A stretch of DNA of 64,000 nt from Candidatus Woesearchaeota archaeon (lineage in GTDB: Archaea > Nanobdellota > Nanobdellia > Woesearchaeales > UBA525), in NCBI GenBank assembly GCA_028818155.1, contig JAPPOH010000005.1, positions 29,943-93,942 of the forward strand. Direction: 5' to 3'. The position numbers and the translations under genes are program-made. Every line of letters starts with the position of its first letter. Positions within the stretch are counted from its first letter, which is position 1. Below the pieces are notes generated by a model. That model had not been told where the DNA came from and did no database searches. It worked only from the letters and a program-made list of their open reading frames with translations. Below are positions 1-64,000 of this stretch, piece after piece.

Positions 1-276
1 GAGCACGCGTGCGATGCTTGTTGCGTTCTCGAGCTCTTTTCGCTGTCTGAGGATGGCGTTAATTGCTCTGTATCTCTTGCTAAAATGCTTGACAAAATCT
101 TGCACCGTGTATTTTTTTGGTGCTTTCGTGTAGTTTTCAAGAATTTCTACTGTTCTTCGGGATTGTAGGAGAGCGAGGATTCGTTCTTTGTCGTTGAGTG
201 CTTCTGGCGGGACGAGAATATCTCGTTCAATGCACTTACTGACGAGTTGCTCTGTGGAGAGTTGTTCGTATGCCAT
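1..276 (-). CDS. partial CDS (5' part only, runs off left edge); N-terminal region resembling DNA polymerase II (PolD) small subunit DP1
   Basis: Manual reverse-strand translation from the ATG at 276..274 gives MAYEQLSTEQLVSKCIERDILVPPEALNDKERILALLQSRRTVEILENYTKAPKKYTVQDFVKHFSKRYRAINAILRQRKELENATSIARVL, open to position 1. It lies 30 nt downstream of orc1 on the same strand, the classic euryarchaeal oriC-orc1-polD arrangement. The DP1 assignment rests on recalled N-terminal motifs and is not verified. Confidence 0.4.
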   Translation of the reverse strand, partial: MAYEQLSTEQLVSKCIERDILVPPEALNDKERILALLQSRRTVEILENYTKAPKKYTVQDFVKHFSKRYRAINAILRQRKELENATSIARVL

Positions 277-305
277 TGCTTTTCCCTACTGATTGGTGTT
301 TCGGG

Positions 306-1598
306 CTAGTGGAACGCTTCGAGGCGTTCCTGTGCTGCTGCTTCGTTCGAAAAGACTGTGTTTGTCATGCCGAGTTCTGCTGCAACGATTTGTTTGACTT
401 TCGGGACGAGTCCTTCTGGCAGGCCGAGTGTGATCTCCCGCATTCTGCCGAATCGTCCCTTGCTAATAACTTTCGCGTTAATGATGCCGAGCATGTCCAT
501 CTCGGCGATTATATCTGAAATTCTTCGTTGTGTGAGTGTTCGCTGTCCTGTGTGTTGACAGACGCTCTTGTAGACTTCGAAGACATCGCCTGTGAAGACG
601 TTATCTCGCTTTTCGCATAAGAGTAACATTGCGTGAAGTGTTGCGTGAAATTGTTTTGGTTGTGTTTTGATAACATCGAGGATTCTGTCCCTGTCAATTT
701 TTTCTTCTGCGATGTCAATGTGTTGCACGGTGATGCGCTGGCTGCTCGCTCGCTCGGCGAGTTCACCTGCAACTCTCAGTAATTCCAGTGCTCTTCTTGC
801 GTCACCGTGTTCTCTCGCAGCGTATGCTGCGCATTTTGCGACGACGCCATCTGTTAGCGCAGTATTTTCGAATGCGTTCTGCGCTCTGTGTTCGAGAATT
901 TTTTGTAGTTGCGTTGCGTTGTATGGTGGAAACACAATCTCTTCTTCAGATAATGATGATTTCACTCTCGGGTCGAGCGTATTGCTGAAGATGAGATCGT
1001 TGCTAATACCGATAATACAGAGTTGTGCGTTCTTCAAATCTTGGTTGATCCTTGTGAGGTTGTAAATGATTTCATCGCCAACTTTTTTCACGAGTTGATC
1101 TATTTCATCAAGCACGAGGACGACGATTTGTCGCTGCTCGTCAACTGCGCGGAAGAAAATATTGTAGATTTCATCTGTTGGGAGTCCTGTGGAGGGGACT
1201 GCTTTCCCAAACATTCTTGCAAGCTCTGCGATGATCCTATACTCTGTGTCTGCGATTTTCTTTAATTTACAGTTTACATAGCATGTTTTGAGCGGGATAC
1301 CATTCTCTTCTGCTACTGATTCCATGCTTGTGAGGGTGTGCTTTACCGTCACTGTCTTACCAGAACCTGTTTTTCCGTAAATGAAGAGGTTGCTTGGGCG
1401 CTCTAAACGAAGCCCCGGAGCAAGGATTTTCGCGATGATGTTAATTTGTTCGTCTCTGTGCTGCAAGTCTGCTGGCATGTATGTGCTTTGTAGGACTGTT
1501 TTGTCTGTGAAAAGTGAGTCTGCTTTGATGTATTCTCTGAAAAATGTCGCTACTCCTTCTGTCATGCAATTCCCCCAACCCTCTACGGTCTGTTCCAA
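306..1598 (-). CDS. orc1: Orc1/Cdc6 replication initiator (AAA+ ATPase with C-terminal winged helix)
   Basis: The 430-aa ORF has Walker A GKTGSGKT and Walker B VLVLDEID, the sensor/ISN region and a C-terminal wHTH. The tool start is TTG at 1598; the first in-frame ATG is at 1565. Confidence 0.95.
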   Translation of the reverse strand: MEQTVEGWGNCMTEGVATFFREYIKADSLFTDKTVLQSTYMPADLQHRDEQINIIAKILAPGLRLERPSNLFIYGKTGSGKTVTVKHTLTSMESVAEENGIPLKTCYVNCKLKKIADTEYRIIAELARMFGKAVPSTGLPTDEIYNIFFRAVDEQRQIVVLVLDEIDQLVKKVGDEIIYNLTRINQDLKNAQLCIIGISNDLIFSNTLDPRVKSSLSEEEIVFPPYNATQLQKILEHRAQNAFENTALTDGVVAKCAAYAAREHGDARRALELLRVAGELAERASSQRITVQHIDIAEEKIDRDRILDVIKTQPKQFHATLHAMLLLCEKRDNVFTGDVFEVYKSVCQHTGQRTLTQRRISDIIAEMDMLGIINAKVISKGRFGRMREITLGLPEGLVPKVKQIVAAELGMTNTVFSNEAAAQERLEAFH

Positions 1599-1743
1599 GC
1601 GAAATGAAGGTCATTTATAAGTTCCATTGTACGCGAATGTGTATATTCGAGGATAGATGTTTCGAATTTCTGTGTTTGAGAAGCTACCCCTCCCCTTTGT
1701 TTCCTGTGGAAGTGTGTGCTTTCTGTCCCGTTCCTGTTTTTGT

Positions 1744-1767
1744 GTTCGAATCCCGGCGGGGGCATTT
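1744..1767 (+). other. tRNA 3'-end-like fragment (T-loop + T-stem 3' + acceptor 3' + discriminator) with no 5' partner; alternatively a G-string origin element
   Basis: TTCGAAT-CCCGG-CGGGGGC-A matches the canonical tRNA 3' end. The preceding bases TTTGTG cannot form the T-stem, and no GCCCCCG acceptor 5' strand lies upstream. Confidence 0.3.
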
Positions 1768-1799
1768 GCATTTTTTTGTGCTTTTTTTCCTTCCATATA

Positions 1800-1860
1800 T
1801 TATATTATAACTTTCTATATAGAAAAGAAAGAAGAAAGAAAGATGTGAGAGAAAAGAGAG
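1800..1860 (-). terminator. pyrimidine/T-rich tract (on minus strand) downstream of the giant-gene block; possible archaeal oligo-T terminator, also part of the origin AT-rich region
   Basis: The minus strand reads CTCTTTTCTCTCACATCTTTCTTTCTTCTTTCTTTTCTATAT immediately after the stop of the 575-aa gene. Confidence 0.3.
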
Positions 1861-1921
1861 GACGAGAAAACGCTTTGAAACATGTTGCAGAAGAAATGAG
1901 GGGGTGCGGATTCCAAAAGAA

Positions 1922-3649
1922 CTAACTCAACTCAGCGTGAAACACAATAGTTCCATTACAAACCCCAATATCGCTCACGTTCAGAGGAATCTGAACCTGC
2001 CAGTACGATGTGTTCATGGAAGGAGAGCCAAGCACCGTCTGCTTCGGTATAGAGAGGCGCAACTGCTGCAACGAACCAGACAACGCTTCCTTCTCAGAAT
2101 ACCCTGCAGTGATGTTCACAGCAAACCGCATGTGCTCAACAGAAACATTATCTGTCGCACACGAAAACGCATTGTTATCACCCAAACTACCACCATACCC
2201 GTACACAGTCACATTAATCTGCTGATTTCCAATATTTGAGACGTTCTGAGAAATATTCGCACTAATATCATTCCCTGAAAGATCGCCAAAGTTCATCAAC
2301 GTATCCGTCACATTCAACGCGTACAATGGATCAACGACAGCAGTATCAACAGCGGTTGCATTCAGCCCCTCCACATCATATGCAGTCACGTTACAGAGCC
2401 ACGTTCCATTCAGCGCAAAATATTGCACGTCAAATGTGCACGTGAAGTTCTTTTCATTACCAAAAGCAGCAACTTCCGAGCACGTACTGTTCGTATAGTG
2501 ATCATTTGCATCGTCTGGTGCACCAGGCGCAACACTATCGATGTGAAAAATCGAGCTCGCATTCACAATATTCGCCTCGCCATCAAGGTCAACAACAGAC
2601 GCGTTGCACTCGACAGTACGAACAGAACCAGCAGTTAAGACAATCGCACTCTCAACAGACACGTTCGGCTCAGGGTAATAGACCTCAAGTGTCAAGTTAA
2701 ACGTCAGAGAGGCACCTTCATTCCCTGATGTGTCTGTGCAGTTCACACTCCAATTATATGCGCCGTTTGACAACACAGTGGTGAAGTTTTGCACCACCCC
2801 CTTCGTCACAGAACTGCTCGTGAGGTTTACAGCTCCATTCAAGAGCAAGCTACAATTCCCAATGGAGGAAAAATCGGTCACGTTATACGTAAAGTTCACA
2901 AGATTACTCGTTTTGTTCAACGTGTTGTTTGCGGGCGCAACAAGCGTGACAACAGGCACCTCTTCATCAACAATCGTAATATTCTCTAACATATCCATAG
3001 TTTGCGCCTCAAGAATCGGACCTTCATTCTCACAAATACTGGTTGCAGTAATAGAAGAATACCCTAACACATACCCAAGCAGCGTGAAGTTCACAAGAAA
3101 ATTATCCCCACGAGTCAGCGTTGGAAACGCCCTCGTAAGGTTTCCTGCAGTTTCATTCAACACAGTGCCATTACCGAACGAAATCGAGACATTGCATGAG
3201 CCATCTGCGCCAAGCAGTGTCGCATTCACTGTTAAATTAAATTCCTGCGACCCATTGTAGCTCGTATTATCCAAAGGAGCAATAATACTAATGTTTAGCT
3301 CAGGATTCCTCGTCAGGTTAAGTGTGATGTTTATCTCAGTCGTGGAAGCGAGCGTTGCGTTCGTTAACCCATAGTGCGTCTCATTCCACGAGTACGCAGC
3401 CACAGCATCGCCGTCCGTCCCTGAAATCGTTGCGGAGTACGCACCACGGAATTGCGGCACAGGGGGAGCATTCACTGTCGTTTGAACAAACGTATTCTCG
3501 GTTGTGTCGTTCAGAAGGACAGGGAACCCATTCGCAACACCAGAGCCATTTGCATGGAAGACATATCCTTTGATATTGTGTGGTGTAGGAGGCGCAACGA
3601 CAGTCACACTCAAGAGAACAACCAAGAGAAAGAAGATCACCCGCTTCAT
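1922..3649 (-). CDS. secreted, heavily N-glycosylation-sequon-rich protein (575 aa) with signal peptide and transthyretin/CarboxypepD_reg-like N-terminal domain; last gene of the giant surface-protein block
   Basis: N-terminus MKRVIFFLLVVLLSVTVVAPP is a signal peptide. There are dozens of N-x-S/T sequons. Its start overlaps the upstream gene's stop (3646-3649). Confidence 0.8.
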   Translation of the reverse strand: MKRVIFFLLVVLLSVTVVAPPTPHNIKGYVFHANGSGVANGFPVLLNDTTENTFVQTTVNAPPVPQFRGAYSATISGTDGDAVAAYSWNETHYGLTNATLASTTEINITLNLTRNPELNISIIAPLDNTSYNGSQEFNLTVNATLLGADGSCNVSISFGNGTVLNETAGNLTRAFPTLTRGDNFLVNFTLLGYVLGYSSITATSICENEGPILEAQTMDMLENITIVDEEVPVVTLVAPANNTLNKTSNLVNFTYNVTDFSSIGNCSLLLNGAVNLTSSSVTKGVVQNFTTVLSNGAYNWSVNCTDTSGNEGASLTFNLTLEVYYPEPNVSVESAIVLTAGSVRTVECNASVVDLDGEANIVNASSIFHIDSVAPGAPDDANDHYTNSTCSEVAAFGNEKNFTCTFDVQYFALNGTWLCNVTAYDVEGLNATAVDTAVVDPLYALNVTDTLMNFGDLSGNDISANISQNVSNIGNQQINVTVYGYGGSLGDNNAFSCATDNVSVEHMRFAVNITAGYSEKEALSGSLQQLRLSIPKQTVLGSPSMNTSYWQVQIPLNVSDIGVCNGTIVFHAELS

Positions 3650-5874
3650 TGTATCCTCCTCCGCACGAACCGGACAGCCAGCGCAATAGTAATTATCAGC
3701 ACAAGCACCAATTCTATCGTTGTAGCCGTTCCTTCACCACCAACTACTTGCCCAGTAATCCCGAGCAAACCCCCTTTCACATGGAGTTCCACAGTCACAA
3801 GCGAGCTGTCAGCGACAAACTCAGTTGCACCAGAACGAAGCAAACCAGGAACAGCAACGGAGAATGCGTGCCCTTTCACATCATGCACGACAAACTCAAA
3901 TACATCACGTAAAGCCCCGCGCCCCGTTCTCGTCCGATACTGCTCACCAGTCTCAAGATCGGTGAGCACAATCGGCAAGTTTGCTCGCCCTCCAATTACC
4001 TTTCCTATGATCGTTACAGGTTCGGGCACAGCAATCACCGTCGGCTCTTGTGCTTTCGGCAGCGCATCTGCAGCAATAGCAAACAACCCAAGACCTCTGA
4101 CTGAAGAAACGAGTGTCGTTCCTTCAAGAGCAGTTCGTTGTACACGCCATTTTCCATCGTATCTGTACAAGGCAACATCTTCAATTGTAATATCGTGCTC
4201 CGCAAGCCACGACTGAGGCACACGGAAGGTGACCTCTGCCTTCTCAAGCCCTTCTATCGTACCATCTAACAACAAATGAAAGTACCCGTACACAAGCTGC
4301 TCCATCGGTTCATCAACGTCCACACGCGCCAAACGGATATCATCAGGAATAGTGTTTGCTCGCACAAAGAGCGCCTGAATGAACTCATTGAAACGGTATG
4401 TTCGCTCAAAGAGTCGTTCTTCTTCTGGCGGCAGAAACTCCTCAAAGTACTCGAGAATGCCACCACCGCCACCACTTTGTACAAATTTCTTGAATGAAAC
4501 AAGCTCAGCGGCAACAGTTTGCGTGACATTCACCGTACCATCACTCACAGCAACAATGAATGAAAATTCTTGTAGCACTGCAGGCTGATAGCGTATGAAC
4601 CCCGTCTCAGAAATGGTGAGTCCTGCTGGTCCGCTCACGAGAGCCATAGTAAGAGCATCCCCATCAGGATCTACAGGCAAGAATTGATAGAGGGCTACCT
4701 GCTCTAGGACAGGCATCTCAACACGAACGGGGACGATAGGCGGATCATTTACATTCTGCACGTGCAGCGCGTACTGTTGAGTCGCTACGAGAACACCATC
4801 GGAGACATTCACTGTGATGTTGTGCACACCCACAGCACCATTTTCAGGCACCCAAACAACAGTATCGCCAACCACATGCATGCCCGTTGGCCCAGAAACA
4901 GAAACAGTCAACGGATCGTCATCATAATCGATGGCAGCGATCGTGTACGCATACTCCACATCTTCTGTCGCGTTCACAGGAGGGGTGCTCAGAATAATAG
5001 GCATATCTGGTATGTTCTGCACCGTAAGCAAGAATGTTTGCGATGTTTCCAGCACACCATCACTCAAAGTCACATTCACTACATGCTCTCCAACATCATA
5101 TGGTCCGGGCGTCCATGATAGGAGTGAGTCAACAAGCGTCATGTTTGTAGGACCAGTGAATGAGATAGAGATTGGATCACCATCCAGATCCTCAGCCACA
5201 AGCGAATACGTCCATTCCACGTCCTGATCAACTGTCGTAGTAGGGATTGAGAGGAAGGTTGGCGCGTCATTCACATTCTGTACAGTGATCGTGAACGATT
5301 GTGTTGTCGATAAATTCCCATCCGTCGCTATATACGTAACAGCATGTGTCCCAACTTGGTGTGCAGTTGGCCGCCAAGCAATAACCCCCGTCGTCATATT
5401 AACAGTCATGCCTGTAGGACCAGCAAGCAACCCATGCTGTATGGGCTGTCCGTTCCATTCGTACGTGTCCACATAATATGCGTACTGCTGATCTTGCACG
5501 GCGTCTACATTCGGCGTGGAAAGAATCACAGGAGGCAAATCAGGCAACGTCATATTCAAGAAAAGATCAACATCATGATGAATACCTGTGAGAACAACAT
5601 CTCTTGAGCTACTATGCACGGGATTCGATGCAGTAATCCTGACAGTATGCCCATTATTCCACGATAACGCAACAGAATATCTCCCAGGACCACGATCCGC
5701 ATACACAGCAAGCACAGCACTCGTATTGAGATCTTCAAACACCACAGTCACGGCACGTGGCACAGGAGTAATCCCGTCCAAAGCATAGATATGACCATCA
5801 ATACCACGAGGAGGCTCTACTGCAGCCACGGACGTCAGCGCGAGCAACGCTACCAAAAGAACGAGCCGTTTCAT
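3646..5874 (-). CDS. cell-surface protein (742 aa): signal peptide, CarboxypepD_reg-like domain, three cadherin-like repeats with VNDAP/VNDPP motifs, C-terminal TM anchor with basic tail
   Basis: Signal peptide MKRLVLLVALLALTSVAAV. Repeats QNVNDAPTF...DLDGDPISISF, QNIPDMPII...DYDDDPLTVSV and QNVNDPPIV...DPDGDALTM. C-terminus TTIELVLVLIITIALAVRFVRRRIQ. Start and stop overlap with both neighbours. Confidence 0.85.
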   Translation of the reverse strand: MKRLVLLVALLALTSVAAVEPPRGIDGHIYALDGITPVPRAVTVVFEDLNTSAVLAVYADRGPGRYSVALSWNNGHTVRITASNPVHSSSRDVVLTGIHHDVDLFLNMTLPDLPPVILSTPNVDAVQDQQYAYYVDTYEWNGQPIQHGLLAGPTGMTVNMTTGVIAWRPTAHQVGTHAVTYIATDGNLSTTQSFTITVQNVNDAPTFLSIPTTTVDQDVEWTYSLVAEDLDGDPISISFTGPTNMTLVDSLLSWTPGPYDVGEHVVNVTLSDGVLETSQTFLLTVQNIPDMPIILSTPPVNATEDVEYAYTIAAIDYDDDPLTVSVSGPTGMHVVGDTVVWVPENGAVGVHNITVNVSDGVLVATQQYALHVQNVNDPPIVPVRVEMPVLEQVALYQFLPVDPDGDALTMALVSGPAGLTISETGFIRYQPAVLQEFSFIVAVSDGTVNVTQTVAAELVSFKKFVQSGGGGGILEYFEEFLPPEEERLFERTYRFNEFIQALFVRANTIPDDIRLARVDVDEPMEQLVYGYFHLLLDGTIEGLEKAEVTFRVPQSWLAEHDITIEDVALYRYDGKWRVQRTALEGTTLVSSVRGLGLFAIAADALPKAQEPTVIAVPEPVTIIGKVIGGRANLPIVLTDLETGEQYRTRTGRGALRDVFEFVVHDVKGHAFSVAVPGLLRSGATEFVADSSLVTVELHVKGGLLGITGQVVGGEGTATTIELVLVLIITIALAVRFVRRRIQ

Positions 5875-8800
5875 GTGAGCGGATCTGCTGTCCAGTTCAC
5901 CTCCTTCGTCGTGTCAAACACATATCCTCTCGTTGGATCAAGCGTCGTGAAATCAGGATTGTTCGCTGAAGGGAACCAACCCCATGGCACACCACCAATA
6001 TTGAAGTGAATCGTGACCTCAAACACATTCGTGTCTGAGTTAAAGCGGTCAATCGCCTGAATAGTATTATTTTCTGAAAGTACAAGCAGTGGCGGATCTG
6101 AATTCGTTGGAAGCGTCTGGTTCAGAACAGTGTGCCAGCTCATGAAGTTCAGACCACTCACTAAGCCAACACGTGTTGTTGTAACAGGCACAACACCAAA
6201 GAACGTATTATTGCATGTTGTGTTCGACTCAAACCAGTAGCTTGCAGTCATGTTCAGACTCGTGAAACCTTCCGATCCAGACGCCGGCGTGAAAACAGAC
6301 CCATTCCAATCTGTTCGCTCATAATCGGTGCTATTATAGCGCCATAGCGAAATCGCACATGCAGGCTCCGTCGAGAATGAGAAGCCGATATTCGTTGTAT
6401 TCTGGAGATCGAACCGTTCAGGAATGAGTGGGAAACTCACGAGACTCAAGTTCAAAGGAAGAACGGTCGTGTACTTCCCTCCTGCTTGCGTTCGCAGCGC
6501 AGTTACAGTGCTTCTAGCAGACTCCACCCAGTAGTACATCTGATCTGAAGACGTGGTGTGCGTATAATTCGTATCTGTAATGCCCGTCACGTTTGGCGTG
6601 CTAGGCCTGTCGCTGTAGTTCGACTGAATATACAGATTGTATGAATCAGCACCTAGAACAGCGCTCCAGTTTATCACAACATCTGTACTATTCCCGTACG
6701 TCGTGAGATTCACAGGAGATATCAAGTGGAAGAACTCGAAGAGTTCAGACGCGCCACTATTCCCCGCTTCATCAACACATGCGACGCTCCAATTCGCTAC
6801 ACCTTCTGTTGCAAGGGAAACATTCCGTATCGTCTCATTCCCTTCTGTGATGTTGATGCTTGTCTCATTCACAACACCATTGATCGTCAACGAACAGTTG
6901 AGGAAGTTCGCAAGGTTATCAGTCACTGTCCAGTTGAAGAGTACGGGACTCGAGGCGTTTGTGTCATTGCCTGGCGCATTGAGCGTTATTACTGGCACTG
7001 ACGCATCCACCCGAACAGTGTAGTTGAAGCTTGCAAAGGCAACATTGCTGAACGTGTCATTACACTCGATGTTCCAGAGAACATGACCGCTTGTAAATGA
7101 CGTATTAATTGTGTTATTTGCCTGATGTACAGGCGAACTATCACTCACATTTGCTGTCCAGCCGGATTCGTTGTGATACAAAGTGCAGGAATCGATGTTA
7201 ATATCATCAACGTAGTACGTAAACACAACAGCACTCCCGTTCCATGAATTATTTAGTGGGAGCTCTAGTGTTATATTCGGTGCAATCGTGTCAGGAACGA
7301 GTTCAAAGAATGTCGAGCCATTCCCATTATCAAGACCATCTCGCTCGCCAAGCGTTACTACGGAGTAATTTCCAAGCGGTTGCTGGAATGTCGCGTACGA
7401 AGTGATGGCTTCACCGAAAATATTCGTTTCATTCTCTGTTACTTGCTTCAAAATGTGTGTTGCCCCCGTTGCTGCTGTTGGCTCGTTCGACATATACATC
7501 CGAACACGAACATCATCTGTGTAGAACTCATTTCCACCGAAAATCTGGAATCGATCGAGAACAACAGAGTCGAATCCAGTATCAGTTCCACTGACGCTCG
7601 TGATGTACTCTCCTGTGTTATTGTACGCCGAGAAATTCATAAACGATGCGTTCTTCGTCATTACCCAAATATACCATGTGTTCGGTGCAAGCTGCACGCT
7701 ACTACCTGTAAGAACAGTATTCCCAACATAGCTGTTTCGATCTTCAATAATGTGCCCGGACGCAGTATCGAAGTCATCAAACCGAGGTCCATATCCATCT
7801 CCGTTCCCATCAACAATTCCATACCTGTTCGATGCTCCACCATTCTCATTAATCCTATTCGTTCTGAATCGTAGCTCATAATCGACAAGTGACTCTCGAA
7901 GCAACTTATATCCTCCGCCAGGGTCGCTGTTGAATGCCTTCCATGCAACATAATTGCCTCCTCCTTCATCGACAACCGCGATTCCTGTTGTCGTATGGTT
8001 CACCCATCCCTGTAGATCACCAGTTTGCATATCATCAAAGAGCATGAAAACATTGCTCGTGTTTTCTGGTGGATCTCCAGGAGTCATGTTCCCATAGTAG
8101 AGGAAGTAATGATCATCAAATTCACCTGCAGGAATGTCTTGTTGGAGAGTAAACCACAGTTCAGTATCGCTTGTGTTGAACGGACTTGCATTGTAACGGT
8201 CAATCTCTACTAGCGTAGCATTCGTGTCGTGATAATAGACAATACGTATATCAGATCCATTCGCAAGCATCAGAGGGTCACTCGTATTGACGGAGAGTTG
8301 AATGCTGTAGTTCTGCTCCACAATATGATCCGCATCGGTGTTCGTGATGTTAATGAGTTGTCTATGTGTATAGCTTTCATTCCACCAAGGAATGTCAGTG
8401 ACACTTGTGTTTGTATAGATGATGGCGGTTGTCGCGTTCGCTTGAATGGAATTGGCAAAGAGGTCTTTCGTAGAAATATTGATTTGCGCAACCTCTCCCT
8501 GCTCGTACGTAGAAGCTGTTGCTATTGTGACATTCAAATACGTGGTATCAAACACATTAAAACTGTGAAGAGCACTCGTCCCATTGTTTGATGTGTCATA
8601 GCATATAACTTGCCACGTGTAGTTTCCATCTTCCATTGAGAGTGCGAATGTTTCCGTTGTGTTCACTGTGATTGTCGTATCCGTCTGGTTCACAGTACCA
8701 TTAATCAGCAAGTCACAGCTAACAATCGCGCTCGTATCCGTCACGTTGTAGCTAAATACAACGCCAGAGGTACCCACAGTCGTGTCGTTCTGCGGAGATA

Positions 8801-11800
8801 TTAGGGATACAATAGGAGCGTTCGTGTCATTCACAATAATGTACCATGTTGTAATGCCTGCAGTATAGTTTTGTGTTTCATTGTAGATCGCACTAACATT
8901 GTACGTTCCAGGAACGGGGAATTGTGAAATGTTTTCAATAGGTGCACTGCCATTGTTGATTCGAGCACCGTTCACGTATAGTTCAAGCAGCCCACTCCCA
9001 GGATTAATGAGTCGCGCACTTATATTGGCAAACTGTCCTTCGTCTATCGTAAGATTTGCCTCGGAATCATTCAGGGTGAGGTTGACAAGTGCTTGTGACT
9101 GGACAACAACATATGTGTATTGTAATGTTTCATTCTCATTCCCAACACTATCATTCACGTACCACTTGTATACATACGTTCCAACAGCAAGGTCTGTGTA
9201 GTTGTATACGAAGATGCTCGCTCCCTGGTCTGTCGAGGAGTAATTCGCTAGCGTTCCTGTGAAGTTGTGTTCAATCAGGACAGTTTCTGGGAATGTATCA
9301 ACCACAGTGATATTGAACTGGTACTGCTGTCCTTGTACATACGTCGCCGGAGATGCAGGTGCTGTTGTATTATCTGTTGTGGATGGTATCGTTGTGTCAA
9401 TGTTTACTGTGTAGTTGAACTGCGCAAAGCTACTCCGATCCGCTAAGTCGTAACACAAAACATTCCAAAGATACGGTCCATCATCATACGTTATTGTAAA
9501 GTTGTTTGGAATGTTGTTATTTGGCGATGGATCAGACTCATTCACTGACCACCCAGTTGCATTGTGATACAACGTACAGTTTGCAAGGTTCACGTCATTG
9601 GGTGTGTAATTGAGCAACACTGATGAAGCAGTGCTGAAGGAATCATTCAATAGTGTGTTGAGTGTGACCACAGGATCCGTCAGATCGACGGTGAAGTTTC
9701 GCAACGAGGATGTGCCGAGCGCAAATGTGACGTTATCATAACATTGGACGCTCCAATTGTGTTTTGCTTCGGCGAAATCCGCAATGGTGAAGATATTATC
9801 TGCATTATTCGTGACTGTTGTGTTTGTCTGGTTAAGAATCCCATCAACAATGATGGAACAATTCTCAATTCCAGATGCGTCATTCACAGTATAGTTGAAT
9901 GTGATGTTGTTTGTATCAACGAAATCCTCCTCTACAGGATAGTTGAGCTGCACAATAGGGGGGTCAGTCTCATTGTCAACTTGCACAGTGATGTTATATT
10001 CGACAGAGACATTCGTGAACGCATTGGTGTCAGAACACTGAATGGACCAATTGTGTTCCCCATTCGCTACAAAACGCGTGATGTTCTGGGATGTTCCTTC
10101 AGTAATAGTTGTATCTGCTGCACCACTCTGTGTGCCATCAATGAGGACACTACAATTTGCAATATCTGTAGCCGCATCTGTTGTATTGAAGAAGAAGACA
10201 ATATTGTTCGTTGTTGTTTCGAGCGTGTTGTTCGCGGGACCTTCAAGATTTACAAGAGGGGGCGTTGTATCTATCCTCATCGTGAAGTTGTTTGTCGAGA
10301 ACCCACCATTCCCTTCTAAGTCGACACAGTAGACGTTCCAGAGTACATGTTCATCAGGCAACGCGACGGTGAAGTTGTTTGGAATCGCATTTGTTACCGT
10401 TGCATTTGTTTCATTTGCTGCCCAGCCAGACACATTATGGTAGAGCGTACAATTCGCAATAGCATCAAAGTCGGTCGGCGTGTAATTGAAGAAGACATCA
10501 CTTGTCAACACCCACGAATCGTTTGTTGGAAGATTCAATCCAACGACTGGAGGGGTTGTGTCAATGATTTGGAGTGTTTCATTTGTGTCATTTGTATTTC
10601 CTGCGTGATCTATTGCATATGCGAGCAGTGTCCAGTTCCCTTTCACAGAAAGATTTGTTGTTGTGAGTGTTTCATTGCTTGTGTACTGTGCAAAGAACGT
10701 CCCATTTGGATATGAGACATTCAAGTACGAAGTATTCAAGTACAAATCAGTCGCGATCCACCCAACGAACACACTCTCCACACCAAGCTCAGCAGGATTT
10801 GGTGTCGCGTTCGTAATATTCACGAACGGCGCGGTACCATCAACAATGAACTGTGAAGAATTTCTCGCGCTGAAGATACTGAACATCGTACTGACATTCA
10901 AGTCATATGGCCCGTCTATGAGTGGTGCACTAAACGTGTAATTGTATGATGCATTTCCATCCGTCCTCGTCGGCCGAAGCTCCTCAGTTAACTGTGCGAC
11001 AGTTGGGGCCCAGCTCACCCTGACTAATGGTAAAATTCCCTCACTTTCAATTGCCATGTACATGCCAGGCTCTGCAGTGTGTCCTCGTTCTCCATCTGAC
11101 TCATCCTCTTCTTCAGTGTGGAAACCAACAGTTGTTGTGTCAAGGAAACAAGTAGGCATCCATCCACCATCACCACCATCTCTCCTTGGGAAATCACCAA
11201 CAAGCACCGGTATTTGTGAGTAGACTTGCGCGAGTGCTGCTTCAAAGCACCCATCCCCATCATCAACACCTGTAATAATATCAGCGAACGAGGTTCCTTC
11301 ATACGGAACCCCCTCTATAGTTCCAGTTCCTGTCTCGCCAACAATAAAGCCATAGTCTTCAGGTTCGTGACCCTCAGAAGCAGGACATGCGCCTCCTTGG
11401 TCACAATATTGTCCCATTTCAAGCGCTATCTGCACACTCGAAGTGCCAACATTGTTGAAGTGGTTGTCTACCCAGAGCGAATCCTTGTAGGACATGATCT
11501 GCCCTGCAAGCACAGGCGTCGCACCAAACGTGTGATTGTAGTTGATCGTGCTGTACGTGGTTGGTGTGCTCGTACCAGAGCCAATCACTTGGGTTTCGTC
11601 ACGGATCAAGTGACCTTCGAAATCAAGTGTTCCGTCTCGTGTAACGAACTGCCCTTCTTCCATGATAAAAATCGAGATATTTCTGTTCGCAAAAGCGTTG
11701 CCACCAGGGTTCTGAAGACGTATCTGGAAACTCGTTGCACTGACATTCGTCATTCTAATGGATACTTCTTCTGGTGGCACAGCTGCCTCTTCTATCTGTC

Positions 11801-14800
11801 CGACAACAACAGGAGAGAGGTATGTGGTATTCATTGTCACCGTTTGCCATGATGCACCAACATCTTCAAGATGCATCACTTCAAGTGGAGAGTACACATA
11901 CGATGCAACCTCTAACACCACACCAGGATCGGGGTTATCATAGTAGATGAAGTAATCTGTTGACGATGAGTCCGCAGCAATAGCTACCTGTGTTTTGAAC
12001 AGAACTTCTGTTGCTGTATCATTGAAAGGAGTTGCATTAATTCTGTGTAGTTCAACATTTGCGCTTCCATTCCAATAAACGATTCTGAAATCACTCCCAT
12101 TTGCGAGCATGCGATTCTGACTGACAAGTGTTTCAGTATCAACTGTATAATTGATCGTCGTGCCGGCGAGGAGTGCGAGTGTTGCGTTCGTGTTCGTGAT
12201 ATTCAACGCTCGTCGATACTTCCAATCAACATCCCACCAATCTGGCGTTATATTCCGCTCAATCAAGTGTATTTCTGACGCGTTCTCAGGATTTAATCGA
12301 CTTCCGTTGAGTGTGACATTCAACTCATTATAGGTCACATTCGTCCCATCATTAAGTGTCACATTACCAGTCACTGAAAGATTTTCTCCAGGCATAACAT
12401 ATGTTTTTGAGAGAAGTTCAGCAACAAAGAGCGTTCTGTTATCAGCGATAAACGTGTAGTTAACACTCGCATACTCGGTAACATTAAGTTGATCACCAGC
12501 AGCACAAGTCCATTTGTACGTGCCAACAGGCACTGCGACACTGAAATTGGCATCAACATTCTTTCCTGTCACATTTACCGTCTGATTTCGTGTCCACGAT
12601 CCGGAGACGTTATGATAGAGCGAAACATTCTGTATGCCATAGTCATCACTAATAGTACAGTTGAATGTGACGGTAAGATCACTCAGCACAGCGCCGTCCA
12701 CTGGAGCGACAAGCGAAATGCTCATTGGCGCATTTACTGCTGTGAATGTGTAGTTATTCGTGGCAAAAGCACCAAGATTCTCTTCATCATAGCACAGGAC
12801 GTTCCACACATAGTCCCCAGGTGTGAGAAGCGTTTCAAACGTGTGATTACTTCCTTGTGTCACGTTATACAATGTTTGATTTGATGACCAGTTCCCTGTG
12901 AAATTGCTGTACAATGAACAATTCGTCATGTTACTTGGTACGTAGTTATCTGTGACGTTAAACGTGATGTTTGGCATGAGATCTGTGCTGCTAGCATTCA
13001 ATGGAGCGACAAGTGTTACTGTTGGGGGGGTAAGATCCACAGTAGTGAAGTTATGCGTGCCTGTTGTGTTGCAATTTCCAGCAGCGTCACAACTTGTCAC
13101 GTTGAAATAGTAGAGTGTTTTTACAACTAAACCTGTAATTGTGACATTGTGCTGCACCACGAAACCAGTTTCGTGCGTAAAGATACCAAGATTTATTGTC
13201 GTATTGTGTTCCACGGACGAGTTCGCAGTTTCACTCGTGTTCCAAAGAATATCTGCTTCTGTCTCGCCAGGGAACGCGATGACATCCGTCACGTTCGGTG
13301 GTGTTACGTCAGGCGTGCTTGTTGTTGTGAAATTATGAGGTCCTGTTGTGTTGCAATTCCCTGCTTCATCACAACTTGTCACGTTATAGAAGTAGAGCGT
13401 TGCCGTTGCGAGATTACTGATTGCCACACTATGACTCGTGACAAGTGTGACGTCATGCGAGAAATTTCCTAGCGATTCATTCTCTCCATATTGTACTGTT
13501 GAATTCGAATTCTCATCTGTATCCCAGACGATAACTGCGGTGTTTGCAGTAATACTTGTGGCATTTTCACCTGAGATGTTCGGTGCAGCAGTATCCACAC
13601 GTAATGTGAAATTATTCTCTGCAAAGATTGAAACGCCAAACGAATCAGTACACTCGACATTCCAAATGAAATTCCCATCAGGTGGTGTGAGTGTGATGTT
13701 CTCTTCTGTATCATTCTGTGCGATAATCGTTGTGTTTGCAACCCACGACCCTGTGAAATTCGCATAGAGTGTACACTGCATCGTCTCGTCTTCTACATCA
13801 ACATACGTGAAGTTGAAGTCAATCGGCGTCTGGTTTGTAATCGTATCATTCACTGGCACGTTGAGTGTAACATTTTGCTCTTCATTGATCGCGTCAAGCG
13901 CTTGTATGTACCACCACGTCCTATTTCCAACGTTTTCGAGAAATGCGCTTGCAGATGATGTTCTCGTTATGCGAATTTCTAGATCACTATTTGCTGAGAG
14001 GTTGACGATACAACTTGCGAAGTTCGCTCCTTCGTAGCTGTCAGTGTTCGTTCCTTGATCTCCCCGGTTGTATCCTTGTGACCAGCAGAAGTCACTATCT
14101 GCTCCATTCACACGAAGGTTTCCTACATGTTCGAGACGAGTAGTAGCGCCTGTATCTCCAGAATCTCTGAGACTGTAAACGTTATATGCGATGCGATAGT
14201 ACCCTGCGCGCAGCACCCGAATTGTGTTGGAATCTGTTTTGTTGAAGAAGCTATCGTTCCGCTGCACAGTATCGAAGTCAAGATCAATGCCTGATGTTGT
14301 ATCAAGATCTTGTCCACCAACCTCATCTATAACCATAATGACGTTTGCATCATCATCAGGTATTTTCTCAATATGGAACCATGAGCGATTTGCAGTTGTC
14401 GCGAGGGTTGCAATACTTGCTTCTGCAGCACGCCCTGCTTGGATTTGCACATAGGCATTCTCTCCCAGTTCAACAAGCGCATCTGCTGTCACGACACCGT
14501 CGCGTGTGCTGTCAAAGCCTCGTAGATTCGTTTGCGAGTAGCCAACAGGAATTCGTGAGCCATTCACGAGAATTTCAGCAAAGGTTGCTGCACGAGTATC
14601 TGTCCCTTGTTCTGCAGCCACACCATATGTAATCCTATACAGGCCAGATTCGAGTATACTCACGTTGTTCGCATCAGTTGTAAAGTTAAAGGCACTGTCT
14701 TCCCGATCTTCAGTGTCCCACGTAAGATTTGTCCCAGCAACGACATTCATCGTCTGTCCGCCAGCTTCGTCATGCGCCATGAAGACATTTGTGATGTTTA

Positions 14801-16481
14801 TGCGTTGCATATGAAGCCATGTCTGGTTCCCAACACTGTTTTCTGTTGTTGTCGTGCTCGACGTACGGAGTACGTTCAGTTCAATCTCTTCACCACCTTG
14901 CAATTCTACAAGACAATCCGACGTCATAATGTTATCTTGTACAGAATTGCCTCCTCGTGTGTAGGAGGAGCCCCAACACGCGGGTTGGAGTGTGCCGTTC
15001 ACATATATGCGCGCATTATCTTCAATACGCCCACCTCCTGTCTGTCGTGCTGTAACGCCGTAGCTGATGCGATACACACCAGCTGTTGCGACAGTGAAGT
15101 TTGATTCTCCACTATTATGTGCGTAGATAGCATCAATTCTATCTTGCGCACTCCACGTGATGTCAACACCATTCGTTTGATCGTTGAGATTCTGTCCACC
15201 AGCAGTATTTCGTAGCATGAGAATGCCTGTTGCTGCAGCAAAGTTCTCAGCATATGCTACTTGATCACCAAATCGGAACTCGATGTAGTGGCTTCCTCCC
15301 GTCAGCACTTTGCTTTTTTCTTCTCCCGTCGCGTTACAACTATAATCCTCGATGAAAACGGAGTTGTTCACCCACGCGTAACTTTCAGTGGTTCCCCCAC
15401 ATGTGAGTTCGAGGAACTTGAGATCTTCTGTTTCTGCAGTATTACTCCATGTGGTGCCATTCGATGCACGAATAGTTAAGTTTGCGGTCCCTTCTGTGAT
15501 GAATTCAACAGTCCAATTGTTGCCTACAATAGGTTTACTCTTGACATTCAAAATGGTGAGGTTCGTTTCACCATAGCCAGGATCGACTGGGTCAAAGTGT
15601 ACGTCATACGGCTCTCCTGGTGTGATGAACTTGACAAACGTCCATGTTCCCGTGCATTCTTGATTCTCAAAATCCCATTCAATACACTTCCACAGCTTTT
15701 CTCCAGTTGCAACCCGCGTGAGTGTCCCATTTGTGAAATTAAGGGCGCTCGGATCAATAGCATAGGTTGACGCTTCTTTTCCTTCAATAACTGCAGGCTT
15801 TGCCTCATCATCGAGCCCCAGCACTGATTGTTGTGGGAACTCACAGTCTCTGATGATAACTTTCTCTGTTTTGCCATCAAACGACATCTCCACGTCATGT
15901 TTTCCTCGGATCGTGGCCATTTCTCCCATGGTTTTGCTTTCGAACCTTGTCGCTCCCTCTGGTTTTACACGCATGCCGGTGCGGCTGGGCCTGTTCTTTC
16001 CATGCAGGATGAACGATGATAGTTCTTCAAGCGTTTCATTTCCTGTCTGGTTAGCTCTTGGAGTGAGGATAGTCACTTTTCGCTTGCTCACAGACACATT
16101 CGTAATGTTCAACGAGACAGATTCAAGTACTTGGGTAGGTGACTCAATGATAGGAGCCTCTGCCACTAGTACTGTTGTTTCCATGAGAATAAGGCGCACT
16201 GCTCGGTCGACAAGCTGGAAGATGTGCTCCCCTGCTTCGAGTGGCGCAAATATGACTGGAAAGGTAATCGTTCCGTCCGCATCAAGGAGTCTAAGTCGAG
16301 CACTCGGTGTTACAACTTCAAGCAATGTGCTTGTCGTATTTACAACAGCTGCCCCAGAAAGGGTAATTGTGATGTTTTCACCGACAGCTGGGTCTTCCGG
16401 TGTGACATTCAGCGAGATGTTCTCTGCAGCAGCAAACGTAAGGAGCAGCAGAATTAGTATGAGAAGGCTATTTTTTTTCAT
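5871..16481 (-). CDS. giant secreted multi-domain adhesin-like protein (3536 aa). It has more than 25 Ig-like beta-sandwich repeats, each with a conserved Cys pair (NCSLY/NCTLY ... WNVxCxD), plus FN3-like repeats, ConA/LamG-like lectin-like domains and extreme N-x-S/T sequon density
   Basis: Uninterrupted 10.6-kb ORF with signal peptide MKKNSLLILILLLLTFAAAENIS. Its N-terminal domain set is paralogous to those at 16693..25050 and 25047..41267. No TM segment. Confidence 0.9.
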   Translation of the reverse strand: MKKNSLLILILLLLTFAAAENISLNVTPEDPAVGENITITLSGAAVVNTTSTLLEVVTPSARLRLLDADGTITFPVIFAPLEAGEHIFQLVDRAVRLILMETTVLVAEAPIIESPTQVLESVSLNITNVSVSKRKVTILTPRANQTGNETLEELSSFILHGKNRPSRTGMRVKPEGATRFESKTMGEMATIRGKHDVEMSFDGKTEKVIIRDCEFPQQSVLGLDDEAKPAVIEGKEASTYAIDPSALNFTNGTLTRVATGEKLWKCIEWDFENQECTGTWTFVKFITPGEPYDVHFDPVDPGYGETNLTILNVKSKPIVGNNWTVEFITEGTANLTIRASNGTTWSNTAETEDLKFLELTCGGTTESYAWVNNSVFIEDYSCNATGEEKSKVLTGGSHYIEFRFGDQVAYAENFAAATGILMLRNTAGGQNLNDQTNGVDITWSAQDRIDAIYAHNSGESNFTVATAGVYRISYGVTARQTGGGRIEDNARIYVNGTLQPACWGSSYTRGGNSVQDNIMTSDCLVELQGGEEIELNVLRTSSTTTTENSVGNQTWLHMQRINITNVFMAHDEAGGQTMNVVAGTNLTWDTEDREDSAFNFTTDANNVSILESGLYRITYGVAAEQGTDTRAATFAEILVNGSRIPVGYSQTNLRGFDSTRDGVVTADALVELGENAYVQIQAGRAAEASIATLATTANRSWFHIEKIPDDDANVIMVIDEVGGQDLDTTSGIDLDFDTVQRNDSFFNKTDSNTIRVLRAGYYRIAYNVYSLRDSGDTGATTRLEHVGNLRVNGADSDFCWSQGYNRGDQGTNTDSYEGANFASCIVNLSANSDLEIRITRTSSASAFLENVGNRTWWYIQALDAINEEQNVTLNVPVNDTITNQTPIDFNFTYVDVEDETMQCTLYANFTGSWVANTTIIAQNDTEENITLTPPDGNFIWNVECTDSFGVSIFAENNFTLRVDTAAPNISGENATSITANTAVIVWDTDENSNSTVQYGENESLGNFSHDVTLVTSHSVAISNLATATLYFYNVTSCDEAGNCNTTGPHNFTTTSTPDVTPPNVTDVIAFPGETEADILWNTSETANSSVEHNTTINLGIFTHETGFVVQHNVTITGLVVKTLYYFNVTSCDAAGNCNTTGTHNFTTVDLTPPTVTLVAPLNASSTDLMPNITFNVTDNYVPSNMTNCSLYSNFTGNWSSNQTLYNVTQGSNHTFETLLTPGDYVWNVLCYDEENLGAFATNNYTFTAVNAPMSISLVAPVDGAVLSDLTVTFNCTISDDYGIQNVSLYHNVSGSWTRNQTVNVTGKNVDANFSVAVPVGTYKWTCAAGDQLNVTEYASVNYTFIADNRTLFVAELLSKTYVMPGENLSVTGNVTLNDGTNVTYNELNVTLNGSRLNPENASEIHLIERNITPDWWDVDWKYRRALNITNTNATLALLAGTTINYTVDTETLVSQNRMLANGSDFRIVYWNGSANVELHRINATPFNDTATEVLFKTQVAIAADSSSTDYFIYYDNPDPGVVLEVASYVYSPLEVMHLEDVGASWQTVTMNTTYLSPVVVGQIEEAAVPPEEVSIRMTNVSATSFQIRLQNPGGNAFANRNISIFIMEEGQFVTRDGTLDFEGHLIRDETQVIGSGTSTPTTYSTINYNHTFGATPVLAGQIMSYKDSLWVDNHFNNVGTSSVQIALEMGQYCDQGGACPASEGHEPEDYGFIVGETGTGTIEGVPYEGTSFADIITGVDDGDGCFEAALAQVYSQIPVLVGDFPRRDGGDGGWMPTCFLDTTTVGFHTEEEDESDGERGHTAEPGMYMAIESEGILPLVRVSWAPTVAQLTEELRPTRTDGNASYNYTFSAPLIDGPYDLNVSTMFSIFSARNSSQFIVDGTAPFVNITNATPNPAELGVESVFVGWIATDLYLNTSYLNVSYPNGTFFAQYTSNETLTTTNLSVKGNWTLLAYAIDHAGNTNDTNETLQIIDTTPPVVGLNLPTNDSWVLTSDVFFNYTPTDFDAIANCTLYHNVSGWAANETNATVTNAIPNNFTVALPDEHVLWNVYCVDLEGNGGFSTNNFTMRIDTTPPLVNLEGPANNTLETTTNNIVFFFNTTDAATDIANCSVLIDGTQSGAADTTITEGTSQNITRFVANGEHNWSIQCSDTNAFTNVSVEYNITVQVDNETDPPIVQLNYPVEEDFVDTNNITFNYTVNDASGIENCSIIVDGILNQTNTTVTNNADNIFTIADFAEAKHNWSVQCYDNVTFALGTSSLRNFTVDLTDPVVTLNTLLNDSFSTASSVLLNYTPNDVNLANCTLYHNATGWSVNESDPSPNNNIPNNFTITYDDGPYLWNVLCYDLADRSSFAQFNYTVNIDTTIPSTTDNTTAPASPATYVQGQQYQFNITVVDTFPETVLIEHNFTGTLANYSSTDQGASIFVYNYTDLAVGTYVYKWYVNDSVGNENETLQYTYVVVQSQALVNLTLNDSEANLTIDEGQFANISARLINPGSGLLELYVNGARINNGSAPIENISQFPVPGTYNVSAIYNETQNYTAGITTWYIIVNDTNAPIVSLISPQNDTTVGTSGVVFSYNVTDTSAIVSCDLLINGTVNQTDTTITVNTTETFALSMEDGNYTWQVICYDTSNNGTSALHSFNVFDTTYLNVTIATASTYEQGEVAQINISTKDLFANSIQANATTAIIYTNTSVTDIPWWNESYTHRQLINITNTDADHIVEQNYSIQLSVNTSDPLMLANGSDIRIVYYHDTNATLVEIDRYNASPFNTSDTELWFTLQQDIPAGEFDDHYFLYYGNMTPGDPPENTSNVFMLFDDMQTGDLQGWVNHTTTGIAVVDEGGGNYVAWKAFNSDPGGGYKLLRESLVDYELRFRTNRINENGGASNRYGIVDGNGDGYGPRFDDFDTASGHIIEDRNSYVGNTVLTGSSVQLAPNTWYIWVMTKNASFMNFSAYNNTGEYITSVSGTDTGFDSVVLDRFQIFGGNEFYTDDVRVRMYMSNEPTAATGATHILKQVTENETNIFGEAITSYATFQQPLGNYSVVTLGERDGLDNGNGSTFFELVPDTIAPNITLELPLNNSWNGSAVVFTYYVDDINIDSCTLYHNESGWTANVSDSSPVHQANNTINTSFTSGHVLWNIECNDTFSNVAFASFNYTVRVDASVPVITLNAPGNDTNASSPVLFNWTVTDNLANFLNCSLTINGVVNETSINITEGNETIRNVSLATEGVANWSVACVDEAGNSGASELFEFFHLISPVNLTTYGNSTDVVINWSAVLGADSYNLYIQSNYSDRPSTPNVTGITDTNYTHTTSSDQMYYWVESARSTVTALRTQAGGKYTTVLPLNLSLVSFPLIPERFDLQNTTNIGFSFSTEPACAISLWRYNSTDYERTDWNGSVFTPASGSEGFTSLNMTASYWFESNTTCNNTFFGVVPVTTTRVGLVSGLNFMSWHTVLNQTLPTNSDPPLLVLSENNTIQAIDRFNSDTNVFEVTIHFNIGGVPWGWFPSANNPDFTTLDPTRGYVFDTTKEVNWTADPLT

Positions 16482-16599
16482 TTTCCACCTTCTCTTCGTT
16501 GAACTGCTGCATCATCAGCTCAACTTTCGACGATACTTTCATCGCGTTCTCTTTGCAGAGGCGCTTGAACATGACGAATACTTCTTCGTCAATCGTCAT
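16468..16599 (-). CDS. small ORF (43 aa) with ribbon-helix-helix/CopG-like pattern, overlapping the start of the 3536-aa gene by 14 nt
   Basis: Manual translation gives MTIDEEVFVMFKRLCKENAMKVSSKVELMMQQFNEEKVENEKK, a beta-strand followed by two helices. Two TTTATAAA TATA-like boxes at 16655-16675 and the palindrome CCATATAAGTATGG at 16627-16640 lie upstream. It is absent from the ORF track because it is under 60 aa. Confidence 0.45.
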   Translation of the reverse strand: MTIDEEVFVMFKRLCKENAMKVSSKVELMMQQFNEEKVENEKK

Positions 16600-16654
16600 C
16601 GTTATTTTTCGTTTGCCCACTCGGAATCCCTATAAACCATATAAGTATGGTTCT

Positions 16655-16675
16655 TAGAGGGTGATTTATAAAGAG
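16655..16675 (-). promoter_or_regulatory. two TATA-box-like elements (TTTATAAA x2) in the 211-bp gap between the 2785-aa and 3536-aa genes; likely internal promoter for RHH-ORF + 3536/742/575-aa genes
   Basis: TTTATAAA at 16655-16662 and 16668-16675, 55-75 nt upstream of the small ORF start codon on the minus strand. Confidence 0.4.
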
Positions 16676-16692
16676 AATTTATAAATCTTCGC

Positions 16693-19600
16693 CTAGACAA
16701 TCTCAAAGAAGAAGCTTACAGTGTCTTCACTCCCCTTGTATGAGGCTAGGCGTGAGGGCACTTTAATTTCATAGTCATACGTTCCAAACATGCCTGCTTG
16801 TGAGACATTAATGTTCGCTACGAATACGAGATCCTCTTCATCCGTTGTGTCAAATTGATCATTCGCAGATGCATCGTCGGCACTATCCCATAAAATACCA
16901 GTCCAGAATGCAGTGACGTTCGTACTATTCACATACGGCACGTTTTCAACGAAGTTACTTGTGAAGTTCACACCCCTCACACTCAGAGGAGTATTCGTGC
17001 CACCACCCCAAATTTCTTCAAGAGAATCCTCGAACGATGATGTATTGAGGTTTGTATCAGCATCGGTAAAGTCATTCCCAGTTGGACTCCCCCCTTCTGT
17101 CCGTGTAAGAGCGTAGAGATTCACAATGGAGAATGCACTGTCAGTGTCAGCAACAAGCAAATGACCAGCAACATTCGAAACATTGCCGAACTCATAGTAC
17201 GATGTGTTATCCCCCCCGCTGTGGAGCACGATTCCTGATGAGACATTTCCATAGTAGATTTGATACTGCTCAACAGTAAGATTTATCGTCACATTATTGT
17301 TGAGAAGATTCGCGTCATCTTGTGTATTCATCGGATCCACAGTCACGAAAATTTCATTTACGCCAGGCAACAAGATGTACGACACATTCACGACCACAGA
17401 TTGGCTAATGTTGAGCTCAGCAATCGTTATATTCCCATTGATTTGGTCGCCGCCTTGCCCACCTGTGAAGAACTGCACAATGATGCTGTCATTCGTATCA
17501 GTATTCCCTTGGTTCGTGATATTCGCGAAGAGCGTTATGTTAACCCCTTCAACAAGTGACTCACCACTCGTCGTCACATCAGTCTCATTGACCTTCAAAT
17601 CAGGACCGGTAATATTAATAGTGAAATTAAGCGGCGCAAACGCACTATTCCCATATGTATCGTAACAAAGGACATTCCATTCCCGTACGCCAACATTCAC
17701 GAACTCTTCATAGAATGTGTTATTTTCACCATTCGTAGGAGTTGTGTTTGTCACGATAGGATCAAACGTTACTTGCTCGAGATAGAACGTGCAATTATCT
17801 AGGTTGATATCATACGGAGCATACGTAAAGTTGAAGCTCCCTGCGCCACTCTCAAAGAAATCTGGCGGCGCGTAGAGCGTGACGTTTGGAGGAGTTGAAT
17901 CCGTAACAATTTCAAACTGTGCCCACCCCGTTCCATTCGTGAAGTTAGAGCGGTACGCTTCAGAGACAGCAGAGTAATTCCCAAAGACTTCAGATGCAGT
18001 GGGGAATTGCATGAGAACAAACCCACTTGAATCTGTCTCACTCTCATTCCTGTATATGTGCCACTCCTCTTCTTGAAACGCTGTAGTAATATTGGCGTTT
18101 GTCATCTTGTCACCAACGACTTCGAAGTTATCCCACATACAATGATCTCCAGCGTTCCCAGGAGCGCGCCCACCAAGGTTAAACTGAATGACATCATCAA
18201 TATTACACTCAATTCCAGCGTATGTGCACGCGTCATATGGTCCTATCTCAAAGTAATCAACAGGCTCAGGTGTTGCATCATTCGTATAGCACGTTGTTGT
18301 GTTTGCGTTCGTGCAGTTAAGAAGCAACGTGTATGTTGCCGCGTTATCATCAGTTGTGATGAGCGTACAAAACTCACTCAGAGAATCCAGGCTTGCACCC
18401 ACAAAGTCAGATGAAGCACGAATACTATCACACGGACTCGTTCCACAGAGTGAATTGTTGTTGGTCATGTTGAAAATAACCCCCCGCTCAGGAGCCCAGA
18501 CATCCAGGTCTTGTAATCGCAAGGCATAATCTGTCGATGAGTGTGCCTGATCAGCACCATCGTCCGTCGTACAGAACTCATAGTCTCCACCATCAATACA
18601 TGCATTGAAATTACCCCACGGGCTGTTTTCCGTGCACAAATTCGCACCACAGTTTGTTCCAGTTGTATCAAACCATCCATCCCCTCCCGAACTATCTCCA
18701 AAATCTTCCGTCATAATCGTCACAGTCCGCGAAATCGCAGCATAACCAGGATCTGTTGCGCCAGAATTGTTGTAGTAAACGTGATACATTTCATCATTTG
18801 TTGCACCACCACTAATATTCGCAAGGAACCTGAACTCACAATACTCATCGTCATCACCACCAAGCGCTTCAACAGGGATGACAGTGTAGTTGTTCTTCAC
18901 ATTGCTGCTATTCAACAGAATTAACCGAATTTCATTCACACAATCCGAGATATTCCCAGCCAATCCAGTAATGTTAGCAAAAACAACAACATCTGTTCGT
19001 GCGCTTGCAAGTTGATTCGTTATGAGGAGGGGTTGTCGTTTCTTCCATGACGTGTTCCACCACTTGAATGTTGTATTCCCATAGATAATGTCAGTTGTCA
19101 CATTTGTTTGTAAGCCTGTTCCGAAAATATCTGTTGTGTTGGTTGTGATATTAGCAATATCTCCCACTTCGTATTGTAGCTTGTTTGTCGTTACATCAAC
19201 ATTGATAGAATCACTCTTCAACACCGTGAAATTGAGCGTGAAACTTGTGTTGAAATTACTTTGCACATCATAGCATTGCACTCGCCACGTATAATTCCCA
19301 TCCTCGAGATATACATTGAACTCTTCTGTGGCGCCAACAGTTACTGACGTGTCAGTCTCATTCTCAAGCTCATCGATAAAGAGTGTACAATTGTCTATGG
19401 ATATGCTATCAGATACATTGTACTGAAGCACAACATTGTTCGTCCCAACAAACGAGCTGTTTTCAGGAGAGAGTTGTGTTATAATTGGTGGTGTGATATC
19501 CAGTATAGTGATCCAGTGTGTTTCCACACTAGATGTATGATTCTCTGTCTCATTGAAGACAGCAGTCACATTGTAGAATCCAGGTTCTGCAAAGAACGTA

Positions 19601-22600
19601 AAGTTTGTGATTGGAGCACTTGCATTCTCAAGCAATGTACCGTTCAAGTAAATTTCGATGTATCCAGCAGAAGGTGTGATGAGTGCTGCCGTGATATTTA
19701 CAGAGCTACGCTCTATGATGGTGAGGTTTCCATCAGTATTATTCAAGAGAAGATTGATAGAACCAGTCGCTTTGTTAATGATATACGTATGAAGAGGAGT
19801 TTGGTTAATATTATTACTCGTGTCGTTTGCATACCAGCGATACCGGTACGTTCCACCAGCAAGATCACTGATTGTGTAGTTGTATATGTTCGAGACAGAA
19901 AGTGCAACGGTTTCATTGATCAGTGCGCCGGTAAAATTATGCTCAAGAAGAACTGTGTCAACAGCAACATTATCTATCCATGTCGCATTGAATTCGTACA
20001 AGGCACCAGAACTGTACGTTGCTGGAGATGCAGGATCTGTCGTATTGCTCGTGTACGTTGGCGGACTTGTATCGACAATAATTGTCCTGTTGCTGCTGTC
20101 AAACGACCCTCGACCAGATTGATCTTCACACAACACGTTCCAGATGTACGTCCCATCTACTATTGAGCGTACAAAAACACTTGGCTGTCCATTCAGTGGT
20201 GTTGTATTCACTTGCACAGCAATCCAACTTCCCGTTTCATTCGTATACAAGGAGCAGTTGTTGAGATTTGTATCGTTCCCTGTGTAGTTGAATGTAATAC
20301 TCGCTCCAACAAGTGCGCCGTCTGAGGGAGCATTGAGCATGACTGTTGGATCTGTAAGGTCAATTGTGAAATCATTCGTCACAGAGGTTCCTGAATTGAA
20401 ACTTGTACTGTTGTCAACACACGTGATACTCCAGTTGTGCGCACCTTCAGGCACTGTCGCGTTGAAGAAATTCGGCACAAAATTATTCACAAAGCATGCT
20501 GGTGTGACTGGTGCACGAAGATTGCCTGATTCGAGTGCCCCCCAGTACACGAGTTCTCCAGTGTGCGTGTCACAGTCGTCAGCTACGTCTTGTTCACAGT
20601 AGCGGAAATCCATACCACTTGATACGACATTCCGAGCCCAAGGATACTGCGGATCTTGCCCACCGTCGTCATCGTTTTGCGTCACCATGACAATAGGATC
20701 GCCGAAATTTGGACTGAAAGAGGCAGGCGTCCATCCTGAATTAGTGATGTCTGCACTTCCGTTCTGGTATCCAACGATTTGTGTTTCTGTTATGGCCACC
20801 CACCCAACAGTCTCTGTTGCATCCCCTCCAGTACACGTATCTACTACCCCTTCGTGTACACAACCAATAACAGTCGTATGGCTTGCGTTCGTATCTGCCC
20901 CTTCAACCCACGCATTGAGAGCCATTTCTCCTGTGTTTTGATTGTACGTGTTTGTGGTTGTGAAAACGTGTGGTGTTCCCGAGAGTGTTTTGCCAAAGGA
21001 AACTGCGTTATCTGCCCCATTGTGATTGATCCCAGTGGTTGTTCCTGCAGCGATCCAGTCATAATTTGCGATAGCATCAACATCGAATACTACATAGTGT
21101 ACATCCTCAAGTTCAGTTGTCGTGTCACACGTTGCTGCACCGTTGTCGCTACACAAGCTAACGTTGAATCCTGTGGTTGTTACATCTTTCACGACAGGCA
21201 CAAAACCGTTATTATCTTCAGCCGCTCCGGCGTTCTGGCTTGCGGGCGTTGCAATCACGACAGGCACACTCGCATATGTGTTGTTGAACGTAATATAGAC
21301 AAACGTGAAGTTCCCCACTTGTGTTGCCCCTGCTTCCCCAATTACCTGGTTTCCACACGTCTGGTTTAAGACTCCATCAATGTAAAGCTCGCATCGATCA
21401 ATTCCTGTCGCGTCTTCAGGTGTGTAATTGAAGGTGACATTGCTCTGAGGGATGTGCTCATTGTCAACAGGATCATTCAGTGTTATCAGAGGAGGATCAG
21501 CATCAACAACACTCACAGTAATGTTGAAGAACGCCACTGTCCCTTCATTTCCATTATCATCAGTACAGTTGACTGTCCAATTGTACTGCCCATTCAAGAG
21601 AAATTCTGTGAACGTGAACGTCACACCGTCAGAGATCGTCGTCTCCGTCTGCTCAACCACATCATTAATGATAAGCTCACAGAAGTCAACATCACTCATT
21701 ACATCATTCGCACTTGCATTAAATTGTACATTATTCGTCTCATTTTCAAACGTGTTGTTCGTTGGCACAAGTAAGGTAACAATTGGTGGTGTAAGGTCAA
21801 CAATGATAGTTCTATTGAGCGTTTCATATGATGTCACCGAATTTCCTGCTTCATCAATACAGTTCACAGTCCACAAATAGTGCCCTTCTGCAAAGTCAGT
21901 TGTGATGAAACTCTCTCCACCATTGGTGATCGTTGTGTTTGTTTCATTCGCATCAAATGTCCCTGTCGTGTTCACATACAATGTACAGTTGTCTACTTGA
22001 TTGGTATCACTCGTCGTGAAATTGAATGTAATTGTACCTGTCCCATATTCTGTCGCGTTCACAGGCAGGTTAAGTGTGAGATTCGGTCCAAGCGTGTCAG
22101 TGATATATGTAAAGTCAGCGGTCGAATTCCTACTATTACTGAAAACATCATATGCAACAACACGCCAGTAATAGATCGAGTTAGCGTCGAGAGCGAAATC
22201 TACAACTCTTGAAGTGTTCGTGATAGGATCATTATCATACGTGAAATCAGGACTATCGAAGTCACTCGATTTATCGAGAATAATCGTGTAGTTATCAAAT
22301 GTATCATCTGTCGTTTGCTCCCATGATAGATTCGGTTGTAAGTTCGAGGAAACTGTTCCGGAGAGGGGCAGTAACAAGGTGAATGGAGTCGGATCGCTTG
22401 TGTAAACTTCAAATGATAGTCCTGGTGAGGTATTCTGTCCTACTTGTCCAAACGTATCGTTCGCCCATATGAGTGTAATGTTATAGATACCTGACTGATT
22501 TGTTTCTATGATGGTGTGTATGAATGTATCACCATCTTGTGTGAGCGTATAGTTCTTTCTTGTTCCATTCGGGAAGAGCAATTCAACAAGTCCAGTATCA

Positions 22601-25050
22601 ACACCAAATGTGTCAGTTATCGTCGAGTTGAACAATATGTACTCGCTTTGATTGATCGATGTGTCGTTGATGACTCCATCTGTTATCGACGGGGTTACAT
22701 TATTCACATGAACAGTGAAATTATGCACAGAGAAATCACTATTCGCATGCGTATCAATACATTGCACGTTCCAGACGTACGTTCCATCTGCAAGACTCAG
22801 TACTGTGATATTTGTAGTTGTTGCAACAGGAACATCTGTGGCACTCGCATTCGGCGCCCATGAGCCAGTACTATTCGTATAGAGTGTACATGTCGCAAGC
22901 ACCGCATCGTAGTTATCAGTTGCTGAGAAGTCAAAGTCAACATTGTTGTCATTCACTTCAGTGTTATTTCCAGGTGCAAGGAGTGTGACGACAGGTGCTG
23001 TGAAATCACACACACCATCCCAACGGCTCCCATTACTATGATATGTTGAGAAGAGTGCATCATCTGTGTCATTCGTGTATGCAATAGCAAACGTATTGTT
23101 ACATAACCCTGTATTAAGGTGGGAATTCCAGCCAGTCACACCTATTAGTTCGTATGTAGTATCGGGAGAGCTCGTCACAATGAACGGAGCTGTGACTTCA
23201 CTTCCCGTTTGGTTGTATACTGCAGCTTTGATTGTTCCATCAGATGTATCTTGCCAGGCAACGACAAAATGACTTTGCGAGGCATTGTTAATTTCCGCGA
23301 TATCAACACGACTATCTGTTCCAGCATTCGCATCAATCTGTGTGTTACCAAGTAACGTCGTGAACGTGAGACCATTCGGCCGTCGTATACCAATGAAAAT
23401 GTCATCAACATTCGAATCATAGTAGACATACGCAAACGTATCATCCTGCAAGTGCGTCACAGCAACTTGCCCTGTTTCTCCAACATTCGTGTCAACATCC
23501 TGATTGTTTCCTCTTGAAAGCCCATCTGCAGCAACCCACCGTAGTGTCGCGTCATTCGGCGGATCATCAAATCTGATATAGATCCAGTGCGAACTGTTCA
23601 CTTCTGCACAGTCGACAAGATTCTGCAGTGTGAGTGCAGGAGCAATATTCCCGTCAACATTCCATTCATTTCGAATTTGTGCTCCATCATTCCCCCATAT
23701 CTCAAGGTCAGCATCTCCATCAGCAGTATTCGCCCAAACAATGCCGAATTCACTTCCAATTTGACAGAGTCCAACATCCATATTCGCTCCGATATTCGGA
23801 TCAACTTGGGTTTCCCCTTGCACTTGTGTTCCAGTGCTATCATAAATAAAGAAGTCAACATCATCTTCAGGTCCATCACCCACAGCAAACACAAAGTGCG
23901 TCCTATTGATAACTTCAACAGCAACACGACTTGTCAGATCCCCTGTTGTGTCAACATCGACTTCATCCACCAATTGCGTCCCATTCGTATTCCAGATTTC
24001 AAACGAGGCATGATTGTTGGCATCCCCGTCGATGAACCCTATGACGAGTGTTGTTTCATTTAACGCAGTCAGTCCAACGTCAATCGCTTCATTATCGTCA
24101 AACGTTTCAGCAAACCCAGGATCTGTCGAATTAATTATGAAGTCATATGACTCTCCTGGTGTGATGCTTTGTGCGTACGTCCAATTTCCGTAGCATGTTT
24201 GTGCTGTGAAGTTCCATTCAACACATTTCCATAATTGCGTACCTGTCGCGTTTGAAGTTACTGTTGCGTTCGTGAAGTTCACTGCTGATGGATCAATTGC
24301 GTACATTCTCGCTGGAGCCCTCTCACGGATGATAACTCCATCACTCTCGACGGGTTCTACACCTATTTCAAGCCCTTGTTCAATCACGACATCCCGAAGC
24401 GCGATACGTTGCACGGGAGCAGAGCTAAAAATGACATCCATATCATAGTGTTCCTCACTTAATTCTGGTGTAAACTGCCCTAAGTTGATAACATTCCCTA
24501 TTTTGTCTTTTATGAGGATTCCAGAGGGCACTATCTCTTTCTTACTTGTCTTCACTTCAAGAATACGGAGCCCATCATCCATAACAGGAGGGGGGAGTGA
24601 GATTTGTGGTGTGGTGTTTGTTCTGTTCTCAGATGTATTCACTTGCACAGTAACAGGTGTTGTATTCTGCACGCTTCCATTCCCAGATATTGTAACAATC
24701 GTTCTTCTTTGTCTCGGGGGAGCTGCTGTTTCAACCTCAGCGATGGCAGTAAAGGAAATGTTCACCCGTCCTGAAACAGTAAACGCTTCAATGACATAGT
24801 CGCCAGCCTCTCGAGGAGTAAACGCGATAGAAGAACTCGGTTCTCCCATCAAGCGATACCGTTCCTCCCCGTGAACGATCGTGAGGGAGGAAATTTCACT
24901 AAGGACTCGTATGACGACAGGCGTCCCAACTTGCTGCACGTTAGAGGAGATGAAGAACACATCATTCGACACTGGCTCGCTGAGAACAGGCATAAGCAGC
25001 AGCACGCTCAGTAGTGCAATGACCATTACTCGTTGTTGCTCACCTCTCAT
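16693..25050 (-). CDS. giant secreted multi-domain protein (2785 aa); contains CARDB-like domain, Ig-like Cys-pair repeats, one copy of the ~270-aa Cys-rich cassette domain, conserved C-terminal domain shared with the 5406-aa protein
   Basis: Uninterrupted 8.4-kb ORF. The N-terminus has a signal-peptide-like hydrophobic segment (VMVIALLSVLLLMPVLSEP). The C-terminal ~100 aa (ILWDSADD...GTYDYEIKVPSRL) is homologous to the C-terminus of the next gene. A CARDB-like segment ends in DDANLLNNN. Confidence 0.9.
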   Translation of the reverse strand: MRGEQQRVMVIALLSVLLLMPVLSEPVSNDVFFISSNVQQVGTPVVIRVLSEISSLTIVHGEERYRLMGEPSSSIAFTPREAGDYVIEAFTVSGRVNISFTAIAEVETAAPPRQRRTIVTISGNGSVQNTTPVTVQVNTSENRTNTTPQISLPPPVMDDGLRILEVKTSKKEIVPSGILIKDKIGNVINLGQFTPELSEEHYDMDVIFSSAPVQRIALRDVVIEQGLEIGVEPVESDGVIIRERAPARMYAIDPSAVNFTNATVTSNATGTQLWKCVEWNFTAQTCYGNWTYAQSITPGESYDFIINSTDPGFAETFDDNEAIDVGLTALNETTLVIGFIDGDANNHASFEIWNTNGTQLVDEVDVDTTGDLTSRVAVEVINRTHFVFAVGDGPEDDVDFFIYDSTGTQVQGETQVDPNIGANMDVGLCQIGSEFGIVWANTADGDADLEIWGNDGAQIRNEWNVDGNIAPALTLQNLVDCAEVNSSHWIYIRFDDPPNDATLRWVAADGLSRGNNQDVDTNVGETGQVAVTHLQDDTFAYVYYDSNVDDIFIGIRRPNGLTFTTLLGNTQIDANAGTDSRVDIAEINNASQSHFVVAWQDTSDGTIKAAVYNQTGSEVTAPFIVTSSPDTTYELIGVTGWNSHLNTGLCNNTFAIAYTNDTDDALFSTYHSNGSRWDGVCDFTAPVVTLLAPGNNTEVNDNNVDFDFSATDNYDAVLATCTLYTNSTGSWAPNASATDVPVATTTNITVLSLADGTYVWNVQCIDTHANSDFSVHNFTVHVNNVTPSITDGVINDTSINQSEYILFNSTITDTFGVDTGLVELLFPNGTRKNYTLTQDGDTFIHTIIETNQSGIYNITLIWANDTFGQVGQNTSPGLSFEVYTSDPTPFTLLLPLSGTVSSNLQPNLSWEQTTDDTFDNYTIILDKSSDFDSPDFTYDNDPITNTSRVVDFALDANSIYYWRVVAYDVFSNSRNSTADFTYITDTLGPNLTLNLPVNATEYGTGTITFNFTTSDTNQVDNCTLYVNTTGTFDANETNTTITNGGESFITTDFAEGHYLWTVNCIDEAGNSVTSYETLNRTIIVDLTPPIVTLLVPTNNTFENETNNVQFNASANDVMSDVDFCELIINDVVEQTETTISDGVTFTFTEFLLNGQYNWTVNCTDDNGNEGTVAFFNITVSVVDADPPLITLNDPVDNEHIPQSNVTFNYTPEDATGIDRCELYIDGVLNQTCGNQVIGEAGATQVGNFTFVYITFNNTYASVPVVIATPASQNAGAAEDNNGFVPVVKDVTTTGFNVSLCSDNGAATCDTTTELEDVHYVVFDVDAIANYDWIAAGTTTGINHNGADNAVSFGKTLSGTPHVFTTTNTYNQNTGEMALNAWVEGADTNASHTTVIGCVHEGVVDTCTGGDATETVGWVAITETQIVGYQNGSADITNSGWTPASFSPNFGDPIVMVTQNDDDGGQDPQYPWARNVVSSGMDFRYCEQDVADDCDTHTGELVYWGALESGNLRAPVTPACFVNNFVPNFFNATVPEGAHNWSITCVDNSTSFNSGTSVTNDFTIDLTDPTVMLNAPSDGALVGASITFNYTGNDTNLNNCSLYTNETGSWIAVQVNTTPLNGQPSVFVRSIVDGTYIWNVLCEDQSGRGSFDSSNRTIIVDTSPPTYTSNTTDPASPATYSSGALYEFNATWIDNVAVDTVLLEHNFTGALINETVALSVSNIYNYTISDLAGGTYRYRWYANDTSNNINQTPLHTYIINKATGSINLLLNNTDGNLTIIERSSVNITAALITPSAGYIEIYLNGTLLENASAPITNFTFFAEPGFYNVTAVFNETENHTSSVETHWITILDITPPIITQLSPENSSFVGTNNVVLQYNVSDSISIDNCTLFIDELENETDTSVTVGATEEFNVYLEDGNYTWRVQCYDVQSNFNTSFTLNFTVLKSDSINVDVTTNKLQYEVGDIANITTNTTDIFGTGLQTNVTTDIIYGNTTFKWWNTSWKKRQPLLITNQLASARTDVVVFANITGLAGNISDCVNEIRLILLNSSNVKNNYTVIPVEALGGDDDEYCEFRFLANISGGATNDEMYHVYYNNSGATDPGYAAISRTVTIMTEDFGDSSGGDGWFDTTGTNCGANLCTENSPWGNFNACIDGGDYEFCTTDDGADQAHSSTDYALRLQDLDVWAPERGVIFNMTNNNSLCGTSPCDSIRASSDFVGASLDSLSEFCTLITTDDNAATYTLLLNCTNANTTTCYTNDATPEPVDYFEIGPYDACTYAGIECNIDDVIQFNLGGRAPGNAGDHCMWDNFEVVGDKMTNANITTAFQEEEWHIYRNESETDSSGFVLMQFPTASEVFGNYSAVSEAYRSNFTNGTGWAQFEIVTDSTPPNVTLYAPPDFFESGAGSFNFTYAPYDINLDNCTFYLEQVTFDPIVTNTTPTNGENNTFYEEFVNVGVREWNVLCYDTYGNSAFAPLNFTINITGPDLKVNETDVTTSGESLVEGVNITLFANITNQGNTDTNDSIIVQFFTGGQGGDQINGNITIAELNISQSVVVNVSYILLPGVNEIFVTVDPMNTQDDANLLNNNVTINLTVEQYQIYYGNVSSGIVLHSGGDNTSYYEFGNVSNVAGHLLVADTDSAFSIVNLYALTRTEGGSPTGNDFTDADTNLNTSSFEDSLEEIWGGGTNTPLSVRGVNFTSNFVENVPYVNSTNVTAFWTGILWDSADDASANDQFDTTDEEDLVFVANINVSQAGMFGTYDYEIKVPSRLASYKGSEDTVSFFFEIV
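20510..21330. repeat. copy A of ~820-bp intragenic repeat cassette (encodes ~270-aa Cys-rich domain ...PVVIATPASQNAGAAEDNNGF...DPQYPWARNVV...FRYCEQD...ELVYWGA)
   Basis: Long stretches align base-for-base with 32090-32930 and 38370-39210. Examples are the TTCTGGCTTGC[AG]GGCGTTGCAATCAC segment and the CAGTAGCGGAAGTCCATGCC segment. Spurious antisense ORFs with near-identical peptides recur at each copy. Confidence 0.8.
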
Positions 25051-28000
25051 CGTAGTTCAGTATAGAAGCTTACCGATCCACCTCCGAGTATATAGTCACG
25101 TAATGTCGCAGGAATTTTGATTTCATAATCATATATTCCATATTGTCCTGCTTGTGATTCGTTCATGATTGTCACAAACACAATGTCTTGCGATGTATTG
25201 TATGCTGAGCCACCATCACTTGTATCCCACAAGATACCTGTGACAAAGCTACTTGTGTTCGTACTATTCACAACAGGAATATCTGTGATTGTCCGCTTGA
25301 ATGATTGTAGCGTAATAGAGGCTACAGGCGCTCCTCCGCTCGTCCACGTGAGATTAACACTGTCATTCAATGATGTTGCGTTCAGTTGCTGATCAATCTC
25401 TTCGAAGTCATCATTTCCTGTGTCAGTTCCATTTGTTGTGTTTCTCCCAATTGCTTGTAGTGAGGTGAAAATCAGAGAACTATCAGTGTCAGCAACGAAG
25501 ACATTACTTCCTGTTACGTTTGTTTGATTCCATTTGAATGCGCTGATGATAGATGCATCAGATATTTTGAGCTCATTTCCACTTGTTCCTGCAAAGATTT
25601 CGAAATGCCCGACATTGAAGTCTCTGAATGCTTCGTTATTACTTTCATTTTCTTCAGCAATACTACCATTTGTCGCAAGCGGCGGATCAACAAGTACATA
25701 GATTCTATTCAAGCCAATGACTGCTGAGTGATTCATGCTGACAGTTGTATTCTCGCCAATCCCCAAACTGGCAATAGTGGCATTCCCATTGATTTGTACA
25801 CCGCCCAGATCAGGATCACCAAGGAAGAACTGCACAGTGATATTCGTAGCGTTCAAGTTTCCAATGTTAAAGACTGTTGCATTGACTTCCACTGTCTGAT
25901 TTTCGATCGGCGTGCTGTTGCTGAATGTAATATTCCCTGCATTGATTTCTAAGTCGGAAAGCTCAACGAAGAATTGCCAGGTTTCACTAATGCCTGCGTT
26001 TGTCGCATTGTCAATACATGTTGCATTCCAGAAGTGGTAGCCGCTGTTGAGATCATTCACGGTGAAATTGTGGAAACTGCCATTCGTCACGGAAACATTC
26101 ACACTCACCACAACATCGTCGAGGGTCAAGTTACAGATGAGCGGCGTGCCAAGATTGTCACTCACCGTGAAGTTCAATGTTACGCTTGTACTTGAAAGAT
26201 TAGTATCGTTTAGCGGTGTGAGGAGTGTGACATTTGGTGGTGTTACATCTACATAGATGACAATCTCAGTATCATTTACTACATGTCCTGCTTCATCAAG
26301 TGCTTGTACAATGATTGTGTGATTCCCTTCTGTAATCGCGTTGAGTGTTGCAGTAGCTTCAACGCCATTCGTGCTCGTCCCGTTTGTATTCGCCACACCA
26401 TCCACATAGATTGTGTAGTTCAGGATAGGATCAAGATTGTCCGTGATGTTGAAATCAATGCCTGGAGTTAGTGTGTTGAACCACGTGTTGTTTGCGGTCG
26501 TGGTATTCGGTACTGGTGGCGTAAGATCAACATAGAACGTCAGCACAGTACTATTGTCTATGTTTCCTAACTCATCTTCTGCCTCTACAGTGACTGTGTG
26601 TTGTCCCTCAGCCAAGTTGCTGAGATTAACAGTGTTTCTCGTATTGTTCGTAGTTGTGTTCGTATGGTTCAGTGTACCATCGAGGTAGAACGTGTAGTTG
26701 AGGTTTGCTGAGAATACATCTGTGATGTTAAACTCAATCGTTACGTTCGTGACGGCATACCATGAGTCATTCTGTGTGAGGAATGTCACGTTCGGTGCTG
26801 TTGTATCAATTCGTATAGTGAGTGGTGTTGAATTCTTGAATCGCTGTAGTGTATCATTTGCCTGTACAATGATTGTGTGCACACCATCAGCTAGTGCTGT
26901 GATGTTCAAGCTGTTGTTTTGCAGATCTTGCACGACACCGACTTGTCCGTTTGCTGTGTCATCAACATAGATAACGTAGCTGAGATTCCCTCCAGTAAAG
27001 TCACTGATGTTGAAATCAATTTGTGGCGTTGTGTCTGCTGTAATGTTATTCTCTAATGGTTGTGTAATATTAGCGAAGAGAAGACTAATATTCCTTGATG
27101 CATTATTGTTGTTCTCGACAAGCTCCCCAATCAGTCCATCAGGATCCGCGGAGACAAAGATTTCATGGTAACCAAACGTAATGTTCCAACTTACCGAGAA
27201 GATCGTGGAGCTGTTGAATGCCACAGTCTGTGTGTCGTTGCCAATAAGTGTTCCTCCCGCACTCGGTAGCCCATCCCAGAACTGTACAAGTACGTCGTTT
27301 GCTCCTGTACCGCCTATGTTGCTCACATTTGCGGTAATATTTATTGTTTCACCTAGGTCAGGATTTGTCTCGTTGAAGTTTATTCGTGATGTTTCGTTGA
27401 GGACGAGATCTGGCTGGTTGATAACGAACGACTGTGTGAGGGAGTTGTTCGTGTTTCCAAGATCATCACTGCATGTGACATTCCAGTCATGAGAACCATC
27501 TGCAAGTCCAGCTACCGTTGTATTGAAGTCAGTGTTCGCAGTTCCAGTTATGCCAGTCACTGTGATGTTGTTGCTTGCATTCGTCACGAAAAGCGAACAA
27601 TTCACAGTTGACCCAGGGTGATCAATTGGTGTCCAGTTGAATGTGACATTATTACTATTCAACGTCTCGAGGTCCAGTGGTAGATTGAGTATAATTGTCG
27701 GACCGAACAAATCAACGTAGAAAGTGTAGTTTGTGTCATTTATGCCCTCATTGCTACTCAAGTCGATACAACTAACTGTCCAATTATACTCTCCATGTGC
27801 TAGTGCTGTGAGATTAAAGTCATTCGTCACGTTATGTGATACTGTTGTGTTCGTTTGATTGTTAAGACCATTCACAATGAGTGTACAGTTCCCAATGTTC
27901 TCTGAATTGTCAGTTGGTGTGTAATTGAGCATGAATGACGTTACTGCTGCTCTCGTTCCATTCGATGGAGCGTCTAGCACTACTTTAGGCGGTTCATTCA

Positions 28001-31000
28001 CTGTGAAATTGAATGTGTCTGATGCGCCAATTCTTCCAGAATCATCAGTACAGGATACTTCCCATAGGTGAAGGCTGTCATTGATGCTGGAAATTGTCGT
28101 GTTTGCTACAGATCCATTCGGGGAGTCGATGTCTCCTGCAACAAGCACACTGTCAAGAGAGACGTTACAACTGAGAGTAGGATCGATATTGTCAATCGCA
28201 GTCCAGTTGAAGAGGATCGTACTCACAGCGAATGTTGTCCCGTTCGGATGATGTGGTTGTACTGTTGGATTTGTGAAGTCAATGTAAATAGTCCGTATTT
28301 CAGAAGCTCCTCGCACAACATCATTGTCTGTGCAGTTTACCTGCCATGTATAACTACCTTCATTCAAACTTTCTAGTGTGAAATTGTTCTCAGCATTGTT
28401 CGTTATCGTTCCATCTGTTTGGTTGTTTGATCCATCGATAATGAGTTCACAGAAACCACCAGAGTCAAAATCTGCGACACTTTGTGGAGTGTAGATGAAT
28501 GTTACGTCTCCATCACTGTCACTTGCGTTGTCATCAGGGGAATTGAGAATGACATTTACATCAGGACTCACACTGAAGTTCAGCGTTTCAGATGTATTCA
28601 CAAATCCAGTATTGTCAATGCACGTAACATTCCATGAATAGTTCCCTGCTGTGAAACCTGATCCTGTCACCACAGTTGCTGTTCCATTGTCTGCTGTGGT
28701 CGTTATATTCACATCCCCGTTCACAGTGACGTTACAGTCAAGCACAGGGTCAATATTGTCGATTGCTGTAAAGTTGAAATCGACCGTCGTCACGAAGAAT
28801 GTTGCATTGTTTGCCGGAGCATTGAGTGTAACTGTAGGCGTTCCACTATCAACGTGGAATTCTCTCACAGGAGAACCAGAACCTGAGAAACCATTTGTAT
28901 CAACACAAGTCACTGTCCAGTTATGGACGCCCTCAGGAATGCCGGTCAGATTGAATTCGTTCGGATCATCTCCGTCTTGGTTTGGAATTTCCGAGCTGTT
29001 CTTCGTTTGATTGACAATGCCATCGATAATGAGTGAGCAGTTTGAGAGGCTAGATTCGACAACGGTGTAGTTGAAGCTAATATTGCCTACTGGCGTCCCA
29101 TATCCATCCACAGGTGTGGTGAGCACGACAAGTGGGGCTGCGTCATTCGTGAAGTTCAATGTGTTGCTGATTCCTGTGTTGTTATTGTCGTCATAACATG
29201 TAACGTTCCAATAATGGAATCCATCACCAATACCTGAAACTGCGCCTGTGGTGACTGATCCATTCACTGCTGTCGTTGTATTCCAGTATGTTCCTTCATC
29301 AACACTAATGTTGCAGAAGAGTAATAGATCAACATTATCTGCAACTGTGAAGTTGAATAGAATGTCATTTGATGAGTGTACAGTTCCATCCGGATCAATC
29401 GCAGTTACAACAGGATCTGTCTCGTCAATAATTAACCTGAACGGGCCATTTGTTGCATTTCCAATGTTTCCTACAGTATCTGTGCATTGCACTGTCCAGC
29501 TATAATCACCTTCACCCATGTTCTCAATAAGGAACGATTGGTTCACCATCTCAGTAATTGTTGTATTCGTTTGATTTATCTCCCCATTAAGCAACAATGA
29601 GCAGTTTGCAATGGTTGTTCCGAGATCATTCGCAGTATAGACAAACGTGATATCCGTGACATCATCAATTGTATTATTCGGCGGAGCAAGGATTGTCACT
29701 TCTGGAGGGAAGATATCACTCGCAATGCCAAAGATTGCATGATCTACTCCGAGACTATCTGGATCTGCCACTGCCCGTCCAACAGCTGAGTAGTTTCCAA
29801 AGTCTCTCCCGGATGAATTCCAGAGGTTCGTGAAGTTCCCACCCACTCCTGATTCGTTTATGTCTTGCTGTAGGTGGATTTGATGTCCTGTAAGTATAGC
29901 TTCTATTGAGCTATAGTTCGAGAGTTCAACAACGAACGTTGTTACTGTGTTTGTGTTTGAGGCTGTTTGTTTGTCGTAGGAAAGATTCGTTCCATTTGTG
30001 AGCGTTGCAATGAGCATTGCATTCGTGTATGTTGTTCCTCCTCCTGTACTCTCCCATGTACTGATGTGGAATGTTCTGTTCAGTACAACTTCGTTTATCG
30101 CGACAGAAGTGTCAGTGCTGAAGGCAGAATCATCCACTTGTGTCACTGTCCTCCTTGGCATCTCAACCATAAACCAGTCAATCATTGCAACGCCGTTTGC
30201 CCCCACAGATCGTTCAAAGCTCACACGATCACTTCCGACAAACTCAGCCCTGACGTGGTTCTCGTCTAATCCTGTGTCATTCGCAATCGTTCGACTCATA
30301 ATGATGAAACTTCGTGTGTCATTGAATGCATTGATCACAACAGTCTCTATCGTGTCACCTGCGTCCATTGTTGCTGTTCCATTTTGAACTCGTGTTCCTT
30401 CCCATGTAACAACTTGCCATGCGACATTCGATTCGGCACCCCCTGTGAGTCGCTCAAATTCGATCTGCGTACTATTTACAAAGTGTCCTCGAACAAATGC
30501 AATATTATTGAGTGAGGTACTAGTTGAGTCTCCACTGGCAGACACAACGATGAAGCTCTTTGTCACATCAACTTCAGCAATGTCCGCTGTTGTCGTTAAC
30601 GTCCCTGACGTGAGTGTGTTATTTCCTTGTTGCATCGTAATATCCTCATGCTCAATAACTTGCCACGAAATATTCGCCGCTGCCGTACCAAGGTAGCGCG
30701 AGAAGTGCAAGTGCGTACTGTTCGTAATATTTCCTGTGAATCTATTCCCATCAGGCGATGTGTCAGCAGAATTAGCTGTGAAAAGCAAGAATGAATTTGC
30801 TACTGTAACAGGTGTTGGCAGCTCCACAATGAAATCTGCCCCCGTCCCATCAACCGTTCCTCGCTGTACATTTCCACGACTGGCTACTGTTGCATTTGCT
30901 GGCGAGCCAGATGCCCCAGTGTTATTGAAGTACGCAAAGTAGCGATCTTGGTCGAACGCATTTGCTGTGATGTTCGCAGCAAAGAACACTTCACAGTAAT

Positions 31001-34000
31001 GTGTTCCATTCCCATCTACTATTGTCCGGGGTAGTTCAACGGTTACATTGTTTTTGAATTCCACAATGCGGAGCTCTGTATCACAATCAGTGTTATATCC
31101 GTCCAGATTTGAAATATTCACGAGAACAACTTCCCCATAACGAGGGCTATTTGTTGTCTCATTGAGATCAATCGCAATACGCCTTCCCCATGACGTGTTC
31201 CACCACGGAGCACCGGTTGTTGAAGCATTTGTGTAAATGATATCTGTCGTAACATTCGTATTCAATTGTGCCCATGAGGAATTGAACACTGTCACAGTGA
31301 TATTTACAATCTCTCCCTGCTGATAATTCGACTTATCAGTCACCACCGAGATGTTTACTGGCAGCGTTATGTTTACAGTAACAAATCGAGTTTCTGACGT
31401 ATTCACATTCCCAGACGCATCACTACATGTGACGTTCCACTCATGTATTCCATTCCCCAGTGTTTGCACTCTGTTAGTTAACGTGTTGTTAGGGGCATTG
31501 AAATTCAAGTTACCACTATCAACAACACCATCAATCGTTAGATTGCATGTCATATTCGCAGAAAAGTCATCAATAGGTGTGAAATTGAAGTTGATTGCTG
31601 GAATTAGTGCAGTTGTATCGTTCAGCGGCAAACTTAAGTTGATGAACGGTGGTATTCCATCAATATTTATCGTGTATGGTCCATTATACGCGGTGCCATT
31701 CTCACCCAAGTTATCTGTACAATTCACCGTCCACGTATGCACGCCCGTAGCCATGTTGTTCACAATGAAGGAGTTGTTTCCTGGCACGGTGAGTCCGGTC
31801 GTATTAGATCGGTTAACAACATCGTCAATGATGAGCGAACAATTGCCGATGCCATCTCCATCTTGTACATAGTATGTAAAGTTGACAGTATTCCCAGACT
31901 GTGTCGTCCCATTTACAGGTACTTGTAACTCAATGAATGGCGGACCTACAATCGTGAAGTTTCTTGTTTCAGAGATATTATAGTTCCCTGCTTCATCAAC
32001 ACACGTAACATTCCAGAAGTGTAACCCATCAGGCAGTGTGAGATTTCTATTTATCATGACCTCTGCACAGCCGTCAGGAGGAGGTCCAGAGACATTTCCT
32101 TCCTCGAATGCACCCCACACCATGAGTTCAGCAGCGTGTGTGTCACACGTATCTGCAGCGTCTTGTTCGCAGTAGCGGAAGTCCATGCCGCCTGCAACAA
32201 CGCTTCGGGCCCAGCGATACTGTGTGTCTTGTCCACCAGCGTCATCGTTTTGTGCCACCATAACAATGGGTGTTGTATACGCAGGTGTGAATGTTGCCGC
32301 AGTCCACGTCGAACTTGCAATAGCAGCACTACTGTTCTGGTATCCAACGATTTGTTCGTCAGGGGTGATCGCCACCCACCCAATCGTTTCTGTTGCGTCA
32401 CTCCCTGTACAATCATTCGCTATTCCCTCGTGCACACAACCAGTGAGCCCTGTCTGTGATGTTGTCGTATCAGCATCATCAAACCAGAAGCCCATCGCCA
32501 TTTCACCAGCATTTTGCGTGTATGTTTGCATCGTTCCCCACACGTGCGGTACACCACTCAGCGTTTTCCCGAAGGACATAGTTTGTTCGACGCCATTACC
32601 TTGGATGCCTGTTGACGTTCCTGCAGCGATCCAGTCATAGCCAGCGATCGCATCAACATCAATAACAACATAATGGACGTCCTCAAGTTCAGTTGTCGTG
32701 TCACACGTCGTTGCGCCATTGTCGCTGCACAAGCTGACGTTGAATCCTGTGGTTGTTACATCTTTCACGACAGCAACGAAGCCGTTATCGTCTTCGGCTG
32801 CTCCTGCGTTCTGGCTTGCAGGCGTTGCAATCACAACAGGGGTTGATGTATACGTTCTATTGTACGTGATGTATGCGAACTGGAAATCTTCAACCTGTAC
32901 CGCACCAGCTTCACCAATCGTCTCATCACAGCTTTTATCGTATGCCCGTGCAGGTGATGGGATGTTGGAATCTTCCACCACACCATTTATGGTGATGTTA
33001 CAGAGAAGCTCAGTATCAAGGTTGTCGAAAACTGTGAAGTTTAAGCTCGCCACACCTTCTGTGAATGTGATACCGTCCGTTGTGTTGAGGAGCGCGAGCG
33101 GTCCTATAGTATCAACGGTGAAGTTTCTTGTGCTGCTGCTCCCCTCAAATCCACCAAGATCAGTGCAGTTCACACTCCACAAATGCACACCATTCGAAAT
33201 ACCAGTAATGTTAAAGAAATTCGGCTGGTTTGCTGTTACGCTTGTATTTGTTTCATTTGCTACACCATCAAGAATAAGTGTACAATTACCTATTCCAATA
33301 GGATCAACCGGTGTGTAGTTGAACAGCACAGTACTTTCATTCAAGAATGCGTTCGCTGCTGGCGCATTCAGGGTGACTGTGGGGGGTCCTGTGTTCTGTG
33401 TGAAATAGAATGTTTCGGATGTAGCACTATTTCCTGCTTGATCAATACATGTAACGCTCCAATTGTGTGTTCCATCAGGCACCGAGAAGACGGTGACGTT
33501 TGCCTGTCCGCCAACATCCGCTGCGACGTTGCTCACATTAAGGATATCGTCGATCGTCAAGTTGCAGATCAGCGTTCCTGTGAAATCATCTGTGCCGTTC
33601 CAACCAAACGTTACATTCGACGTTGGTGGGCTCGTGTTGTTTCCAGGAGTATCAAGTGCAATACTTGGTGCTACGTTGTCAATTCGCACATCAATTGTTT
33701 CATTATTCTCTGCACCAAACGTATCGTTACACTCAGCAGTTAGATTGTAGAGCGCGTTCGCAGCTACTGTCGTGTCTGACGAATTGTAGAAACTCGTTGC
33801 ATTTGCCTTTAGTGTTCCTTCAGGTCCAATACCGATGGTGTCGTTATGATAGTAGTAATCACACACATCGACACCGTTATCATCTTCCGCGCTGATATTG
33901 GAGAGTTGTGTCAACCGAATATTTGGCCGCATTCGCGTCCGCACTTCAACGTAATCTGTGAAAATATCAGCACGAGCATCAATACCTGCTGCAGTTGTTT

Positions 34001-37000
34001 GGTTTCCAACGATGAGGATGTGGAGATCACCGTCATCAAGAATATCATCGACGCCTTGTAATTCGAGTTCAATGTACATATCTGCAGCTATCGTGTTGTT
34101 CGCTTCATGTATTCGAGTGTATGAGTTACTCGTGTGGTTGAATACGTAAATATAGAATGTATCTGCTGTCTGGAATGTTTGCTGTGTAACATACCCTTCG
34201 TAGAAGAAGAGGATTTCTTCTATATCGATCGGCGATTCAGTCACTTCAAATCGGAAGCTCTGATAGACGGACTCTCCAGTATCTGTTGTTGTTGTCGTCG
34301 CAAGTCGAACGTTATTCGACGTTGTGACAGATGAGTAACTCGAGGTTGATATTTCTGTTTCTCGAACGGGGGTACTTGTCGGCAGCAAACTTCCGTTTGC
34401 ACCATCATATAACGCATGTATGTTACTTGGATGCGTGATACCTGTGTATGTGTACGTGCTCACCACATCAGCAGGTTCGATAAATTCAATGAGTGGCTCA
34501 TGTGTCATTCGCTGCCACTCGAATTCAATGTACGCTCCAGGACTTGTCGCTGTGCCATCATTTTCAAAGTCACCACATCCAACATCTGTGAATGCCCGCC
34601 CTGTCCAGAGTGCACACGAGAGTGTGTCATCTTCTCCCTGATCATATACAAAGATTTCATCATTTCCAGGACTGCTCGATGTGATAACATGTCCAACATC
34701 TCCTCCGCCTGGTTGTCCAATAGGATTTCCTTCACCCCAATCACTAAACGACCATGAATTTGAGCTAATCGTGTAGAAGCCACCTTCAGGGAAGTCTTCA
34801 TTCGCATCAACCCACACATATACGATCTGGTCACCTGATTTTTCAATGGCACAGCTTGTTGAATGCAGGGCTGCTGTTCCTTCGTTCCCACCACATTCAC
34901 TTGCAGTATCTTGTACGGGTGTTTCCGAGGATAGTGCTTTCGAGAATGCACTGCCATCCCAGTAGCCACCATCACGATCAGCATCCTGATCACACGTCAT
35001 AACACCGATGTAATCGTGTGCAAACGACCCTGTCGATGGTGATTCTCCACACAAATGCACCTCTCGGGCTTCAGCACCAAGACCATCGTAGATGTTGCCA
35101 AGATGCGTCCACGCATTTGTGCTTGGCTGGAATCGCCATGCATAGAGATCGTCTGAGTTATTCCCGTATGCGAAGAGCATTTCTCCAGAATTTCCTTCCC
35201 ATGCACATGAGAACTGCTTTCTGTCATCTCCATCAGCTTCTAATGTAACGTTGATCGTATGGTTAAACACATTGTTGTCTCCATCCCACACGGTTGCGTA
35301 AATATCACCTGTTCCCGCATCATTTTGTATGCCCATGCCGATGAGGTTAGTGTCCTTTTGTGCACAAAGCTCAAGCCATCTGAAGTCGTTGTTCGGCGCT
35401 CCACTGATACTGTATGTCTGCTCTGTACTGAGATTATCTCCATTCCACAATCTGTAAGCGAAATCCCCATCAAGCCCATTTGCTGTCTCATACACGACGA
35501 GACAATCTTCACTGACGAGATCTTCACATGCGACATCGAAACTACGCTGCACATCCAAGCCCCGATTCGGCTCTACTTGTGTGATATTATGCCACACTCT
35601 GTTCACGATGTCGAATACCGCAAAATCAATAGAGTTATCGACTTCTTGAATCATAGCATAGCACTCGGGCCGCCGTTGAGCACAAACAAATCGATACCAT
35701 GAGATATTGCTTCCAAGTGCGCCAAAGATGTTTTCTTCTTCGCCAAGTACACCGGTCCAATTCCTCTGTAGCGGATTCTCTGGATCAGTGAGGTTTGCGT
35801 ACAGGAGTATTCCAACTTCACCAAACTTCGGTAGTTCAAGATCATTGAACTCTGATGGGGCGTTGACAGTGAATGCACGTTGTTCACTCGTATTCTTATT
35901 CGCACGATTATCAGTGCACGTGACATTCCACGTGTGTGCTCCGTTCGCAACTTCAACAGATCTAGTCGTTGCAGTGCCATTGGGAGAGGGGATGTTTCCG
36001 AGACGAATAGCACCATCAACGATAAGATCACACGCAAGCTCAGGATCTGTATTGTCCGTTGCAGTCCAGTTGAATGTGATCAATGAGACAGCAAAGCTTT
36101 CTGACACGAGCGGTGCGTTGAGGACGATAGTGGGCTCCTCTTCATCAACAATACAGGTGCCACCCCACTCCCCTCCGTCTTGGTAGAACCCTTTCCAGAC
36201 AAGATCCCCAGAGCTGTTTGTGAATGCTACTACAAAGGAACCCTCACAGATGCCAAAGCCAAGCTGCGTGTCGGCGCCAATCGCATCATGTAGGAGGTAT
36301 GTCGCATCAGGCTCACTTGTAATGTTGAATGGTCCTGCCACATAGCTGCCGTTATTATCGAAGACTGAGGCTTTGATGCTGTTATCTGCTCGGTCTTGCC
36401 AGACGACAGCGATATTGCTCGTCCCTTGGAACTCAACTTCTGCGGCAGCAACTCTCGTTTCAGTCCCTAAGTCAGTGTCAACTGCAGCAGAGCCGATTGT
36501 TGTGAACGTATCACCTCCAACATCAAGCACAGTGAGATTGACGTGGTTGACGGCACTGTCGAAGTACACAATACCAACGCGTTCTCCTCCAATGTGTGCA
36601 ATCGCAACCTGTCCTGTTTCACCAATATTCGTGTCAATATCAGTTATGTTGTTGATGATGCTCGCACCTGTGTTTGGAATGATTCTTGCGCTCAAGTCAT
36701 TCTGACTGTCATCGAACCATGCTGTTACGGCGCGCGTGCTGTTCGTTGTTGTACAATCGACAAGGTTCTGGAGTGTTTGTGCAGGCGCAATGTTTCCATC
36801 AATGTTGAACTCACTCACACTCAACGTGCCATCATTCGTGTAGATCTCTCCATCATAGTCGTTATTCAAATCTTCTCCATACGCGACAATGAACTCTGCA
36901 CCGTACTGGCAGACGCCCATGTCTGTGAAGATATTTACATCTGCGTCAACCTGTGTTTGTCCCACCACCGCAGAGCCATTTTCGTGATAGATGTAGAAGT

Positions 37001-40000
37001 CAACATCTTCTTCAGGACCATCATTCACGATGACAACGAAATGTGTTTCATTGATCGGTGCCGCTGCGATGCGACTGGAATCGTCAACAGTTGTATCGAT
37101 ATCAACTTCTGGCACGAGGAGTGTTCCATTTGCGTCCCAAACTTCAAATGATGTGTGATTACTATCAACATCAACCCACGTCACAATAATCGTTGTGTTA
37201 TCGAGTGCCGCGAGTGCTACATCTTGTCCCTGGCTGGCATCGACGTATCCGGTAGGCACATCAACTGTGACGAACCGCGTTTCACTCGTGTTTACGTTGC
37301 CAAATGTATCTTGACACGTGACGTTCCAAATATACAAGCCATCTGACAGAATGAGCGATTTGTTTGCCGCTACACCTGCGCTCGATCCAATTGTGGCTTC
37401 CACATTGCCATTTATGGTCAAGTTACAACTAAGGAACACTGCCTGATCGTCATCAGCTGTCCAATTGAAATCAGTGAGTGATGTGGGTACTGTCGAATCG
37501 TTCGCTGGGGAATTTAGTGTGATGTTTGGTGCGATGTCATCAAACCCACAGAAGCCATCCCATGTACTTCCATTCACGAGGAAGAGTTTTCGCTCACCAA
37601 CGGCAGAGCTATTCGTGAATGATACAACGAATGTCCCATTGCAGAGCCCAGCTTCGTGCTGGGAATTGTATCCTGCAACACCGTGCAATCTGTACGTATC
37701 ATTGATATTTGTGCTAATGTTAAAGGCCGGTGTGATGAGCGTTCCTGTTCTGTTGTACACAACAGCCTCAATGACATCTTCTCCTTGATCATACCATGTC
37801 AGCACGAACATGCTTTCATTGTCTGCTTCAATTTCTGCAACATCTAATCGCACTTGCGAAGTAACAGACGTGTCAATGTTAACAGGGCCAACAGCCGCTG
37901 AGATGGAATCTGCGGATGTATCGACGACAAGCATTTTCACAGTGCTCTCTGGAGAATCATAATAGAACATTGCTATGTCTTCGTCTCGTAACCCTGCGAG
38001 TGCCATCTGTGATGTGCCACCAACATCAAGATCTGCTCCTGATGGCCCTGCAACGATAGATCCTGTTTCATCGTAGAGTGCTGCTGTGAGGTCGTCTGTC
38101 GCGTCATCAAACCAGCTCACGAACCACCTCGTGTCGCTCACCGGCACAACGGAAACGAGATTCTGTAAGTTTTGGTCAGGCGCGACGTTATCGTCAATAT
38201 CGAATTCAGTAGCTTCAACACTGCCGTTGAGATAGTGGATCATGCCGTGAAGATCATCGCCGCTCGTGTCATCGACCCACGCAGAAACGATTCGATTTTG
38301 AATGTATGCTGATGACACGTCAACATTTACGCCCGCATCCGTATCAAGAATGAATGGCGCACCGATCGTACCTTGTTCAAATGCGCCCCAGTACACGAGC
38401 TCACCTGTGTGCGTGTCACAATCATCATTCCCGTCTTGTTCACAGTAGCGGAAGTCCATGCCACCAGCGACAACATTTCGGGCCCACGGATATTGTGGAT
38501 CTTGTCCACCGTCATCATCGTTTTGTGTCACCATGACAATAGGGTCTGCAAAGGTCGGTGTGAATGTTGCTGCTGTCCAGTCAGAGTTGCTGATGTCGGC
38601 ACTTCCTGATTGGAAGCCACCTATTTTGTGATTTCCCGTGTCAATCGCAATCCAACCAACAGTTTCAGTGGAGTCTCCTCCTGTACAGGTATCTCCTGTG
38701 TCTTCATGGACACAGCCAAGAACAGTCGTATGACTTGCGTTTGTATCCGCTCCCTCAATCCATGTGTTCATCGCCATTTCACCAGCAGTTTGCGTGTATG
38801 TTTGTGGTGTCGCGAAGACAAAGGGTGTTCCTGAGAGTGTTTTGCCAAAGGAAACGGCATTATCTGCCCCATTGTGATTTATCCCAGCGGTTGTTCCTGC
38901 AGCGATCCAGTCATATGCTGTGATCGCATCTGGGTCAACGACGACGTAGTGGACCGTTTCAAGATCTGTGTCAGTGTCACACGTTGTTGCGGCGTTGTCT
39001 CGACAGAGACTGACGTTGAATCCTGTGCTCGTTACATCTTTTACGACAGGAACGAAGCCGTTATTGTCATCGGCTGCTGCTGCGTTTTGGCTTGCAGGTG
39101 TTGCAATCACAACAGGCGCATTCGAGTATGTGTTTGCGAACGTGATGTATTGGAAATTAAAGTCTTCAACTTGTGTGCTCCCTGCTTCGCCTATTGGTCG
39201 GTAGGTGTGGTGTCCGCTTTTATTGTAGACGTAGATGTAGTTTGTATCATCATCTGCGTCATAGAGATTGATCAAGAAGTGTGTCGTGTTGATTGTCGCT
39301 GCATCAATGCGTCCCCAGTTTGACGATCCATCTTGCACATCGGTATCAATGTCAATTGCTCCATACAGATCTGTCTCATTTGTGTGTATAATTCTGAAAC
39401 TTGCATCCTGACTTGTCTCTTCTATGTATGCAACAACGTAGAGATCTTCATCTAGTGCTGTGACGTCTGATTCGACGACAGGCTCATCGGAAAACTCTGG
39501 GTCGATTGCCAAGTACCATGGTCGTGCTTCGGTAATTGTTGTTGTGTCGTACGCGACTTTCGATTGTCCAAGTTGGTAGAGTTCTGGGGTGATTTTCGGG
39601 ATTGTTGCTGTGTAGCTCACTGTGGAGCCGTTGCTGAGGTTATTCCACGTAAGGAAAATGTTCGTCGTATCTTGTGTTTGCGTTGCTGTGCTTGTGATGT
39701 TTGTGAAGTTGATGGGCAAGACTTCTGTATAGTTGAACGCACCGCTATGGTTGAATGACGTGACTGTTACAGACACAGCGAGCAGCTCTTTGAATGGATC
39801 TATCGTCACGGGCGCATTCCTGATGATGTCGAACGGATAGTGTTCCTGCACGAGGAAGAAGGAGAGCATGCTCTGGTTCACATTCACATCGTGTGCTTCC
39901 ACGAAGAGATCGTATGTTCCTTCTTGTTCTGGTGTGTATATCGCTTCGTACACTCCATCAGATGTCTCTATGATCGTTGTGATATTCGTCGTTATGTTAT

Positions 40001-41267
40001 TCGGGTCTGTGACAAGCAGTTGTATATCTGCGTTACTCACGAGGAATCCGTTGTTGTCGAGCACAACCATGACGATTTCTGCTGTCTCATTCGGGCGATA
40101 GATGGGCTTTCTTGTGTTGACTGTGGCAACGCCTGTCTCTGCGTAGCCAGGATCGCCAGGGTAGAGGAGAATATCGTACTGTTCTCCTGGCCTGAGGTAC
40201 TTGTGCAATTCCCATGTGCCGAAGCATGTTTGTGTGGTGAAGTTCCATTTTGCACACTTCCAGAGTTGGCTTCCTTGTGCCGTACTCGTCGCTGTTGCAT
40301 TACTGAAGTTCAAATTGTCAAGGTTAATCGCGTATGCTTTGAGTACAGGATCGCCGTTGATCTCAACGCTTTCTTTCGGGAGATCATCAATGCCAATTTC
40401 AATCGTTTCCTGCGGTACACAGTCGTGAATATCTAGCTTTTGTACTGCTCTACTGTCTGGCGTGACGTGGACTTCGTATGAGTTGTTGCTGTTTTTCTCA
40501 AACTTGACAGCTGCGTATCGTCCTTGCCCTTCATTATTCACAACGCCGAAGGTAAAGAGGCCATGCTCATTTTCAAACTCTTGTGCCGGAACGTCAACAA
40601 TGAGTGCAGGTTCTGGTTCTTCTATCTCATCACCGGGCTCTGGTTCGTCAGGTGTTGGTTGTGGAAGGAGTGCTGGTTGGACGGTGAATGCATGTCTCCC
40701 TACGACGGCACCATTCTCGGAGATGATGATTTCGTGCAAGCCTGGATACTTTGGCACGAACGGTGAATCTCGCCATGGGCCGAAGTATTTGAACAAGCCA
40801 CCAGGGCCGTTGATGATGATCTTGATATCTTGTGTTGGGGGTGGTGTGATGGATATGTGGACGTTTTGCTCTGCTCTCGGTTCTTCGCTGATGGTGATTG
40901 TCCTTGTCTTATTCGTCTCGTTCGCTTCTTGGACGGTGAATATGTCTTGGTGCACAACCTGTCCTGAGCTGTCGATGAGTTGGACGGTGTATTCGCCCGG
41001 TGTTTTCGGCACGAATGGAACAACCTCCCCTGGTTCATCTAGGAGCCTGTACTTTGCTTCCGGCGCGAAGATCATGATACGTGAGCTGTCGTTTGTTGTG
41101 TTGATGAGGACGGGTTCTCCAACGTTGTAGAGTGTTTTGTCTGTGATTGCTATTGTGAGTGGAAGGATTACTAAGAGTGCTACAATGAAGGCGTACTTGG
41201 CTGTGGTGGATTGTCCTCTAGCCATGTTTCCACCTCTTGATGATCGTTGGATAGAATGTGTGTCCAT
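25047..41267 (-). CDS. giant secreted/anchored multi-domain protein (5406 aa; about 5392 aa if it starts at the alternative ATG 41225). It has an N-terminal signal anchor, two copies of the ~270-aa Cys-rich cassette domain, at least two CARDB-like domains, many Ig-like and FN3-like repeats, and the conserved C-terminal domain
   Basis: Uninterrupted 16.2-kb ORF. N-terminal hydrophobic segment AKYAFIVALLVILPLTIAITD. The alternative start 41225 overlaps the upstream regulator's stop by 8 nt (CATGGCTAG). The C-terminal ILWDTSDGGSA...GIYDYEIKIPATL matches the 2785-aa protein. Confidence 0.9.
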   Translation of the reverse strand: MDTHSIQRSSRGGNMARGQSTTAKYAFIVALLVILPLTIAITDKTLYNVGEPVLINTTNDSSRIMIFAPEAKYRLLDEPGEVVPFVPKTPGEYTVQLIDSSGQVVHQDIFTVQEANETNKTRTITISEEPRAEQNVHISITPPPTQDIKIIINGPGGLFKYFGPWRDSPFVPKYPGLHEIIISENGAVVGRHAFTVQPALLPQPTPDEPEPGDEIEEPEPALIVDVPAQEFENEHGLFTFGVVNNEGQGRYAAVKFEKNSNNSYEVHVTPDSRAVQKLDIHDCVPQETIEIGIDDLPKESVEINGDPVLKAYAINLDNLNFSNATATSTAQGSQLWKCAKWNFTTQTCFGTWELHKYLRPGEQYDILLYPGDPGYAETGVATVNTRKPIYRPNETAEIVMVVLDNNGFLVSNADIQLLVTDPNNITTNITTIIETSDGVYEAIYTPEQEGTYDLFVEAHDVNVNQSMLSFFLVQEHYPFDIIRNAPVTIDPFKELLAVSVTVTSFNHSGAFNYTEVLPINFTNITSTATQTQDTTNIFLTWNNLSNGSTVSYTATIPKITPELYQLGQSKVAYDTTTITEARPWYLAIDPEFSDEPVVESDVTALDEDLYVVAYIEETSQDASFRIIHTNETDLYGAIDIDTDVQDGSSNWGRIDAATINTTHFLINLYDADDDTNYIYVYNKSGHHTYRPIGEAGSTQVEDFNFQYITFANTYSNAPVVIATPASQNAAAADDNNGFVPVVKDVTSTGFNVSLCRDNAATTCDTDTDLETVHYVVVDPDAITAYDWIAAGTTAGINHNGADNAVSFGKTLSGTPFVFATPQTYTQTAGEMAMNTWIEGADTNASHTTVLGCVHEDTGDTCTGGDSTETVGWIAIDTGNHKIGGFQSGSADISNSDWTAATFTPTFADPIVMVTQNDDDGGQDPQYPWARNVVAGGMDFRYCEQDGNDDCDTHTGELVYWGAFEQGTIGAPFILDTDAGVNVDVSSAYIQNRIVSAWVDDTSGDDLHGMIHYLNGSVEATEFDIDDNVAPDQNLQNLVSVVPVSDTRWFVSWFDDATDDLTAALYDETGSIVAGPSGADLDVGGTSQMALAGLRDEDIAMFYYDSPESTVKMLVVDTSADSISAAVGPVNIDTSVTSQVRLDVAEIEADNESMFVLTWYDQGEDVIEAVVYNRTGTLITPAFNISTNINDTYRLHGVAGYNSQHEAGLCNGTFVVSFTNSSAVGERKLFLVNGSTWDGFCGFDDIAPNITLNSPANDSTVPTSLTDFNWTADDDQAVFLSCNLTINGNVEATIGSSAGVAANKSLILSDGLYIWNVTCQDTFGNVNTSETRFVTVDVPTGYVDASQGQDVALAALDNTTIIVTWVDVDSNHTSFEVWDANGTLLVPEVDIDTTVDDSSRIAAAPINETHFVVIVNDGPEEDVDFYIYHENGSAVVGQTQVDADVNIFTDMGVCQYGAEFIVAYGEDLNNDYDGEIYTNDGTLSVSEFNIDGNIAPAQTLQNLVDCTTTNSTRAVTAWFDDSQNDLSARIIPNTGASIINNITDIDTNIGETGQVAIAHIGGERVGIVYFDSAVNHVNLTVLDVGGDTFTTIGSAAVDTDLGTETRVAAAEVEFQGTSNIAVVWQDRADNSIKASVFDNNGSYVAGPFNITSEPDATYLLHDAIGADTQLGFGICEGSFVVAFTNSSGDLVWKGFYQDGGEWGGTCIVDEEEPTIVLNAPLVSESFAVSLITFNWTATDNTDPELACDLIVDGAIRLGNIPSPNGTATTRSVEVANGAHTWNVTCTDNRANKNTSEQRAFTVNAPSEFNDLELPKFGEVGILLYANLTDPENPLQRNWTGVLGEEENIFGALGSNISWYRFVCAQRRPECYAMIQEVDNSIDFAVFDIVNRVWHNITQVEPNRGLDVQRSFDVACEDLVSEDCLVVYETANGLDGDFAYRLWNGDNLSTEQTYSISGAPNNDFRWLELCAQKDTNLIGMGIQNDAGTGDIYATVWDGDNNVFNHTINVTLEADGDDRKQFSCAWEGNSGEMLFAYGNNSDDLYAWRFQPSTNAWTHLGNIYDGLGAEAREVHLCGESPSTGSFAHDYIGVMTCDQDADRDGGYWDGSAFSKALSSETPVQDTASECGGNEGTAALHSTSCAIEKSGDQIVYVWVDANEDFPEGGFYTISSNSWSFSDWGEGNPIGQPGGGDVGHVITSSSPGNDEIFVYDQGEDDTLSCALWTGRAFTDVGCGDFENDGTATSPGAYIEFEWQRMTHEPLIEFIEPADVVSTYTYTGITHPSNIHALYDGANGSLLPTSTPVRETEISTSSYSSVTTSNNVRLATTTTTDTGESVYQSFRFEVTESPIDIEEILFFYEGYVTQQTFQTADTFYIYVFNHTSNSYTRIHEANNTIAADMYIELELQGVDDILDDGDLHILIVGNQTTAAGIDARADIFTDYVEVRTRMRPNIRLTQLSNISAEDDNGVDVCDYYYHNDTIGIGPEGTLKANATSFYNSSDTTVAANALYNLTAECNDTFGAENNETIDVRIDNVAPSIALDTPGNNTSPPTSNVTFGWNGTDDFTGTLICNLTIDDILNVSNVAADVGGQANVTVFSVPDGTHNWSVTCIDQAGNSATSETFYFTQNTGPPTVTLNAPAANAFLNESTVLFNYTPVDPIGIGNCTLILDGVANETNTSVTANQPNFFNITGISNGVHLWSVNCTDLGGFEGSSSTRNFTVDTIGPLALLNTTDGITFTEGVASLNFTVFDNLDTELLCNITINGVVEDSNIPSPARAYDKSCDETIGEAGAVQVEDFQFAYITYNRTYTSTPVVIATPASQNAGAAEDDNGFVAVVKDVTTTGFNVSLCSDNGATTCDTTTELEDVHYVVIDVDAIAGYDWIAAGTSTGIQGNGVEQTMSFGKTLSGVPHVWGTMQTYTQNAGEMAMGFWFDDADTTTSQTGLTGCVHEGIANDCTGSDATETIGWVAITPDEQIVGYQNSSAAIASSTWTAATFTPAYTTPIVMVAQNDDAGGQDTQYRWARSVVAGGMDFRYCEQDAADTCDTHAAELMVWGAFEEGNVSGPPPDGCAEVMINRNLTLPDGLHFWNVTCVDEAGNYNISETRNFTIVGPPFIELQVPVNGTTQSGNTVNFTYYVQDGDGIGNCSLIIDDVVNRSNTTGLTVPGNNSFIVNNMATGVHTWTVNCTDNLGENGTAYNGPYTINIDGIPPFINLSLPLNDTTALIPAINFNFTPIDDFSANMTCNLTIDGVVDSGNLNFNAPNNTLTNRVQTLGNGIHEWNVTCSDASGNVNTSETRFVTVNITLPVNISVVTDKSNYQQGEIVNITVTVFNSSWAQLNTNVTTDIIYTNASTTGAPWWNTSWGRRIAIDLNETTNSPRYGEVVLVNISNLDGYNTDCDTELRIVEFKNNVTVELPRTIVDGNGTHYCEVFFAANITANAFDQDRYFAYFNNTGASGSPANATVASRGNVQRGTVDGTGADFIVELPTPVTVANSFLLFTANSADTSPDGNRFTGNITNSTHLHFSRYLGTAAANISWQVIEHEDITMQQGNNTLTSGTLTTTADIAEVDVTKSFIVVSASGDSTSTSLNNIAFVRGHFVNSTQIEFERLTGGAESNVAWQVVTWEGTRVQNGTATMDAGDTIETVVINAFNDTRSFIIMSRTIANDTGLDENHVRAEFVGSDRVSFERSVGANGVAMIDWFMVEMPRRTVTQVDDSAFSTDTSVAINEVVLNRTFHISTWESTGGGTTYTNAMLIATLTNGTNLSYDKQTASNTNTVTTFVVELSNYSSIEAILTGHQIHLQQDINESGVGGNFTNLWNSSGRDFGNYSAVGRAVADPDSLGVDHAIFGIASDIFPPEVTILAPPNNTIDDVTDITFVYTANDLGTTIANCSLLLNGEINQTNTTITEMVNQSFLIENMGEGDYSWTVQCTDTVGNIGNATNGPFRLIIDETDPVVTAIDPDGTVHSSNDILFNFTVADNVDLLLFCNISVDEGTYWNTTTAVNGSVTTGAVSGIGDGFHYWNVTCYDDNNNTGISNTLNFTNDAAPLVVLTTPVDGYGTPVGNISFNYTVVESSLSNCSLIIDGIVNQTKNSSEIPNQDGDDPNEFNLTGIPEGVHNWTVTCVDTNGFSGSGSPVREFHVDSGTPTVTLNAPANNATFFVTTVDFNFTAIDNIDPVLDCNVTVNGDVNITTTADNGTATVVTGSGFTAGNYSWNVTCIDNTGFVNTSETLNFSVSPDVNVILNSPDDNASDSDGDVTFIYTPQSVADFDSGGFCELIIDGSNNQTDGTITNNAENNFTLESLNEGSYTWQVNCTDNDVVRGASEIRTIYIDFTNPTVQPHHPNGTTFAVSTILFNWTAIDNIDPTLSCNVSLDSVLVAGDIDSPNGSVANTTISSINDSLHLWEVSCTDDSGRIGASDTFNFTVNEPPKVVLDAPSNGTRAAVTSFMLNYTPTDNSENIGNCTLIVNGLNNQTNTTVSHNVTNDFNLTALAHGEYNWTVSCIDLSSNEGINDTNYTFYVDLFGPTIILNLPLDLETLNSNNVTFNWTPIDHPGSTVNCSLFVTNASNNITVTGITGTANTDFNTTVAGLADGSHDWNVTCSDDLGNTNNSLTQSFVINQPDLVLNETSRINFNETNPDLGETINITANVSNIGGTGANDVLVQFWDGLPSAGGTLIGNDTQTVAFNSSTIFSVSWNITFGYHEIFVSADPDGLIGELVENNNNASRNISLLFANITQPLENNITADTTPQIDFNISDFTGGNLSYVIYVDDTANGQVGVVQDLQNNSLNITALADGVHTIIVQANDTLQRFKNSTPLTIRIDTTAPNVTFLTQNDSWYAVTNVTIEFNITDVFSANLNYTFYLDGTLNHTNTTTNNTRNTVNLSNLAEGQHTVTVEAEDELGNIDNSTVLTFYVDLTPPVPNTTTANNTWFNTLTPGIDFNITDNLDPILNYTIYVDGVANTNGTSTNGVEATATLNAITEGNHTIIVQALDEAGHVVNDTEIVIYVDVTPPNVTLLTPLNDTNLSSTSVTLNFTVSDNLGTPLICNLTLDDVVVSVNVSVTNGSFHNFTVNDLNSGYHFWNATCIDNATNAGISETWQFFVELSDLEINAGNITFSNSTPIENQTVEVNATVFNIGNLNATNITVQFFLGDPDLGGVQINGNATIASLGIGENTTVSMNHSAVIGLNRIYVLVDPPLATNGSIAEENESNNEAFRDFNVGHFEIFAGTSGNELKISDASIISAFKWNQTNVTGSNVFVADTDSSLIFTSLQAIGRNTTNGTDTGNDDFEEIDQQLNATSLNDSVNLTWTSGGAPVASITLQSFKRTITDIPVVNSTNTSSFVTGILWDTSDGGSAYNTSQDIVFVTIMNESQAGQYGIYDYEIKIPATLRDYILGGGSVSFYTELR
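32090..32930. repeat. copy B of ~820-bp intragenic repeat cassette (within 5406-aa gene)
   Basis: Same alignment as copy A. The antisense ORF 32698..33318 peptide MSHVVAPLSLHKLTLNPVVVTSFTTATKPL... parallels MSVSHVVAALSRQRLTLNPVLVTSFTTGTKPL... at 38968. Confidence 0.8.
38370..39210. repeat. copy C of ~820-bp intragenic repeat cassette (within 5406-aa gene, ~5.4 kb from copy B)
   Basis: Same alignment as copies A and B. Confidence 0.8.
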
Positions 41268-41697
41268 GGATTAAGCGTCCTGGTTTCGCGAAAAAGTCAC
41301 TTCTCAGGAATTCCTTGACGGTGAGCCAGCGTGCATTGACCGCTTCTGATCTTGTGAAGTCCTTTGTGATGATTAAGAGGCCGTCTGGTCGTTCGAACGC
41401 CAATTTAATGTTGTATTCTTTGGCGTGCTTCTCTATCCATTCGTGTTTTTTGTTGTCTGTGTGGACTAAAGAAAGAAGGAGTAATGCTGCGTTGTTGTTT
41501 AGATTGATGCGGCAGTTGTGGCTGTGGCCGATTGTCTCTTTTGTGAGGATGTTGTCGTTGAGAAGTTTTGTTGCAGTTTTGTGTGTGTTCGCGTATGCGG
41601 TGCCGGTATTTTGTGCGAGTTGTCGTATTGTGTATGCTGCGCGCAAGTCGTGTGCAAATACTGCTATCAGTCTCAGTGTCAGTTTTGTTACTTGCAT
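41218..41697 (-). CDS. winged-HTH DNA-binding protein (159 aa), putative transcriptional regulator; first gene of the giant-gene transcription unit, stop overlapping the start region of the 5406-aa gene
   Basis: HTH-like segment YTIRQLAQNTGTAYANTHKTATKLLNDNIL. ATG start at 41697. Divergent promoter region with a palindrome array immediately upstream. Confidence 0.7.
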   Translation of the reverse strand: MQVTKLTLRLIAVFAHDLRAAYTIRQLAQNTGTAYANTHKTATKLLNDNILTKETIGHSHNCRINLNNNAALLLLSLVHTDNKKHEWIEKHAKEYNIKLAFERPDGLLIITKDFTRSEAVNARWLTVKEFLRSDFFAKPGRLIHGHTFYPTIIKRWKHG

Positions 41698-41699
41698 TC

Positions 41700-41805
41700 G
41701 CTGCCTATTATAGCATTTCTGCTATGATATTATAGCTTTTGTTTATAAAGGTCTTTATAAGAGTTGTGCCTGTTGCGCGTATTATAGTAAAAAAGCTATA
41801 ATAAG
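41700..41805. promoter_or_regulatory. divergent intergenic region with repeated TATTATAGC motif, including a perfect 8-bp inverted repeat TATTATAG-N8-CTATAATA; candidate operator array for the wHTH regulator
   Basis: TATTATAGC at 41707, 41729 and 41780. The inverted copy GCTATGATA is at 41721, and GCTATAATA at 41795-41803 (inverted-repeat half CTATAATA at 41796-41803). AT-rich TATA-like context on both strands. Confidence 0.5.
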
Positions 41806-41808
41806 GTT

Positions 41809-42552
41809 GTGGTCGAAAAGCTTAAATATCATCACTCAAGAGTAGTGTATATGTCGTCTTCACGAGAAAGAGCCGAAGCACTCATGGAACAATTGCGACC
41901 GAAAGGAAGAGCTATGGGAGAAGAAGCGCTTCGCAATAGAGATCTTACAGGACTCCTCAACGCAGAGCTTCTTGTTCGAGATTCATATTCTCTCGATAAC
42001 GTAGCGTGGGTATTTGACTTAGGCTCAGATTACGACAGGTATTCAGCAGACGACTACATTAGCGACAGGCTCAAAGAAACTCAACATGGAGAGACCGCGA
42101 CAGCAGCTCTCGAATTGTATGGTTCTCTTCCAGCAGGAAACACAGCTCTTGCTCTTAAACAAACATCCGATGGCAAGTACGTCGCCCTGGGACGCTTTCC
42201 GAAAGGGACAAAAATACTGCATCCAAATTGGCGAGATCGAGAGGGCTATGTGTATCTCGACTCACCAAAAGAGGAATATGTTCTATTCGTGCCAACAAGT
42301 GGCTGTACAAAAAGAGCGTGCGAACTTCTCACACAATTGAATGAGCAAACACATACGCGTGACCCTCTCGGAGTTAATGATGTCCAGAACGAACTCTCAG
42401 GTGGTGAAGTTCTTACAGTATTACAGTTTTCAGGTACGACAGCACGGGAAGCATGGGACTATCTCCATGCAGGAGTCGCCGGTGTATTCGATAACAGTTC
42501 TTCAGGAGAAGATATACAGAGATACAGGATTCCTTCTGAAATGTTTAGATGA
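41809..42552 (+). CDS. hypothetical protein (247 aa; probable true start at internal Met ~41851)
   Basis: ORF-track ORF with no recognisable motifs. It is divergent from the regulator gene. Confidence 0.55.
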   Translation: MVEKLKYHHSRVVYMSSSRERAEALMEQLRPKGRAMGEEALRNRDLTGLLNAELLVRDSYSLDNVAWVFDLGSDYDRYSADDYISDRLKETQHGETATAALELYGSLPAGNTALALKQTSDGKYVALGRFPKGTKILHPNWRDREGYVYLDSPKEEYVLFVPTSGCTKRACELLTQLNEQTHTRDPLGVNDVQNELSGGEVLTVLQFSGTTAREAWDYLHAGVAGVFDNSSSGEDIQRYRIPSEMFR

Positions 42553-42726
42553 TCACCATTCCATCATCATTCCTAGCTTTGCCTAGAAAGATTCGAGATC
42601 TTCATTTTTTACATTCGGGATGATGTCGAATCAATCAAATCTCTCAAGAAAATCAAGAACTTCAGTATCGCCTGCTTTAGTTGCCGCATCTTGGATTCTT
42701 GCAATCATATTTGGTCTGTCAAACCA

Positions 42727-43917
42727 CTACCGCTCAATTTCTCCTCGTTGGGTTAATTCATACGTGCTCCCAAAACCCATATGGAGACTCAACATAACCT
42801 CTCTATATCCACCACTTTCAATTGCATCGTGCATCTGCGTAACAAGCGCCTCTCCAAGGTCATATGCATCGACACCATACATTTTCTCGTAAGTGCGTAT
42901 GCCTCTATCAAGTCCAACAAAACCTCTGTCACTTACATGCTCAATTGCATCCGTGACATAGTCTCTCACTTCGTCGTGGAGATCGAAAACATCATACCCT
43001 GCTTCTGCTGAATACTTGAGGAAATCATCTAAGCTCGATATATTGTGATTATTAAGTGCTGTCCGTTCTATATCGACGTGCATGTACGGATCCTTCTCAC
43101 CACGTAACGCCTCCAAAAAGTCAATCGCATTGTGTGCCCAACTCAGGTTTCCATTATTGGCGAGCGAATCCACCCATGACGTAACGGAATCAATGTACTG
43201 TTTTGCGGTGTCGCTCGTAGTTTCGATGAGATATTGTACAGTATCTCTCAGATCTTGCACGTCAACAATACTTCCATCCATCGCGCTGAGGACTTCTTCA
43301 CGAAGGAACGGTGTCCAAGCATCTGCTGTGCCATGAAGTTTCATCTCTTCTATTGCGTATGCGAACTTACGATCTGCCATGGCTTTCTCTACAACTTGGT
43401 TCGAGAGTTCATTAGGAACTGCGGCATGCTTTCTGAGGAGTTGCAATGCCTCTGCAACCTTGCTGTAATTCGGTGCAGGAACATCCATCATGATCTTCCG
43501 TTCCAAGCTGCGATGAATCGACTCTGTCAGTTCACTTGCATACCCTGCAGGATCTTCTCCAAAAAGCGCAGCCTGATGTTCGAGTCGAGAACCTACATAG
43601 GTAATGATTGTATCTTCATTTGCTATAGCATCGAGAATCTCGCGCTGCCACGTGCCAAAGTGTGCTTGGGTAGGAAGATTGCATGCCTGGAGCCGTTTCA
43701 GCGCTGCGATTTTACTCGGTGTACTGGCAATGCCAGATCGTTCACTCACTCCTTTATCGAGTGCTACAGGATCACAGCGTTCTTGCGCATACAGTCCGAG
43801 AGGTGTGAGTAGCGTGGCGAGCGTGCTCAGTACTACCTTCGAAAAGAGTCTCCGCATAGCAGAGTTACAGAGGAGTAACTTATAAAGTTTTCTTTTTTTG
43901 TTACTTATAAGTGGCAA
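42727..43917 (-). CDS. secreted hypothetical protein (signal peptide MRRLFSKVVLSTLATLLTPLGLYAQE; likely start ~43857), all-helical by composition
   Basis: ORF-track ORF with an N-terminal hydrophobic signal after an internal Met. Confidence 0.65.
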   Translation of the reverse strand: MPLISNKKRKLYKLLLCNSAMRRLFSKVVLSTLATLLTPLGLYAQERCDPVALDKGVSERSGIASTPSKIAALKRLQACNLPTQAHFGTWQREILDAIANEDTIITYVGSRLEHQAALFGEDPAGYASELTESIHRSLERKIMMDVPAPNYSKVAEALQLLRKHAAVPNELSNQVVEKAMADRKFAYAIEEMKLHGTADAWTPFLREEVLSAMDGSIVDVQDLRDTVQYLIETTSDTAKQYIDSVTSWVDSLANNGNLSWAHNAIDFLEALRGEKDPYMHVDIERTALNNHNISSLDDFLKYSAEAGYDVFDLHDEVRDYVTDAIEHVSDRGFVGLDRGIRTYEKMYGVDAYDLGEALVTQMHDAIESGGYREVMLSLHMGFGSTYELTQRGEIER

Positions 43918-43960
43918 TATTTAGAAATTTTTATAAAGGTACACCAAATCACGTAGTGCA

Positions 43961-45121
43961 ATGCCTCACTCCGTCGTCGTCACGTTCGATCCAGATCGAT
44001 ACCGAGACAATTCCGCAAGTCACATAGTACACGCTTTAAGAAGAAACCACGAATTTTCTGTTGACAAACTCACATTTCGCTCGAGAAGCGAGCTAGAAGC
44101 TTCACAAGAACGGCACAAAGAGACGCTCGCTGCTGCAGACGTTATTGTACACAACAGTTTTCTCTTATATGAACAAGCAAGAGCTGAAGTGATGGGCATT
44201 CACGACGAACACAACGCATTCCATGCAGTACTCAACGAGGAGATCAGCGGCATCGCGGCTGCTGGAACCTCTATAGTACTTTCCTACAATGCAAACCTCG
44301 GTGATTCGGACGCACGTGCAGCAGGGATTCCAACAGTGCCGAAGATATCTGTTGATGCATGGAAACAGGATCCGTTTTACCCAGCAGTGTTCAGACACAA
44401 AGGATCTTGGAAAGGAAAAGGTATTTTTTGTATCGACAACTATGATCAGTTCGAGCGCCTACTTGATGAGGGGTATTTTCAACGTCAACCTCGACGTTGG
44501 CGTAAACAAGCTTCACGACTTGACCCAGATGATATCGATGTGATGCGAATGATCGACACACCGAGCGATTTTTTCACACATTACCGGGTTTTCACTGCAG
44601 GAAATGGAGAAATCCTTGGCGCAGTGCTTTCGTATTCAGCCCAGAAGAAGAACGCAGGCGAAACAGTGACTGGCATATCAGGCATTTTAGGCCCAGATTG
44701 GACTCAAGCATATTTCACTCCAAGAAGTCCATTTTATCTAGGATTGCGCAAGATCACTTCGAACAGCAGTACTGGTGGCAGACAAATTACATTGGATCCG
44801 ACAAGCGACGCAAGATGTATTACACAGCTAGAAGAACAGATATTGGAGGATCATGGTGTAGTGGATCAAAAACTGCCTGGTGATCTTCGAGGATACGCTT
44901 TAGCAATCGCGAGACTATACGCTCCTTCCGGAGGGTATGCTTTGGGCATCGATTTCTTCCAAGAGAGAGAAACGAAAATGCTTGGGGAAGTGAACTTAAG
45001 TCCTGGGAGTCGCATCTTCTCAACGTTGTTCAACAATGGAAGACATCATGAAGACACTGCTCGTCGCATCGGGGGAGAGAAAATCGCAGAGGCGATGTAC
45101 AGACAACTACATGCCGCTTAG
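43961..45121 (+). CDS. ATP-grasp family enzyme (RimK-like ligase fold), 386 aa
   Basis: Motifs KGSWKGKGIFCID, YRVFTAGNGEILGAV and GIDFFQERETKMLGEVNLSPG resemble ATP-grasp signatures (GVDLL...EVNxxPG). Confidence 0.6.
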   Translation: MPHSVVVTFDPDRYRDNSASHIVHALRRNHEFSVDKLTFRSRSELEASQERHKETLAAADVIVHNSFLLYEQARAEVMGIHDEHNAFHAVLNEEISGIAAAGTSIVLSYNANLGDSDARAAGIPTVPKISVDAWKQDPFYPAVFRHKGSWKGKGIFCIDNYDQFERLLDEGYFQRQPRRWRKQASRLDPDDIDVMRMIDTPSDFFTHYRVFTAGNGEILGAVLSYSAQKKNAGETVTGISGILGPDWTQAYFTPRSPFYLGLRKITSNSSTGGRQITLDPTSDARCITQLEEQILEDHGVVDQKLPGDLRGYALAIARLYAPSGGYALGIDFFQERETKMLGEVNLSPGSRIFSTLFNNGRHHEDTARRIGGEKIAEAMYRQLHAA

Positions 45122-45185
45122 AGTATTTAACCCAGTCTAGCAAGTTCTTCTTAGGTGCTCACATTGCATCATGTTCCTAGAACAG

Positions 45186-45473
45186 CTAGAATTCAAATCC
45201 GAGGATGTTCATAATGAATTCATCTATTTCCTTCAACTTCTCTTTGTTGAGGGAGACTTGCAAGCCATACGAGGTTGGTTTTGTGAGAAGCAGTTGCTCT
45301 TTCACCAACGCTTTCGCTACATTTTTGACGTCTTTCTTCGCATGAGCAGGAAACCCTTTCTTCAGCGTGTCAAAATGTGTGTGTACGCCACCCAGCACTT
45401 TTTTTCTGCGTAAGTTGTACAGAATAGTTGCCCTTACCTTATCCTCGTTGTTCATGAGAATGGGGAATAGCAT
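45186..45473 (-). CDS. small hypothetical protein (95 aa), possible wHTH
   Basis: ORF-track ORF, divergent from the next HTH gene. The inverted repeat AATGTTTC (45483-45490) / GAAACATT (45518-45525) lies in the shared promoter region. Confidence 0.5.
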   Translation of the reverse strand: MLFPILMNNEDKVRATILYNLRRKKVLGGVHTHFDTLKKGFPAHAKKDVKNVAKALVKEQLLLTKPTSYGLQVSLNKEKLKEIDEFIMNILGFEF

Positions 45474-45555
45474 TGAATATTTGAATGTTTCTAAAATTGA
45501 AATTTAAAAACAATAATCGAAACATTTATTAATCTACGAAGATACACTCATTGTT

Positions 45556-45861
45556 ATGAAAACGGAAACAATATTCGTGGAAGTATTTGGGCGTAGCCCA
45601 CTCATGAAGGTGCTGGACTTCCTCATTACGTATCAACTCTACGATTATCCATTAACTGAAATTGCAAAGAATGCGGGTGTCAGTTATTCAACACTCCAGA
45701 CATTCTGGAATAACTTAGTGAAGAATAACATTGTTGTCAAAACGAGAAGAGTGGGGAAATCAGACTTGTATATGCTCAATACAGACAATCCTGCAGTACA
45801 ACAACTCTTAAAACTCGACTGGAACCTCATACAAGGGGTTGAAGAACCTATTGCTGCTTGA
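45556..45861 (+). CDS. small winged-HTH transcriptional regulator (101 aa)
   Basis: LTEIAKNAGVSYSTLQTFWNNLVKNNIVV is an HTH with a following wing. Confidence 0.65.
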   Translation: MKTETIFVEVFGRSPLMKVLDFLITYQLYDYPLTEIAKNAGVSYSTLQTFWNNLVKNNIVVKTRRVGKSDLYMLNTDNPAVQQLLKLDWNLIQGVEEPIAA

Positions 45862-45924
45862 TTCTCTCAAATTTCTCTTGAATTTCTTCTACCGCATATT
45901 CTTCCGCTTTTTTCGAGAGTGCTT

Positions 45925-46326
45925 TCACCATTCCATCATCACTTTTCTCTTCGCGAGCGGCGTGATGGCAACTTGCCGCTTCTTCAATCCTTTCGTCAGT
46001 TCTTTTGGGAGCCTCAGTGTAAAATTATCACCATCAAACGAGAGTTTTCTCGTGAATGAGAAGGATGTTTTCTCAAGTGCACGCTTCACTTCTAATGCAG
46101 TGTCAAGCTTCTGCGCCTCATCGAAACCGAGTAATTCTCTCTTACACTTCGGACAACGGAACACCTTGATCGTAAGTGTTATTCCTCCAGACAGAGGATA
46201 ATTTTTTGCAACAAGCTTCATTTTTCTATTATCTTTGCCACAGTATGTTGTTCCCTTCGATGTAAATGCGTCTTTCGAGAATTCGACATCCACACCTTCC
46301 AATTTTTCTAGATCGATGTTTTTCAT
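45925..46326 (-). CDS. putative antitoxin: zinc-ribbon (CPKC) + AbrB/SpoVT-like swapped-hairpin domain (133 aa from internal Met MKNIDLEK)
   Basis: FRCPKCKRELL and TRKLSFDGDNFTLRLPKELTKGLKKRQVAI are AbrB/MazE-like. Its ATG overlaps the stop of the upstream toxin gene by 4 nt. Confidence 0.55.
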   Translation of the reverse strand: MKNIDLEKLEGVDVEFSKDAFTSKGTTYCGKDNRKMKLVAKNYPLSGGITLTIKVFRCPKCKRELLGFDEAQKLDTALEVKRALEKTSFSFTRKLSFDGDNFTLRLPKELTKGLKKRQVAITPLAKRKVMMEW

Positions 46327-46583
46327 TTTCGTTTGTAATGCTTGATTTGTTTCTTGTCTGATGGGTACGCAGTAGTTATCTGAGCCTTTCTTTTTCTGAG
46401 GGTGAAGAAGATGGTAACGAATCGCGCTGCACAACCAATCGCAACAAGTTGCCGTCCACCAACTTTTTTGAAGATTGGTGCATCATAGTGCAGCACAGAT
46501 ACGATCTCTGCTGCTGAGATGCCATGCTTCTTCTCAACTTTCTCAAGGATATGGGGCTCGATCCGCACGTGATCAATCTTCAT
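46323..46583 (-). CDS. putative toxin, DUF4258/BrnT-like small protein (86 aa)
   Basis: The MKIDHVRIEPHILEKVEKKHGISAAEIVSVL...ITTAY pattern is typical of the DUF4258 toxin family. It is translationally coupled to the downstream antitoxin candidate. Confidence 0.55.
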   Translation of the reverse strand: MKIDHVRIEPHILEKVEKKHGISAAEIVSVLHYDAPIFKKVGGRQLVAIGCAARFVTIFFTLRKRKAQITTAYPSDKKQIKHYKRK

Positions 46584-46708
46584 ACCCTACTATTTTCGTA
46601 AGGTTTTCTATATATAAATCTTACGATTCCTCTCGAAGTCATAGAAGATGGAAATCTCACTGCAATTAAATAGTTTGTGGCCGCACATGTCCAGTGGAAG
46701 AATAAAAA

Positions 46709-47092
46709 TCAACTCGCGAGCGCCTGCACGAGCGGACTCATTTTCTCGTATGCAGGGATCGTGAGTTTTTCAGTTATCGCAGTGTTCTCTTTGTACATGA
46801 CGAGTGTCAGAATCAAATAATTTCTCCAATTGGTGAAATGCACCTGCACACGATCGATCTCTCTGAGTAATTTCTTTGTACTGATGTTCCCTGAGCCAAG
46901 GTACTTGAAAAAACGAGATGCTTGCCATATCTCGACAGCGACAAGCTGTTGATTCTTATCGATGTCAAGGTGGAAATTATCTTGAACTTCTATACTCTCG
47001 CTCGATGTGCGCTTCGGGTTGCCTATGAAGAGGATGTCATCTTCATAGTTGTAGAGCCATGTGTATGCCATATTCATTGTTGCTTCCTCCAT
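46709..47092 (-). CDS. DUF2283-family protein (N-terminal YNYEDDILFI...IEV...LDIDKNQQLVAVEI) with C-terminal extension
   Basis: The motif pattern matches the DUF2283 family; a second member is at 57190..57393. Confidence 0.55.
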   Translation of the reverse strand: MEEATMNMAYTWLYNYEDDILFIGNPKRTSSESIEVQDNFHLDIDKNQQLVAVEIWQASRFFKYLGSGNISTKKLLREIDRVQVHFTNWRNYLILTLVMYKENTAITEKLTIPAYEKMSPLVQALAS

Positions 47093-47117
47093 CTTTTTAA
47101 TGTTTTTGCGCCAATTT

Positions 47118-48110
47118 TCATTGCATACATGCTGGAAAATACGTGTACGTGTGCTCTCGCAGAATCATTAACAATTCGTGTCGCTTGAGCACTGTTTTCA
47201 ATAAGCTTCTGAGCTCCATAAGCACATCGTTGAGCTCCATCCTCGTCTTGATCCTGAGCTCAATCTGAATGTCTGCCGTGCCAATCGTCTTGTAGAAGTA
47301 CGTGACGTTTGGGTGATTCAGAAGAAAACTGTTGAGTTGCTGCTCTAATGAAGGTGAGAGTTTTCCAAGTTGCAAGCTGACGAGGTACCAATTGTACCCG
47401 AGCTTTTTCGGCCAGACGTCTGGACGGTAGTTGATGATGATGCTTTCTTTTTCTAGACGTGCTAACCTGTATTTGAGAAAGTCTCTTGTGACATTGAGAT
47501 TCGCTGCTGCTGTCGCCAGTGGTATTCTCGCGTTGTTCGCGAGGAGACTGAGGAGTTTTGCGTCTGTTGCATCTACTGTTGCTTTCGCATCTGTTTGTTT
47601 GAGTGTGAAGACTGGATCCTCTTCAGTGTAGAGGAAGCTGAATGGCACAGCGTATTCTTCTGTGAGGAGGTTTCGTTCGTACGTATCAATGTATTCCTTG
47701 AATTCGTCTTCAATATCTTTCATGATCTCAACCATTTGCATACGATCCTTTGCGAAGAGTTTGAGAACAATATCATATGTGCCGATGCAGCGCACGAGCC
47801 ACGCGATGTGTGGATGGGTTTCTAGTTTTGTGAGGATTGCCTGTTCCGTTTCGATGTCGATGTTCCTGAGTTTTAGTGCGATGAGGTACATCTCCCAGCC
47901 GAGCTTCTTGACGTCGATGATGGTGTTGAAGCCTGTGAGGAACCCTTGTTGTTGGAGTCTCTTAATTCTGTATGCGACAGATTCTTTGCTGAGGCGGACG
48001 CTCTTTGCTATGCTTGCGTATGAAGCTCTTGCGTTCTTGAAGAGTGCTCGGAGAATTTTCTTATCTTTCTCGTCGAGCGGTCTCGCTAAGAGTGTTTCAT
48101 CAGGCTCCAT
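47118..48110 (-). CDS. tandem Lrp/AsnC-family transcriptional regulator (two HTH_AsnC + RAM modules), 330 aa
   Basis: Two HTH modules, KDKKILRALFKNARASYASIAKSVRLSKESVAYRIKRL and DAKLLSLLANNARIPLATAAANLNVTRDFLKYRLARL, each followed by a RAM-like domain. Confidence 0.85.
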   Translation of the reverse strand: MEPDETLLARPLDEKDKKILRALFKNARASYASIAKSVRLSKESVAYRIKRLQQQGFLTGFNTIIDVKKLGWEMYLIALKLRNIDIETEQAILTKLETHPHIAWLVRCIGTYDIVLKLFAKDRMQMVEIMKDIEDEFKEYIDTYERNLLTEEYAVPFSFLYTEEDPVFTLKQTDAKATVDATDAKLLSLLANNARIPLATAAANLNVTRDFLKYRLARLEKESIIINYRPDVWPKKLGYNWYLVSLQLGKLSPSLEQQLNSFLLNHPNVTYFYKTIGTADIQIELRIKTRMELNDVLMELRSLLKTVLKRHELLMILREHTYTYFPACMQ

Positions 48111-48207
48111 ATGATTCGTAAATAGCTATTTTTTTATAAAATTTTTGCTATTTGATAGAAAATTTTAGAGATTATTTTATATTATACTACTGAATAGTGG
48201 TTTCGCA

Positions 48208-49080
48208 ATGAACTGGCAAGATATATTTGAAGAAGCTCAGGAGCATGCTGGCATTACACTTGATGAGATACTGCGCGTGCCAGAAAAACTACAGTATGTA
48301 TCCTGGAAAAAAGCGCGTGTCTCTCGGGATACGCTGCAACGATTGCAAGAGGAAGCACTCGCAGTGCCTATTCAAAACGGTGAAGTCGTTGTTATCGATT
48401 TCTCAGATCCAGAAAACATGTACAAGGGCCCTAAGGAAGAACGCGACCAATATCGTGACACAAATGCAATCTTCTTCCATACAAATGTGGACAAAGTAGT
48501 GGATGAAGAGACATTAATACAAGCACATGTGCATATGAAAAACTTAGGGGGCAGCGGCTATCATATTCACATCACGTCATTTGATATGCACCTCCTACCT
48601 GAGACATTCAGGGGGGTTACATCGCAATACTCAGAGAATTTCCCAACATGCGCTCCCACACCATTGGAAGCAGACATCGATGCAGATTACGCAAACATTA
48701 TGCAGCTCCTCCGTAGACAAGTTCCCGACTTCTGCATTCTTGGTGAAAGTGGAACGGGTAAGACGTGGTTGTTGCAACGTTTACTTCGTGATACGACACA
48801 GAGTAATGCATTCAGGGACTATAATCGAGCGTACTTTGACCTCGCAGCAACAAGCCCAGAGGAAGTACGAGACTACGCTGCAAAAGAAAGCCCTGATTTG
48901 TTGCTCGTTGATAATGCCACTGACTTGGGCACGTGCTTCGATAGAGGGGCTGCTCTGCTGGAGCAAAGGTCAGGCATTACGTCGAACATGCAAATCGTGT
49001 ACGCATCTACAGGAGTGTACGCACTTCGCGGTTGTATGCCATACAGGCTTGGTCCTGGTAGACTTGCCCGCGTTGATTGA
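48208..49080 (+). CDS. P-loop NTPase of unknown family (Walker A GESGTGKT at ~aa 186; Walker B LLLVDNATD)
   Basis: ORF-track ORF. It is followed 10 nt later by the next ORF, which has a GAGGTGGGAGA SD-like sequence. Confidence 0.7.
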   Translation: MNWQDIFEEAQEHAGITLDEILRVPEKLQYVSWKKARVSRDTLQRLQEEALAVPIQNGEVVVIDFSDPENMYKGPKEERDQYRDTNAIFFHTNVDKVVDEETLIQAHVHMKNLGGSGYHIHITSFDMHLLPETFRGVTSQYSENFPTCAPTPLEADIDADYANIMQLLRRQVPDFCILGESGTGKTWLLQRLLRDTTQSNAFRDYNRAYFDLAATSPEEVRDYAAKESPDLLLVDNATDLGTCFDRGAALLEQRSGITSNMQIVYASTGVYALRGCMPYRLGPGRLARVD

Positions 49081-49089
49081 GGTGGGAGA

Positions 49090-49932
49090 ATGCAACAACT
49101 GGGTTTGGATGAGGCGACCACACGACTGGAGAAACTTCTTACCCAATACAAGGGGAACTATCGGTTAGCGGTCACATTTCTGCTCCGAGAACGCTTCACG
49201 GCGTCAGGACTTGAGTATTGGCAGCTCGCATCCGATGAGCCGCTCTCTCCAAGACATATAAGTGTAGAAACGTGCAAATGGTTCCTTGATCCGCTCCATC
49301 ACAGAATAACGGAAGAAATTGATTTCACTCGAGAACGCAAGCACGGCCTTTTTCGTCCAGGCTTCGTTGAGATGTGTGATCGTCTTAATATCGATGATGC
49401 GGGAACGCAGTATCTTCTCGGCATGTATCAAGACGGGGAGTTCTTTGGTGGAGAGCTAGGTATTGTTTCGTACGAAAGAGATCTTGCAATACGAAGACAG
49501 TTCAAGACAATCACATCAATCGGCCCTGAGATAGTTGAACTAAGAATCCCAGAGTATCTTGCTGAACTTAAGAGGAGAATGAGGAAACACGACCTAACAT
49601 ATACTATTCTCACACCCAACGAACAGCAAATAAAAGAACTCTACGACAGATTACGCGAGGACGGAGGATTCTTACCAACATTTCGTGGGATGGTAATGCC
49701 TTTAGAGATGCAAGAGACGCAGGTGTATTATGGCGATACCAGAAGGATAGCTCGTGTGCCGTGCTTTTCAGAACGGAGAAGCCCATACTGGGTGTATCGT
49801 ACTCCGTCAAAAGAGCTGCTCGCAACCGCACAACTCGCTGAGGGATTCTATACACACATGCAGAATGGGGGTAATCCTCTCACACTGGACGGAAAGCTCT
49901 TTGAGCACAGGGACTGGCCAGATTCTTTATAA
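49090..49932 (+). CDS. hypothetical protein (280 aa), translationally close to upstream P-loop NTPase
   Basis: ORF-track ORF with an RBS-like GGTGGGAGA upstream. Confidence 0.6.
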   Translation: MQQLGLDEATTRLEKLLTQYKGNYRLAVTFLLRERFTASGLEYWQLASDEPLSPRHISVETCKWFLDPLHHRITEEIDFTRERKHGLFRPGFVEMCDRLNIDDAGTQYLLGMYQDGEFFGGELGIVSYERDLAIRRQFKTITSIGPEIVELRIPEYLAELKRRMRKHDLTYTILTPNEQQIKELYDRLREDGGFLPTFRGMVMPLEMQETQVYYGDTRRIARVPCFSERRSPYWVYRTPSKELLATAQLAEGFYTHMQNGGNPLTLDGKLFEHRDWPDSL

Positions 49933-50023
49933 ACACATTCGTCCCTCGAGCATACTCAGTCACCTCTCCAAAGTGATAAAAATCACAACCTTTATAAACT
50001 CCACAGTGATCCCATGTACTACA

Positions 50024-50836
50024 ATGAGCATCGTCCAAAAAGACTTCCTGAAGAAGATCAAGGATTTCGGCCTCAACAGTTACGAGGCAAAAATCTGGAC
50101 AGCACTCCTCTCACGAGGCATCTCCACCGCTGGAGAGCTGTCTGACATCGCAAATGTTCCACGATCACGATCGTATGACGTTCTTGAATCACTCGAGAAG
50201 AAGGGCTTCATTATCATGAAGATCGGCAAGCCAATCAAGTATATTGCTGTTGATCCAGATGAAGTCGTTGAACGAGTCAAGAAAAACGTGAAAGCAGAAT
50301 CTGAGAAACAGGTTGAAACGCTCGAAAGTATCAGAGAAAGCGACCTGCTCGATGAACTCAAGAGCTTACACAAAAATGGTGTTGAGATGGTCGATCCTTC
50401 AGAGATCACGGGCGCGCTCAAATCTCGACACAACGCATATGATCAAATCGATCAGATGATCAGGACAGCTGAGAAAGAACTCACACTCGTCACAACAGAG
50501 GAAGGTATCCTGCGAAAAGCAGATACGCACTTCCGAAGCTTGAAGAAAGCGCACGATCGTGGTGTGAAAATCAGCATCGCATGTCCCGTTACTGATAAGA
50601 ACAGGTCAACGATTTCCGATCTCCAAAGTATTGCAACAATCCGAGATGTCACAGTGCAAGCACGTCTTGTCATCGCTGACAACAAGGAAGTCTTGTTCAT
50701 GCTGCTTGATGATGACGCAGTCCACCCAACATATGACGTTGGTGTCTGGATTAACACACCATTCTTCGCAGCTGCTCTGATGGAGATGTTCTCACTCGTT
50801 TGGAAACAGGCGAAGGAAGTCAAAGTCAAGGTGTGA
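50024..50836 (+). CDS. TrmB-family transcriptional regulator (270 aa from Met MSIVQKDFL)
   Basis: N-terminal TrmB HTH LLSRGISTAGELSDIANVPRSRSYDVLESLEKKGFI plus a C-terminal TrmB-like domain. Confidence 0.8.
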   Translation: MSIVQKDFLKKIKDFGLNSYEAKIWTALLSRGISTAGELSDIANVPRSRSYDVLESLEKKGFIIMKIGKPIKYIAVDPDEVVERVKKNVKAESEKQVETLESIRESDLLDELKSLHKNGVEMVDPSEITGALKSRHNAYDQIDQMIRTAEKELTLVTTEEGILRKADTHFRSLKKAHDRGVKISIACPVTDKNRSTISDLQSIATIRDVTVQARLVIADNKEVLFMLLDDDAVHPTYDVGVWINTPFFAAALMEMFSLVWKQAKEVKVKV

Positions 50837-50838
50837 GC

Positions 50839-51162
50839 ATGACTACCGCCGATGTAGCACTTCCTAGTGCAGATGCTGCACGTTCGAAAGGGCCAGTAAG
50901 AAGGTTTCTCGGTTCGTATGTCGAAGAAGGATGCACAGTAACACTAGAACAAAGTGGTTTTTTTCGACGGACAAACTACACAACGATAGATCATGATGGC
51001 AGACAACGAACAGAACAGCATCAAGAGCCAAATATTGTTGACCTTCTCGCTGTTCTTGCCGGAGGACTCGGCTTTTTTCAAAGGCGAGCAGAACGAGGAG
51101 CTGAGAGAATGCAATATACAGATAGATTCAGAGACGATGTTCTTCACGCAAATCAATACTAA
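50839..51162 (+). CDS. hypothetical protein (~107 aa from MTTADVAL)
   Basis: ORF-track ORF 50800..51162 whose upstream part overlaps the TrmB gene; weak. Confidence 0.35.
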   Translation: MTTADVALPSADAARSKGPVRRFLGSYVEEGCTVTLEQSGFFRRTNYTTIDHDGRQRTEQHQEPNIVDLLAVLAGGLGFFQRRAERGAERMQYTDRFRDDVLHANQY

Positions 51163-51192
51163 ACTCCTAGATACACAACACCTTTCTCTGTT

Positions 51193-51963
51193 TTGAAATC
51201 ATTCTCAGAACTTTGTGTGTCCATGACCAGTGGCTTTTTAAACAAACTCAAAACAAATTCTCAGATGGACCCGCCAAAGTGCACACTGAAAATCCTCGGC
51301 ACGAATCATATTGCAGAGGAATCCGTCCGTGACATCAAGAAGACATTCAAAGAGTTCAAGCCAGACGTTATTGCTGTGGAATTAGATAAGAGAAGATTAC
51401 AATCCTTGCAAGAACGACTCAAAGGAGCAAAACAGTCCATCCCACTCAGCATGATCAGGCACGTGGGACTCACAGGCTTTCTCTTCATGGTCATCGGCGC
51501 GTTCGTACAGAAGAAACTCGGGAACATCGTCCACGTCCAGCCAGGCATGGATATGCTCACGACCATCCAAGAAGCGAAAAAAATAGGCAAACCAACATTT
51601 CTTGTTGACCAAGATGTCATGATTACGATGCGGCACCTCTCCAAAGCCTTCACGTGGAGAGAAAAGTTCCAGATCCTCTGGGATGTCATCGCTTCCCCAT
51701 TCTCAAAGATCGATATCAAAATCGACATCAGAAAAGTTCCAGATAAGAAAACAATCAAGCAACTCCTGCAACTCCTCAAGGAGCGCTACCCATCTATCTA
51801 TAACGTGCTCATTATCGAGAGAAACGTCGTCATGGCGACGAGGATTGATAGGATTATCAGAGCACAACCTGGAAAGAAAATTCTCTTAGTCGTAGGAGCA
51901 GGACATGAAGAGGATCTCACGGCGAGGTTCAAGGTGATTGAACATCTCGTGACAGTTGTGTAA
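51193..51963 (+). CDS. TraB/PrgY/GumN-family protein
   Basis: N-terminal LKILGTNHIAEESVRDIKKTFKEFKPDVIAVELDKRR matches the TraB family signature (LIGTAHVS...PD.V.VEL). The family's conserved near-C-terminal GAGH motif is also present. Confidence 0.75.
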   Translation: MKSFSELCVSMTSGFLNKLKTNSQMDPPKCTLKILGTNHIAEESVRDIKKTFKEFKPDVIAVELDKRRLQSLQERLKGAKQSIPLSMIRHVGLTGFLFMVIGAFVQKKLGNIVHVQPGMDMLTTIQEAKKIGKPTFLVDQDVMITMRHLSKAFTWREKFQILWDVIASPFSKIDIKIDIRKVPDKKTIKQLLQLLKERYPSIYNVLIIERNVVMATRIDRIIRAQPGKKILLVVGAGHEEDLTARFKVIEHLVTVV

Positions 51964-52325
51964 GAAAGCTTATTAGGAGATACACCACTTCCCCTGTAAT
52001 GCATGCATTACTCTATACAGAAACACACCCTCAAAGGGGAGAGAGACCAGAAACAACATACTTCATAGCGGATCTCCGAGGATGCAAATCTCTCGGGCTC
52101 GGGAGCACGTTGTGCACGACAAATAGCGTTGTTTTCGCAGATCAGCTAGCACAATTAGAAGAAGTTGGTGTTCAGTTACACTCTCAAAGACCACTTCGTG
52201 CTCTTTCACCCTGGAGACCGGGCGGACACTACAGAGATCCAATCCGTGTCACGACAGCCCCGTTCACTCCTTAGCACGAATTTCGAAAGATAACCTTTTT
52301 AACCTCGCTTTTTAAAGACTCGACT

Positions 52326-53192
52326 ATGGCAATGCCTGGCGCACACAACGTGTGGTACAATCTCAAGAACTATGTGCGTGTTATGCCCGACGAATTCATC
52401 GGCATCTGTGTCACAGCGGTCTTCGCTTCATTCATCCTCACATTCAACGATTGGGGGACAACAACATTCAACGTGGCAGCAGGACTGCGCTCATTATTGA
52501 CAGTCTTCATTTATCTCGCAATCATTTTTCTTATCACAACATGTATCGCAAAGTTAATCGGTATCAAGCAAGGATTTCTCGTGTACTATCAGCCACATTT
52601 GATCGGCATGATGGCAGGATTGATCATTTGCGTCGCCTCAGCAGGCTACTTGCCTATTTTCTTGCCGGGAGGGTTCAAACTTGACTATCCACACAGGATG
52701 GTCATGGGAAAATGGCGTGGCTACCACAGACAGTGGGAGCTTGGCATGATTAATGGGTTATTCCCGCTCGTGATTCTTGCGTTTTTGTTGCTCTTGAACC
52801 CCTTGTACATGACCACAGGGAATGAGATGTATGTGAAACTAATCGTGGTCACATGTCTCGTTGCAATCTTTGCGATGATTCCCCTGCCGAATATTGCGTT
52901 GGAGTATGGTGGTCGTGTGACGGACTTCTTCCGGTACTTGAAAGGCGCAACCTTCGGCTTTGATGTGTTTTTCTGCAGCAAGAACTGGTATACTGCTTTG
53001 GTGACGTACGTGCTTTTCTTCAGCATCGTCTCGTATATTCTCACGAAGTCTGGTGCAAAAGTTGGCGTCGCACTCTACATTCTCAGCTGGATTGTCGGCG
53101 GACTTGCGCTGTTCATCTATAGGCATATCGTCTATGATCCTTCCTCTGGGCAAGAGTATCACTTCACCTATTCCGGTGGAGAGCCTGAGTAA
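52326..53192 (+). CDS. polytopic membrane protein of unknown function (288 aa, ~7 TM)
   Basis: Multiple long hydrophobic segments. Confidence 0.7.
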   Translation: MAMPGAHNVWYNLKNYVRVMPDEFIGICVTAVFASFILTFNDWGTTTFNVAAGLRSLLTVFIYLAIIFLITTCIAKLIGIKQGFLVYYQPHLIGMMAGLIICVASAGYLPIFLPGGFKLDYPHRMVMGKWRGYHRQWELGMINGLFPLVILAFLLLLNPLYMTTGNEMYVKLIVVTCLVAIFAMIPLPNIALEYGGRVTDFFRYLKGATFGFDVFFCSKNWYTALVTYVLFFSIVSYILTKSGAKVGVALYILSWIVGGLALFIYRHIVYDPSSGQEYHFTYSGGEPE

Positions 53193-53606
53193 ATTATCTT
53201 CGCAAGTGTTTTTCATACTCTTGCAGAAACTGATCAATCACTTCTCTTTCTCGTTGCATCCTATGTTGCCTTCCTTCCTCAATATGCTGTTCTGCTTCAG
53301 GAACGGATGCTGTAAAAATTTGATGGAACTGGCGAACTTCATGAGGAAGATGTAACATATCTCCAGTAGGGTGAACAAGGGCGCTTCCTTCAGGACTGTA
53401 TCCATCACGAAGCCAGACCAAATCTCTTGTTCGTTGGTCTCGTATTGCGAGCGGTGAGCGCTGGAATACATCACTCTCTTGCATACCTGCATCTTCAACT
53501 CCAAGCGCTTCCACAAGTATAGCGGCTCCTGTCTTGTATGCTTCGATAGGATTATCGCTGATATGCACGTCCATACATTTAGATTCATGTTCGTGTATAA
53601 AAAGAT

Positions 53607-53873
53607 TCACACAAACGAATACAACCCTTTGAATGCCAAATAGATAGCCAAACACAACGCTGCCGTCTGGTGTGTGTGCCAGAAGAACCAGAACATGAGC
53701 AGCCCAATGATCACATCTACAACACTCAGAATATCTGGCATCGTGATGAGTCCTTTGACGATAATCGCAAGGCCCATGCCTGCCTGCAGATGGTTGAATG
53801 GATGATCAAATACAATGCCGACGAATGCAATCGCCGCGAGGACGTCGATTATCCCGAAGAACCAGAGGAGCAT
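53607..53873 (-). CDS. small membrane protein (88 aa, 3 TM)
   Basis: Hydrophobic ORF; 53194..53655 (-) downstream may be a second hypothetical gene. Confidence 0.45.
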   Translation of the reverse strand: MLLWFFGIIDVLAAIAFVGIVFDHPFNHLQAGMGLAIIVKGLITMPDILSVVDVIIGLLMFWFFWHTHQTAALCLAIYLAFKGLYSFV

Positions 53874-54030
53874 GTTGCGAGGAATTTGAGAGAGTATTTA
53901 TTGATTTTTTTACTATAGAGAAAGGAATTTCTCGTCAATAACATCGACGACAAATCCGAAACCTTTAAAAGGACAATTCCCTAAAATCACGTCTAAGAAA
54001 GGACAGAAGTCCATTCGAGGTGGCATTAAC

Positions 54031-54258
54031 ATGGCAAAAAAGGTTGCAAAGGTTGGCGTCAAGAAGGAGGGAGGCTATCTCTACTTCGTTGACAAACAAG
54101 GAGACGTTAGTCGAGCAAAGATGGCTCGCGGCGGAAAGAAAGGCGGTAAGCCAGAGAAAGTTGCGAAAGCAGGCGTCAAGAAGGAGAAGGGATACCTCTA
54201 CTTCGTTGATAAAGACGGCGACATTAGCAACGCAAAGATGGCTCGCGGTCGAAAGTAA
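54031..54258 (+). CDS. small highly basic protein (75 aa) made of two tandem ~37-aa modules (VAK[VA]GVKKE.GYLYFVDK.GD[VI]S.AKMARG)
   Basis: Internal duplication is visible in both protein and DNA. An SD-like GAGGTGG lies 7 nt upstream, a TATA-like TTTAAAA at ~53958, and T-tracts follow the stop. Confidence 0.6.
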   Translation: MAKKVAKVGVKKEGGYLYFVDKQGDVSRAKMARGGKKGGKPEKVAKAGVKKEKGYLYFVDKDGDISNAKMARGRK

Positions 54259-54343
54259 ACCTTCTTTTTTTCAACACTTTTTCTTGTACCTGCACGTAGT
54301 GCTCTATTTACCATTCTCATGTAGAAATAGTTAAATAGAGTAC

Positions 54344-54988
54344 TTGAATCCTCGATGCATGCATGAACGATCACTAGGGAGAACAGTTCACATTTCAGAC
54401 CCGAACCTTCCTAAACCAGTGGGAGAGTTTTTTCGAAAGTGTAGCTCTGACTATGCGATCTGGCAAGGGCAAGCGTATTCAATACGGGACAAATCGAGAA
54501 GAGGAGGTCTCACTCTCAGGATGGGACCAATAGGAAGTGTACCAGGTCTCACATGCGAAGATATCTACATCGAGCGCGTTGAGCGAGGAAGAATTCCTGT
54601 AAGTATGTATGAAATAACAACAGAAATACTACCCTTCGCGTGTTTCCCAGAAGGCACTCGTGATGAAGTCCTTAAATTTTCAAGATCTTCAGTAGCACGA
54701 CACGATATAATGCTAACAAGAGATGGAGATGATCTTATACGAACACAAGAGCAAGTAACACGCGTTACTGGAGCGTACCTGGATCGTGTTGAAGAGCATT
54801 TCTTAGGGAGAAAAATAGGTTACTCAGCACTTGAACCTCCATTTGAGGAACACCCAGACGGAGGATTCAGAATACCAAGCACTACTGCACGCATGCAGCT
54901 TCTCCAAAACGAGAGAGGTTATGATCTTCAAGTCACAAGTAATGGAGAAACCTGTGTCGCAGGTACGTTAGTCACAATACCCCAGTAA
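54344..54988 (+). CDS. hypothetical protein (214 aa)
   Basis: ORF-track ORF with no recognisable motif. Confidence 0.55.
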   Translation: MNPRCMHERSLGRTVHISDPNLPKPVGEFFRKCSSDYAIWQGQAYSIRDKSRRGGLTLRMGPIGSVPGLTCEDIYIERVERGRIPVSMYEITTEILPFACFPEGTRDEVLKFSRSSVARHDIMLTRDGDDLIRTQEQVTRVTGAYLDRVEEHFLGRKIGYSALEPPFEEHPDGGFRIPSTTARMQLLQNERGYDLQVTSNGETCVAGTLVTIPQ

Positions 54989-55029
54989 TTTTCGCATAGT
55001 TTTTTAAGCACCATTTCTAGCATGCGGTC

Positions 55030-56298
55030 ATGGGCGAGGCATGCGACGACTTATTCGAGAACGCATTACAGCAATTACACCAAGCGTTTGAGCATATTGA
55101 CGTTTCCGACGATGTAAAAGCACTTCTTACAGTGCCGAAAGAACTCGTCACGTTCAACATTCCTGTTCGCTTGGATAACGGAGACCTCAAAACATTCACA
55201 GCGCACAGAGTCCACTATAATGACGCGATTGGCCCCTGCAAGGGAGGTATTCGCTACCACGAGTCTGTCTGTCTGGGCGAGGTAAAAGCTCTTTCCTTCT
55301 GGATGGCAATCAAATGCGCGTTAGTGAACGTCCCCTTCGGGGGTGGCAAGGGTGGCGTGCAAGTGAACGTCAAAGAGCTCAGCAAGGCTGAGTTAGAAAG
55401 GGTCAGCAGAGGCTTCGTTCGAGGAGCGGGCGACTTTCTCGGCCCGGATAAGGACATCCCTGCCCCAGACATGTACACCACGAGCAAGATCATGCTGTGG
55501 ATGAGTGACGAGTACAACACGATTAAAGGATCGTACCAGCCAGCATTCATCACAGGCAAGCCAATCGAACTCGGAGGCTCCGAAGGGAGAGAGACGGCAA
55601 CCGCACGAGGTGCGTTCTTCTGCACGAGAGAATTAGCGAAGGCAAAAGAACTGGACGTCCAGAAAACAACAGTGGCCGTCCAAGGCTTTGGAAATGCTGG
55701 TAGTTATTTAGCAGCAATGCTCCACGACTACGGCTTTAAGGTCGTGGCAGTTTCTGACAGCCAAGGCGGCATCTACAAGAAAGCAGGGATAGACCCTGTC
55801 AAGCTCAAGTACATGAAGAAGAAGTGGAAGCTGTCTATTCCTGAACTAGCAAAGGACATGAAAGCGAAAAAGATCACGAACAAACAACTCCTCGAACTGG
55901 ACGTGGATATCCTCGCGCCCTCAGCATTAGAGAACCAAATCACGAAGAAGAACGCACGGAACGTCAAAGCAAAGTATATCGTTGAAGTCGCGAACGGCCC
56001 AACAACGCCGGCAGCAGATACAATTCTCGAGAAGAAAAAAATCTTGGTCGTTCCTGATGTGTTGGCGAACGCAGGAGGCGTGACTGTGAGCTATTTCGAG
56101 TGGGTGCAGAACAAAGAAGGGTACTACTGGGATGCGGACACGATCGACGATCGGTTAGAGAAGATCATGGTGCCTGCCTTCCATAGAACGTATGAATTAA
56201 TGACGGAGAAGAAGGTTTCTATGCGGACGGCTGCATTCTTAACAGCGATTCAACGGATTGCGAAGGCGGTGGACGCGAAGGGGCTTATTGGGGTGTAG
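55030..56298 (+). CDS. gdhA: glutamate dehydrogenase (Glu/Leu/Phe/Val dehydrogenase family)
   Basis: The active-site region KGGIRYHESV, the dimerisation domain and the NAD(P)-binding Rossmann segment GFGNAGSY are all present. Confidence 0.95.
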   Translation: MGEACDDLFENALQQLHQAFEHIDVSDDVKALLTVPKELVTFNIPVRLDNGDLKTFTAHRVHYNDAIGPCKGGIRYHESVCLGEVKALSFWMAIKCALVNVPFGGGKGGVQVNVKELSKAELERVSRGFVRGAGDFLGPDKDIPAPDMYTTSKIMLWMSDEYNTIKGSYQPAFITGKPIELGGSEGRETATARGAFFCTRELAKAKELDVQKTTVAVQGFGNAGSYLAAMLHDYGFKVVAVSDSQGGIYKKAGIDPVKLKYMKKKWKLSIPELAKDMKAKKITNKQLLELDVDILAPSALENQITKKNARNVKAKYIVEVANGPTTPAADTILEKKKILVVPDVLANAGGVTVSYFEWVQNKEGYYWDADTIDDRLEKIMVPAFHRTYELMTEKKVSMRTAAFLTAIQRIAKAVDAKGLIGV

Positions 56299-56635
56299 CG
56301 TATTTTTCTACGAGCGCTTTGAGATCGTCTGGCATAATTCCTTTCGGGATTTTTTCTTGGTATCTTTCTAGAGAACCAGGGGGAGCATCGCCAATACTAA
56401 CGACAGGAATGTTGCGGTAGTCTGCATAAGCAGGGTCTCGTTCGAGCGTGTCAAGGAACTCATCACCATTCTTCTCTGGCATGTTGTGGTCGAGGAGGAT
56501 CAGATCTGGTTTTTGTGCAAGTTGCTCTAACGCCTCAACTCCATTCTCAGCTTCAAGAACTTCGTGGTCTCGTTTCAATGCTATTCTCATTGTTGTCCGT
56601 GCCGCGGAGTTATCGTCAACGATGAGGACTTTCAT
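56285..56635 (-). CDS. stand-alone response-regulator receiver domain (CheY-like)
   Basis: VLIVDDN, LILLDHNMP and conserved downstream Thr/Lys positions. It overlaps the gdh end convergently by 14 nt. Confidence 0.85.
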   Translation of the reverse strand: MKVLIVDDNSAARTTMRIALKRDHEVLEAENGVEALEQLAQKPDLILLDHNMPEKNGDEFLDTLERDPAYADYRNIPVVSIGDAPPGSLERYQEKIPKGIMPDDLKALVEKYATPQ

Positions 56636-56659
56636 ACGAATTGGGTTTCGTCATCACTC

Positions 56660-57172
56660 TTAAATGTTGTAGATTTTCCTATATAAAAGAATGAATACGT
56701 CCTTCTCGACTTTCAAGCCTGCTTTCACGAGTGCTTCTGCTAATTTCTCCCCTCGTGTCTCTTCTTCCACAGGTTTAAATTTAAAGAGCGCGCGGAACGT
56801 ATCGGTGCTCAAATAGCCGTCGTGCATTTGAATCACGGCAGCTTTTCTTTTGAGAACGTTCCCTTTCATGAGATCCACGGAGAATCCGTCTCGCGCGGGT
56901 GGTTTTCCAAGAAAGCCATGCAGCCAGAGACAGTGCTGGACAAGGTCCCTGATGATTTTTTTCAAAGGGGTGTTGTTCATGTAACTTTCTAACTCGACGT
57001 TCTTCCACTGAGTAAAAGACATCTCTTGTAATTTCTCAGGCTTGTACAGCGCGCCAAGGTACTTCTTCACGCGCTGCTTCGTCTTCCCATTCTTCCACGT
57101 GTTCTCGACGAGATACGCGTATTTTTTCCCTGAGATCGTTTTGACGCGAATGAACATGGTGCTTTTAGGCAC
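56660..57172 (-). CDS. hypothetical protein (170 aa) whose N-terminus (RVKTISGKKYAYLVENTWKNGKTKQRVKKYLG) resembles the N-terminal motif of IS1634/IS4-type transposases; no DDE domain
   Basis: Motif resemblance from memory only; the remainder is unrecognised. Confidence 0.5.
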   Translation of the reverse strand: MPKSTMFIRVKTISGKKYAYLVENTWKNGKTKQRVKKYLGALYKPEKLQEMSFTQWKNVELESYMNNTPLKKIIRDLVQHCLWLHGFLGKPPARDGFSVDLMKGNVLKRKAAVIQMHDGYLSTDTFRALFKFKPVEEETRGEKLAEALVKAGLKVEKDVFILLYRKIYNI

Positions 57173-57189
57173 CAGCTAATATTTAATGA

Positions 57190-57393
57190 TTATGCTTGCA
57201 ACTCAGTCATTTTCTCAGGCGTTAGCACTTTGCTCGCATTCAGAATCTCAATCCCGAGTAGTTTCCCCTTCTCATTCAAATCAAGTACAATATCTTTGTC
57301 TAACTCCATAGTTTTCTCCACAGCGCTGTCAGCGACCGGATAGGTTACATAGAGATAGCCAGCATCCACTTCTTTGTCGTACTCGAATTTCAT
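57190..57393 (-). CDS. DUF2283-family small protein (67 aa)
   Basis: MKFEYDKEVDAGYLYVTY...LDLNEKGKLLGIEILNAS is a canonical DUF2283 pattern. Confidence 0.65.
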   Translation of the reverse strand: MKFEYDKEVDAGYLYVTYPVADSAVEKTMELDKDIVLDLNEKGKLLGIEILNASKVLTPEKMTELQA

Positions 57394-57469
57394 ATAAGAT
57401 CATTTCCACTCCTTGTTTAAAATTCTTCTCCCCCAACCCTTAAATAACACATTCTCATTCCCACAGCTG

Positions 57470-58609
57470 ATGATGGACATCCCATACGAGCAAGCTGTTG
57501 AAAAAATAACAACAGAAGCGAACACTTCTGCAGAAGAGATCGAGCAAAAAGTCAAAGCGAAGCTCGAAGAACTCTCCGGACTCATCAGCAAGGACGGCGC
57601 GATCCACATCGTCGCGAACGAACTTGGCGTGAAACTTACACCAGAGGTGAAAGAGAGTGGTGGTGAGGTCACTATCTCGTCTTTAACAGTCGGCATGCGA
57701 GGCGCAATCGTCACAGCGAAAGTCTTGCAAAAGTACGACGTGAAAGAGTTCGATAAGAACGGCCGCCAAGGCAAGGTGGCGAGCATGCTCGTCGGCGATG
57801 CCTCCGGAATAACACGGTTAGTCTTCTGGAACGACCAAGTGGAGATCTTCCAAGAGCTCAAAGAGAACGATATTCTGAAAGTCACGAACCCGTTCGTGAA
57901 GGAATCGTACATGAAGGATAGGCTCGAGCTCCAAATGAACGATCAGTCACAACTCACAGTCAATCCAGAAGGGGTGACTGTCGAGGTCAAACCACGAGAA
58001 ACGCAAGATAGAACGCCCAAGTACATCAAAGACCTACAAGGCGGCGAGCAAAACATTGAAGTTGTGGCAACCATCGTCCAGGTCTTTGACCCTGTGTATT
58101 ACGACGCGTGCCCGGAATGCAGGAAAAAAGCAGAGAACAACCTCTGTCCGACGCACGGGGAGGTCACTTCTGAGCCAAACTTCAACGTGAGCCTGTTCAT
58201 CGACGATGGCACAGGAAATATTCGCACGAGCTTCTGGAAGAAACAGGCGATCCAACTCACTGGGTTAACAGACGAGCAGATGGTCTCGTTCAGAGAAAAC
58301 CCTGCCGGGTTCGAGGAGAAAAAGAACGATCTTCTTGGTGAAATCATCAAGGTTGTAGGGAGTGTCAAGAAAAACGAGCAGTACGATCGTATCGAGATGA
58401 ACGCACAATTAGTGTTCACTGACGTGGATCCTGCTGTCGAGATGAAGAACCTCGAACAGAAGTTCGAGAGTAACAGAAAGGAAGCACCAACAGAGACCCC
58501 GAAAGAGGAACCGAAGATGGAAGAACCTGTTGTGGTAGGCGAGACAGCAAAGCCTAAAATCAAAGAAGAAGTTATCTCTCTGGACCAGCTCGAGGAGATG
58601 GGGAAGTAG
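57470..58609 (+). CDS. RPA-like single-stranded DNA-binding protein (OB fold + C4 zinc ribbon CPEC...CPTHG, Lys/Glu-rich tail)
   Basis: The OB fold GMRGAIVTAKVLQKY...ASMLVGDASGITRLVFWND is followed by a zinc ribbon. Start taken at MDIPYEQ; the ORF-track start 57413 is less likely. Confidence 0.65.
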   Translation: MMDIPYEQAVEKITTEANTSAEEIEQKVKAKLEELSGLISKDGAIHIVANELGVKLTPEVKESGGEVTISSLTVGMRGAIVTAKVLQKYDVKEFDKNGRQGKVASMLVGDASGITRLVFWNDQVEIFQELKENDILKVTNPFVKESYMKDRLELQMNDQSQLTVNPEGVTVEVKPRETQDRTPKYIKDLQGGEQNIEVVATIVQVFDPVYYDACPECRKKAENNLCPTHGEVTSEPNFNVSLFIDDGTGNIRTSFWKKQAIQLTGLTDEQMVSFRENPAGFEEKKNDLLGEIIKVVGSVKKNEQYDRIEMNAQLVFTDVDPAVEMKNLEQKFESNRKEAPTETPKEEPKMEEPVVVGETAKPKIKEEVISLDQLEEMGK

Positions 58610-59252
58610 CTCTTCTGAGCGGCTGCGCTCCCGACCACATGTCTATAAGTCGTATAAGCCGAATACCTTCTCTGTCTAATACTTGTTTCTGCGTGATACC
58701 ATGTTCTCGCATTCCTGCTCGCATGGTACTGCGTGTTGGCTCAAATGGCAAAGTCCCTTCTTCATACATGCGCTGCAGTCCTCGAAGAACATACCCGTTT
58801 CTTCGGTAGGAATTCATTAATTTTGCTCCAATAAGGCCGCATGCAACCCCAACACTCGGATAGAGCACAAGCGATGTAATAACGTCCATACTTGCAGAGT
58901 GCCCTGGCTCAATATAAACATTTCTAAAATTCTCAAATTATAGATCAAGCAGCTTCTCTAATCTTCCAACAGTAAGCAAGTTTGGTTGATGAGGAAGTCT
59001 CCCTTGCGCGCCCAATCGAGCGAGCTCATCAACTCATTCACATCTGTCGTTGTACAAAGTAACAGGATTTCTTATAGTATCAACACCAGCAACAACCGCT
59101 GCAGCAGTCACTCCATATAGTGCAGCAACGCCGAATGTGACTGTGAGCTCGTTGACAAGATATGACATGTTTGTATCATGGCTGACGAGAATAAAAACGT
59201 TCCCCTAAAGCTTTATAAACTCCCAAGTCAGGAATATACTTGGTGATATATT

Positions 59253-59447
59253 ATGGGCGGTAATAAATGTAAATGTGTAATGGGAGTTCTTTTGCTGCTT
59301 GTTGGTCTTTTGTACCTCGGAGCAGACATGGGCTGGTGGTCCTTCTGGACTGTGAGCTGGTGGACGATGGCATTCTTGTTCATGGGTCTGTGCAAATGCA
59401 TGGCGAGCATGTGCTGTGATAAGGGTTCCTGCAAGACAAAGAAATAA
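59253..59447 (+). CDS. small Cys/Trp-rich membrane protein (64 aa)
   Basis: Two hydrophobic segments and a CKCMASMCCDKGSCK tail; weak. Confidence 0.35.
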   Translation: MGGNKCKCVMGVLLLLVGLLYLGADMGWWSFWTVSWWTMAFLFMGLCKCMASMCCDKGSCKTKK

Positions 59448-59476
59448 CTTCTATTTTTTTTCTTTTTCTTTTTACT
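59448..59476. terminator. bidirectional T/A-rich tract between convergent genes
   Basis: TAACTTCTATTTTTTTTCTTTTTCTTTTTACT. Confidence 0.35.
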
Positions 59477-60404
59477 ATACTTCAAAAACACACTTCCTAG
59501 GCTCTCGTGCTTTGTACAGACGTTCTATCCGGTTACTCGCAACGGTTGAACCAAGTTCACGAGCATGCATAAAATGTTCTGCAGCCTTCTCTTCCCTCCC
59601 TTGTCGTTTCGCCAGATCTCCTAATTGGATGTGTGGCGCGGGCTCACTAGGCTCAAGTTCTGCACTCGCAGAAAAAGCACTATGAGCGTTCATGGAAGTA
59701 GATTGCTGGTGTGTCACCTGTAACAACTGGTAACGTCGTCCAACATGATAAAAATCACTCGCACTCTCTGCTGTTCTTCTTAATTCTCTCACTCGCATTC
59801 GCTCTCGCACCGTAAGATCTCTGTAATATTGTGCAGCTCCATGTTTGCCATCGTGTACGATAGTGAATGGTGAAAAGAGTTCTCTGTCAGGCGTGACGTC
59901 GTTTTCTGCTATTGTGCCGTGTTCTTTGCCTGGTACATACACTGGACTCTCCCATATGATTCCATCATATCCTGTTCCTCGCCGAAAGAGAAACTCACGA
60001 TTGCATCGAAAATCCCTCCCTTCAAGGTAGACTTCTCGTGCACGAATGATGTCATATGTTCCATCTTCTGTATCAACAAAAGAACGAAGAGCATCCAAAT
60101 CTCGCAAATCTGGTCGCATGTCTTGGTGTAGACGCATACTCCAATCAGCATTTGCTTTCTCAAGTAAGGTGTTTATTGCGTGACTAAAGTTGTTTTGCCA
60201 TTCGTACGGAAATACAGTGACTGGTATCGACCAGTCTGCAACAGTAGCTTCCACAATCTCTTGTGTGCTGTCTGTTGTCTGTGTGCTGATTCCTATGACT
60301 GCTTCGTCAAGAATAGGCCTGAGAAGTTTTAGTGTTCTATCTATTTTGAGTGCTGATGCTTCGGCATTGTTGAGGAGTGCACAAACTGCAAGAGTTTTTC
60401 CCAC
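59475..60404 (-). CDS. putative glycosyltransferase-like protein (309 aa; GTG start; leaderless-type promoter)
   Basis: N-terminal region LAVCALLNNAEASALKIDRTLKLLRPILDEAVIGISTQTTDSTQEIV resembles a GT2 Rossmann start. TATA box TTTAAATA at 60428-60435 lies 24 nt upstream of the GTG. Confidence 0.5.
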   Translation of the reverse strand: MGKTLAVCALLNNAEASALKIDRTLKLLRPILDEAVIGISTQTTDSTQEIVEATVADWSIPVTVFPYEWQNNFSHAINTLLEKANADWSMRLHQDMRPDLRDLDALRSFVDTEDGTYDIIRAREVYLEGRDFRCNREFLFRRGTGYDGIIWESPVYVPGKEHGTIAENDVTPDRELFSPFTIVHDGKHGAAQYYRDLTVRERMRVRELRRTAESASDFYHVGRRYQLLQVTHQQSTSMNAHSAFSASAELEPSEPAPHIQLGDLAKRQGREEKAAEHFMHARELGSTVASNRIERLYKAREPRKCVFEV

Positions 60405-60664
60405 GAAGGTGTAAACAGCAAGGAGTATTTAAATATAACTATTATAACTACTGAAGAGTGACTATAGAAAGCACTGGACACATAGTTTCTCGTCGATAAA
60501 ACAGTGAAATCACCACTGGACATGTACGCGTGGCGTATTTAAATGAAATCTGTCTCTTTGTTCTTGTTGGAAACACCAACACCCCCCTTTCGGCTGCTGT
60601 GGACTCCCACCGCTGTACCACTCTCGCGGTGGCCCACAACTCCTTTCCCGAAAGATGAAACAAA

Positions 60665-61480
60665 ATGAAAAACAAACACTGGCCAAAAACGGATATTGAG
60701 TATATGAAGAAGCATTACTCAGATATGGAAGATGAATATCTTGCTTGGTTTTTCGGAAGAACACCTAATGCAGTACGTATTATGGCTCACAGACTTGGTT
60801 TGAGTAAGAGATCTGTTCAATACAGACTGGGTTTGAAATTAACGCAAGAAGAAGAACAAGTTATTGTTGGAGGTCTTCTAGGTGACCTACATTCAAGAGT
60901 TACAAAGACAGCAAAAAATCCAAGACTAGAAGGTGGTCATGGATTCAAGCAGAGAGAATACATGCTTTGGAAAGTATCGCTTTTGAAGAGATTAAAATGG
61001 TGGATTTACAAGACAAAAATTAATACGTATTCCTACCAGAGTAAAAATTTTCCAGCACTCTGGAAGTATCAAAATTTATTCTACCCAAATGGTGAGAAAA
61101 TTATCACAAGAGAGACTCTTGATCTTCTTGATGATTTTGGTGTTCTTATTTGGTATCTTGATGATGGATCATACGTTAAAAAAGATAAATCATGTCGTTT
61201 CCACACGAATGGCTTCTCAGCTAACGAGCAGAAAGAGATTCTTTGGTGGTTTAACGAAAAATACAGTATAAATCCAAGAATTCATACACAAAGAGACTCA
61301 AAAAACTACCCTGGAAAAAAATGGGAATACATCTACATATCCCGAAAAGATACGAAAAAATTATTCAAATCCCTTGAAAAATTCGAAATTCCTGACTGTA
61401 TGCGATACAAATTCGGTCGGAATTTATCACACTCCACTAATTTTCACGAGCAAGAAGCTATGGCTCCGAAAATTGGGTGA
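60665..61480 (+). CDS. free-standing double-motif LAGLIDADG homing-endonuclease-like protein (I-SceI-like) with N-terminal HTH extension
   Basis: Motif 1 VIVGGLLGDLHSRV and motif 2 LIWYLDDGSYVKK (compare I-SceI GLILGDAY / WFMDDGG). N-terminal HTH LAWFFGRTPNAVRIMAHRLGLS. Not embedded in any host ORF. Confidence 0.8.
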   Translation: MKNKHWPKTDIEYMKKHYSDMEDEYLAWFFGRTPNAVRIMAHRLGLSKRSVQYRLGLKLTQEEEQVIVGGLLGDLHSRVTKTAKNPRLEGGHGFKQREYMLWKVSLLKRLKWWIYKTKINTYSYQSKNFPALWKYQNLFYPNGEKIITRETLDLLDDFGVLIWYLDDGSYVKKDKSCRFHTNGFSANEQKEILWWFNEKYSINPRIHTQRDSKNYPGKKWEYIYISRKDTKKLFKSLEKFEIPDCMRYKFGRNLSHSTNFHEQEAMAPKIG

Positions 61481-61511
61481 AACAAGATCCGAAAGGAAAG
61501 GAGGTATATAA

Positions 61512-61784
61512 ATGGAACAAACATATCAGTTCAAACCTGAACAAAAGGCAATGCCAGTGAAGAGCTTCAAAGCAGGAGCCCTACAAATAGCCATCTGGGA
61601 GAACCAGAGCGAGATTAACGGGCAACCACAAAGCTACAAAACCGTTTCTTTTGACCGCCGCTATAAGGATAAAGATGGCAATTGGAAATCTACGAGTCAG
61701 TTACGATTGAACGACCTGCCAAAGGCAGCACTGATTCTCAACGAAGCGTACAAGTATTTGGTACTCACAGAACCAAATGAATAA
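61512..61784 (+). CDS. small hypothetical protein (90 aa) with strong SD (AGGAGGT), stop overlapping the radA start
   Basis: ORF-track ORF with AGGAGGT 10 nt upstream and a TAA inside the radA ATGAATAA. Confidence 0.6.
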   Translation: MEQTYQFKPEQKAMPVKSFKAGALQIAIWENQSEINGQPQSYKTVSFDRRYKDKDGNWKSTSQLRLNDLPKAALILNEAYKYLVLTEPNE

Positions 61785-62793
61785 AAACCACGAGGTACTC
61801 ACGATGGAACAAGAGGTAATTATGGAAGAAGAAATCACAAAGGCACCAGAACAAGACACGGTGAAGGACATGACGGTCATGGACCTTCCAGGCGTCGGTG
61901 CTGCAACAGCAGAAAAGCTTGAGAATGCAGGATATGATGACCTGATGAGCATTGCAGTCGCATCCCCAGGAGAGATTGTGAATGCATCCGGTGTCTCAGA
62001 GTCTGTGGGCAGGAAGCTCATTCAAGCTGCAAGAGCTTCATTAGAAATGGGCTTCACCAGCGGCGAAGACCTCATGAAAAAGCGAGAGACAGTCGAGAAA
62101 ATCAGCACGAACGTGCAAGATTTCGACAGAATCCTCGGCGGCGGCTTCGAAACGGGCTGCATTACCGAATGTTTTGGCCAGTATGGGAGTTGCAAGACGC
62201 AAATTGCACATCAACTTGCCGTGAATGTCGTCGCACAAGACCCAGAAGGCGTGACAGTGTTCATTGACACGGAAAACACCTTCAGGCCTGAGCGAATCAA
62301 ACAATTTGCAGAGGGCAAAGAACTTGATGGCGATGAAGTGCTGAAAAACATTCGTGTTGCGAAGGCATACAACTCCGATCATCAAATGTTGTTAGCTGAA
62401 AAGGTTGAGGAGCTCATCAAAGATGGCGTGAAGGTTAAGGCAGTTGTTGTTGATAGCCTGACAGCACACTTTCGAGCAGAGTTTGTCGGACGAGGCACGT
62501 TAGCTGAGCGACAGCAGAAGATCAACAAGCACATGCGAGTATTATCAAAGCTTGCAGACCGCTACAACATTGTTGTGTACGTGACAAATCAAGTCATGGC
62601 GAAGCCAGACGCGTTCTTTGGCGACCCAACAGAAGCGATCGGCGGTCACATCGTTGGACATAACAGCACGTTCAGAGTCTACCTCAGGAGAGGCAAGAAA
62701 GGCACGAGAGTTGCGAAACTTGTTGACGCACCAAACATGCCTGACGACGAAGCGGTCTTTATGGTAACTGAGACGGGCATTATCGATGTCTAA
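61777..62793 (+). CDS. radA: RadA recombinase (archaeal RecA/Rad51 homolog)
   Basis: N-terminal HhH DLPGVGAATAEKLENAGY, Walker A GQYGSCKTQ, Walker B VVVDSL, L1/L2 regions. Confidence 0.95.
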   Translation: MNKNHEVLTMEQEVIMEEEITKAPEQDTVKDMTVMDLPGVGAATAEKLENAGYDDLMSIAVASPGEIVNASGVSESVGRKLIQAARASLEMGFTSGEDLMKKRETVEKISTNVQDFDRILGGGFETGCITECFGQYGSCKTQIAHQLAVNVVAQDPEGVTVFIDTENTFRPERIKQFAEGKELDGDEVLKNIRVAKAYNSDHQMLLAEKVEELIKDGVKVKAVVVDSLTAHFRAEFVGRGTLAERQQKINKHMRVLSKLADRYNIVVYVTNQVMAKPDAFFGDPTEAIGGHIVGHNSTFRVYLRRGKKGTRVAKLVDAPNMPDDEAVFMVTETGIIDV

Positions 62794-62796
62794 CTT

Positions 62797-62812
62797 TTTT
62801 TTTCTTTTCATA
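62797..62812 (+). terminator. oligo-T tract after radA
   Basis: TTTTTTTTTCTTTTC directly after the stop. Confidence 0.4.
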
Positions 62813-62847
62813 TAACTATATAAACAACGATAGCCACTCGAGTAATA

Positions 62848-63015
62848 ATGGAAAAAAGTGAACTAGATATGGAAGCGCTCAAAGCGAAGATGGAGCTATT
62901 AGATACTGAACCGATGTCTCCCGAAGATGAGAAATTCTTAGAACAAGCGCTAGAGGCAGATAAAAAGGGAGAAACGATATCACTCGAGGATCTTAAGAAA
63001 GAACTCGGAGTGTAA
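62848..63015 (+). CDS. putative antitoxin (55 aa, acidic), partner of downstream RelE-like gene
   Basis: Manual translation gives MEKSELDMEALKAKMELLDTEPMSPEDEKFLEQALEADKKGETISLEDLKKELGV. Its stop abuts the toxin ATG (TAAATG). Confidence 0.5.
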   Translation: MEKSELDMEALKAKMELLDTEPMSPEDEKFLEQALEADKKGETISLEDLKKELGV

Positions 63016-63270
63016 ATGTTCAAGCTGAAGATAGATGTTCAACCTAGAAAATTTCTTCGAAAATGTGACATGAGGATACGGGCAAGATTGACGAGATCTC
63101 TCAAAAATCTCACTATTGATCCTTTTCCCCCAGATACAAAACGTATCGTAGGAAGAAAACAAAAAGCATTTAGAAAAAGAGTCGGAAACTGCAGAATTTT
63201 GTATACTGTTAACTTCACTGAGAAGAAAATCGTAGCCTTTAAAATCGAAAAACGAGAAAGAGCGTACTAG
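63016..63270 (+). CDS. RelE/ParE-family toxin (84 aa)
   Basis: C-terminal KRVGNCRILYTVNFTEKKIVAFKIEKRERAY matches the RelE pattern RVGDYRIIY...IxHRKDVY. Confidence 0.75.
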   Translation: MFKLKIDVQPRKFLRKCDMRIRARLTRSLKNLTIDPFPPDTKRIVGRKQKAFRKRVGNCRILYTVNFTEKKIVAFKIEKRERAY

Positions 63271-63345
63271 AAATCATAAAATGGACAATATTATCCAAAT
63301 ATGGATAACGTTGAGGGAGATTGACAGAACAGTAACTTCTTTAAA

Positions 63346-63597
63346 GTGGTCAGCGTTTCTCATGGTATGATTGAACGTGCACTCGAGACAGGCTATGAAG
63401 CCATTGAATCTGCTTACCGTCTTGCATTTGGCCCTAGAGGTAATCTCACTGCAACCGTACGAACCCCTCGAGAAGATTTTGGAAGTCTCCCATGGACACT
63501 TCGTACGATGAAAATAGATGCTGTAGTAGCATATCGCACTCTTCGATACAAGTCACTCAACGCGGCAAGAACTATCGATACTCGTCTCGGATTCTAA
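63346..63597 (+). CDS. hypothetical protein (83 aa)
   Basis: ORF-track ORF only. Confidence 0.3.
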   Translation: MVSVSHGMIERALETGYEAIESAYRLAFGPRGNLTATVRTPREDFGSLPWTLRTMKIDAVVAYRTLRYKSLNAARTIDTRLGF

Positions 63598-64000
63598 TCA
63601 CTCCATCTTCGCGTTGCCCATCCAATCGCGATGATCTTTCTTCATAAGACCAAGGGCAGCCTCAGGACCATGCGAGCCTGCAGGATAGAAATGAATACCA
63701 TTATCGGAAGAACGGAGTGCATCGGTGATCTTCCACGCCTGCTCCACGAAATCCCAGCGCGTAAAGAGTGTCTGATCTCCCTTTGCGCAATCCTCTAACA
63801 TAACCTCGTACGCCTCTGCCGAGTTCCCAGCAACTGCATCATGCACGTAACTCATCGCATGCGGACTCACTTCTCGGTCACCTTCAGCTAAATTAAAGAG
63901 AAACTTCACACCTTCATCAGGCTGAATACGAATGACAAGCACATTCTCGCCCGTACCGCGTTTCGCGTCACAAAACATCTTACAATCAGTATGTTTGAAG
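63598..64000 (-). CDS. zwf: partial CDS (3' part; runs off right edge): C-terminal domain of glucose-6-phosphate 1-dehydrogenase
   Basis: VLVIRIQPDEGVKFLFNLAEG, AYEVMLEDCAKGDQTLFTRWDFVEQAWKI and YPAGSHGPEAA are hallmark G6PD C-terminal motifs. The reading frame stays open to position 64000. Confidence 0.8.
   Translation of the reverse strand, partial: FKHTDCKMFCDAKRGTGENVLVIRIQPDEGVKFLFNLAEGDREVSPHAMSYVHDAVAGNSAEAYEVMLEDCAKGDQTLFTRWDFVEQAWKITDALRSSDNGIHFYPAGSHGPEAALGLMKKDHRDWMGNAKME

What the first reader, a model, noticed from the sequence alone, without database searches (positions are those of the whole stretch)
1..1900. Replication-origin neighbourhood: polD-small fragment, orc1, ORB-like elements, then the giant-gene block starts
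On the minus strand the order is [ORB-like repeats + AT-rich tract]-orc1-putative DP1, the canonical euryarchaeal oriC arrangement. Minus strand 1712..1686, TTCCACAGGAAACAAAGGGGAGGGG, closely matches the ORB consensus (dyad TTCCA..GGAAAC + G-string). 1593-1611, TTCCAAGCGAAATGAAGG, matches mini-ORBs. Degenerate copies follow. The surface-protein block therefore lies directly at the origin. If forks leave rightwards from ~1800, all 39 kb of giant genes are transcribed head-on to replication.
Basis: partly seen in the sequence, partly recalled or inferred. Interest (0 to 1): 0.6.

Follow-up and report, generated by a model that had tools for sequence, protein, structure and literature searches.

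The report
Woesearchaeal replication origin beside orc1
This is very probably the chromosome replication origin of an uncultivated DPANN (Woesearchaeota) archaeon, built like the well-studied Sulfolobus and Pyrococcus origins, and it also carries a conserved palindrome at its centre that has no described counterpart.

Summary
Window 306-1565(-) encodes Orc1/Cdc6. Window 1-276(-) is the N-terminus of PolD small subunit DP1. The source scaffold continues orc1-DP1-DP2.

The 356-bp spacer 1566-1921 holds exactly three origin recognition boxes (ORBs). They are the three best matches in the 64 kb to an ORB matrix built from 31 related loci: 1687-1711(-), 1885-1909(+) and 1593-1617(+).

The first two are inverted, with their dyads facing a 173-bp A+T-rich region and their G-strings pointing outward. 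This is the same polarity as ORB3/ORB2 of Sulfolobus islandicus oriC1. The third lies between the orc1 TATA box and the start codon, so it probably mediates autorepression.

It also missed a palindrome, TTTCTATATAGAAA (1812-1825), that sits at a sharp pyrimidine-to-purine strand switch. About 20 related origins share it, and it may be a lineage-specific counterpart of the Sulfolobus ucm element.

The surface-gene block (1922-41267, all minus) ends 13 nt from the origin, and this placement is conserved in the closest relatives. It would be head-on to a rightward fork.

Origin firing itself cannot be tested here, and local skew is uninformative. This is a new member of a known kind, of moderate interest.

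The parts
1..276 (-). N-terminal 92 codons of the PolD small subunit (DP1). The gene runs off the window.
   Evidence: On the source scaffold the full gene encodes 462 aa with PF04042 DNA_pol_E_B and Metallophos. NCBIfam NF003118 gives E=3.4e-5. tblastn finds homologues directly downstream of orc1 in about 30 loci.
306..1565 (-). orc1/cdc6 initiator gene, 419 aa, starting at the ATG at 1565
   Evidence: Pfam Cdc6_C, Cdc6_lid and AAA. TIGR02928 at 1.6e-124. Matches Sulfolobus Orc1-1 (2QBY_A) at 5e-102, with the winged-helix (wH) helix, the wing and the initiator-specific motif (ISM) conserved. Identical to the public protein P0001.
1572..1576 (-). GGGGG Shine-Dalgarno-like element 6 nt upstream of the orc1 ATG
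   Evidence: Read directly from the sequence. G-rich leaders occupy the same place in relatives. The function is inferred.
1593..1617 (+). Promoter-proximal mini-ORB (TTCCAAGCGAAATGAAGG), inverted relative to ORB 1687-1711. Probable Orc1 autoregulatory operator.
   Evidence: PWM score 16.0 bits, third best in the window. The CCTnnnTTTCnnnTGGAA columns are invariant in alignment A1 of 8 close loci. It lies between the TATA box and the ATG.
1613..1621 (-). orc1 TATA box (CTTATAAAT on the minus strand)
   Evidence: Conserved as CTTAAATA/CTTATAA in A1, with T311, T312, A313 and A315 invariant. The archaeal TATA assignment rests on general knowledge.
1687..1711 (-). Full ORB (TTCCACAGGAAACAAAGGGGAGGGG), orc1-proximal boundary of the unwinding region
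   Evidence: 36.6 bits, top hit of the window. 15 of 21 positions identical to the S. islandicus oriC1 ORB. Dyad and G-string columns are invariant in A1.
1712..1884 (.). 173-bp inter-ORB region, the presumed duplex-unwinding and MCM-loading zone. The A+T-rich core is 1770-1839.
   Evidence: A+T is 0.77-0.87 in 30-nt windows across the core. The purine fraction on the + strand is 0.2-0.37 to the left and 0.8-0.93 to the right of about 1818.
1812..1825 (.). Central palindrome TTTCTATATAGAAA. The family consensus is TTATTTTCWATATWGAAAATAA. It sits at the pyrimidine-to-purine switch point.
   Evidence: TTCWATATWGAA occurs exactly once in 64 kb. 13 of 15 exact copies in 32 loci lie between the inverted ORBs. 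Half-site consensus comes from 19 loci. The flank asymmetry averages about 0.3 versus 0.7 over those origin copies.
1885..1909 (+). Distal ORB (TTGCAGAAGAAATGAGGGGGTGCGG), inverted partner of 1687-1711.
   Evidence: 21.1 bits, second best in the window. It matches TTSCANNNGAAANNNNGGGG against 0 expected. A '-' oriented far ORB is present in nearly every relative with enough upstream sequence.
1922..41267 (-). Block of five surface-protein genes (575, 742, 3536, 2785 and 5406 aa), all transcribed towards the origin
   Evidence: ORF lists. Ig-like, He_PIG and cadherin-like domains. Homologues of the 575-aa and 742-aa proteins and of the C-terminus of the 3536-aa protein hold the same position in L004 and L005. 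The 575-aa protein also does so in L001, L002 and L006.

Best explanation
Window 1566-1921 is the Orc1-dependent chromosomal replication origin (oriC) of a Woesearchaeota (DPANN) archaeon. It lies upstream of an orc1-DP1-DP2 replication operon.

Shown by computation:
- Two full ORBs in inverted orientation (1687-1711 minus, 1885-1909 plus) bracket a 173-bp A+T-rich region.
- Their TTCCA..GAAA dyads face inward and their G-strings face outward.
- A third, shorter ORB (1593-1617 plus) sits between the orc1 TATA box and the start codon.

Inferred from homology to Sulfolobus Orc1-1 and Aeropyrum ORC1 and from the Sulfolobus oriC1 model:
1. An ATP-bound Orc1 monomer binds each full ORB with fixed polarity. 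The winged helix sits on the dyad and the AAA+ ISM sits towards the G-string.
2. The two oppositely oriented Orc1 molecules recruit two MCM hexamers onto the DNA between them.
3. Melting starts in the 80-87% A+T core around 1818, and forks leave in both directions.
4. The leftward fork runs co-directionally through orc1-DP1-DP2.
5. The rightward fork meets the 39-kb surface-gene block head-on.
6. Orc1 bound at the promoter-proximal mini-ORB represses its own transcription.

The region has a sharp switch from a pyrimidine-rich to a purine-rich top strand, centred on the palindrome at 1812-1825. As a result the leading-strand template, which is the strand MCM tracks 3'-5', is T/pyrimidine-rich on both sides. 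This last point is an inference.
For: - Orc1 identity: (5e-102 to the DNA-bound Orc1-1 structure 2QBY_A, 3.5e-93 to 2V1U).
- Operon orc1-DP1-DP2 on the source scaffold.
- ORB statistics.
- Conservation of the architecture in 31 related loci: 70 ORB hits at or above 13 bits within 900 nt upstream of orc1 (22.9 kb) against 9 in 322 kb elsewhere. The far ORB is on the opposite strand to orc1 and the main near ORB (at or above 20 bits) on the orc1 strand in nearly every locus with enough upstream sequence.
- Alignment A1 shows the ORB, palindrome, TATA and mini-ORB columns invariant among otherwise diverged spacers, at 40% mean column identity.
- Polarity and sequence equal the experimentally mapped S. 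islandicus oriC1. I rebuilt that sequence from the primer table of PMC12141716. Window ORBs are 13-15 of 21 identical to its ORBs, while its two ORBs are 14 of 21 identical to each other.
- The oriC-cdc6-DP1(-DP2) linkage is established in Thermococcales, Halobacteriales and Methanosarcinales (PMC2643942).
- ORC1/Cdc6 is a single-copy core gene across Nanobdellota (bioRxiv 10.64898/2026.05.13.725050).
- Aeropyrum Orc1 prefers T-rich ssDNA (PMC8287685).
Against: - There is no functional evidence of any kind: no marker frequency, no binding assay.
- Local nucleotide skew is uninformative. Four-fold-site skew differs between the giant genes and the housekeeping genes regardless of strand or side.
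- The distal ORB has TTGC instead of the 'perfectly conserved' TTCC core (PMC1904270). Its 21.1 bits barely exceeds the best single shuffle, 20.3.
- Some archaea keep orc1-linked origins that are dormant (H. mediterranei, PMC4595724 abstract). From my own knowledge, the Thermococcus kodakarensis origin is dispensable.
Confidence: 0.85

Rival explanations
1. The ORBs are only Orc1 operator sites that regulate orc1 transcription, or they mark a dormant origin. The chromosome is replicated from elsewhere or by recombination-dependent initiation.
For: One ORB (1593-1617) overlaps the orc1 promoter region. No firing data exist. Dormant orc-linked origins are documented in haloarchaea (PMC4595724).
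Against: An operator role does not require a second, inverted full ORB 320 nt upstream across an A+T-rich tract. It also does not explain why that arrangement is conserved over variable spacing (97-626 bp) in about 25 loci. Orc1 is single-copy in the phylum. The polarity matches a proven origin.
Confidence: 0.1
2. The central palindrome and its flanking pyrimidine and purine tracts are ordinary transcription signals and not an origin element. They would be a terminator for the incoming surface-gene operon, a symmetric TATA element, or a recombinase (dif-like) core site.
For: - Oligo-T/pyrimidine runs follow the stop codon of the 575-aa gene.
- Copies of the palindrome also occur just after DP2 in L008 and in a divergent intergenic spacer in L010.
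- The 16-mer is common in unrelated metagenomic DNA: 115 of 120 sampled contigs lack orc1.
- The geometry, with arms flanking a 6-bp centre, resembles tyrosine-recombinase sites.
Against: - The same asymmetry and palindrome are present when the upstream neighbour is divergently transcribed (L010, L013-L021, L031). A terminator role therefore cannot explain it.
- The centre CWATATWG differs from the TTTAAATA-type TATA boxes seen at orc1 in the same loci.
- The element is always between the inverted ORBs: 13 of 15 exact copies.
- It is not unique per genome, as a dif site would be.
Confidence: 0.2
3. The ORB-like strings are chance matches in a G/A-rich spacer.
For: None beyond the short length of the motifs.
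Against: (see above).
Confidence: 0.01

Closest known systems
Sulfolobus/Saccharolobus oriC1 (ORB3-DUE-ORB2 plus ORB1, initiator Orc1-1)
   Same: - It is adjacent to the initiator gene.
- It has three ORBs, two of them inverted around an A+T-rich region, with dyads proximal and G-strings distal.
- The ORB register is the same (TTCCA N3 GAAA N4 GGGG), with 13-15 of 21 positions identical.
- The initiator is 5e-102 to Orc1-1, with the wH and ISM residues conserved.
- A short conserved motif lies midway in the unwinding region.
   Different: - The inter-ORB distance is 173 bp here against 94 bp.
- The Sulfolobus ucm (ATTATACAAAC) is absent. A dyad-symmetric 14-22-bp palindrome takes its place.
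- The pyrimidine/purine switch is much stronger: flank purine fractions 0.15/0.67 in this window and about 0.3/0.7 on average in relatives, against 0.47/0.60 in Sulfolobus.
- The genome probably has one initiator and one origin, not three.
- PolD genes follow orc1.
Pyrococcus abyssi/furiosus oriC-cdc6-dp1-dp2 replication island
   Same: The gene order is the same: origin, cdc6/orc1, DP1, DP2 (PMC2643942). Long ORBs and short mini-ORBs are mixed, with the TTCC/GAA core (PMC1904270).
   Different: - There is no second ORB cluster inside dp1. Only three PWM hits occur in the 21-kb L032.
- There are three boxes and not many mini-ORBs.
- The G-string spacing is of the Sulfolobus/Aeropyrum type and not the 34-bp Pyrococcus ORB.
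- A 58-aa hydrophobic ORF lies between DP1 and DP2.
ucm/UBP accessory system of Sulfolobales/Desulfurococcales origins (PMC12141716)
   Same: It is a short conserved motif lying between the two inverted ORBs inside the unwinding region. It also has a few extra copies in intergenic DNA elsewhere.
   Different: - The sequence is unrelated, and palindromic where the ucm is asymmetric.
- No binding protein is known.
- UBP is reported to be restricted to Sulfolobales/Desulfurococcales.
- Function here is untested.

Membership tests
ORB-type archaeal oriC (Orc1-1/oriC1 type) | Located next to an orc1/cdc6 gene | tested here: met
   orc1 is at 306-1565(-), and the ORBs lie 28-344 nt upstream.
ORB-type archaeal oriC (Orc1-1/oriC1 type) | Two or more ORBs matching the TTCC..GAA core plus a G-string, beyond chance | tested here: met
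   They are the top three PWM hits of 128 kb scanned. The pattern occurs 2 times against 0.00 expected. The distal ORB has TTGC, one core mismatch.
ORB-type archaeal oriC (Orc1-1/oriC1 type) | ORBs in inverted orientation flanking an A+T-rich unwinding element, with the polarity of a mapped origin | tested here: met
   1687-1711(-) and 1885-1909(+) flank 173 bp with an 80-87% A+T core. The polarity is the same as in S. islandicus oriC1.
ORB-type archaeal oriC (Orc1-1/oriC1 type) | Architecture conserved at orthologous loci | tested here: met
   31 genome loci plus 4 independent metagenome loci (L049, L065, L080, L123).
ORB-type archaeal oriC (Orc1-1/oriC1 type) | Nucleotide-skew inflection at the site | tested here: inconclusive
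   Only 74 kb is available. The sign change at ~2000 is explained by the aberrant codon usage of the giant genes. Four-fold-site skew shows no strand or side effect.
ORB-type archaeal oriC (Orc1-1/oriC1 type) | Initiator binding and replication initiation demonstrated (footprint, ChIP, marker frequency, 2D gel) | not testable with these tools
   This needs experiments or read-depth data from sample SAMN13943220.
Orc1/Cdc6 initiator | AAA+ module with an ISM, a lid, and a C-terminal winged helix with a basic wing | tested here: met
   Pfam AAA_22/AAA, Cdc6_lid and Cdc6_C. TIGR02928 scores 415 bits against a cutoff of 181. The alignment to 2QBY_A shows TGL (ISM), TQRR...MDMLGI (helix) and KGRFGRMREI (wing).
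PolD small subunit DP1 | DNA_pol_E_B/calcineurin-like phosphoesterase core, encoded beside DP2 | tested here: met
   The full gene on scaffold L032 is 462 aa with PF04042 and Metallophos. It is followed by DP2, 1137 aa, with the PolC_DP2 domains. The window holds only the first 92 aa.
ucm/UBP origin accessory element | Presence of the ucm consensus (ATTATACAAAC) in the unwinding region | tested here: not met
   No match with up to 2 mismatches inside 1566-1921.
ucm/UBP origin accessory element | UBP homologue encoded in the genome | not tested
   The whole genome is not available. The paper reports UBP only in Sulfolobales/Desulfurococcales.

The most novel reading that the evidence does not exclude
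The dyad-symmetric element at the exact centre of the unwinding region is a previously undescribed, lineage-specific origin component of Woesearchaeales-type archaea. In the window it is TTTCTATATAGAAA, and the family consensus is TTATTTTCWATATWGAAAATAA. It would be the binding site of an unidentified dimeric accessory factor that sits between the two MCM hexamers, as a functional analogue of the Sulfolobus ucm/UBP pair. It would also mark the point from which both leading strands are laid down on pyrimidine-rich templates.
Probability: 0.35. Interest if true: 0.65.

Novelty: new member of a known kind. Interest (0 to 1): 0.42.

Why it matters
Origins of DPANN archaea have so far been assumed, not described. 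A 2026 survey of 208 complete Nanobdellota genomes simply rotated them to orc1.

This locus and its 31 relatives give a concrete, conserved anatomy: ORB, pyrimidine tract, palindrome, purine tract, ORB, TATA, mini-ORB, orc1-DP1-DP2. That anatomy can serve three purposes.
- It can anchor genome coordinates.
- It can guide growth-rate (peak-to-trough) estimates from metagenomes.
- It can guide design of in-vitro Orc1/MCM loading assays for organisms that cannot be cultured alone.

The central palindrome bears directly on a question posed by the Bell laboratory in 2025, namely whether lineages outside Sulfolobales have their own origin accessory factors.

The conserved placement of about 39 kb of giant surface-protein genes head-on against the origin is an unusual arrangement. 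It could matter for how these host-interaction genes evolve or are expressed.

Tried and rejected
1. Local GC skew as an origin test. The profile flips sign near 2000. However, four-fold-site skew shows that the giant genes have G>C (+0.12 to +0.48), while housekeeping genes on either strand and either side have C>G. The flip is therefore codon usage and not replication.
2. Structured RNA or tRNA in the spacer. ARAGORN and Rfam found nothing at gathering thresholds, and only noise at E up to 10.
3. Sulfolobus ucm motif. It is absent from the origin.
4. Reverse test of the palindrome in metagenomes. The exact 16-mer is frequent in unrelated A+T-rich DNA, and only 5 of 120 sampled contigs carry a Woesearchaeal orc1. 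It is therefore not diagnostic on its own, although 4 of those 5 have ORBs within 160 nt of it.
5. Literature search for the palindrome sequence. It returned only unrelated primers.
6. Reading the palindrome as a promoter or terminator. I rejected this because it persists whatever the orientation of the neighbouring gene, and it differs from the local TATA consensus.
7. Reading it as a dif site. This is unlikely because it is not unique per genome and always lies between ORBs.
8. An ORB cluster inside dp1, as in Thermococcales. None was found.
9. The small ORFs flanking DP2 as candidate DNA binders. Both are hydrophobic membrane-like peptides.
10. The Samson 2016 Mol Cell paper on Orc1 polarity could not be fetched. 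I derived the polarity from primer sequences instead.
Full report
**What is in the sequence**

The first 1.9 kb of the window contain, all on the minus strand:
- A 92-codon gene start at 1-276.
- A 419-codon ORF at 306-1565.
- A 356-bp non-coding spacer at 1566-1921.
- The stop codon of a 575-aa ORF, the last of five consecutive minus-strand ORFs. They encode 575, 742, 3536, 2785 and 5406 aa and run to 41267.

The 419-aa protein is an Orc1/Cdc6 initiator.
- It matches Pfam Cdc6_C, Cdc6_lid and AAA.
- It matches TIGR02928 at E=1.6e-124.
- It matches the DNA-bound crystal structures of Sulfolobus Orc1-1 (2QBY_A, 5e-102) and Aeropyrum ORC1 (2V1U, 3.5e-93). The ISM 'TGL', the recognition helix 'TQRRISDII..MDMLGI' and the wing 'KGRFGRMREI' are conserved.

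**Source and the DP1 claim**

The identical Orc1 protein is on record from a 'Candidatus Woesearchaeota archaeon' MAG. The encoding 214,583-bp scaffold could be read for 10 kb on either side (locus L032). L032 positions 1-11565 are the exact reverse complement of window 1-11565.

On that scaffold orc1 is followed by four ORFs:
- A 462-aa protein with the DNA_pol_E_B and metallophosphatase domains. This is the PolD small subunit DP1, and its first 92 codons are window 1-276.
- A 58-aa hydrophobic ORF.
- The 1137-aa PolD large subunit DP2.
- A 103-aa hydrophobic ORF.

The fragment alone gives only a weak NCBIfam hit, at 3.4e-5. However, its homologues lie immediately after orc1 in about 30 related loci. 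The order oriC-orc1-DP1-DP2 is the arrangement known from Pyrococcus, and the cdc6-DP1 linkage is widespread in Euryarchaeota (PMC2643942). Here it occurs in a DPANN archaeon.

**The ORBs are real**

I collected 31 loci encoding Orc1 relatives (54-74% identity) from Woesearchaeota, Pacearchaeota and Nanoarchaeota genomes. Several of these records are titled 'Methanosarcinales', which looks like a mislabel.

I seeded with the window's ORB and extracted 45 ORB instances from their orc1-upstream regions. I built a position matrix from those instances only and scanned both strands of the 64-kb window.
- The three best hits are 1687-1711(-) at 36.6 bits, 1885-1909(+) at 21.1 bits and 1593-1617(+) at 16.0 bits.
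- The fourth hit scores 9.4.
- Block-shuffled sequence gives a maximum of 10.7 ± 2.8, with 20.3 the highest in 200 shuffles.
- A literature-style pattern, TTSCANNNGAAANNNNGGGG, occurs twice in the window against 0.00 expected. Both copies are here, and they are inverted relative to each other.
- No other site in 1500-2000 exceeds 2 bits.

Its 'degenerate copies' reduce to one real additional box, which it did not locate. The seeding biases the matrix towards the 1687-1711 site but not towards the other two.

**Conserved architecture**

Across the 32 loci, ORB hits at or above 13 bits number 70 in the 22.9 kb lying within 900 nt upstream of orc1. Only 9 occur in the remaining 322 kb.

In nearly every locus with enough upstream sequence, the orc1-proximal full ORB is in the orc1 sense. 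A distal full ORB is on the opposite strand, 97-626 bp away.

An alignment of the eight closest spacers has 40% mean column identity. Even so, it has invariant columns at five elements: the distal pyrimidine tract, a central CTATAT, the proximal ORB (TTCCA.A.G.AA....GGGG.G), a TATA element (TTA.A) and an inverted short ORB (CCT...TT.C...TGGA) just before the ATG.

In window coordinates the order of elements is as follows.

| Element | Coordinates |
|---|---|
| orc1 ATG | 1565 |
| GGGGG leader | 1572-1576 |
| mini-ORB | 1593-1617 (+) |
| TATA | 1613-1621 |
| ORB | 1687-1711 (-) |
| pyrimidine-rich tract | follows the ORB |
| palindrome | 1812-1825 |
| purine-rich tract | follows the palindrome |
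| ORB | 1885-1909 (+) |
| stop of the 575-aa gene | 1922 |

**Comparison with a proven origin**

S. islandicus oriC1 has been dissected by linker scanning and marker-frequency analysis. ORB2 and ORB3 are inverted around the unwinding element, and both are essential (PMC12141716).

I rebuilt its sequence from the mutagenesis primer table. It reads ACCCCTTCGGTTCCATTGGAG, then 94 nt, then TCTCCAAATGAAATACTGGGGT. Both dyads therefore face the unwinding element and both G-strings point away.

The window's pair 1687-1711 / 1885-1909 has exactly this polarity. Its boxes are 13-15 of 21 identical to the Sulfolobus boxes, which are 14 of 21 identical to each other.

Together with the close similarity of the initiators, this supports the same mechanism. 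One Orc1 monomer binds per ORB with fixed polarity. Two MCM hexamers are recruited to the intervening DNA (the model in PMC12141716). Melting occurs in the A+T-rich core, which is 1770-1839 at 77-87% A+T. These mechanistic steps are inferred by homology and are not shown for this organism.

**The third box**

Site 1593-1617 lies between the conserved TATA element and the start codon. It covers the position where an archaeal transcript would start, about 25 nt downstream of the TATA box (general knowledge). Orc1 bound there should block pre-initiation complex assembly, which would give negative autoregulation. This is an inference. The position and sequence are conserved in the close relatives.

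Midway between the inverted ORBs lies TTTCTATATAGAAA (1812-1825).
- The 12-mer TTCWATATWGAA occurs once in the 64-kb window.
- In the 32 loci it occurs 15 times, and 13 of these lie between the inverted ORBs. One-base variants in six more loci bring the total to about 20 origins.
- Folding the two halves of 19 instances gives the half-site ATWGAAAATAA, which corresponds to a 22-bp dyad TTATTTTCWATATWGAAAATAA. Cytosine is almost absent from the outward-reading strand for 24 nt.
- The 60 nt to the left are pyrimidine-rich and the 60 nt to the right are purine-rich. The purine fractions average about 0.3 and 0.7 over those origin copies, and are 0.15 and 0.67 in the window.
- This holds whether the upstream neighbour is co-oriented, as here, or divergent, as in L010, L013-L021 and L031. 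It is therefore not merely a terminator or promoter feature.
- The Sulfolobus unwinding element shows only a faint version of this asymmetry, 0.47 versus 0.60.

The consequence is that the leading-strand template is T/pyrimidine-rich on both sides of the centre. This fits the reported preference of Aeropyrum Orc1 for T-rich single strands (PMC8287685). I offer this as an inference.

Positionally the palindrome corresponds to the Sulfolobus ucm. That is an 11-bp motif midway between ORB2 and ORB3. It is essential for firing and is bound by UBP, a protein confined to Sulfolobales and Desulfurococcales. The ucm sequence itself is absent here. A few palindrome copies lie outside origins: after DP2 in L008, and in a divergent spacer in L010. 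This is reminiscent of the additional genomic UBP sites.

A reverse scan of metagenomes showed that the bare 16-mer is too common in unrelated A+T-rich DNA to be diagnostic. It did add four further orc1-linked examples with ORBs within 160 nt. I found no description of this element or of any DPANN origin anatomy in the searchable literature.

**The surface-gene block**

The 575-aa gene ends 13 nt from the distal ORB. All five genes up to 41267 are transcribed towards the origin.

The arrangement is not an assembly accident.
- Homologues of the 575-aa and 742-aa proteins and of the C-terminus of the 3536-aa protein occupy the same position and orientation in L004 and L005.
- The 575-aa homologue does so in L001, L002 and L006, at 39-50% identity.
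- More distant relatives have a divergently transcribed gene there instead.

**Skew**

The window's GC skew changes sign near 2000. Four-fold-degenerate-site analysis of 74 kb explains this.
- The giant genes have an unusual G>C third-position bias.
- Housekeeping genes have C>G on either strand and on either side of the putative origin.
- There is no measurable strand-of-replication effect.

It needs whole genomes.

**Verdict**

This is an ORB-type origin next to an orc1-polD operon. It is a new member of a well-known kind, in a phylum where origin anatomy has not been described.

The parts that go beyond the expected are the conserved central palindrome with its sharp pyrimidine/purine switch, and the conserved head-on abutment of giant surface-protein genes. 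Whether the origin fires, whether the palindrome binds a factor, and whether replication-transcription conflict occurs are all untested.

Noticed in passing
window 1744-1764 (+): GTTCGAATCCCGGCGGGGGCA looks like the 3' end of a tRNA: T-loop, 3' T-stem, 3' acceptor and discriminator. There is no 5' partner. It is unique in the window, absent from the relatives, and not called by ARAGORN or Rfam. It could be a relic att site or tRNA remnant inside the origin, or chance.
   Followed up: partly
window 1611-1796 (-) = L032 9770-9955: The public gene call on the source scaffold places a 61-aa ORF across the proximal ORB and half of the unwinding region. It has no Pfam hit, and it overlaps conserved non-coding motifs in a spacer that is otherwise poorly conserved. 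It is probably a spurious annotation.
   Followed up: partly
window 1922-41267 versus the rest: The five giant surface-protein genes have a G>C bias at four-fold sites (+0.12 to +0.48). Replication and housekeeping genes in the same 74 kb have C>G (about -0.1 to -0.4). The block therefore has a distinct codon or mutational regime.
   Followed up: partly
window 1-64000: No tRNA gene and no Rfam family at gathering threshold were found in 64 kb.
   Followed up: yes
L014, L018, L019, L020, L021, L031 at about -5.2 to -5.6 kb from orc1: A conserved extra full ORB (20-27 bits) lies about 5 kb upstream of the origin in one Nanoarchaeota/Woesearchaeota clade, far outside the origin spacer.
   Followed up: no
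L008 7194-7205; L010 1045-1056; L058 ~13926: Copies of the origin palindrome occur outside origins. One is directly after the DP2 stop codon. One is in a 90-bp divergent spacer between an endonuclease-like gene and a metallo-beta-lactamase-fold gene. One is 8.7 kb from orc1.
   Followed up: partly
L032 12675-12851 and 16258-16569: Two small, strongly hydrophobic ORFs (58 and 103 aa) are embedded in the orc1-DP1-DP2 operon, overlapping their neighbours by 4 nt. Whether they are conserved was not checked.
   Followed up: no
L001, L002, L004, L010, L014, L017, L019, L031 (record titles); P0019: Several records carrying this Woesearchaeota-type orc1 locus are titled 'uncultured Methanosarcinales archaeon'. 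One Orc1 homologue is filed under a Bacteroidetes bin. These are likely taxonomic mislabels or bin contamination.
   Followed up: no
L012 1-100: A (TAC)n microsatellite of at least 30 units lies at the contig end, immediately upstream of that locus's origin region.
   Followed up: no

Follow-up and report, generated by a model that had tools for sequence, protein, structure and literature searches.

A gene cassette conserved in the Woesearchaeota probably builds a multi-subunit, heavily N-glycosylated apparatus for attachment at the cell surface; we put the probability of this reading at roughly 0.55. The cassette covers about 40 kb of the 64-kb stretch of DNA that was analysed (hereafter the window), in a MAG of Candidatus Woesearchaeota (DPANN), and consists of seven minus-strand genes in two adjacent sub-operons. 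Operon 1 has the order g159 (wHTH-like), giant A1, giant A2, and operon 2 the order s50 (ribbon-helix-helix, RHH-like), giant B, g742, g575. The recurrent gene set defined in this way comprises a signature domain that Pfam does not contain, giant proteins of two classes, a separate membrane anchor and a secreted partner, as well as two small putative regulators, one of which has a conserved operator-like palindrome.

To our knowledge, only a few cultured pairs have so far given much insight into the way DPANN archaea recognise other cells and attach to them, and we know of no established molecular candidates for attachment in the Woesearchaeota, one of the most widely distributed DPANN groups and an uncultured one. 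The components described here are usable as trait markers; they also offer queries for metatranscriptomes and metaproteomes and targets for work with enrichment cultures.

Organisation of the cassette

The cassette adjoins Cdc6 on a 214,583-bp contig deposited as 'Candidatus Woesearchaeota archaeon', and neither tRNA nor Rfam RNA genes were found in the window. The original prediction described six genes, all of which were recovered on the minus strand at 1922-3649 (575 aa, g575), 3646-5874 (742 aa, g742), 5871-16481 (3536 aa, giant B), 16693-25050 (2785 aa, giant A2), 25047-41267 (5406 aa, giant A1) and 41218-41697 (159 aa, g159). The junctions at 25047-25050, 5871-5874 and 3646-3649 are indeed 4-bp overlaps of the ATGA type, and at 41218-41225 (ATGGCTAG) the stop codon of g159 runs into an ATG that is in frame with the largest gene. 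This ATG is the probable start of giant A1: the public gene call uses the internal Met at 41225 (Met15), giving 5392 aa, and that for giant A2 likewise starts at an internal Met, at 25026 (Met9), giving 2777 aa. The 211-bp gap reported within the block is, however, not empty. It holds a small ORF on the minus strand, s50 (16468-16620), which extends into the beginning of the giant B gene and is annotated as a gene in public data, so that the block has seven genes instead of six and resolves into the two-operon layout, the second operon being led by s50. The overlapping stop and start codons suggest that each operon is co-transcribed.

Because the assembly is a metagenomic one from short reads and the genes are rich in repeats, the giant ORFs could be decaying pseudogenes or assembly chimeras, the latter already considered in the original prediction; we regard an artefact of this kind as extremely improbable. 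The reading frames are uninterrupted over up to 16.2 kb, and no DNA repeat within the block exceeds about 81% identity, which makes repeat collapse or chimeric assembly unlikely. The same architecture is moreover found in independent assemblies from NCBI, JGI, ENA and Logan, in which the conserved N- and C-terminal domains lie at true protein ends.

The giant proteins and the LWKC domain

The three giants of the window are paralogues which share an N-terminal module. An exhaustive search of cluster representatives with this module gave matches in 890 of them (732 at E<=1e-10). Many of the 890 are 2000-7000 aa long, the median being 2370 aa among the best 150. Relatives of the giants come almost exclusively from Woesearchaeota/Nanoarchaeota MAGs. 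Part of the shared module is a domain which we call LWKC, located on the minus strand at 40128-40475 in giant A1 (aa 265-380), 24097-24444 in giant A2 and 15558-15896 in giant B. It is a beta-sandwich of about 115 aa in which two Cys are invariant and a DPG[FY]xE motif nearly so, and it has no match in Pfam. The relatives carry between one and seven copies, with up to seven in tandem, their modules are shuffled and their domain content varies strongly.

LWKC may resemble the beta-sandwich of the ZU5, FIIND and GAIN domains; the best Foldseek match is not significant (E 0.24) and the sequence identity is about 10%. The near-invariant Asp-Pro of LWKC lies at the turn that leads into the last strand. 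As many as seven tandem copies would be unexpected for a self-cleaving module, and we take the resemblance as a lead, not as membership. A more specific version of our reading, in which a 742-like anchor and 575-like adaptor, giant fibres, an RHH/wHTH switch and a self-cleaving, ZU5/GAIN-like LWKC domain make up an attachment organelle specific to the Woesearchaeales, seems to us quite improbable. If it were true, self-cleavage at the Asp-Pro of LWKC would leave the fibre tethered non-covalently, by analogy with the force-sensitive link of adhesion GPCRs.

Export, domain content and sequons

A signal anchor had been predicted for the largest protein only, whereas all five exported proteins turned out to have an N-terminal hydrophobic signal sequence. 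Apart from this signal, the giants contain no hydrophobic segment, including at the C-terminus, and no Pfam or NCBIfam match to a sorting domain; the type-A giants thus have neither a TM anchor nor a recognised sorting signal. Giant A1 (25047-41267, minus strand) consists of a signal peptide, the shared N-terminal module, 20 Cys-pair Ig repeats, an MG2/filamin-like domain, two H-type lectin modules, Big_13/Big_3_3, CARDB and a type-A C-terminal domain. Giant A2 (16693-25050) has a signal peptide, the N-terminal module, 10 Ig repeats, one H-type lectin module, CARDB and a type-A C-terminal domain (16693-17634). When the type-A C-terminal model was compared with solved structures, the CARDB half alone was matched, and the last ~190 aa had no match. 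Giant B (5871-16481) has a signal peptide, the N-terminal module, 12 Ig repeats, FN3-like domains and a weak match to DUF2341, as well as three BclA_C/C1q-like domains (13884-15560, BclA_C E 2.8e-16) and a type-B C-terminal domain (5871-6512). The two smaller exported proteins have an N-terminal domain in common. In g742 (3646-5874), the membrane-anchored subunit, the signal peptide is accompanied by He_PIG, Big_9 and cadherin-like repeats, a PGF-pre-PGF-like domain (4141-4317; TIGR04213 at 30.3 bits, cut-off 28) and a C-terminal TM helix (3664-3720, aa 719-737) followed by an RRRIQ tail. The secreted, sequon-rich subunit g575 (1922-3649) has a signal peptide, the shared N-terminal domain, two Ig repeats and a Cys-rich C-terminal domain of about 245 aa (1925-2659), and a profile search with it returned no solved relatives. 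The searches assigned no function to most of the long stretches between repeats, to the type-A and type-B C-terminal domains or to the C-terminal domain of g575.

The domain assignments made earlier from the sequence held to different degrees. The Ig-like Cys-pair repeats are of one type, present in 44 copies, and the CARDB and cadherin-like (Cadherin_4/5) matches score above the Pfam cut-offs, as do He_PIG, Big_9 and Big_13; three H_lectin and three BclA_C modules come in addition. The transthyretin-like and FN3 modules gave sub-threshold Pfam matches only, even when excised segments were used, and the ConA/LamG modules had no Pfam match among the proteins of the window, excised segments included. 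A search of the whole proteins and of 10 excised inter-repeat segments gave neither Laminin_G nor peptidase families at E<=0.01-0.05. One relative, in L114, does carry Laminin_G_3.

All five proteins had been described as saturated with sequons. This is so for four of them, in which N-X-S/T sequons are 2.7-3.7 times as frequent as in composition-preserving shuffles (44 observed vs 11.9 shuffled, 216 vs 67, 138 vs 52 and 269 vs 94; z 12-22), but not for the 742-aa protein, which has 10. Such extreme density would also suit the main glycoproteins of a wall or sheath, and the cassette could encode an S-layer-like, protective and glycan-rich coat which is anchored by g742 and does not bind specific cells. 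The combination of one anchored and several unanchored subunits would suit a coat, as would the PGF-pre-PGF-type domain of g742, which is typical of archaeal surface-layer proteins and here just above its cut-off; S-layer protein genes are also among the most highly expressed genes of Woesearchaeota in situ (PMC11606122). We nevertheless consider this reading rather unlikely. S-layers usually consist of a single abundant, moderately sized protein or of two, whereas here there are three paralogues which have diverged, are 2800-5400 aa long and carry lectin and C1q-like modules, and the strongly varying domain content, with 1-7 LWKC copies and shuffled modules, would be unexpected in a lattice protein. 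The dedicated small putative regulators, for their part, suggest conditional and not constitutive expression. The likeness of g742 to PGF-CTERM/archaeosortase glycoproteins is confined to its PGF-pre-PGF-type domain and its terminal hydrophobic helix with basic residues: the protein ends in ...TATTIELVLVLIITIALAVRFVRRRIQ, which has the helix and the basic tail and lacks the PGF tripeptide of the PGF-CTERM motif. No archaeosortase (ArtA) gene was found among the scanned proteins of the 64-kb window.

The exported proteins have the architecture of fibrillar adhesins, with 44 Ig-like repeats, adhesive or lectin domains (H_lectin, BclA_C, CARDB, He_PIG and cadherin-like) and N-terminal signal sequences. 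Bacterial fibrillar adhesins, such as the 7651-aa adhesin of Mobiluncus, consist of a stalk of Ig-like repeats and adhesive modules (PMC10619420). The likeness lies in the long Ig-like array presenting binding modules, and Big_13, Big_3_3, Big_7, Big_9, CARDB and He_PIG are in common. The cassette differs in being archaeal, in its Cys-pair repeats, in its dense N-glycosylation sequons and in its anchor, which would act in trans.

Conservation of gene order and the membrane anchor

The gene context of the cassette is kept in relatives. A g159 homologue is located directly upstream of a giant gene, on the same strand, in six contigs (L003, L004, L006, L010, L011 and L033), that of L033 being 38% identical over the full length and overlapping the giant gene by 4 bp. 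An s50 homologue precedes a giant in all four contexts examined (L028, L114, L115 and L116), each of which also has a giant gene upstream of s50 (CARDB-bearing in L028, L115 and L116). The order giant B, g742-like, g575-like is found in four contigs, namely L028, L029, L030 and L032 (the L032 anchor is a short form, with similarity to g742 in the N-terminal part only), and, within the stretch of DNA retrieved, in L115. It is present in 10 of the 13 informative metagenome loci, while part of the triad is absent in the other three. In L028 and L115 the order forms part of a longer one: A, s50, B, anchor, 575-like. The outcome of the comparison with relatives proposed at the outset is thus in favour of a linked system, and against the unlinked, scattered S-layer paralogues that would have refuted it.

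The C-terminal TM helix is confined to the 742-aa protein, as predicted. The g742 orthologues in L028, L029, L030 and L032 all have a C-terminal TM helix and a cytoplasmic tail; the tail in L028 is rich in Q, while the other three are short and basic. In each orthologous set the middle protein is the only one with such a helix. Full-length g575 orthologues (32-44% identity) always follow a g742-like gene.

These observations bear on whether the giants could be tandem paralogous fibrillar adhesins which each act alone, their linkage reflecting common descent and co-expression. In favour of this, the giants are clearly paralogous and their modules have been shuffled, a 280-aa segment with the H-type lectin module is 77% identical between the A1 and A2 proteins, which suggests recent exchange, tandem pairs of giants occur in many relatives, and modules recombine into other architectures (for example, the N-terminal half of g575 with a type-A C-terminal domain). 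Independent action would however have to account for the g742-like and g575-like genes, which are not paralogous to the giants and keep a fixed order after type-B giants despite identities of 30-45%, and for a membrane anchor on just one of giant B, g742 and g575. The fixed order and the single anchor are hard to explain without functional interdependence, and we hold independent adhesins to be an unlikely explanation.

Taken with the palindrome described below, the conserved gene order supports a co-regulated, multi-subunit surface apparatus over scattered paralogues, as far as can be judged from sequence. In such an apparatus, Sec signal peptides would direct the export of the giants, whose Ig-like Cys-pair repeats would make up long stalks. 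The stalks would carry binding modules at intervals (H-type lectin, CARDB and three C1q/BclA-like in tandem), together with the family-specific C-terminal domains. The complex would be held on the cell by g742, since it is the sole component with a C-terminal transmembrane helix, and g575 could be an adaptor or co-subunit. The idea of an assembled surface structure with its own regulator is upheld as regards the kept gene order and the single TM anchor per set; we infer the glycosylation, the formation and anchoring of the complex, and attachment to another cell or surface.

Relation to known giant proteins

The SPEARE proteins of Nanohaloarchaeota are giant (3300-8500 aa), mostly extracytoplasmic and rich in adhesion domains, with a TM segment, a conserved cytoplasmic type III restriction-enzyme region, and laminin-G, serine-protease and toxin-like regions (PMC6642349). 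In both systems, giant DPANN proteins account for several percent of a small genome, with a proposed role in host contact (Hamm et al. 2019, PMC6642349). SPEARE is nevertheless a single polypeptide, whereas the Woesearchaeal cassette has its anchor as a separate gene and is defined by other modules, namely the LWKC domain and the type-A and type-B C-terminal domains. Pfam searches gave neither restriction nor helicase families in the five exported proteins, laminin-G, serine-protease and toxin-like regions were likewise not found in them, and membership of SPEARE was rejected because the giants lack a TM segment with a restriction-enzyme region. The cassette may thus point to a multi-subunit organisation, as opposed to the single giant polypeptide of SPEARE, as one DPANN solution.

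In genomic layout, the closest analogue is Giant1-5 of the bacterial symbiont Apilactobacillus kunkeei (Lactobacillaceae), described as five consecutive genes for extracellular proteins of 3000-8000 aa with a large share of the genome (PMC12863079); the comparison concerns layout only. The literature searched, with limited coverage, contained no description of the Woesearchaeal giant family or cassette. To call the locus an undescribed system, as had been done, is too strong because giant adhesin-like proteins are an established theme in DPANN (SPEARE, PMC6642349); it is the particular giant family and the cassette that are new.

Putative regulators and their upstream regions

The first gene of operon 1, g159 (41218-41697, minus strand), codes for a cytoplasmic protein of 159 aa with an N-terminal wHTH-like region and a C-terminal domain of about 90 aa. 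For the wHTH regulator originally proposed here, Pfam gives sub-threshold matches only, to HVO_A0114 (E 0.0048; 17 bits, the cut-off being 27.6), HTH_IclR and RepL. The weak HVO_A0114 match is shared by three of five members of the g159 family, and a profile search gave no PDB relatives. An ArsR-like HTH gene beside the L028 cassette was considered as a relative and found to be unrelated to g159. Upstream of g159, a putative promoter of operon 1 (41721-41761, minus strand) has two TATA-like boxes, 41742-41749 and 41753-41761, and after them the palindrome GCTATAATATCATAGC (41721-41736).

In operon 2, s50 encodes 50 aa from a GTG start, or 43 aa from the ATG at 16599, and is putatively a ribbon-helix-helix DNA-binding protein. 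This assignment draws on a sub-threshold Pfam match to DUF6364 (E 0.009) and on weak matches of the positional counterparts in L030 and L032 to HicB, ParG, CcdA and RH3 (E 6e-4 to 0.05). Its candidate promoter/operator (16635-16685, minus strand) has two TTTATAAA boxes at 16665-16672 and 16678-16685, then the palindrome AACCATACTTATATGGTT at 16635-16652, which sits between the TATA boxes and s50 and of which 0.01 matches are expected by chance per window. An inverted repeat as candidate operator at the gene's own promoter is what an RHH-type regulator would have. Both g159 and s50 would bind DNA and may repress or tune their own operons via the palindromes just downstream of the TATA boxes. 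Homologues of s50 make up 23 clusters (that of the window and 22 others) with 60-84% identity, far above the 30-45% of the giants. In the aligned upstream regions of five loci (the window, L028, L114, L115 and L116), the TATA box followed by the palindrome is kept upstream of s50, and the palindrome core CATA-N4-TATG is invariant.

Gene layout and export signals

The six genes predicted on the minus strand between positions 1922 and 41697, encoding proteins of 575, 742, 3536, 2785, 5406 and 159 aa, were recovered at exactly the predicted coordinates. Three of the gene junctions are ATGA-type 4-bp overlaps, and the stop codon (TAG) of g159, the 159-aa gene, overlaps an in-frame ATG at 41225 within the largest gene. 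Public gene calls start the largest gene at this ATG (5392 aa) and the 2785-aa gene at Met9 (2777 aa). The 211-bp gap between the 2785- and 3536-aa genes, originally read as intergenic, turned out to hold a small ORF, s50 (16468-16620, minus strand; 50 aa from GTG, 43 aa from the ATG at 16599), which overlaps the beginning of the 3536-aa gene and is annotated as a gene in public data. The cassette is carried on a 214.6-kb metagenomic contig, and its GC content (0.43-0.49) is similar to that of the remainder of the window. Since no DNA repeat above ~81% identity was found inside the block, a chimeric assembly via repeat collapse is unlikely. A Cdc6/Orc1 gene (306-1598, minus strand) directly adjoins the cassette, is deposited under Candidatus Woesearchaeota archaeon, and is followed by the small and large subunits of PolD (13374-18345 in L001, the contig locus extending beyond the window), so the block probably lies beside a replication origin. 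The three ORFs upstream of g159 (41809-45121; 247, 396 and 386 aa) have neither a significant Pfam match nor a signal peptide, and nothing corresponding to them occurs in the related cassettes examined.

A signal had been claimed for the largest protein alone, but all five exported proteins (the three giants and the 742- and 575-aa proteins) have a charged n-region and a hydrophobic segment at their N-termini. A second hydrophobic helix is confined to the 742-aa protein, where it spans aa 719-737 ahead of RRRIQ, in agreement with the single C-terminal anchor predicted for it. Sequon saturation is seen in four proteins (about three-fold over shuffled expectation, z 12-22) and does not extend to the 742-aa protein, which has 10 sequons.

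A family of giant proteins and its domains

The three giants are paralogues sharing an N-terminal module of ~350 aa (alignment A1). Its core, the LWKC domain, comprises ~115 aa with the pattern YAIDP..NFTNA..LWKC..WNF..Q.C.G.W...PG..Y......DPG[FY]xE, two invariant cysteines and no Pfam match. An exhaustive profile search with the module over 1.84 billion representatives matched 890 proteins at E<=1e-3, of which 732 reach E<=1e-10 and 218 reach E<=1e-30; among the best 150 of the 890, the median length is 2370 aa (maximum 7289 aa) and each protein carries 1-7 LWKC copies. A scan with the N-terminal alignment of the giants, limited to one genome for each species, gave 26 loci. Almost all come from MAGs and SAGs of Woesearchaeota or Nanoarchaeota; those labelled otherwise are few and include a 774-kb "Methanosarcinales" chromosome. 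The family occurs in records labelled "uncultured Methanosarcinales" at L023 (OZ246410.1), L007, L010 and L024. Methanosarcinales chromosomes are larger than 774 kb, and as one of these records is a complete chromosome of that size, these records with a DPANN-type giant family are probably taxonomic mislabels.

The Cys-pair Ig-like repeat is present in 44 copies (20 + 12 + 10 + 2 across four proteins). Matches to CARDB, Big_13 and Big_3_3 pass the Pfam thresholds, as do He_PIG, Big_9 and Cadherin_4/5 in the 742-aa protein; MG2 falls just under its cut-off, and for several inter-repeat regions, 360-740 aa long, no match was obtained at all. The Ig-like, CARDB and cadherin-like modules of the original prediction are thereby borne out; its FN3 modules were found only below threshold (like DUF2341), and LamG/ConA was not found by Pfam in the cassette proteins. 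The 3536-aa giant contains three tandem BclA_C (C1q/TNF-like) domains (13884-15560, minus strand; E 2.8e-16). Such domains normally trimerise, and with three copies in one chain they might form an intramolecular pseudo-trimer. An H-type lectin passes the Pfam threshold when its segment is excised (27.7 bits), with two further copies just below the cut-off; the module containing it lies at 20505-21220, 32078-32796 and 38351-39072 (minus strand). The copies in the 2785-aa (aa 1237-1514) and 5406-aa (aa 692-971) proteins share 77% protein identity. Other alignments of the pair lie much lower (mostly 25-40%, with one ~900-aa stretch at 41%), which suggests a recent duplication or gene conversion.

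The giants divide into two classes according to their C-termini, which in both cases are always found at the extreme end of the protein. Type A, in the 5406- and 2785-aa proteins and at least 27 of the 150 representatives, consists of CARDB plus ~190 aa ending in YDYEIK.P; in its structural model (pLDDT 88.7) only the CARDB half matches solved structures. Type B corresponds to the final 213 aa of the 3536-aa giant and is found in 10 other representatives. The 742- and 575-aa proteins have a common N-terminal domain of ~100 aa, and the latter ends in a Cys-rich domain of ~245 aa for which no relatives of known structure were found. An S-layer-like protective coat is an improbable reading of these proteins, as the size, divergence and module shuffling of the giants speak against a lattice protein.

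Conservation of gene order

The original prediction had taken the context in related genomes as its own test, and there the g159, s50 and type-B linkages all recur. Homologues of g159 lie immediately upstream of a giant gene, on the same strand, at six related loci (L003, L004, L006, L010, L011 and L033); that of L033 matches g159 along its full length at 38% identity, shares the 4-bp overlap, and precedes a 2974-aa type-A giant, after which comes another giant. Homologues of s50 directly precede a giant gene and have another upstream at L028, L114, L115 and L116, the upstream giant carrying CARDB in L028, L115 and L116. At L028, L029, L030/L031 and L032, the type-B giant is followed by a g742-related gene (He_PIG/Big_9-type in the first three; in L032, a 264-aa form whose similarity is limited to the N-terminus) and then by a full-length 575-aa orthologue (32-44% identity), and in 4/4 sets the C-terminal TM helix is limited to the middle protein. 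Scanning metagenomes with the 575-aa family gave 444 relatives. Thirteen loci had a full-length orthologue and sufficient upstream DNA; ten show the order type-B C-terminus, 742-like N-terminus, 575-like gene, and the other three have the 742-like gene only, the type-B end only, or neither. The longer order of type-A giant, small ORF, type-B giant, anchor and 575-like gene is also found in L028 and L115. The cassette is a real, conserved feature; an artefact of the metagenomic assembly is very hard to credit.

The s50-led half of the cassette (putative operon 2) is extended in L030 and L032, where it opens with a different small RHH-like ORF and also includes a TM protein of ~950 aa and a ~300-aa paralogue of the C-terminal domain of the 575-aa protein. 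Such paralogues, as stand-alone genes, lie in or beside the cassette at L028 20620-21540, L030 8811-9725 and L032 5905-6792, two genes of 307-309 aa are similarly placed at L114 7979-9881, and many such short forms appear in the metagenome scan. Stand-alone secreted proteins of 231-253 aa, comprising little beyond the last ~185 aa of the type-A C-terminal domain, adjoin the cassette at L028 21548-23054 and L030 26462-27966; the ArsR-like HTH gene beside them is unrelated to g159, and the window has no stand-alone genes of this kind.

Proposed function and known systems

We favour, with a probability of roughly 55%, a co-regulated multi-subunit surface apparatus, for which attachment to a partner cell or substrate is most plausible in a DPANN archaeon. 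Long glycosylated fibres of Ig repeats would bear the lectin-type and C1q-like modules, the membrane anchor would be encoded separately, and a secreted adaptor would complete the assembly. Paralogous adhesins acting independently and merely co-expressed seem a doubtful alternative in view of the fixed order of non-paralogous partners and the single anchored member.

Giant adhesion-domain proteins are already known as a hallmark of some DPANN genomes, the SPEARE proteins of Nanohaloarchaeota reaching 8553 aa (PMC6642349). The window proteins lack the features that define SPEARE: a TM segment combined with a cytoplasmic restriction-enzyme region, laminin-G and a protease. In layout the closest analogue is bacterial, the Giant1-5 cluster of five genes in Apilactobacillus kunkeei (PMC12863079). 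No description of this Woesearchaeal family or cassette was found in the literature searched, the partial coverage of which makes this weak evidence of novelty; nor are giant or surface proteins mentioned in a survey of 208 complete Nanobdellota genomes from 2026. The surface apparatus proposed here provides a defined candidate attachment cassette, and the LWKC domain an unannotated signature, for a major uncultured archaeal group.

Putative control elements

With 60-84% identity to its homologues in 22 other clusters, s50 is conserved far above the orthologous giants (30-45%). Its sequence suggests a beta-alpha-alpha pattern, as in ribbon-helix-helix (RHH) proteins; its Pfam matches (DUF6364) are all sub-threshold, and the ORFs in its position in L030 and L032 give equally weak matches to HicB, ParG and CcdA. 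Upstream of s50 are two TTTATAAA boxes (16665-16672 and 16678-16685), and between these and the ORF, just past the TATA box, lies the palindrome AACCATACTTATATGGTT (16635-16652), unique in the window with 0.01 chance matches expected. A copy is found at L028 4457-4474 and variants in L114, L115 and L116, the core CATA-N4-TATG being invariant in the aligned upstream regions. Its conservation among genomes in which the giants have only 30-45% identity makes the palindrome a likely operator; archaeal repressor operators are usually arranged in this way, as palindromes that follow the TATA box and overlap the expected start site. The promoter region of g159 (41721-41761, minus strand) has the same layout, with TATA-like boxes (one at 41742-41749) and then the palindrome GCTATAATATCATAGC (41721-41736). 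The g159 protein gives only weak matches, to HVO_A0114 and IclR-type HTH. Judging from these sequence features, s50 and g159 would be regulators of the cassette. A palindrome with 8-bp arms also lies just upstream of the g159 orthologue of L033.

The flank encodes a double Lrp/AsnC-type HTH protein and a TrmB-family regulator (47118-48110, minus strand, and 49754-50836, plus strand). Farther along are GDH, an RPA-like OB-fold protein and a GT2 glycosyltransferase (59475-60404), which could be relevant to glycosylation but shows no linkage to the cassette in relatives.

What the first reader, a model, noticed from the sequence alone, without database searches (positions are those of the whole stretch)
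5871..41267. The three giant genes are paralogs with conserved N-terminal architecture
After the signal peptide, all three giant proteins (3536, 2785 and 5406 aa) share a ~60-aa beta domain (LRLLDADGTITFPVIFAPLEAGEHIF / YRLMGEPSSSIAFTPREAGDYVI / YRLLDEPGEVVPFVPKTPGEYTV). About 200 aa later they share a domain with the motif YAIDPSA(L/V)NFTN.T...ATG..LWKC(I/V)EW(D/N)F..Q.C.G.W....I.PGE.YD....DPG(Y/F)(G/A)E. This indicates duplication and diversification of one ancestral giant gene inside the cluster. It also gives a family signature that could be used to find homologs.
Basis: seen in the sequence. Interest (0 to 1): 0.65.

Follow-up and report, generated by a model that had tools for sequence, protein, structure and literature searches.

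The report
Giant archaeal surface-protein paralogs, shared end-domains
Three huge neighbouring genes of a tiny symbiotic-type archaeon (Woesearchaeota) encode related secreted, sugar-coated surface fibres. They share a previously uncatalogued ~120-residue "LWKC" domain, which also turns up in hundreds of other giant proteins and in ultrasmall CPR bacteria.

Summary
The three minus-strand ORFs (3536, 2785 and 5406 aa) exist as stated. Their N-termini align at E = 3e-27 to 6e-36 with composition correction, and shuffle z-scores are 43-53 for the LWKC domain and up to 17.6 for the small beta domain.

The genes are homologs that share a signal peptide, one or two small beta domains, an unconserved linker and the LWKC domain. 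They also share long collinear blocks, and G2 and G3 share a C-terminal cap. However, each gene has a closer full-length relative in another genome than inside the cluster. The split is therefore old, and the bodies are mosaics: a lectin cassette is present three times at 72-77% nucleotide identity.

The LWKC domain is a real family signature, with 862 clusters at 50% identity and 1-7 copies per protein. It has no Pfam or NCBIfam model and no PDB fold match. It is not specific to this family. It also occurs in CPR bacteria, as N-terminal arrays ahead of a C-terminal peptidoglycan-binding anchor.

Head-to-tail arrays of family genes recur in at least four other archaeal genomes or contigs. The most likely function is glycosylated adhesion fibres, which is inferred and not shown.

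The parts
5871..16481 (-). G1, giant secreted protein, 3536 aa (NCBI MDD9953412.1, 'hypothetical protein', Candidatus Woesearchaeota MAG)
   Evidence: ORF. Exact match to the public protein. It has 15 copies of a ~95-aa Ig-like repeat and 6.1 N-X-S/T sequons per 100 aa. Weak BclA_C, fn3 and Big_7 Pfam hits.
16158..16421 (-). G1 small N-terminal beta domain (aa 21-108), directly after the signal peptide (aa 1-20, 16422-16481)
   Evidence: Alignment, HMM, shuffle test, hydrophobic segment.
15564..15926 (-). G1 LWKC domain (aa 186-306)
   Evidence: AF2 model with pLDDT 90.5 and pTM 0.81, all-beta. C266, C276 and W280 of G1 are invariant in 43 diverse copies.
5874..6491 (-). G1 type-B C-terminal cap domain (aa 3331-3536), unrelated to the G2/G3 cap
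   Evidence: Matches the extreme C-termini of P0085, P0043 and P0117 (E = 1e-38 to 2e-21). No match in G2 or G3.
16693..25050 (-). G2, giant secreted protein, 2785 aa (NCBI MDD9953414.1 from a start 8 codons later)
   Evidence: It has 11 Ig-like repeats. Big_13 scores above the Pfam cut-off and H_lectin scores just below it.
24736..24987 (-). G2 small N-terminal beta domain (aa 22-105)
24103..24480 (-). G2 LWKC domain (aa 191-316)
20509..21342 (-). G2 H-type-lectin cassette (aa 1237-1514)
   Evidence: 77% aa and 76.5% nt identity to G3 aa 692-971. H_lectin hit at aa 1252-1301.
16696..17190 (-). G2 type-A C-terminal cap domain (aa 2621-2785)
   Evidence: Strictly C-terminal in G2, G3 and 20 of the 150 best family hits. 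No Pfam hit. The AF2 model was made on the G3 copy.
25047..41267 (-). G3, giant secreted protein, 5406 aa (5392 aa from the start used in the public records; NCBI MDD9953415.1, 'Ig-like domain-containing protein'); its stop overlaps the G2 start by 4 nt
   Evidence: It has 21 Ig-like repeats. Big_13, CARDB, Big_3_3, H_lectin, MG2 and Filamin score above the Pfam cut-offs.
40926..41174 (-). G3 small beta domain, copy 1 (aa 32-114)
40674..40913 (-).
   Evidence: G3a vs G3b z = 9.8. The same two-copy layout occurs in P0122, P0085, P0125, P0129 and others.
40134..40514 (-). G3 LWKC domain (aa 252-378), followed by an MG2/filamin-like domain (aa 384-466)
38355..39194 (-). G3 H-type-lectin cassette A (aa 692-971)
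32078..32870 (-). G3 H-type-lectin cassette B (about aa 2800-3063)
   Evidence: 72% nt identity to the G2 cassette. H_lectin hit at aa 2800-2849.
25050..25541 (-). G3 type-A C-terminal cap domain (aa 5243-5406)
   Evidence: AF2 model with pLDDT 84.6 and pTM 0.83. No PDB fold match.
3646..5874 (-). U742: secreted He_PIG/Big_9/cadherin-like protein with a C-terminal TM helix and basic tail; its start overlaps the G1 stop by 4 nt. It is the only membrane-anchored product of the cluster.
1922..3649 (-). U575: secreted sequon-rich protein with 2 copies of the same Ig-like repeat; overlaps U742 by 4 nt
   Evidence: A homolog (630 aa, E = 8e-36) lies next to the G1-like gene in another Woesearchaeota MAG.
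16468..16599 (-). 43-aa ORF in the 211-nt G2-G1 gap, preceded by two TTTATAAA (TATA-box-like) elements just after the G2 stop; it overlaps the G1 start
   Evidence: Sequence. Also called as a gene in the public record. No Pfam hit.

Best explanation
G1, G2 and G3 are old paralogs within a large, unnamed family of giant secreted surface proteins of Woesearchaeota-type DPANN archaea.

Shown:
- Each protein has a Sec-type N-terminal hydrophobic leader.
- A conserved 'head' follows. It has one or two ~85-aa small beta domains, an unconserved linker, and a ~120-aa all-beta LWKC domain with two invariant cysteines and an invariant tryptophan.
- Next comes a long variable 'stalk' of ~95-aa Ig-like repeats (15, 11 and 21 copies). 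It is interspersed with H-type-lectin, MG2, CARDB and C1q-like modules.
- Each protein ends in one of two alternative, strictly C-terminal cap domains: type A in G2 and G3, type B in G1.
- None has a transmembrane anchor. All carry 5-6 N-glycosylation sequons per 100 residues.
- The genes sit head-to-tail with 4-nt overlaps. They lie in a ~39-kb same-strand cluster that ends with a TM-anchored cadherin-like protein (U742) and a smaller relative (U575).

Inferred:
- The proteins are exported, N-glycosylated and displayed as long fibres that bind carbohydrate-rich surfaces, such as a host or partner cell or the sponge matrix.
- The conserved cap holds the fibre on the producer's envelope, possibly through U742.
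- The conserved head is presented at the distal end. This polarity is inferred from the bacterial (CPR) homologs. In all seven examined, 3-4 LWKC domains lie N-terminal to a peptidoglycan-binding anchor at the extreme C-terminus.
- The paralogs differ in stalk length and lectin content. They diversify by block shuffling and cassette exchange, not by recent whole-gene duplication.
For: Homology and architecture.

Secretion and glycosylation features.

Adhesion-type domains above the Pfam cut-offs: Big_13 117 bits, CARDB 55, Big_3_3 54.6, H_lectin 34.3, MG2 33.8.

Family breadth: 862 clusters, 1-7 LWKC copies per protein, first copy at median residue 214.

The N-terminal beta domains occur only at N-termini and always upstream of LWKC, in 28 of the 150 best hits.

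Company the LWKC domain keeps: in 42 shorter proteins the co-occurring domains are PG_binding_1 (7), MG2 (4), Disaggr_repeat (2), and one each of Laminin_G_3, CBM96 and DUF2341. No enzyme domains were found.

Consistent polarity in the bacterial proteins, whose bacterial origin is confirmed by dcw-cluster and RuvA/FemAB neighbours.

Old paralogy.

Tandem arrays elsewhere: an upstream ORF ends in the type-A cap directly before an LWKC-bearing gene in L012, L015, L024 and L028.

Cassette exchange.

The source organism is a Woesearchaeota MAG. The domain occurs in 25 DPANN-type genomes.

Literature: giant Ig-like surface proteins are regarded as host-interaction devices in other DPANN (PMC10266531). 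Glycosylated Ig-like and lectin-like surface proteins are described in Nanobdella (bioRxiv 10.1101/2023.10.27.564410). Woesearchaeota and Pacearchaeota share modules of uncharacterised extracellular proteins (PMC8204110).
Against: - No experiment or expression data bear on function.
- The LWKC and cap domains have no significant PDB fold or sequence relative, so a binding role is an inference from context.
- Only weak, non-significant jelly-roll-type hits were seen (Eph ligand-binding domain, CBM, cupins; E >= 0.065, TM <= 0.33).
- The proposed polarity rests on analogy with bacterial proteins of a different architecture.
- How a protein without a TM helix, PGF-CTERM or similar signal stays on an archaeal cell is unknown.
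- The link to U742 is adjacency only. No U742 homolog was seen beside the relatives examined.
- The domain tree has bootstraps below 50 and cannot order the duplications.
Confidence: 0.6

Rival explanations
1. The three proteins are structural envelope components (S-layer or sheath-like coat proteins) rather than adhesins. The conserved head and cap would mediate lattice or self-assembly contacts.
For: They have a signal peptide, very dense N-glycosylation sequons, Ig-like folds and no TM helix. These are the same features used to nominate the S-layer candidate MJ1_0160 in Nanobdella (bioRxiv 10.1101/2023.10.27.564410). The strictly terminal conserved domains could be assembly interfaces.
Against: At 2785-5406 aa they are several times larger than the ~1000-aa S-layer candidates cited. 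Three different paralogs carry lectin, MG2 and CARDB modules and variable mosaic bodies, which is unlike a single conserved lattice subunit. The bacterial homologs are wall-anchored multi-LWKC proteins and not S-layer proteins.
Confidence: 0.2
2. The shared N-terminal features reflect independent acquisition of mobile extracellular modules (domain shuffling) by unrelated giant genes, and not descent from one ancestral giant gene.
For: LWKC is a repeatable module with 1-7 copies per protein. It is found at internal positions, in many architectures and in both domains of life. The H-lectin cassette has clearly moved between G2 and G3. G1 has a different C-terminal cap. The linker is unrelated among the three.
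Against: The same ordered head (signal peptide, small beta domain, linker, LWKC) occurs in all three and in at least 25 other family clusters, always at the N-terminus. G2 and G3 also share the cap. Collinear blocks of 500-980 aa at 36-41% identity link G1-G2 and G2-G3. Relatives elsewhere align over 2000-3500 aa.
Confidence: 0.15
3. This is the first reader's reading: the three genes arose by recent tandem duplication of one gene within this cluster and then diverged in place.
For: The genes are adjacent, on the same strand and overlapping, with a shared head and blocks. One cassette is still 76% identical at the DNA level.
Against: Each paralog has a clearly closer relative in other genomes. 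Apart from the cassette there is no DNA-level similarity between the genes. Tandem family arrays exist in other Woesearchaeota genomes, so the arrangement is inherited.
Confidence: 0.05

Closest known systems
Giant surface proteins of Nanohaloarchaeota ('SPEARE' proteins; SVXNc_0300 at 9409 aa and BNXNv_0298 at 8880 aa; PMC10266531)
   Same: They are also DPANN archaeal proteins with a Sec signal peptide followed by an Ig-like domain and long arrays of Ig-like/fibronectin-like repeats. They are acidic, take up a large share of a ~1-Mb genome, and are proposed to bind host surfaces.
   Different: Those proteins are described as membrane-anchored, with a cytoplasmic VirB4/TraG-like ATPase domain and an adjacent VirB4-like ATPase gene. 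G1-G3 have no TM segment beyond the leader and no ATPase domain hit. No ATPase gene was found among the neighbours scanned. Here there are three tandem paralogs with LWKC heads and cap domains.
Glycosylated Ig-like and lectin-like surface proteins, and the S-layer candidate, of Nanobdella aerobiophila (bioRxiv 10.1101/2023.10.27.564410)
   Same: They have signal peptides, many N-glycosylation sites, Ig-like folds and lectin-like modules, and some lack a C-terminal TM helix. They lack detectable homology to characterised families.
   Different: They are about 1000-1300 aa rather than 2800-5400 aa. No homology to them was tested here. The head and cap domains are not described there.
Bacterial giant repeat adhesins (Bap/LapA/MpIBP-type, with Big_13/BIg repeats)
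   Same: The logic of a long stalk of Ig-like repeats with ligand-binding modules and a dedicated anchoring end is the same. Big_13, Big_3_3 and CARDB Pfam domains are shared.
   Different: Those proteins are exported by type I secretion, with C-terminal RTX repeats and an N-terminal retention module (from general knowledge). The proteins here have a Sec-type leader, no RTX hit, an archaeal host and heavy N-glycosylation potential.
CPR (Paceibacterota-type) wall-anchored proteins with LWKC x3-4 and PG_binding_1 (e.g. HXK35081.1)
   Same: They contain the same LWKC domain (per-copy E-values from 2e-8 to 1e-31), with the invariant Cys-Cys-Trp core.
   Different: They are bacterial, 850-1080 aa, K-rich and poor in sequons. 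They have no small beta domain, Ig stalk or cap, and are anchored by a C-terminal peptidoglycan-binding domain.

Membership tests
One homologous family comprising G1, G2 and G3 (paralogy) | Statistically significant similarity that is not due to composition | tested here: met
   BLASTP with composition correction gives E = 3e-27 to 6e-36 for the N-termini and down to 2e-153 for body blocks. Shuffle z-scores reach 53.
One homologous family comprising G1, G2 and G3 (paralogy) | Same ordered domain architecture at both ends | tested here: inconclusive
   The N-terminal order is identical in all three. The C-terminal cap is shared by G2 and G3 only; G1 has a different cap.
Recent in-cluster duplication | The paralogs are each other's closest relatives | tested here: not met
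   Each has a higher-scoring full-length and N-terminal relative in other genomes. The domain tree is unresolved.
Any Pfam-A (2025) or NCBIfam (release 20) family covering the LWKC domain | A profile hit over the domain | tested here: not met
   No hit overlaps the domain at E <= 1 in G1-G3 or in multi-copy proteins. DUF2341, which NCBI uses to name some relatives, lies more than 1000 residues away from LWKC.
Known solved folds (PDB) for the LWKC and type-A cap domains | Foldseek E <= 1e-3 or a profile-sequence match | tested here: not met
Nanohaloarchaeal SPEARE-type giant proteins | Signal peptide plus Ig-like repeat ectodomain | tested here: met
Nanohaloarchaeal SPEARE-type giant proteins | Membrane anchor and a C-terminal VirB4/TraG-like ATPase domain, with a neighbouring VirB4-like ATPase gene (PMC10266531) | tested here: not met
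   There is no TM-like segment beyond the leader and no ATPase domain in G1-G3. None of the flanking ORFs scanned is a VirB4-like ATPase.
Archaeal S-layer proteins | Secreted, N-glycosylated and rich in Ig-like folds | tested here: met
   (sequons are potential sites only).
Archaeal S-layer proteins | Most abundant envelope protein, forming a 2-D lattice | not testable with these tools
   This needs expression data and imaging.
Bacterial T1SS RTX giant adhesins | C-terminal RTX nonapeptide repeats and a T1SS signal | tested here: not met
   There is no HemolysinCabind/RTX Pfam hit. The context is archaeal: Orc1/Cdc6, PolD, RadA and TrmB.
Pfam Ig-like and lectin modules (Big_13, CARDB, Big_3_3, H_lectin, MG2) | Score above the Pfam gathering cut-off | tested here: met
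   G3: Big_13 117.3 bits (cut-off 27), CARDB 55 (22.7), Big_3_3 54.6 (27), H_lectin 34.3 (24), MG2 33.8 (32.8). G2: Big_13 31.8 (27). All G1 hits are below the cut-offs.

The most novel reading that the evidence does not exclude
The LWKC domain would be a dedicated host- or partner-recognition module, shared (probably by lateral transfer) between the two radiations of ultrasmall episymbionts, DPANN archaea and CPR bacteria. It would be displayed at the distal tip of wall- or envelope-anchored fibres. The tandem giant genes with alternative cap domains would form a conserved, so far undescribed attachment-fibre system of Woesearchaeota. Its head and cap domains would have folds without solved relatives.
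Probability: 0.25. Interest if true: 0.7.

Novelty: new variant of a known kind. Interest (0 to 1): 0.45.

Why it matters
How DPANN archaea and CPR bacteria recognise and hold on to their partners is largely unknown, and most of their extracellular proteins are unannotated.

This analysis defines three sequence handles that no Pfam or NCBIfam model covers:
- the LWKC domain, found in 862 clusters;
- an N-terminal small beta domain;
- two alternative C-terminal caps.

Together these mark a widespread family of giant surface proteins. The analysis also shows that the LWKC module is shared across the archaea-bacteria divide among ultrasmall organisms.

These handles allow systematic cataloguing of the genes. 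They allow tests of lateral transfer between CPR and DPANN. They also point to small, confidently modelled domains (pLDDT 85-90) as targets for expression, glycan-binding assays and structure determination.

For this particular locus the result is more modest. It is a well-behaved member of that family, not a unique system.

Tried and rejected
- The word-indexed protein search, run with the 3-sequence and the 43-sequence LWKC profiles, found 0 and 1 hits. This was a sensitivity limit of that tool and not absence, because the exhaustive profile search found 862 clusters.
The 3-sequence alignment worked.
- The sequence profile against PDB gave only a spurious 19-residue antibody match.
- A neighbour-joining tree of the 126-column LWKC alignment had all relevant bootstraps below 50, so it was not used to order the duplications.
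- A scan of viral contigs for LWKC found nothing.
- Rfam and tRNA scans of the window found nothing.
- The idea that LWKC is the same as DUF2341, prompted by NCBI names of relatives, was rejected. The two lie more than 1000 residues apart.
- Membership of the SPEARE family was rejected because there is no TM anchor and no ATPase.
- The idea that the 43-aa ORF between G2 and G1 is a ribbon-helix-helix regulator could not be supported, since it has no Pfam hit.
- The bacterial-type promoter and terminator scan of the G2-G1 gap was uninformative for an archaeon.
- Compositional bias as an explanation was rejected.
Full report
**1. What is there**

The window carries three uninterrupted minus-strand ORFs: 5871-16481 (G1, 3536 aa), 16693-25050 (G2, 2785 aa) and 25047-41267 (G3, 5406 aa). 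Together they span 35.2 kb.

The G3 stop overlaps the G2 start by 4 nt. The G1 stop overlaps the start of a 742-aa gene (U742), which in turn overlaps a 575-aa gene (U575). Only the 211-nt G2-G1 gap is non-overlapping. That gap holds two TTTATAAA elements and a 43-aa ORF.

The context is archaeal:
- Orc1/Cdc6 lies next to U575.
- The PolD subunits DP1 and DP2 lie just beyond the window.
- TrmB, Lrp/AsnC, glutamate dehydrogenase and RadA lie on the other side.

G1 is identical to GenBank MDD9953412.1. G2 and G3 match MDD9953414.1 and MDD9953415.1 from slightly later start codons. All come from a Candidatus Woesearchaeota MAG (ENA ERZ23496502, a 214.6-kb scaffold). They are annotated only as 'hypothetical protein' or 'Ig-like domain-containing protein'.

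**2. Checking the observation**

All quoted peptides are present.

- *Leader:* each protein has a single N-terminal hydrophobic segment and no other TM-like segment.
- *N-terminal alignments:* they align at E = 2.8e-27 (G1/G2), 1.4e-29 (G1/G3) and 6.2e-36 (G2/G3) with composition-based statistics.
- *Shuffle test, LWKC region:* against 1000 shuffles, z = 43-53.
- *Shuffle test, small beta domain:* z = 17.6 (G2/G3a), 11.6 (G1/G3a) and 3.8 (G1/G2).
- *Shuffle test, linker:* the linker between the two domains is unrelated (z <= 0.8).

Three refinements apply:
- G3 has two copies of the small beta domain (aa 32-114 and 119-198).
- The written consensus fits G1 and G2 exactly and G3 only loosely.

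**3. The LWKC domain is a large, uncatalogued family**

An exhaustive profile search of 1.84 billion representatives found 862 proteins at E <= 1e-3, 718 at E <= 1e-10 and 100 at E <= 1e-30. Most are 2000-7000 aa long.

Among the best 150 hits the domain occurs 1-7 times per protein. The first copy starts at a median of residue 214.

In an alignment of 43 diverse copies, the two cysteines and one tryptophan (C81, C91, W95 in domain numbering) are invariant. A73, L78, K80, W84, G104, Y107, D115, P116 and E120 are nearly invariant.

AlphaFold2 with that alignment gives a confident all-beta model of about ten strands (pLDDT 90.5, pTM 0.81). The cysteines bracket the conserved loop between the LWKC strand and the W95 strand.

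No existing catalogue covers the domain:
- No Pfam-A or NCBIfam model matches it at E <= 1, even in proteins with six copies.
- Foldseek finds no PDB or BFVD relative. The best is E = 0.065 with TM <= 0.33, a set of non-significant jelly-roll-type hits.
- A PDB sequence-profile search is empty.
- DUF2341, which NCBI uses to name some relatives, is a different and distant region of those proteins.

**4. Who has it**

A pattern scan of one genome per species found 25 loci. All are in DPANN-type MAGs: Woesearchaeota, Nanoarchaeota, Micrarchaeota, 'Euryarchaeota SM23-78', and several records labelled 'uncultured Methanosarcinales', one of which is a 774-kb chromosome.

The domain is also bacterial:
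- The P0027 cluster (HXK35081.1, Candidatus Paceibacterota) carries four LWKC copies plus a C-terminal PG_binding_1 domain. It is encoded beside MraZ, RsmH, a PBP transpeptidase, a Mur ligase and GreA.
- The six-copy protein P0002 sits beside RuvA, FemAB, and EAL- and SLH-domain genes.
- By contrast, the seven-copy protein P0001 sits among archaeal ribosomal-protein and eIF genes.

About 16 of the 150 best hits have the bacterial profile: short, K-rich and with fewer than 2 sequons per 100 aa. The archaeal giants have a median of 4.6 sequons per 100 aa.

In 42 shorter family proteins, the co-occurring Pfam domains are PG_binding_1 (7), MG2 (4), Disaggr_repeat (2), and one each of Laminin_G_3, CBM96 and DUF2341. 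No enzymes were found. In all seven PG_binding_1 proteins, the LWKC array is N-terminal and the wall anchor is at the extreme C-terminus.

**5. Architecture of the three giants**

Behind the head, an iterated HMM finds 15 (G1), 11 (G2) and 21 (G3) copies of a ~95-aa Ig-like repeat. The same repeat is present twice in U575.

Pfam adds Big_13, CARDB, Big_3_3, H_lectin, MG2 and Filamin above the cut-offs in G3. It adds Big_13 in G2. In G1 only sub-threshold BclA_C, fn3 and Big_7 hits appear.

G2 and G3 end in a conserved ~165-aa domain, 'cap A'. Its motif is NSTN.S.F.TGILWD...YDYEIK.P..LR.Y. It lies at the extreme C-terminus in 20 of the 150 best hits. It has no Pfam hit, a confident AF2 model (pLDDT 84.6) and no PDB fold match.

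G1 ends instead in an unrelated ~205-aa 'cap B'. Three other giants share it, again strictly at the C-terminus.

The small beta domain is found only at N-termini, in 1-3 copies and always upstream of LWKC, in 28 of the 150 hits.

All three proteins are acidic and lysine-poor, with 5-6 N-X-S/T sequons per 100 aa.

**6. Are they duplicates made in this cluster?**

They are homologs. Long collinear blocks link them:
- G1 2234-3158 with G2 1531-2480 (36% over 982 aa).
- G2 900-1759 with G3 2442-3299 (41% over 901 aa).
- G2 279-781 with G3 1314-1802.
- G2 and G3 also share their C-termini.

The blocks are in a different order in the different proteins, so the bodies are mosaics.

One ~830-nt H-lectin cassette is present three times: in G2 at 20509-21342, and in G3 at 38355-39194 and around 32078-32870. 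The copies are 72-77% identical at the DNA level. The genes otherwise share no DNA-level similarity. The cassette therefore moved later than the genes diverged.

Each paralog has a closer relative elsewhere:
- G1 vs P0108, from another Woesearchaeota MAG: 42% over 2533 aa and 1766 summed bits, against 737 for G1 vs G2.
- G2 vs P0099, P0142, P0148 and P0121: 1540-1720 bits, against 1292 for G2 vs G3.
- G3 vs P0131: 1948 bits, against 1275 for G3 vs G2.
- The heads alone behave the same way.

A domain-only tree is unresolved.

Tandem arrays are not unique to this genome. In L028, the G3-like gene is followed by another family gene with the same head. In L012, L015 and L024, an ORF ending in cap A is followed directly by an LWKC-bearing gene. 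A U575 homolog also flanks the G1-like gene in L027.

The paralogs are therefore old, and the array is inherited rather than newly generated here.

**7. How it probably works**

The following are shown by the sequence: export signals, potential for heavy glycosylation, repeat stalks, lectin-type modules, the absence of a membrane anchor, and conserved terminal domains.

The functional model below is inferred. The proteins would be long glycosylated fibres or adhesins on the surface of an organism of the DPANN type. The variable stalk and lectin cassettes would provide reach and binding specificity, and the conserved ends would provide generic functions.

The polarity in the CPR proteins (distal LWKC array, proximal peptidoglycan anchor) suggests that the LWKC head is the outward-facing end. 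It also suggests that the caps mediate retention, possibly through the TM-anchored cadherin-like U742 encoded in the same overlapping gene string.

This fits published views of giant surface proteins in other DPANN (PMC10266531; bioRxiv 10.1101/2023.10.27.564410). It also fits the many uncharacterised extracellular families that Woesearchaeota and Pacearchaeota share (PMC8204110).

An S-layer or coat role is the main functional rival.

**8. Comparison and novelty**

The kind of object, a giant Ig-repeat surface protein in a DPANN archaeon, is known.

G1-G3 are not SPEARE-type proteins. They have no TM anchor, no VirB4-like ATPase domain and no such neighbour gene. They are also not RTX adhesins.

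What appears new, within the libraries available here, is:
- the head and cap domain set;
- the size of the LWKC family;
- its occurrence in both DPANN archaea and CPR bacteria;
- the recurrent tandem arrangement.

I rate it a new variant of a known kind, of moderate interest. The locus itself is an ordinary member of a family that deserves a name.

Noticed in passing
L029 4538-7468 and L030 535-3465 (the P0157/P0027 cluster); L032 8001-11654 (P0002): The LWKC domain also occurs in bacterial, CPR/Paceibacterota-type proteins. These have 3-6 N-terminal copies, and seven of them carry a C-terminal PG_binding_1 anchor. The genes lie next to the dcw cluster (MraZ, RsmH, PBP, Mur ligase) or next to RuvA and FemAB. 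This suggests a surface module shared between ultrasmall bacteria and archaea.
   Followed up: partly
window 20509-21342, 38355-39194 and about 32078-32870: An ~830-nt cassette that begins with an H-type lectin domain is present once in G2 and twice in G3, at 72-77% nucleotide identity. It is the only DNA-level similarity between the giant genes. It looks like later cassette exchange or gene conversion.
   Followed up: partly
window 16696-17190 and 25050-25541 (cap A); 5874-6491 (cap B): There are two unrelated conserved domains that always sit at the extreme C-terminus of family members. Cap A is in G2, G3 and 20 of the 150 hits. Cap B is in G1 and 3 of the 150 hits. Cap A has no Pfam hit and its confident AF2 model has no PDB fold match; cap B was not scanned on its own, but no Pfam hit fell on it in the whole-protein scan of G1.
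   Followed up: partly
L012, L015 and L024 (upstream flanks); L028 10001-25426: In four other archaeal genomes or contigs, a gene ending in cap A is followed directly by another LWKC-headed gene. Head-to-tail arrays of this family are therefore a recurrent arrangement. In L028 the G3-like gene appears to be split by a frameshift, which leaves a 156-aa cap-A ORF.
   Followed up: partly
window 16468-16692 (minus strand): The only real intergenic gap in the cluster holds two TTTATAAA (TATA-box-like) elements directly after the G2 stop. It also holds a 43-aa ORF (MTIDEEVFVMFKRLCKENAMKVSSKVELMMQQF...) that overlaps the G1 start. The ORF has no Pfam hit, and its role is unknown.
   Followed up: partly
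window 41218-41697 (minus strand): A 159-aa ORF abuts or overlaps the G3 start. It has only sub-threshold winged-helix hits. Its N-terminus is weakly similar (E = 1.6e-7 over 59 aa) to the 198-aa ORF that overlaps the start of the G3-like gene in L028. It may be a conserved small partner or regulator.
   Followed up: partly
window 3646-5874 and 1922-3649 (minus strand): U742 (He_PIG/Big_9/cadherin-like) is the only product of the overlapping gene string with a C-terminal TM helix and a basic tail. U575 shares the Ig-like repeat and has a homolog (E = 8e-36) beside the G1-like gene of another Woesearchaeota MAG (L027).
   Followed up: partly
window 306-1598 (minus strand) and L026 26206-30611: Orc1/Cdc6 is followed by the PolD small and large subunits directly downstream of the cluster. 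The giant-gene array may therefore lie near a replication origin. No origin repeats were searched for.
   Followed up: no
window 54035-54258: Two tandem copies of a 107-nt direct repeat (78% identical, spacing 117 nt) lie in an apparently intergenic stretch upstream of the ORF at 54344. This was not examined.
   Followed up: no
L002 (OZ246410.1), L011, L014 and L023: Several LWKC-bearing records are titled 'uncultured Methanosarcinales archaeon', and one is a complete 774-kb chromosome. That size is typical of DPANN, so the taxonomic label may be wrong. This was not checked.
   Followed up: no
L028 120-7271: Upstream of the G3-like giant gene in this unrelated contig lie an RHH_1 protein, a 1024-aa PKD/Big_13 protein and a 1196-aa DUF87 (HerA/VirB4-like) ATPase. 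This recalls the ATPase association reported for nanohaloarchaeal giant proteins. No counterpart was found in the window.
   Followed up: no
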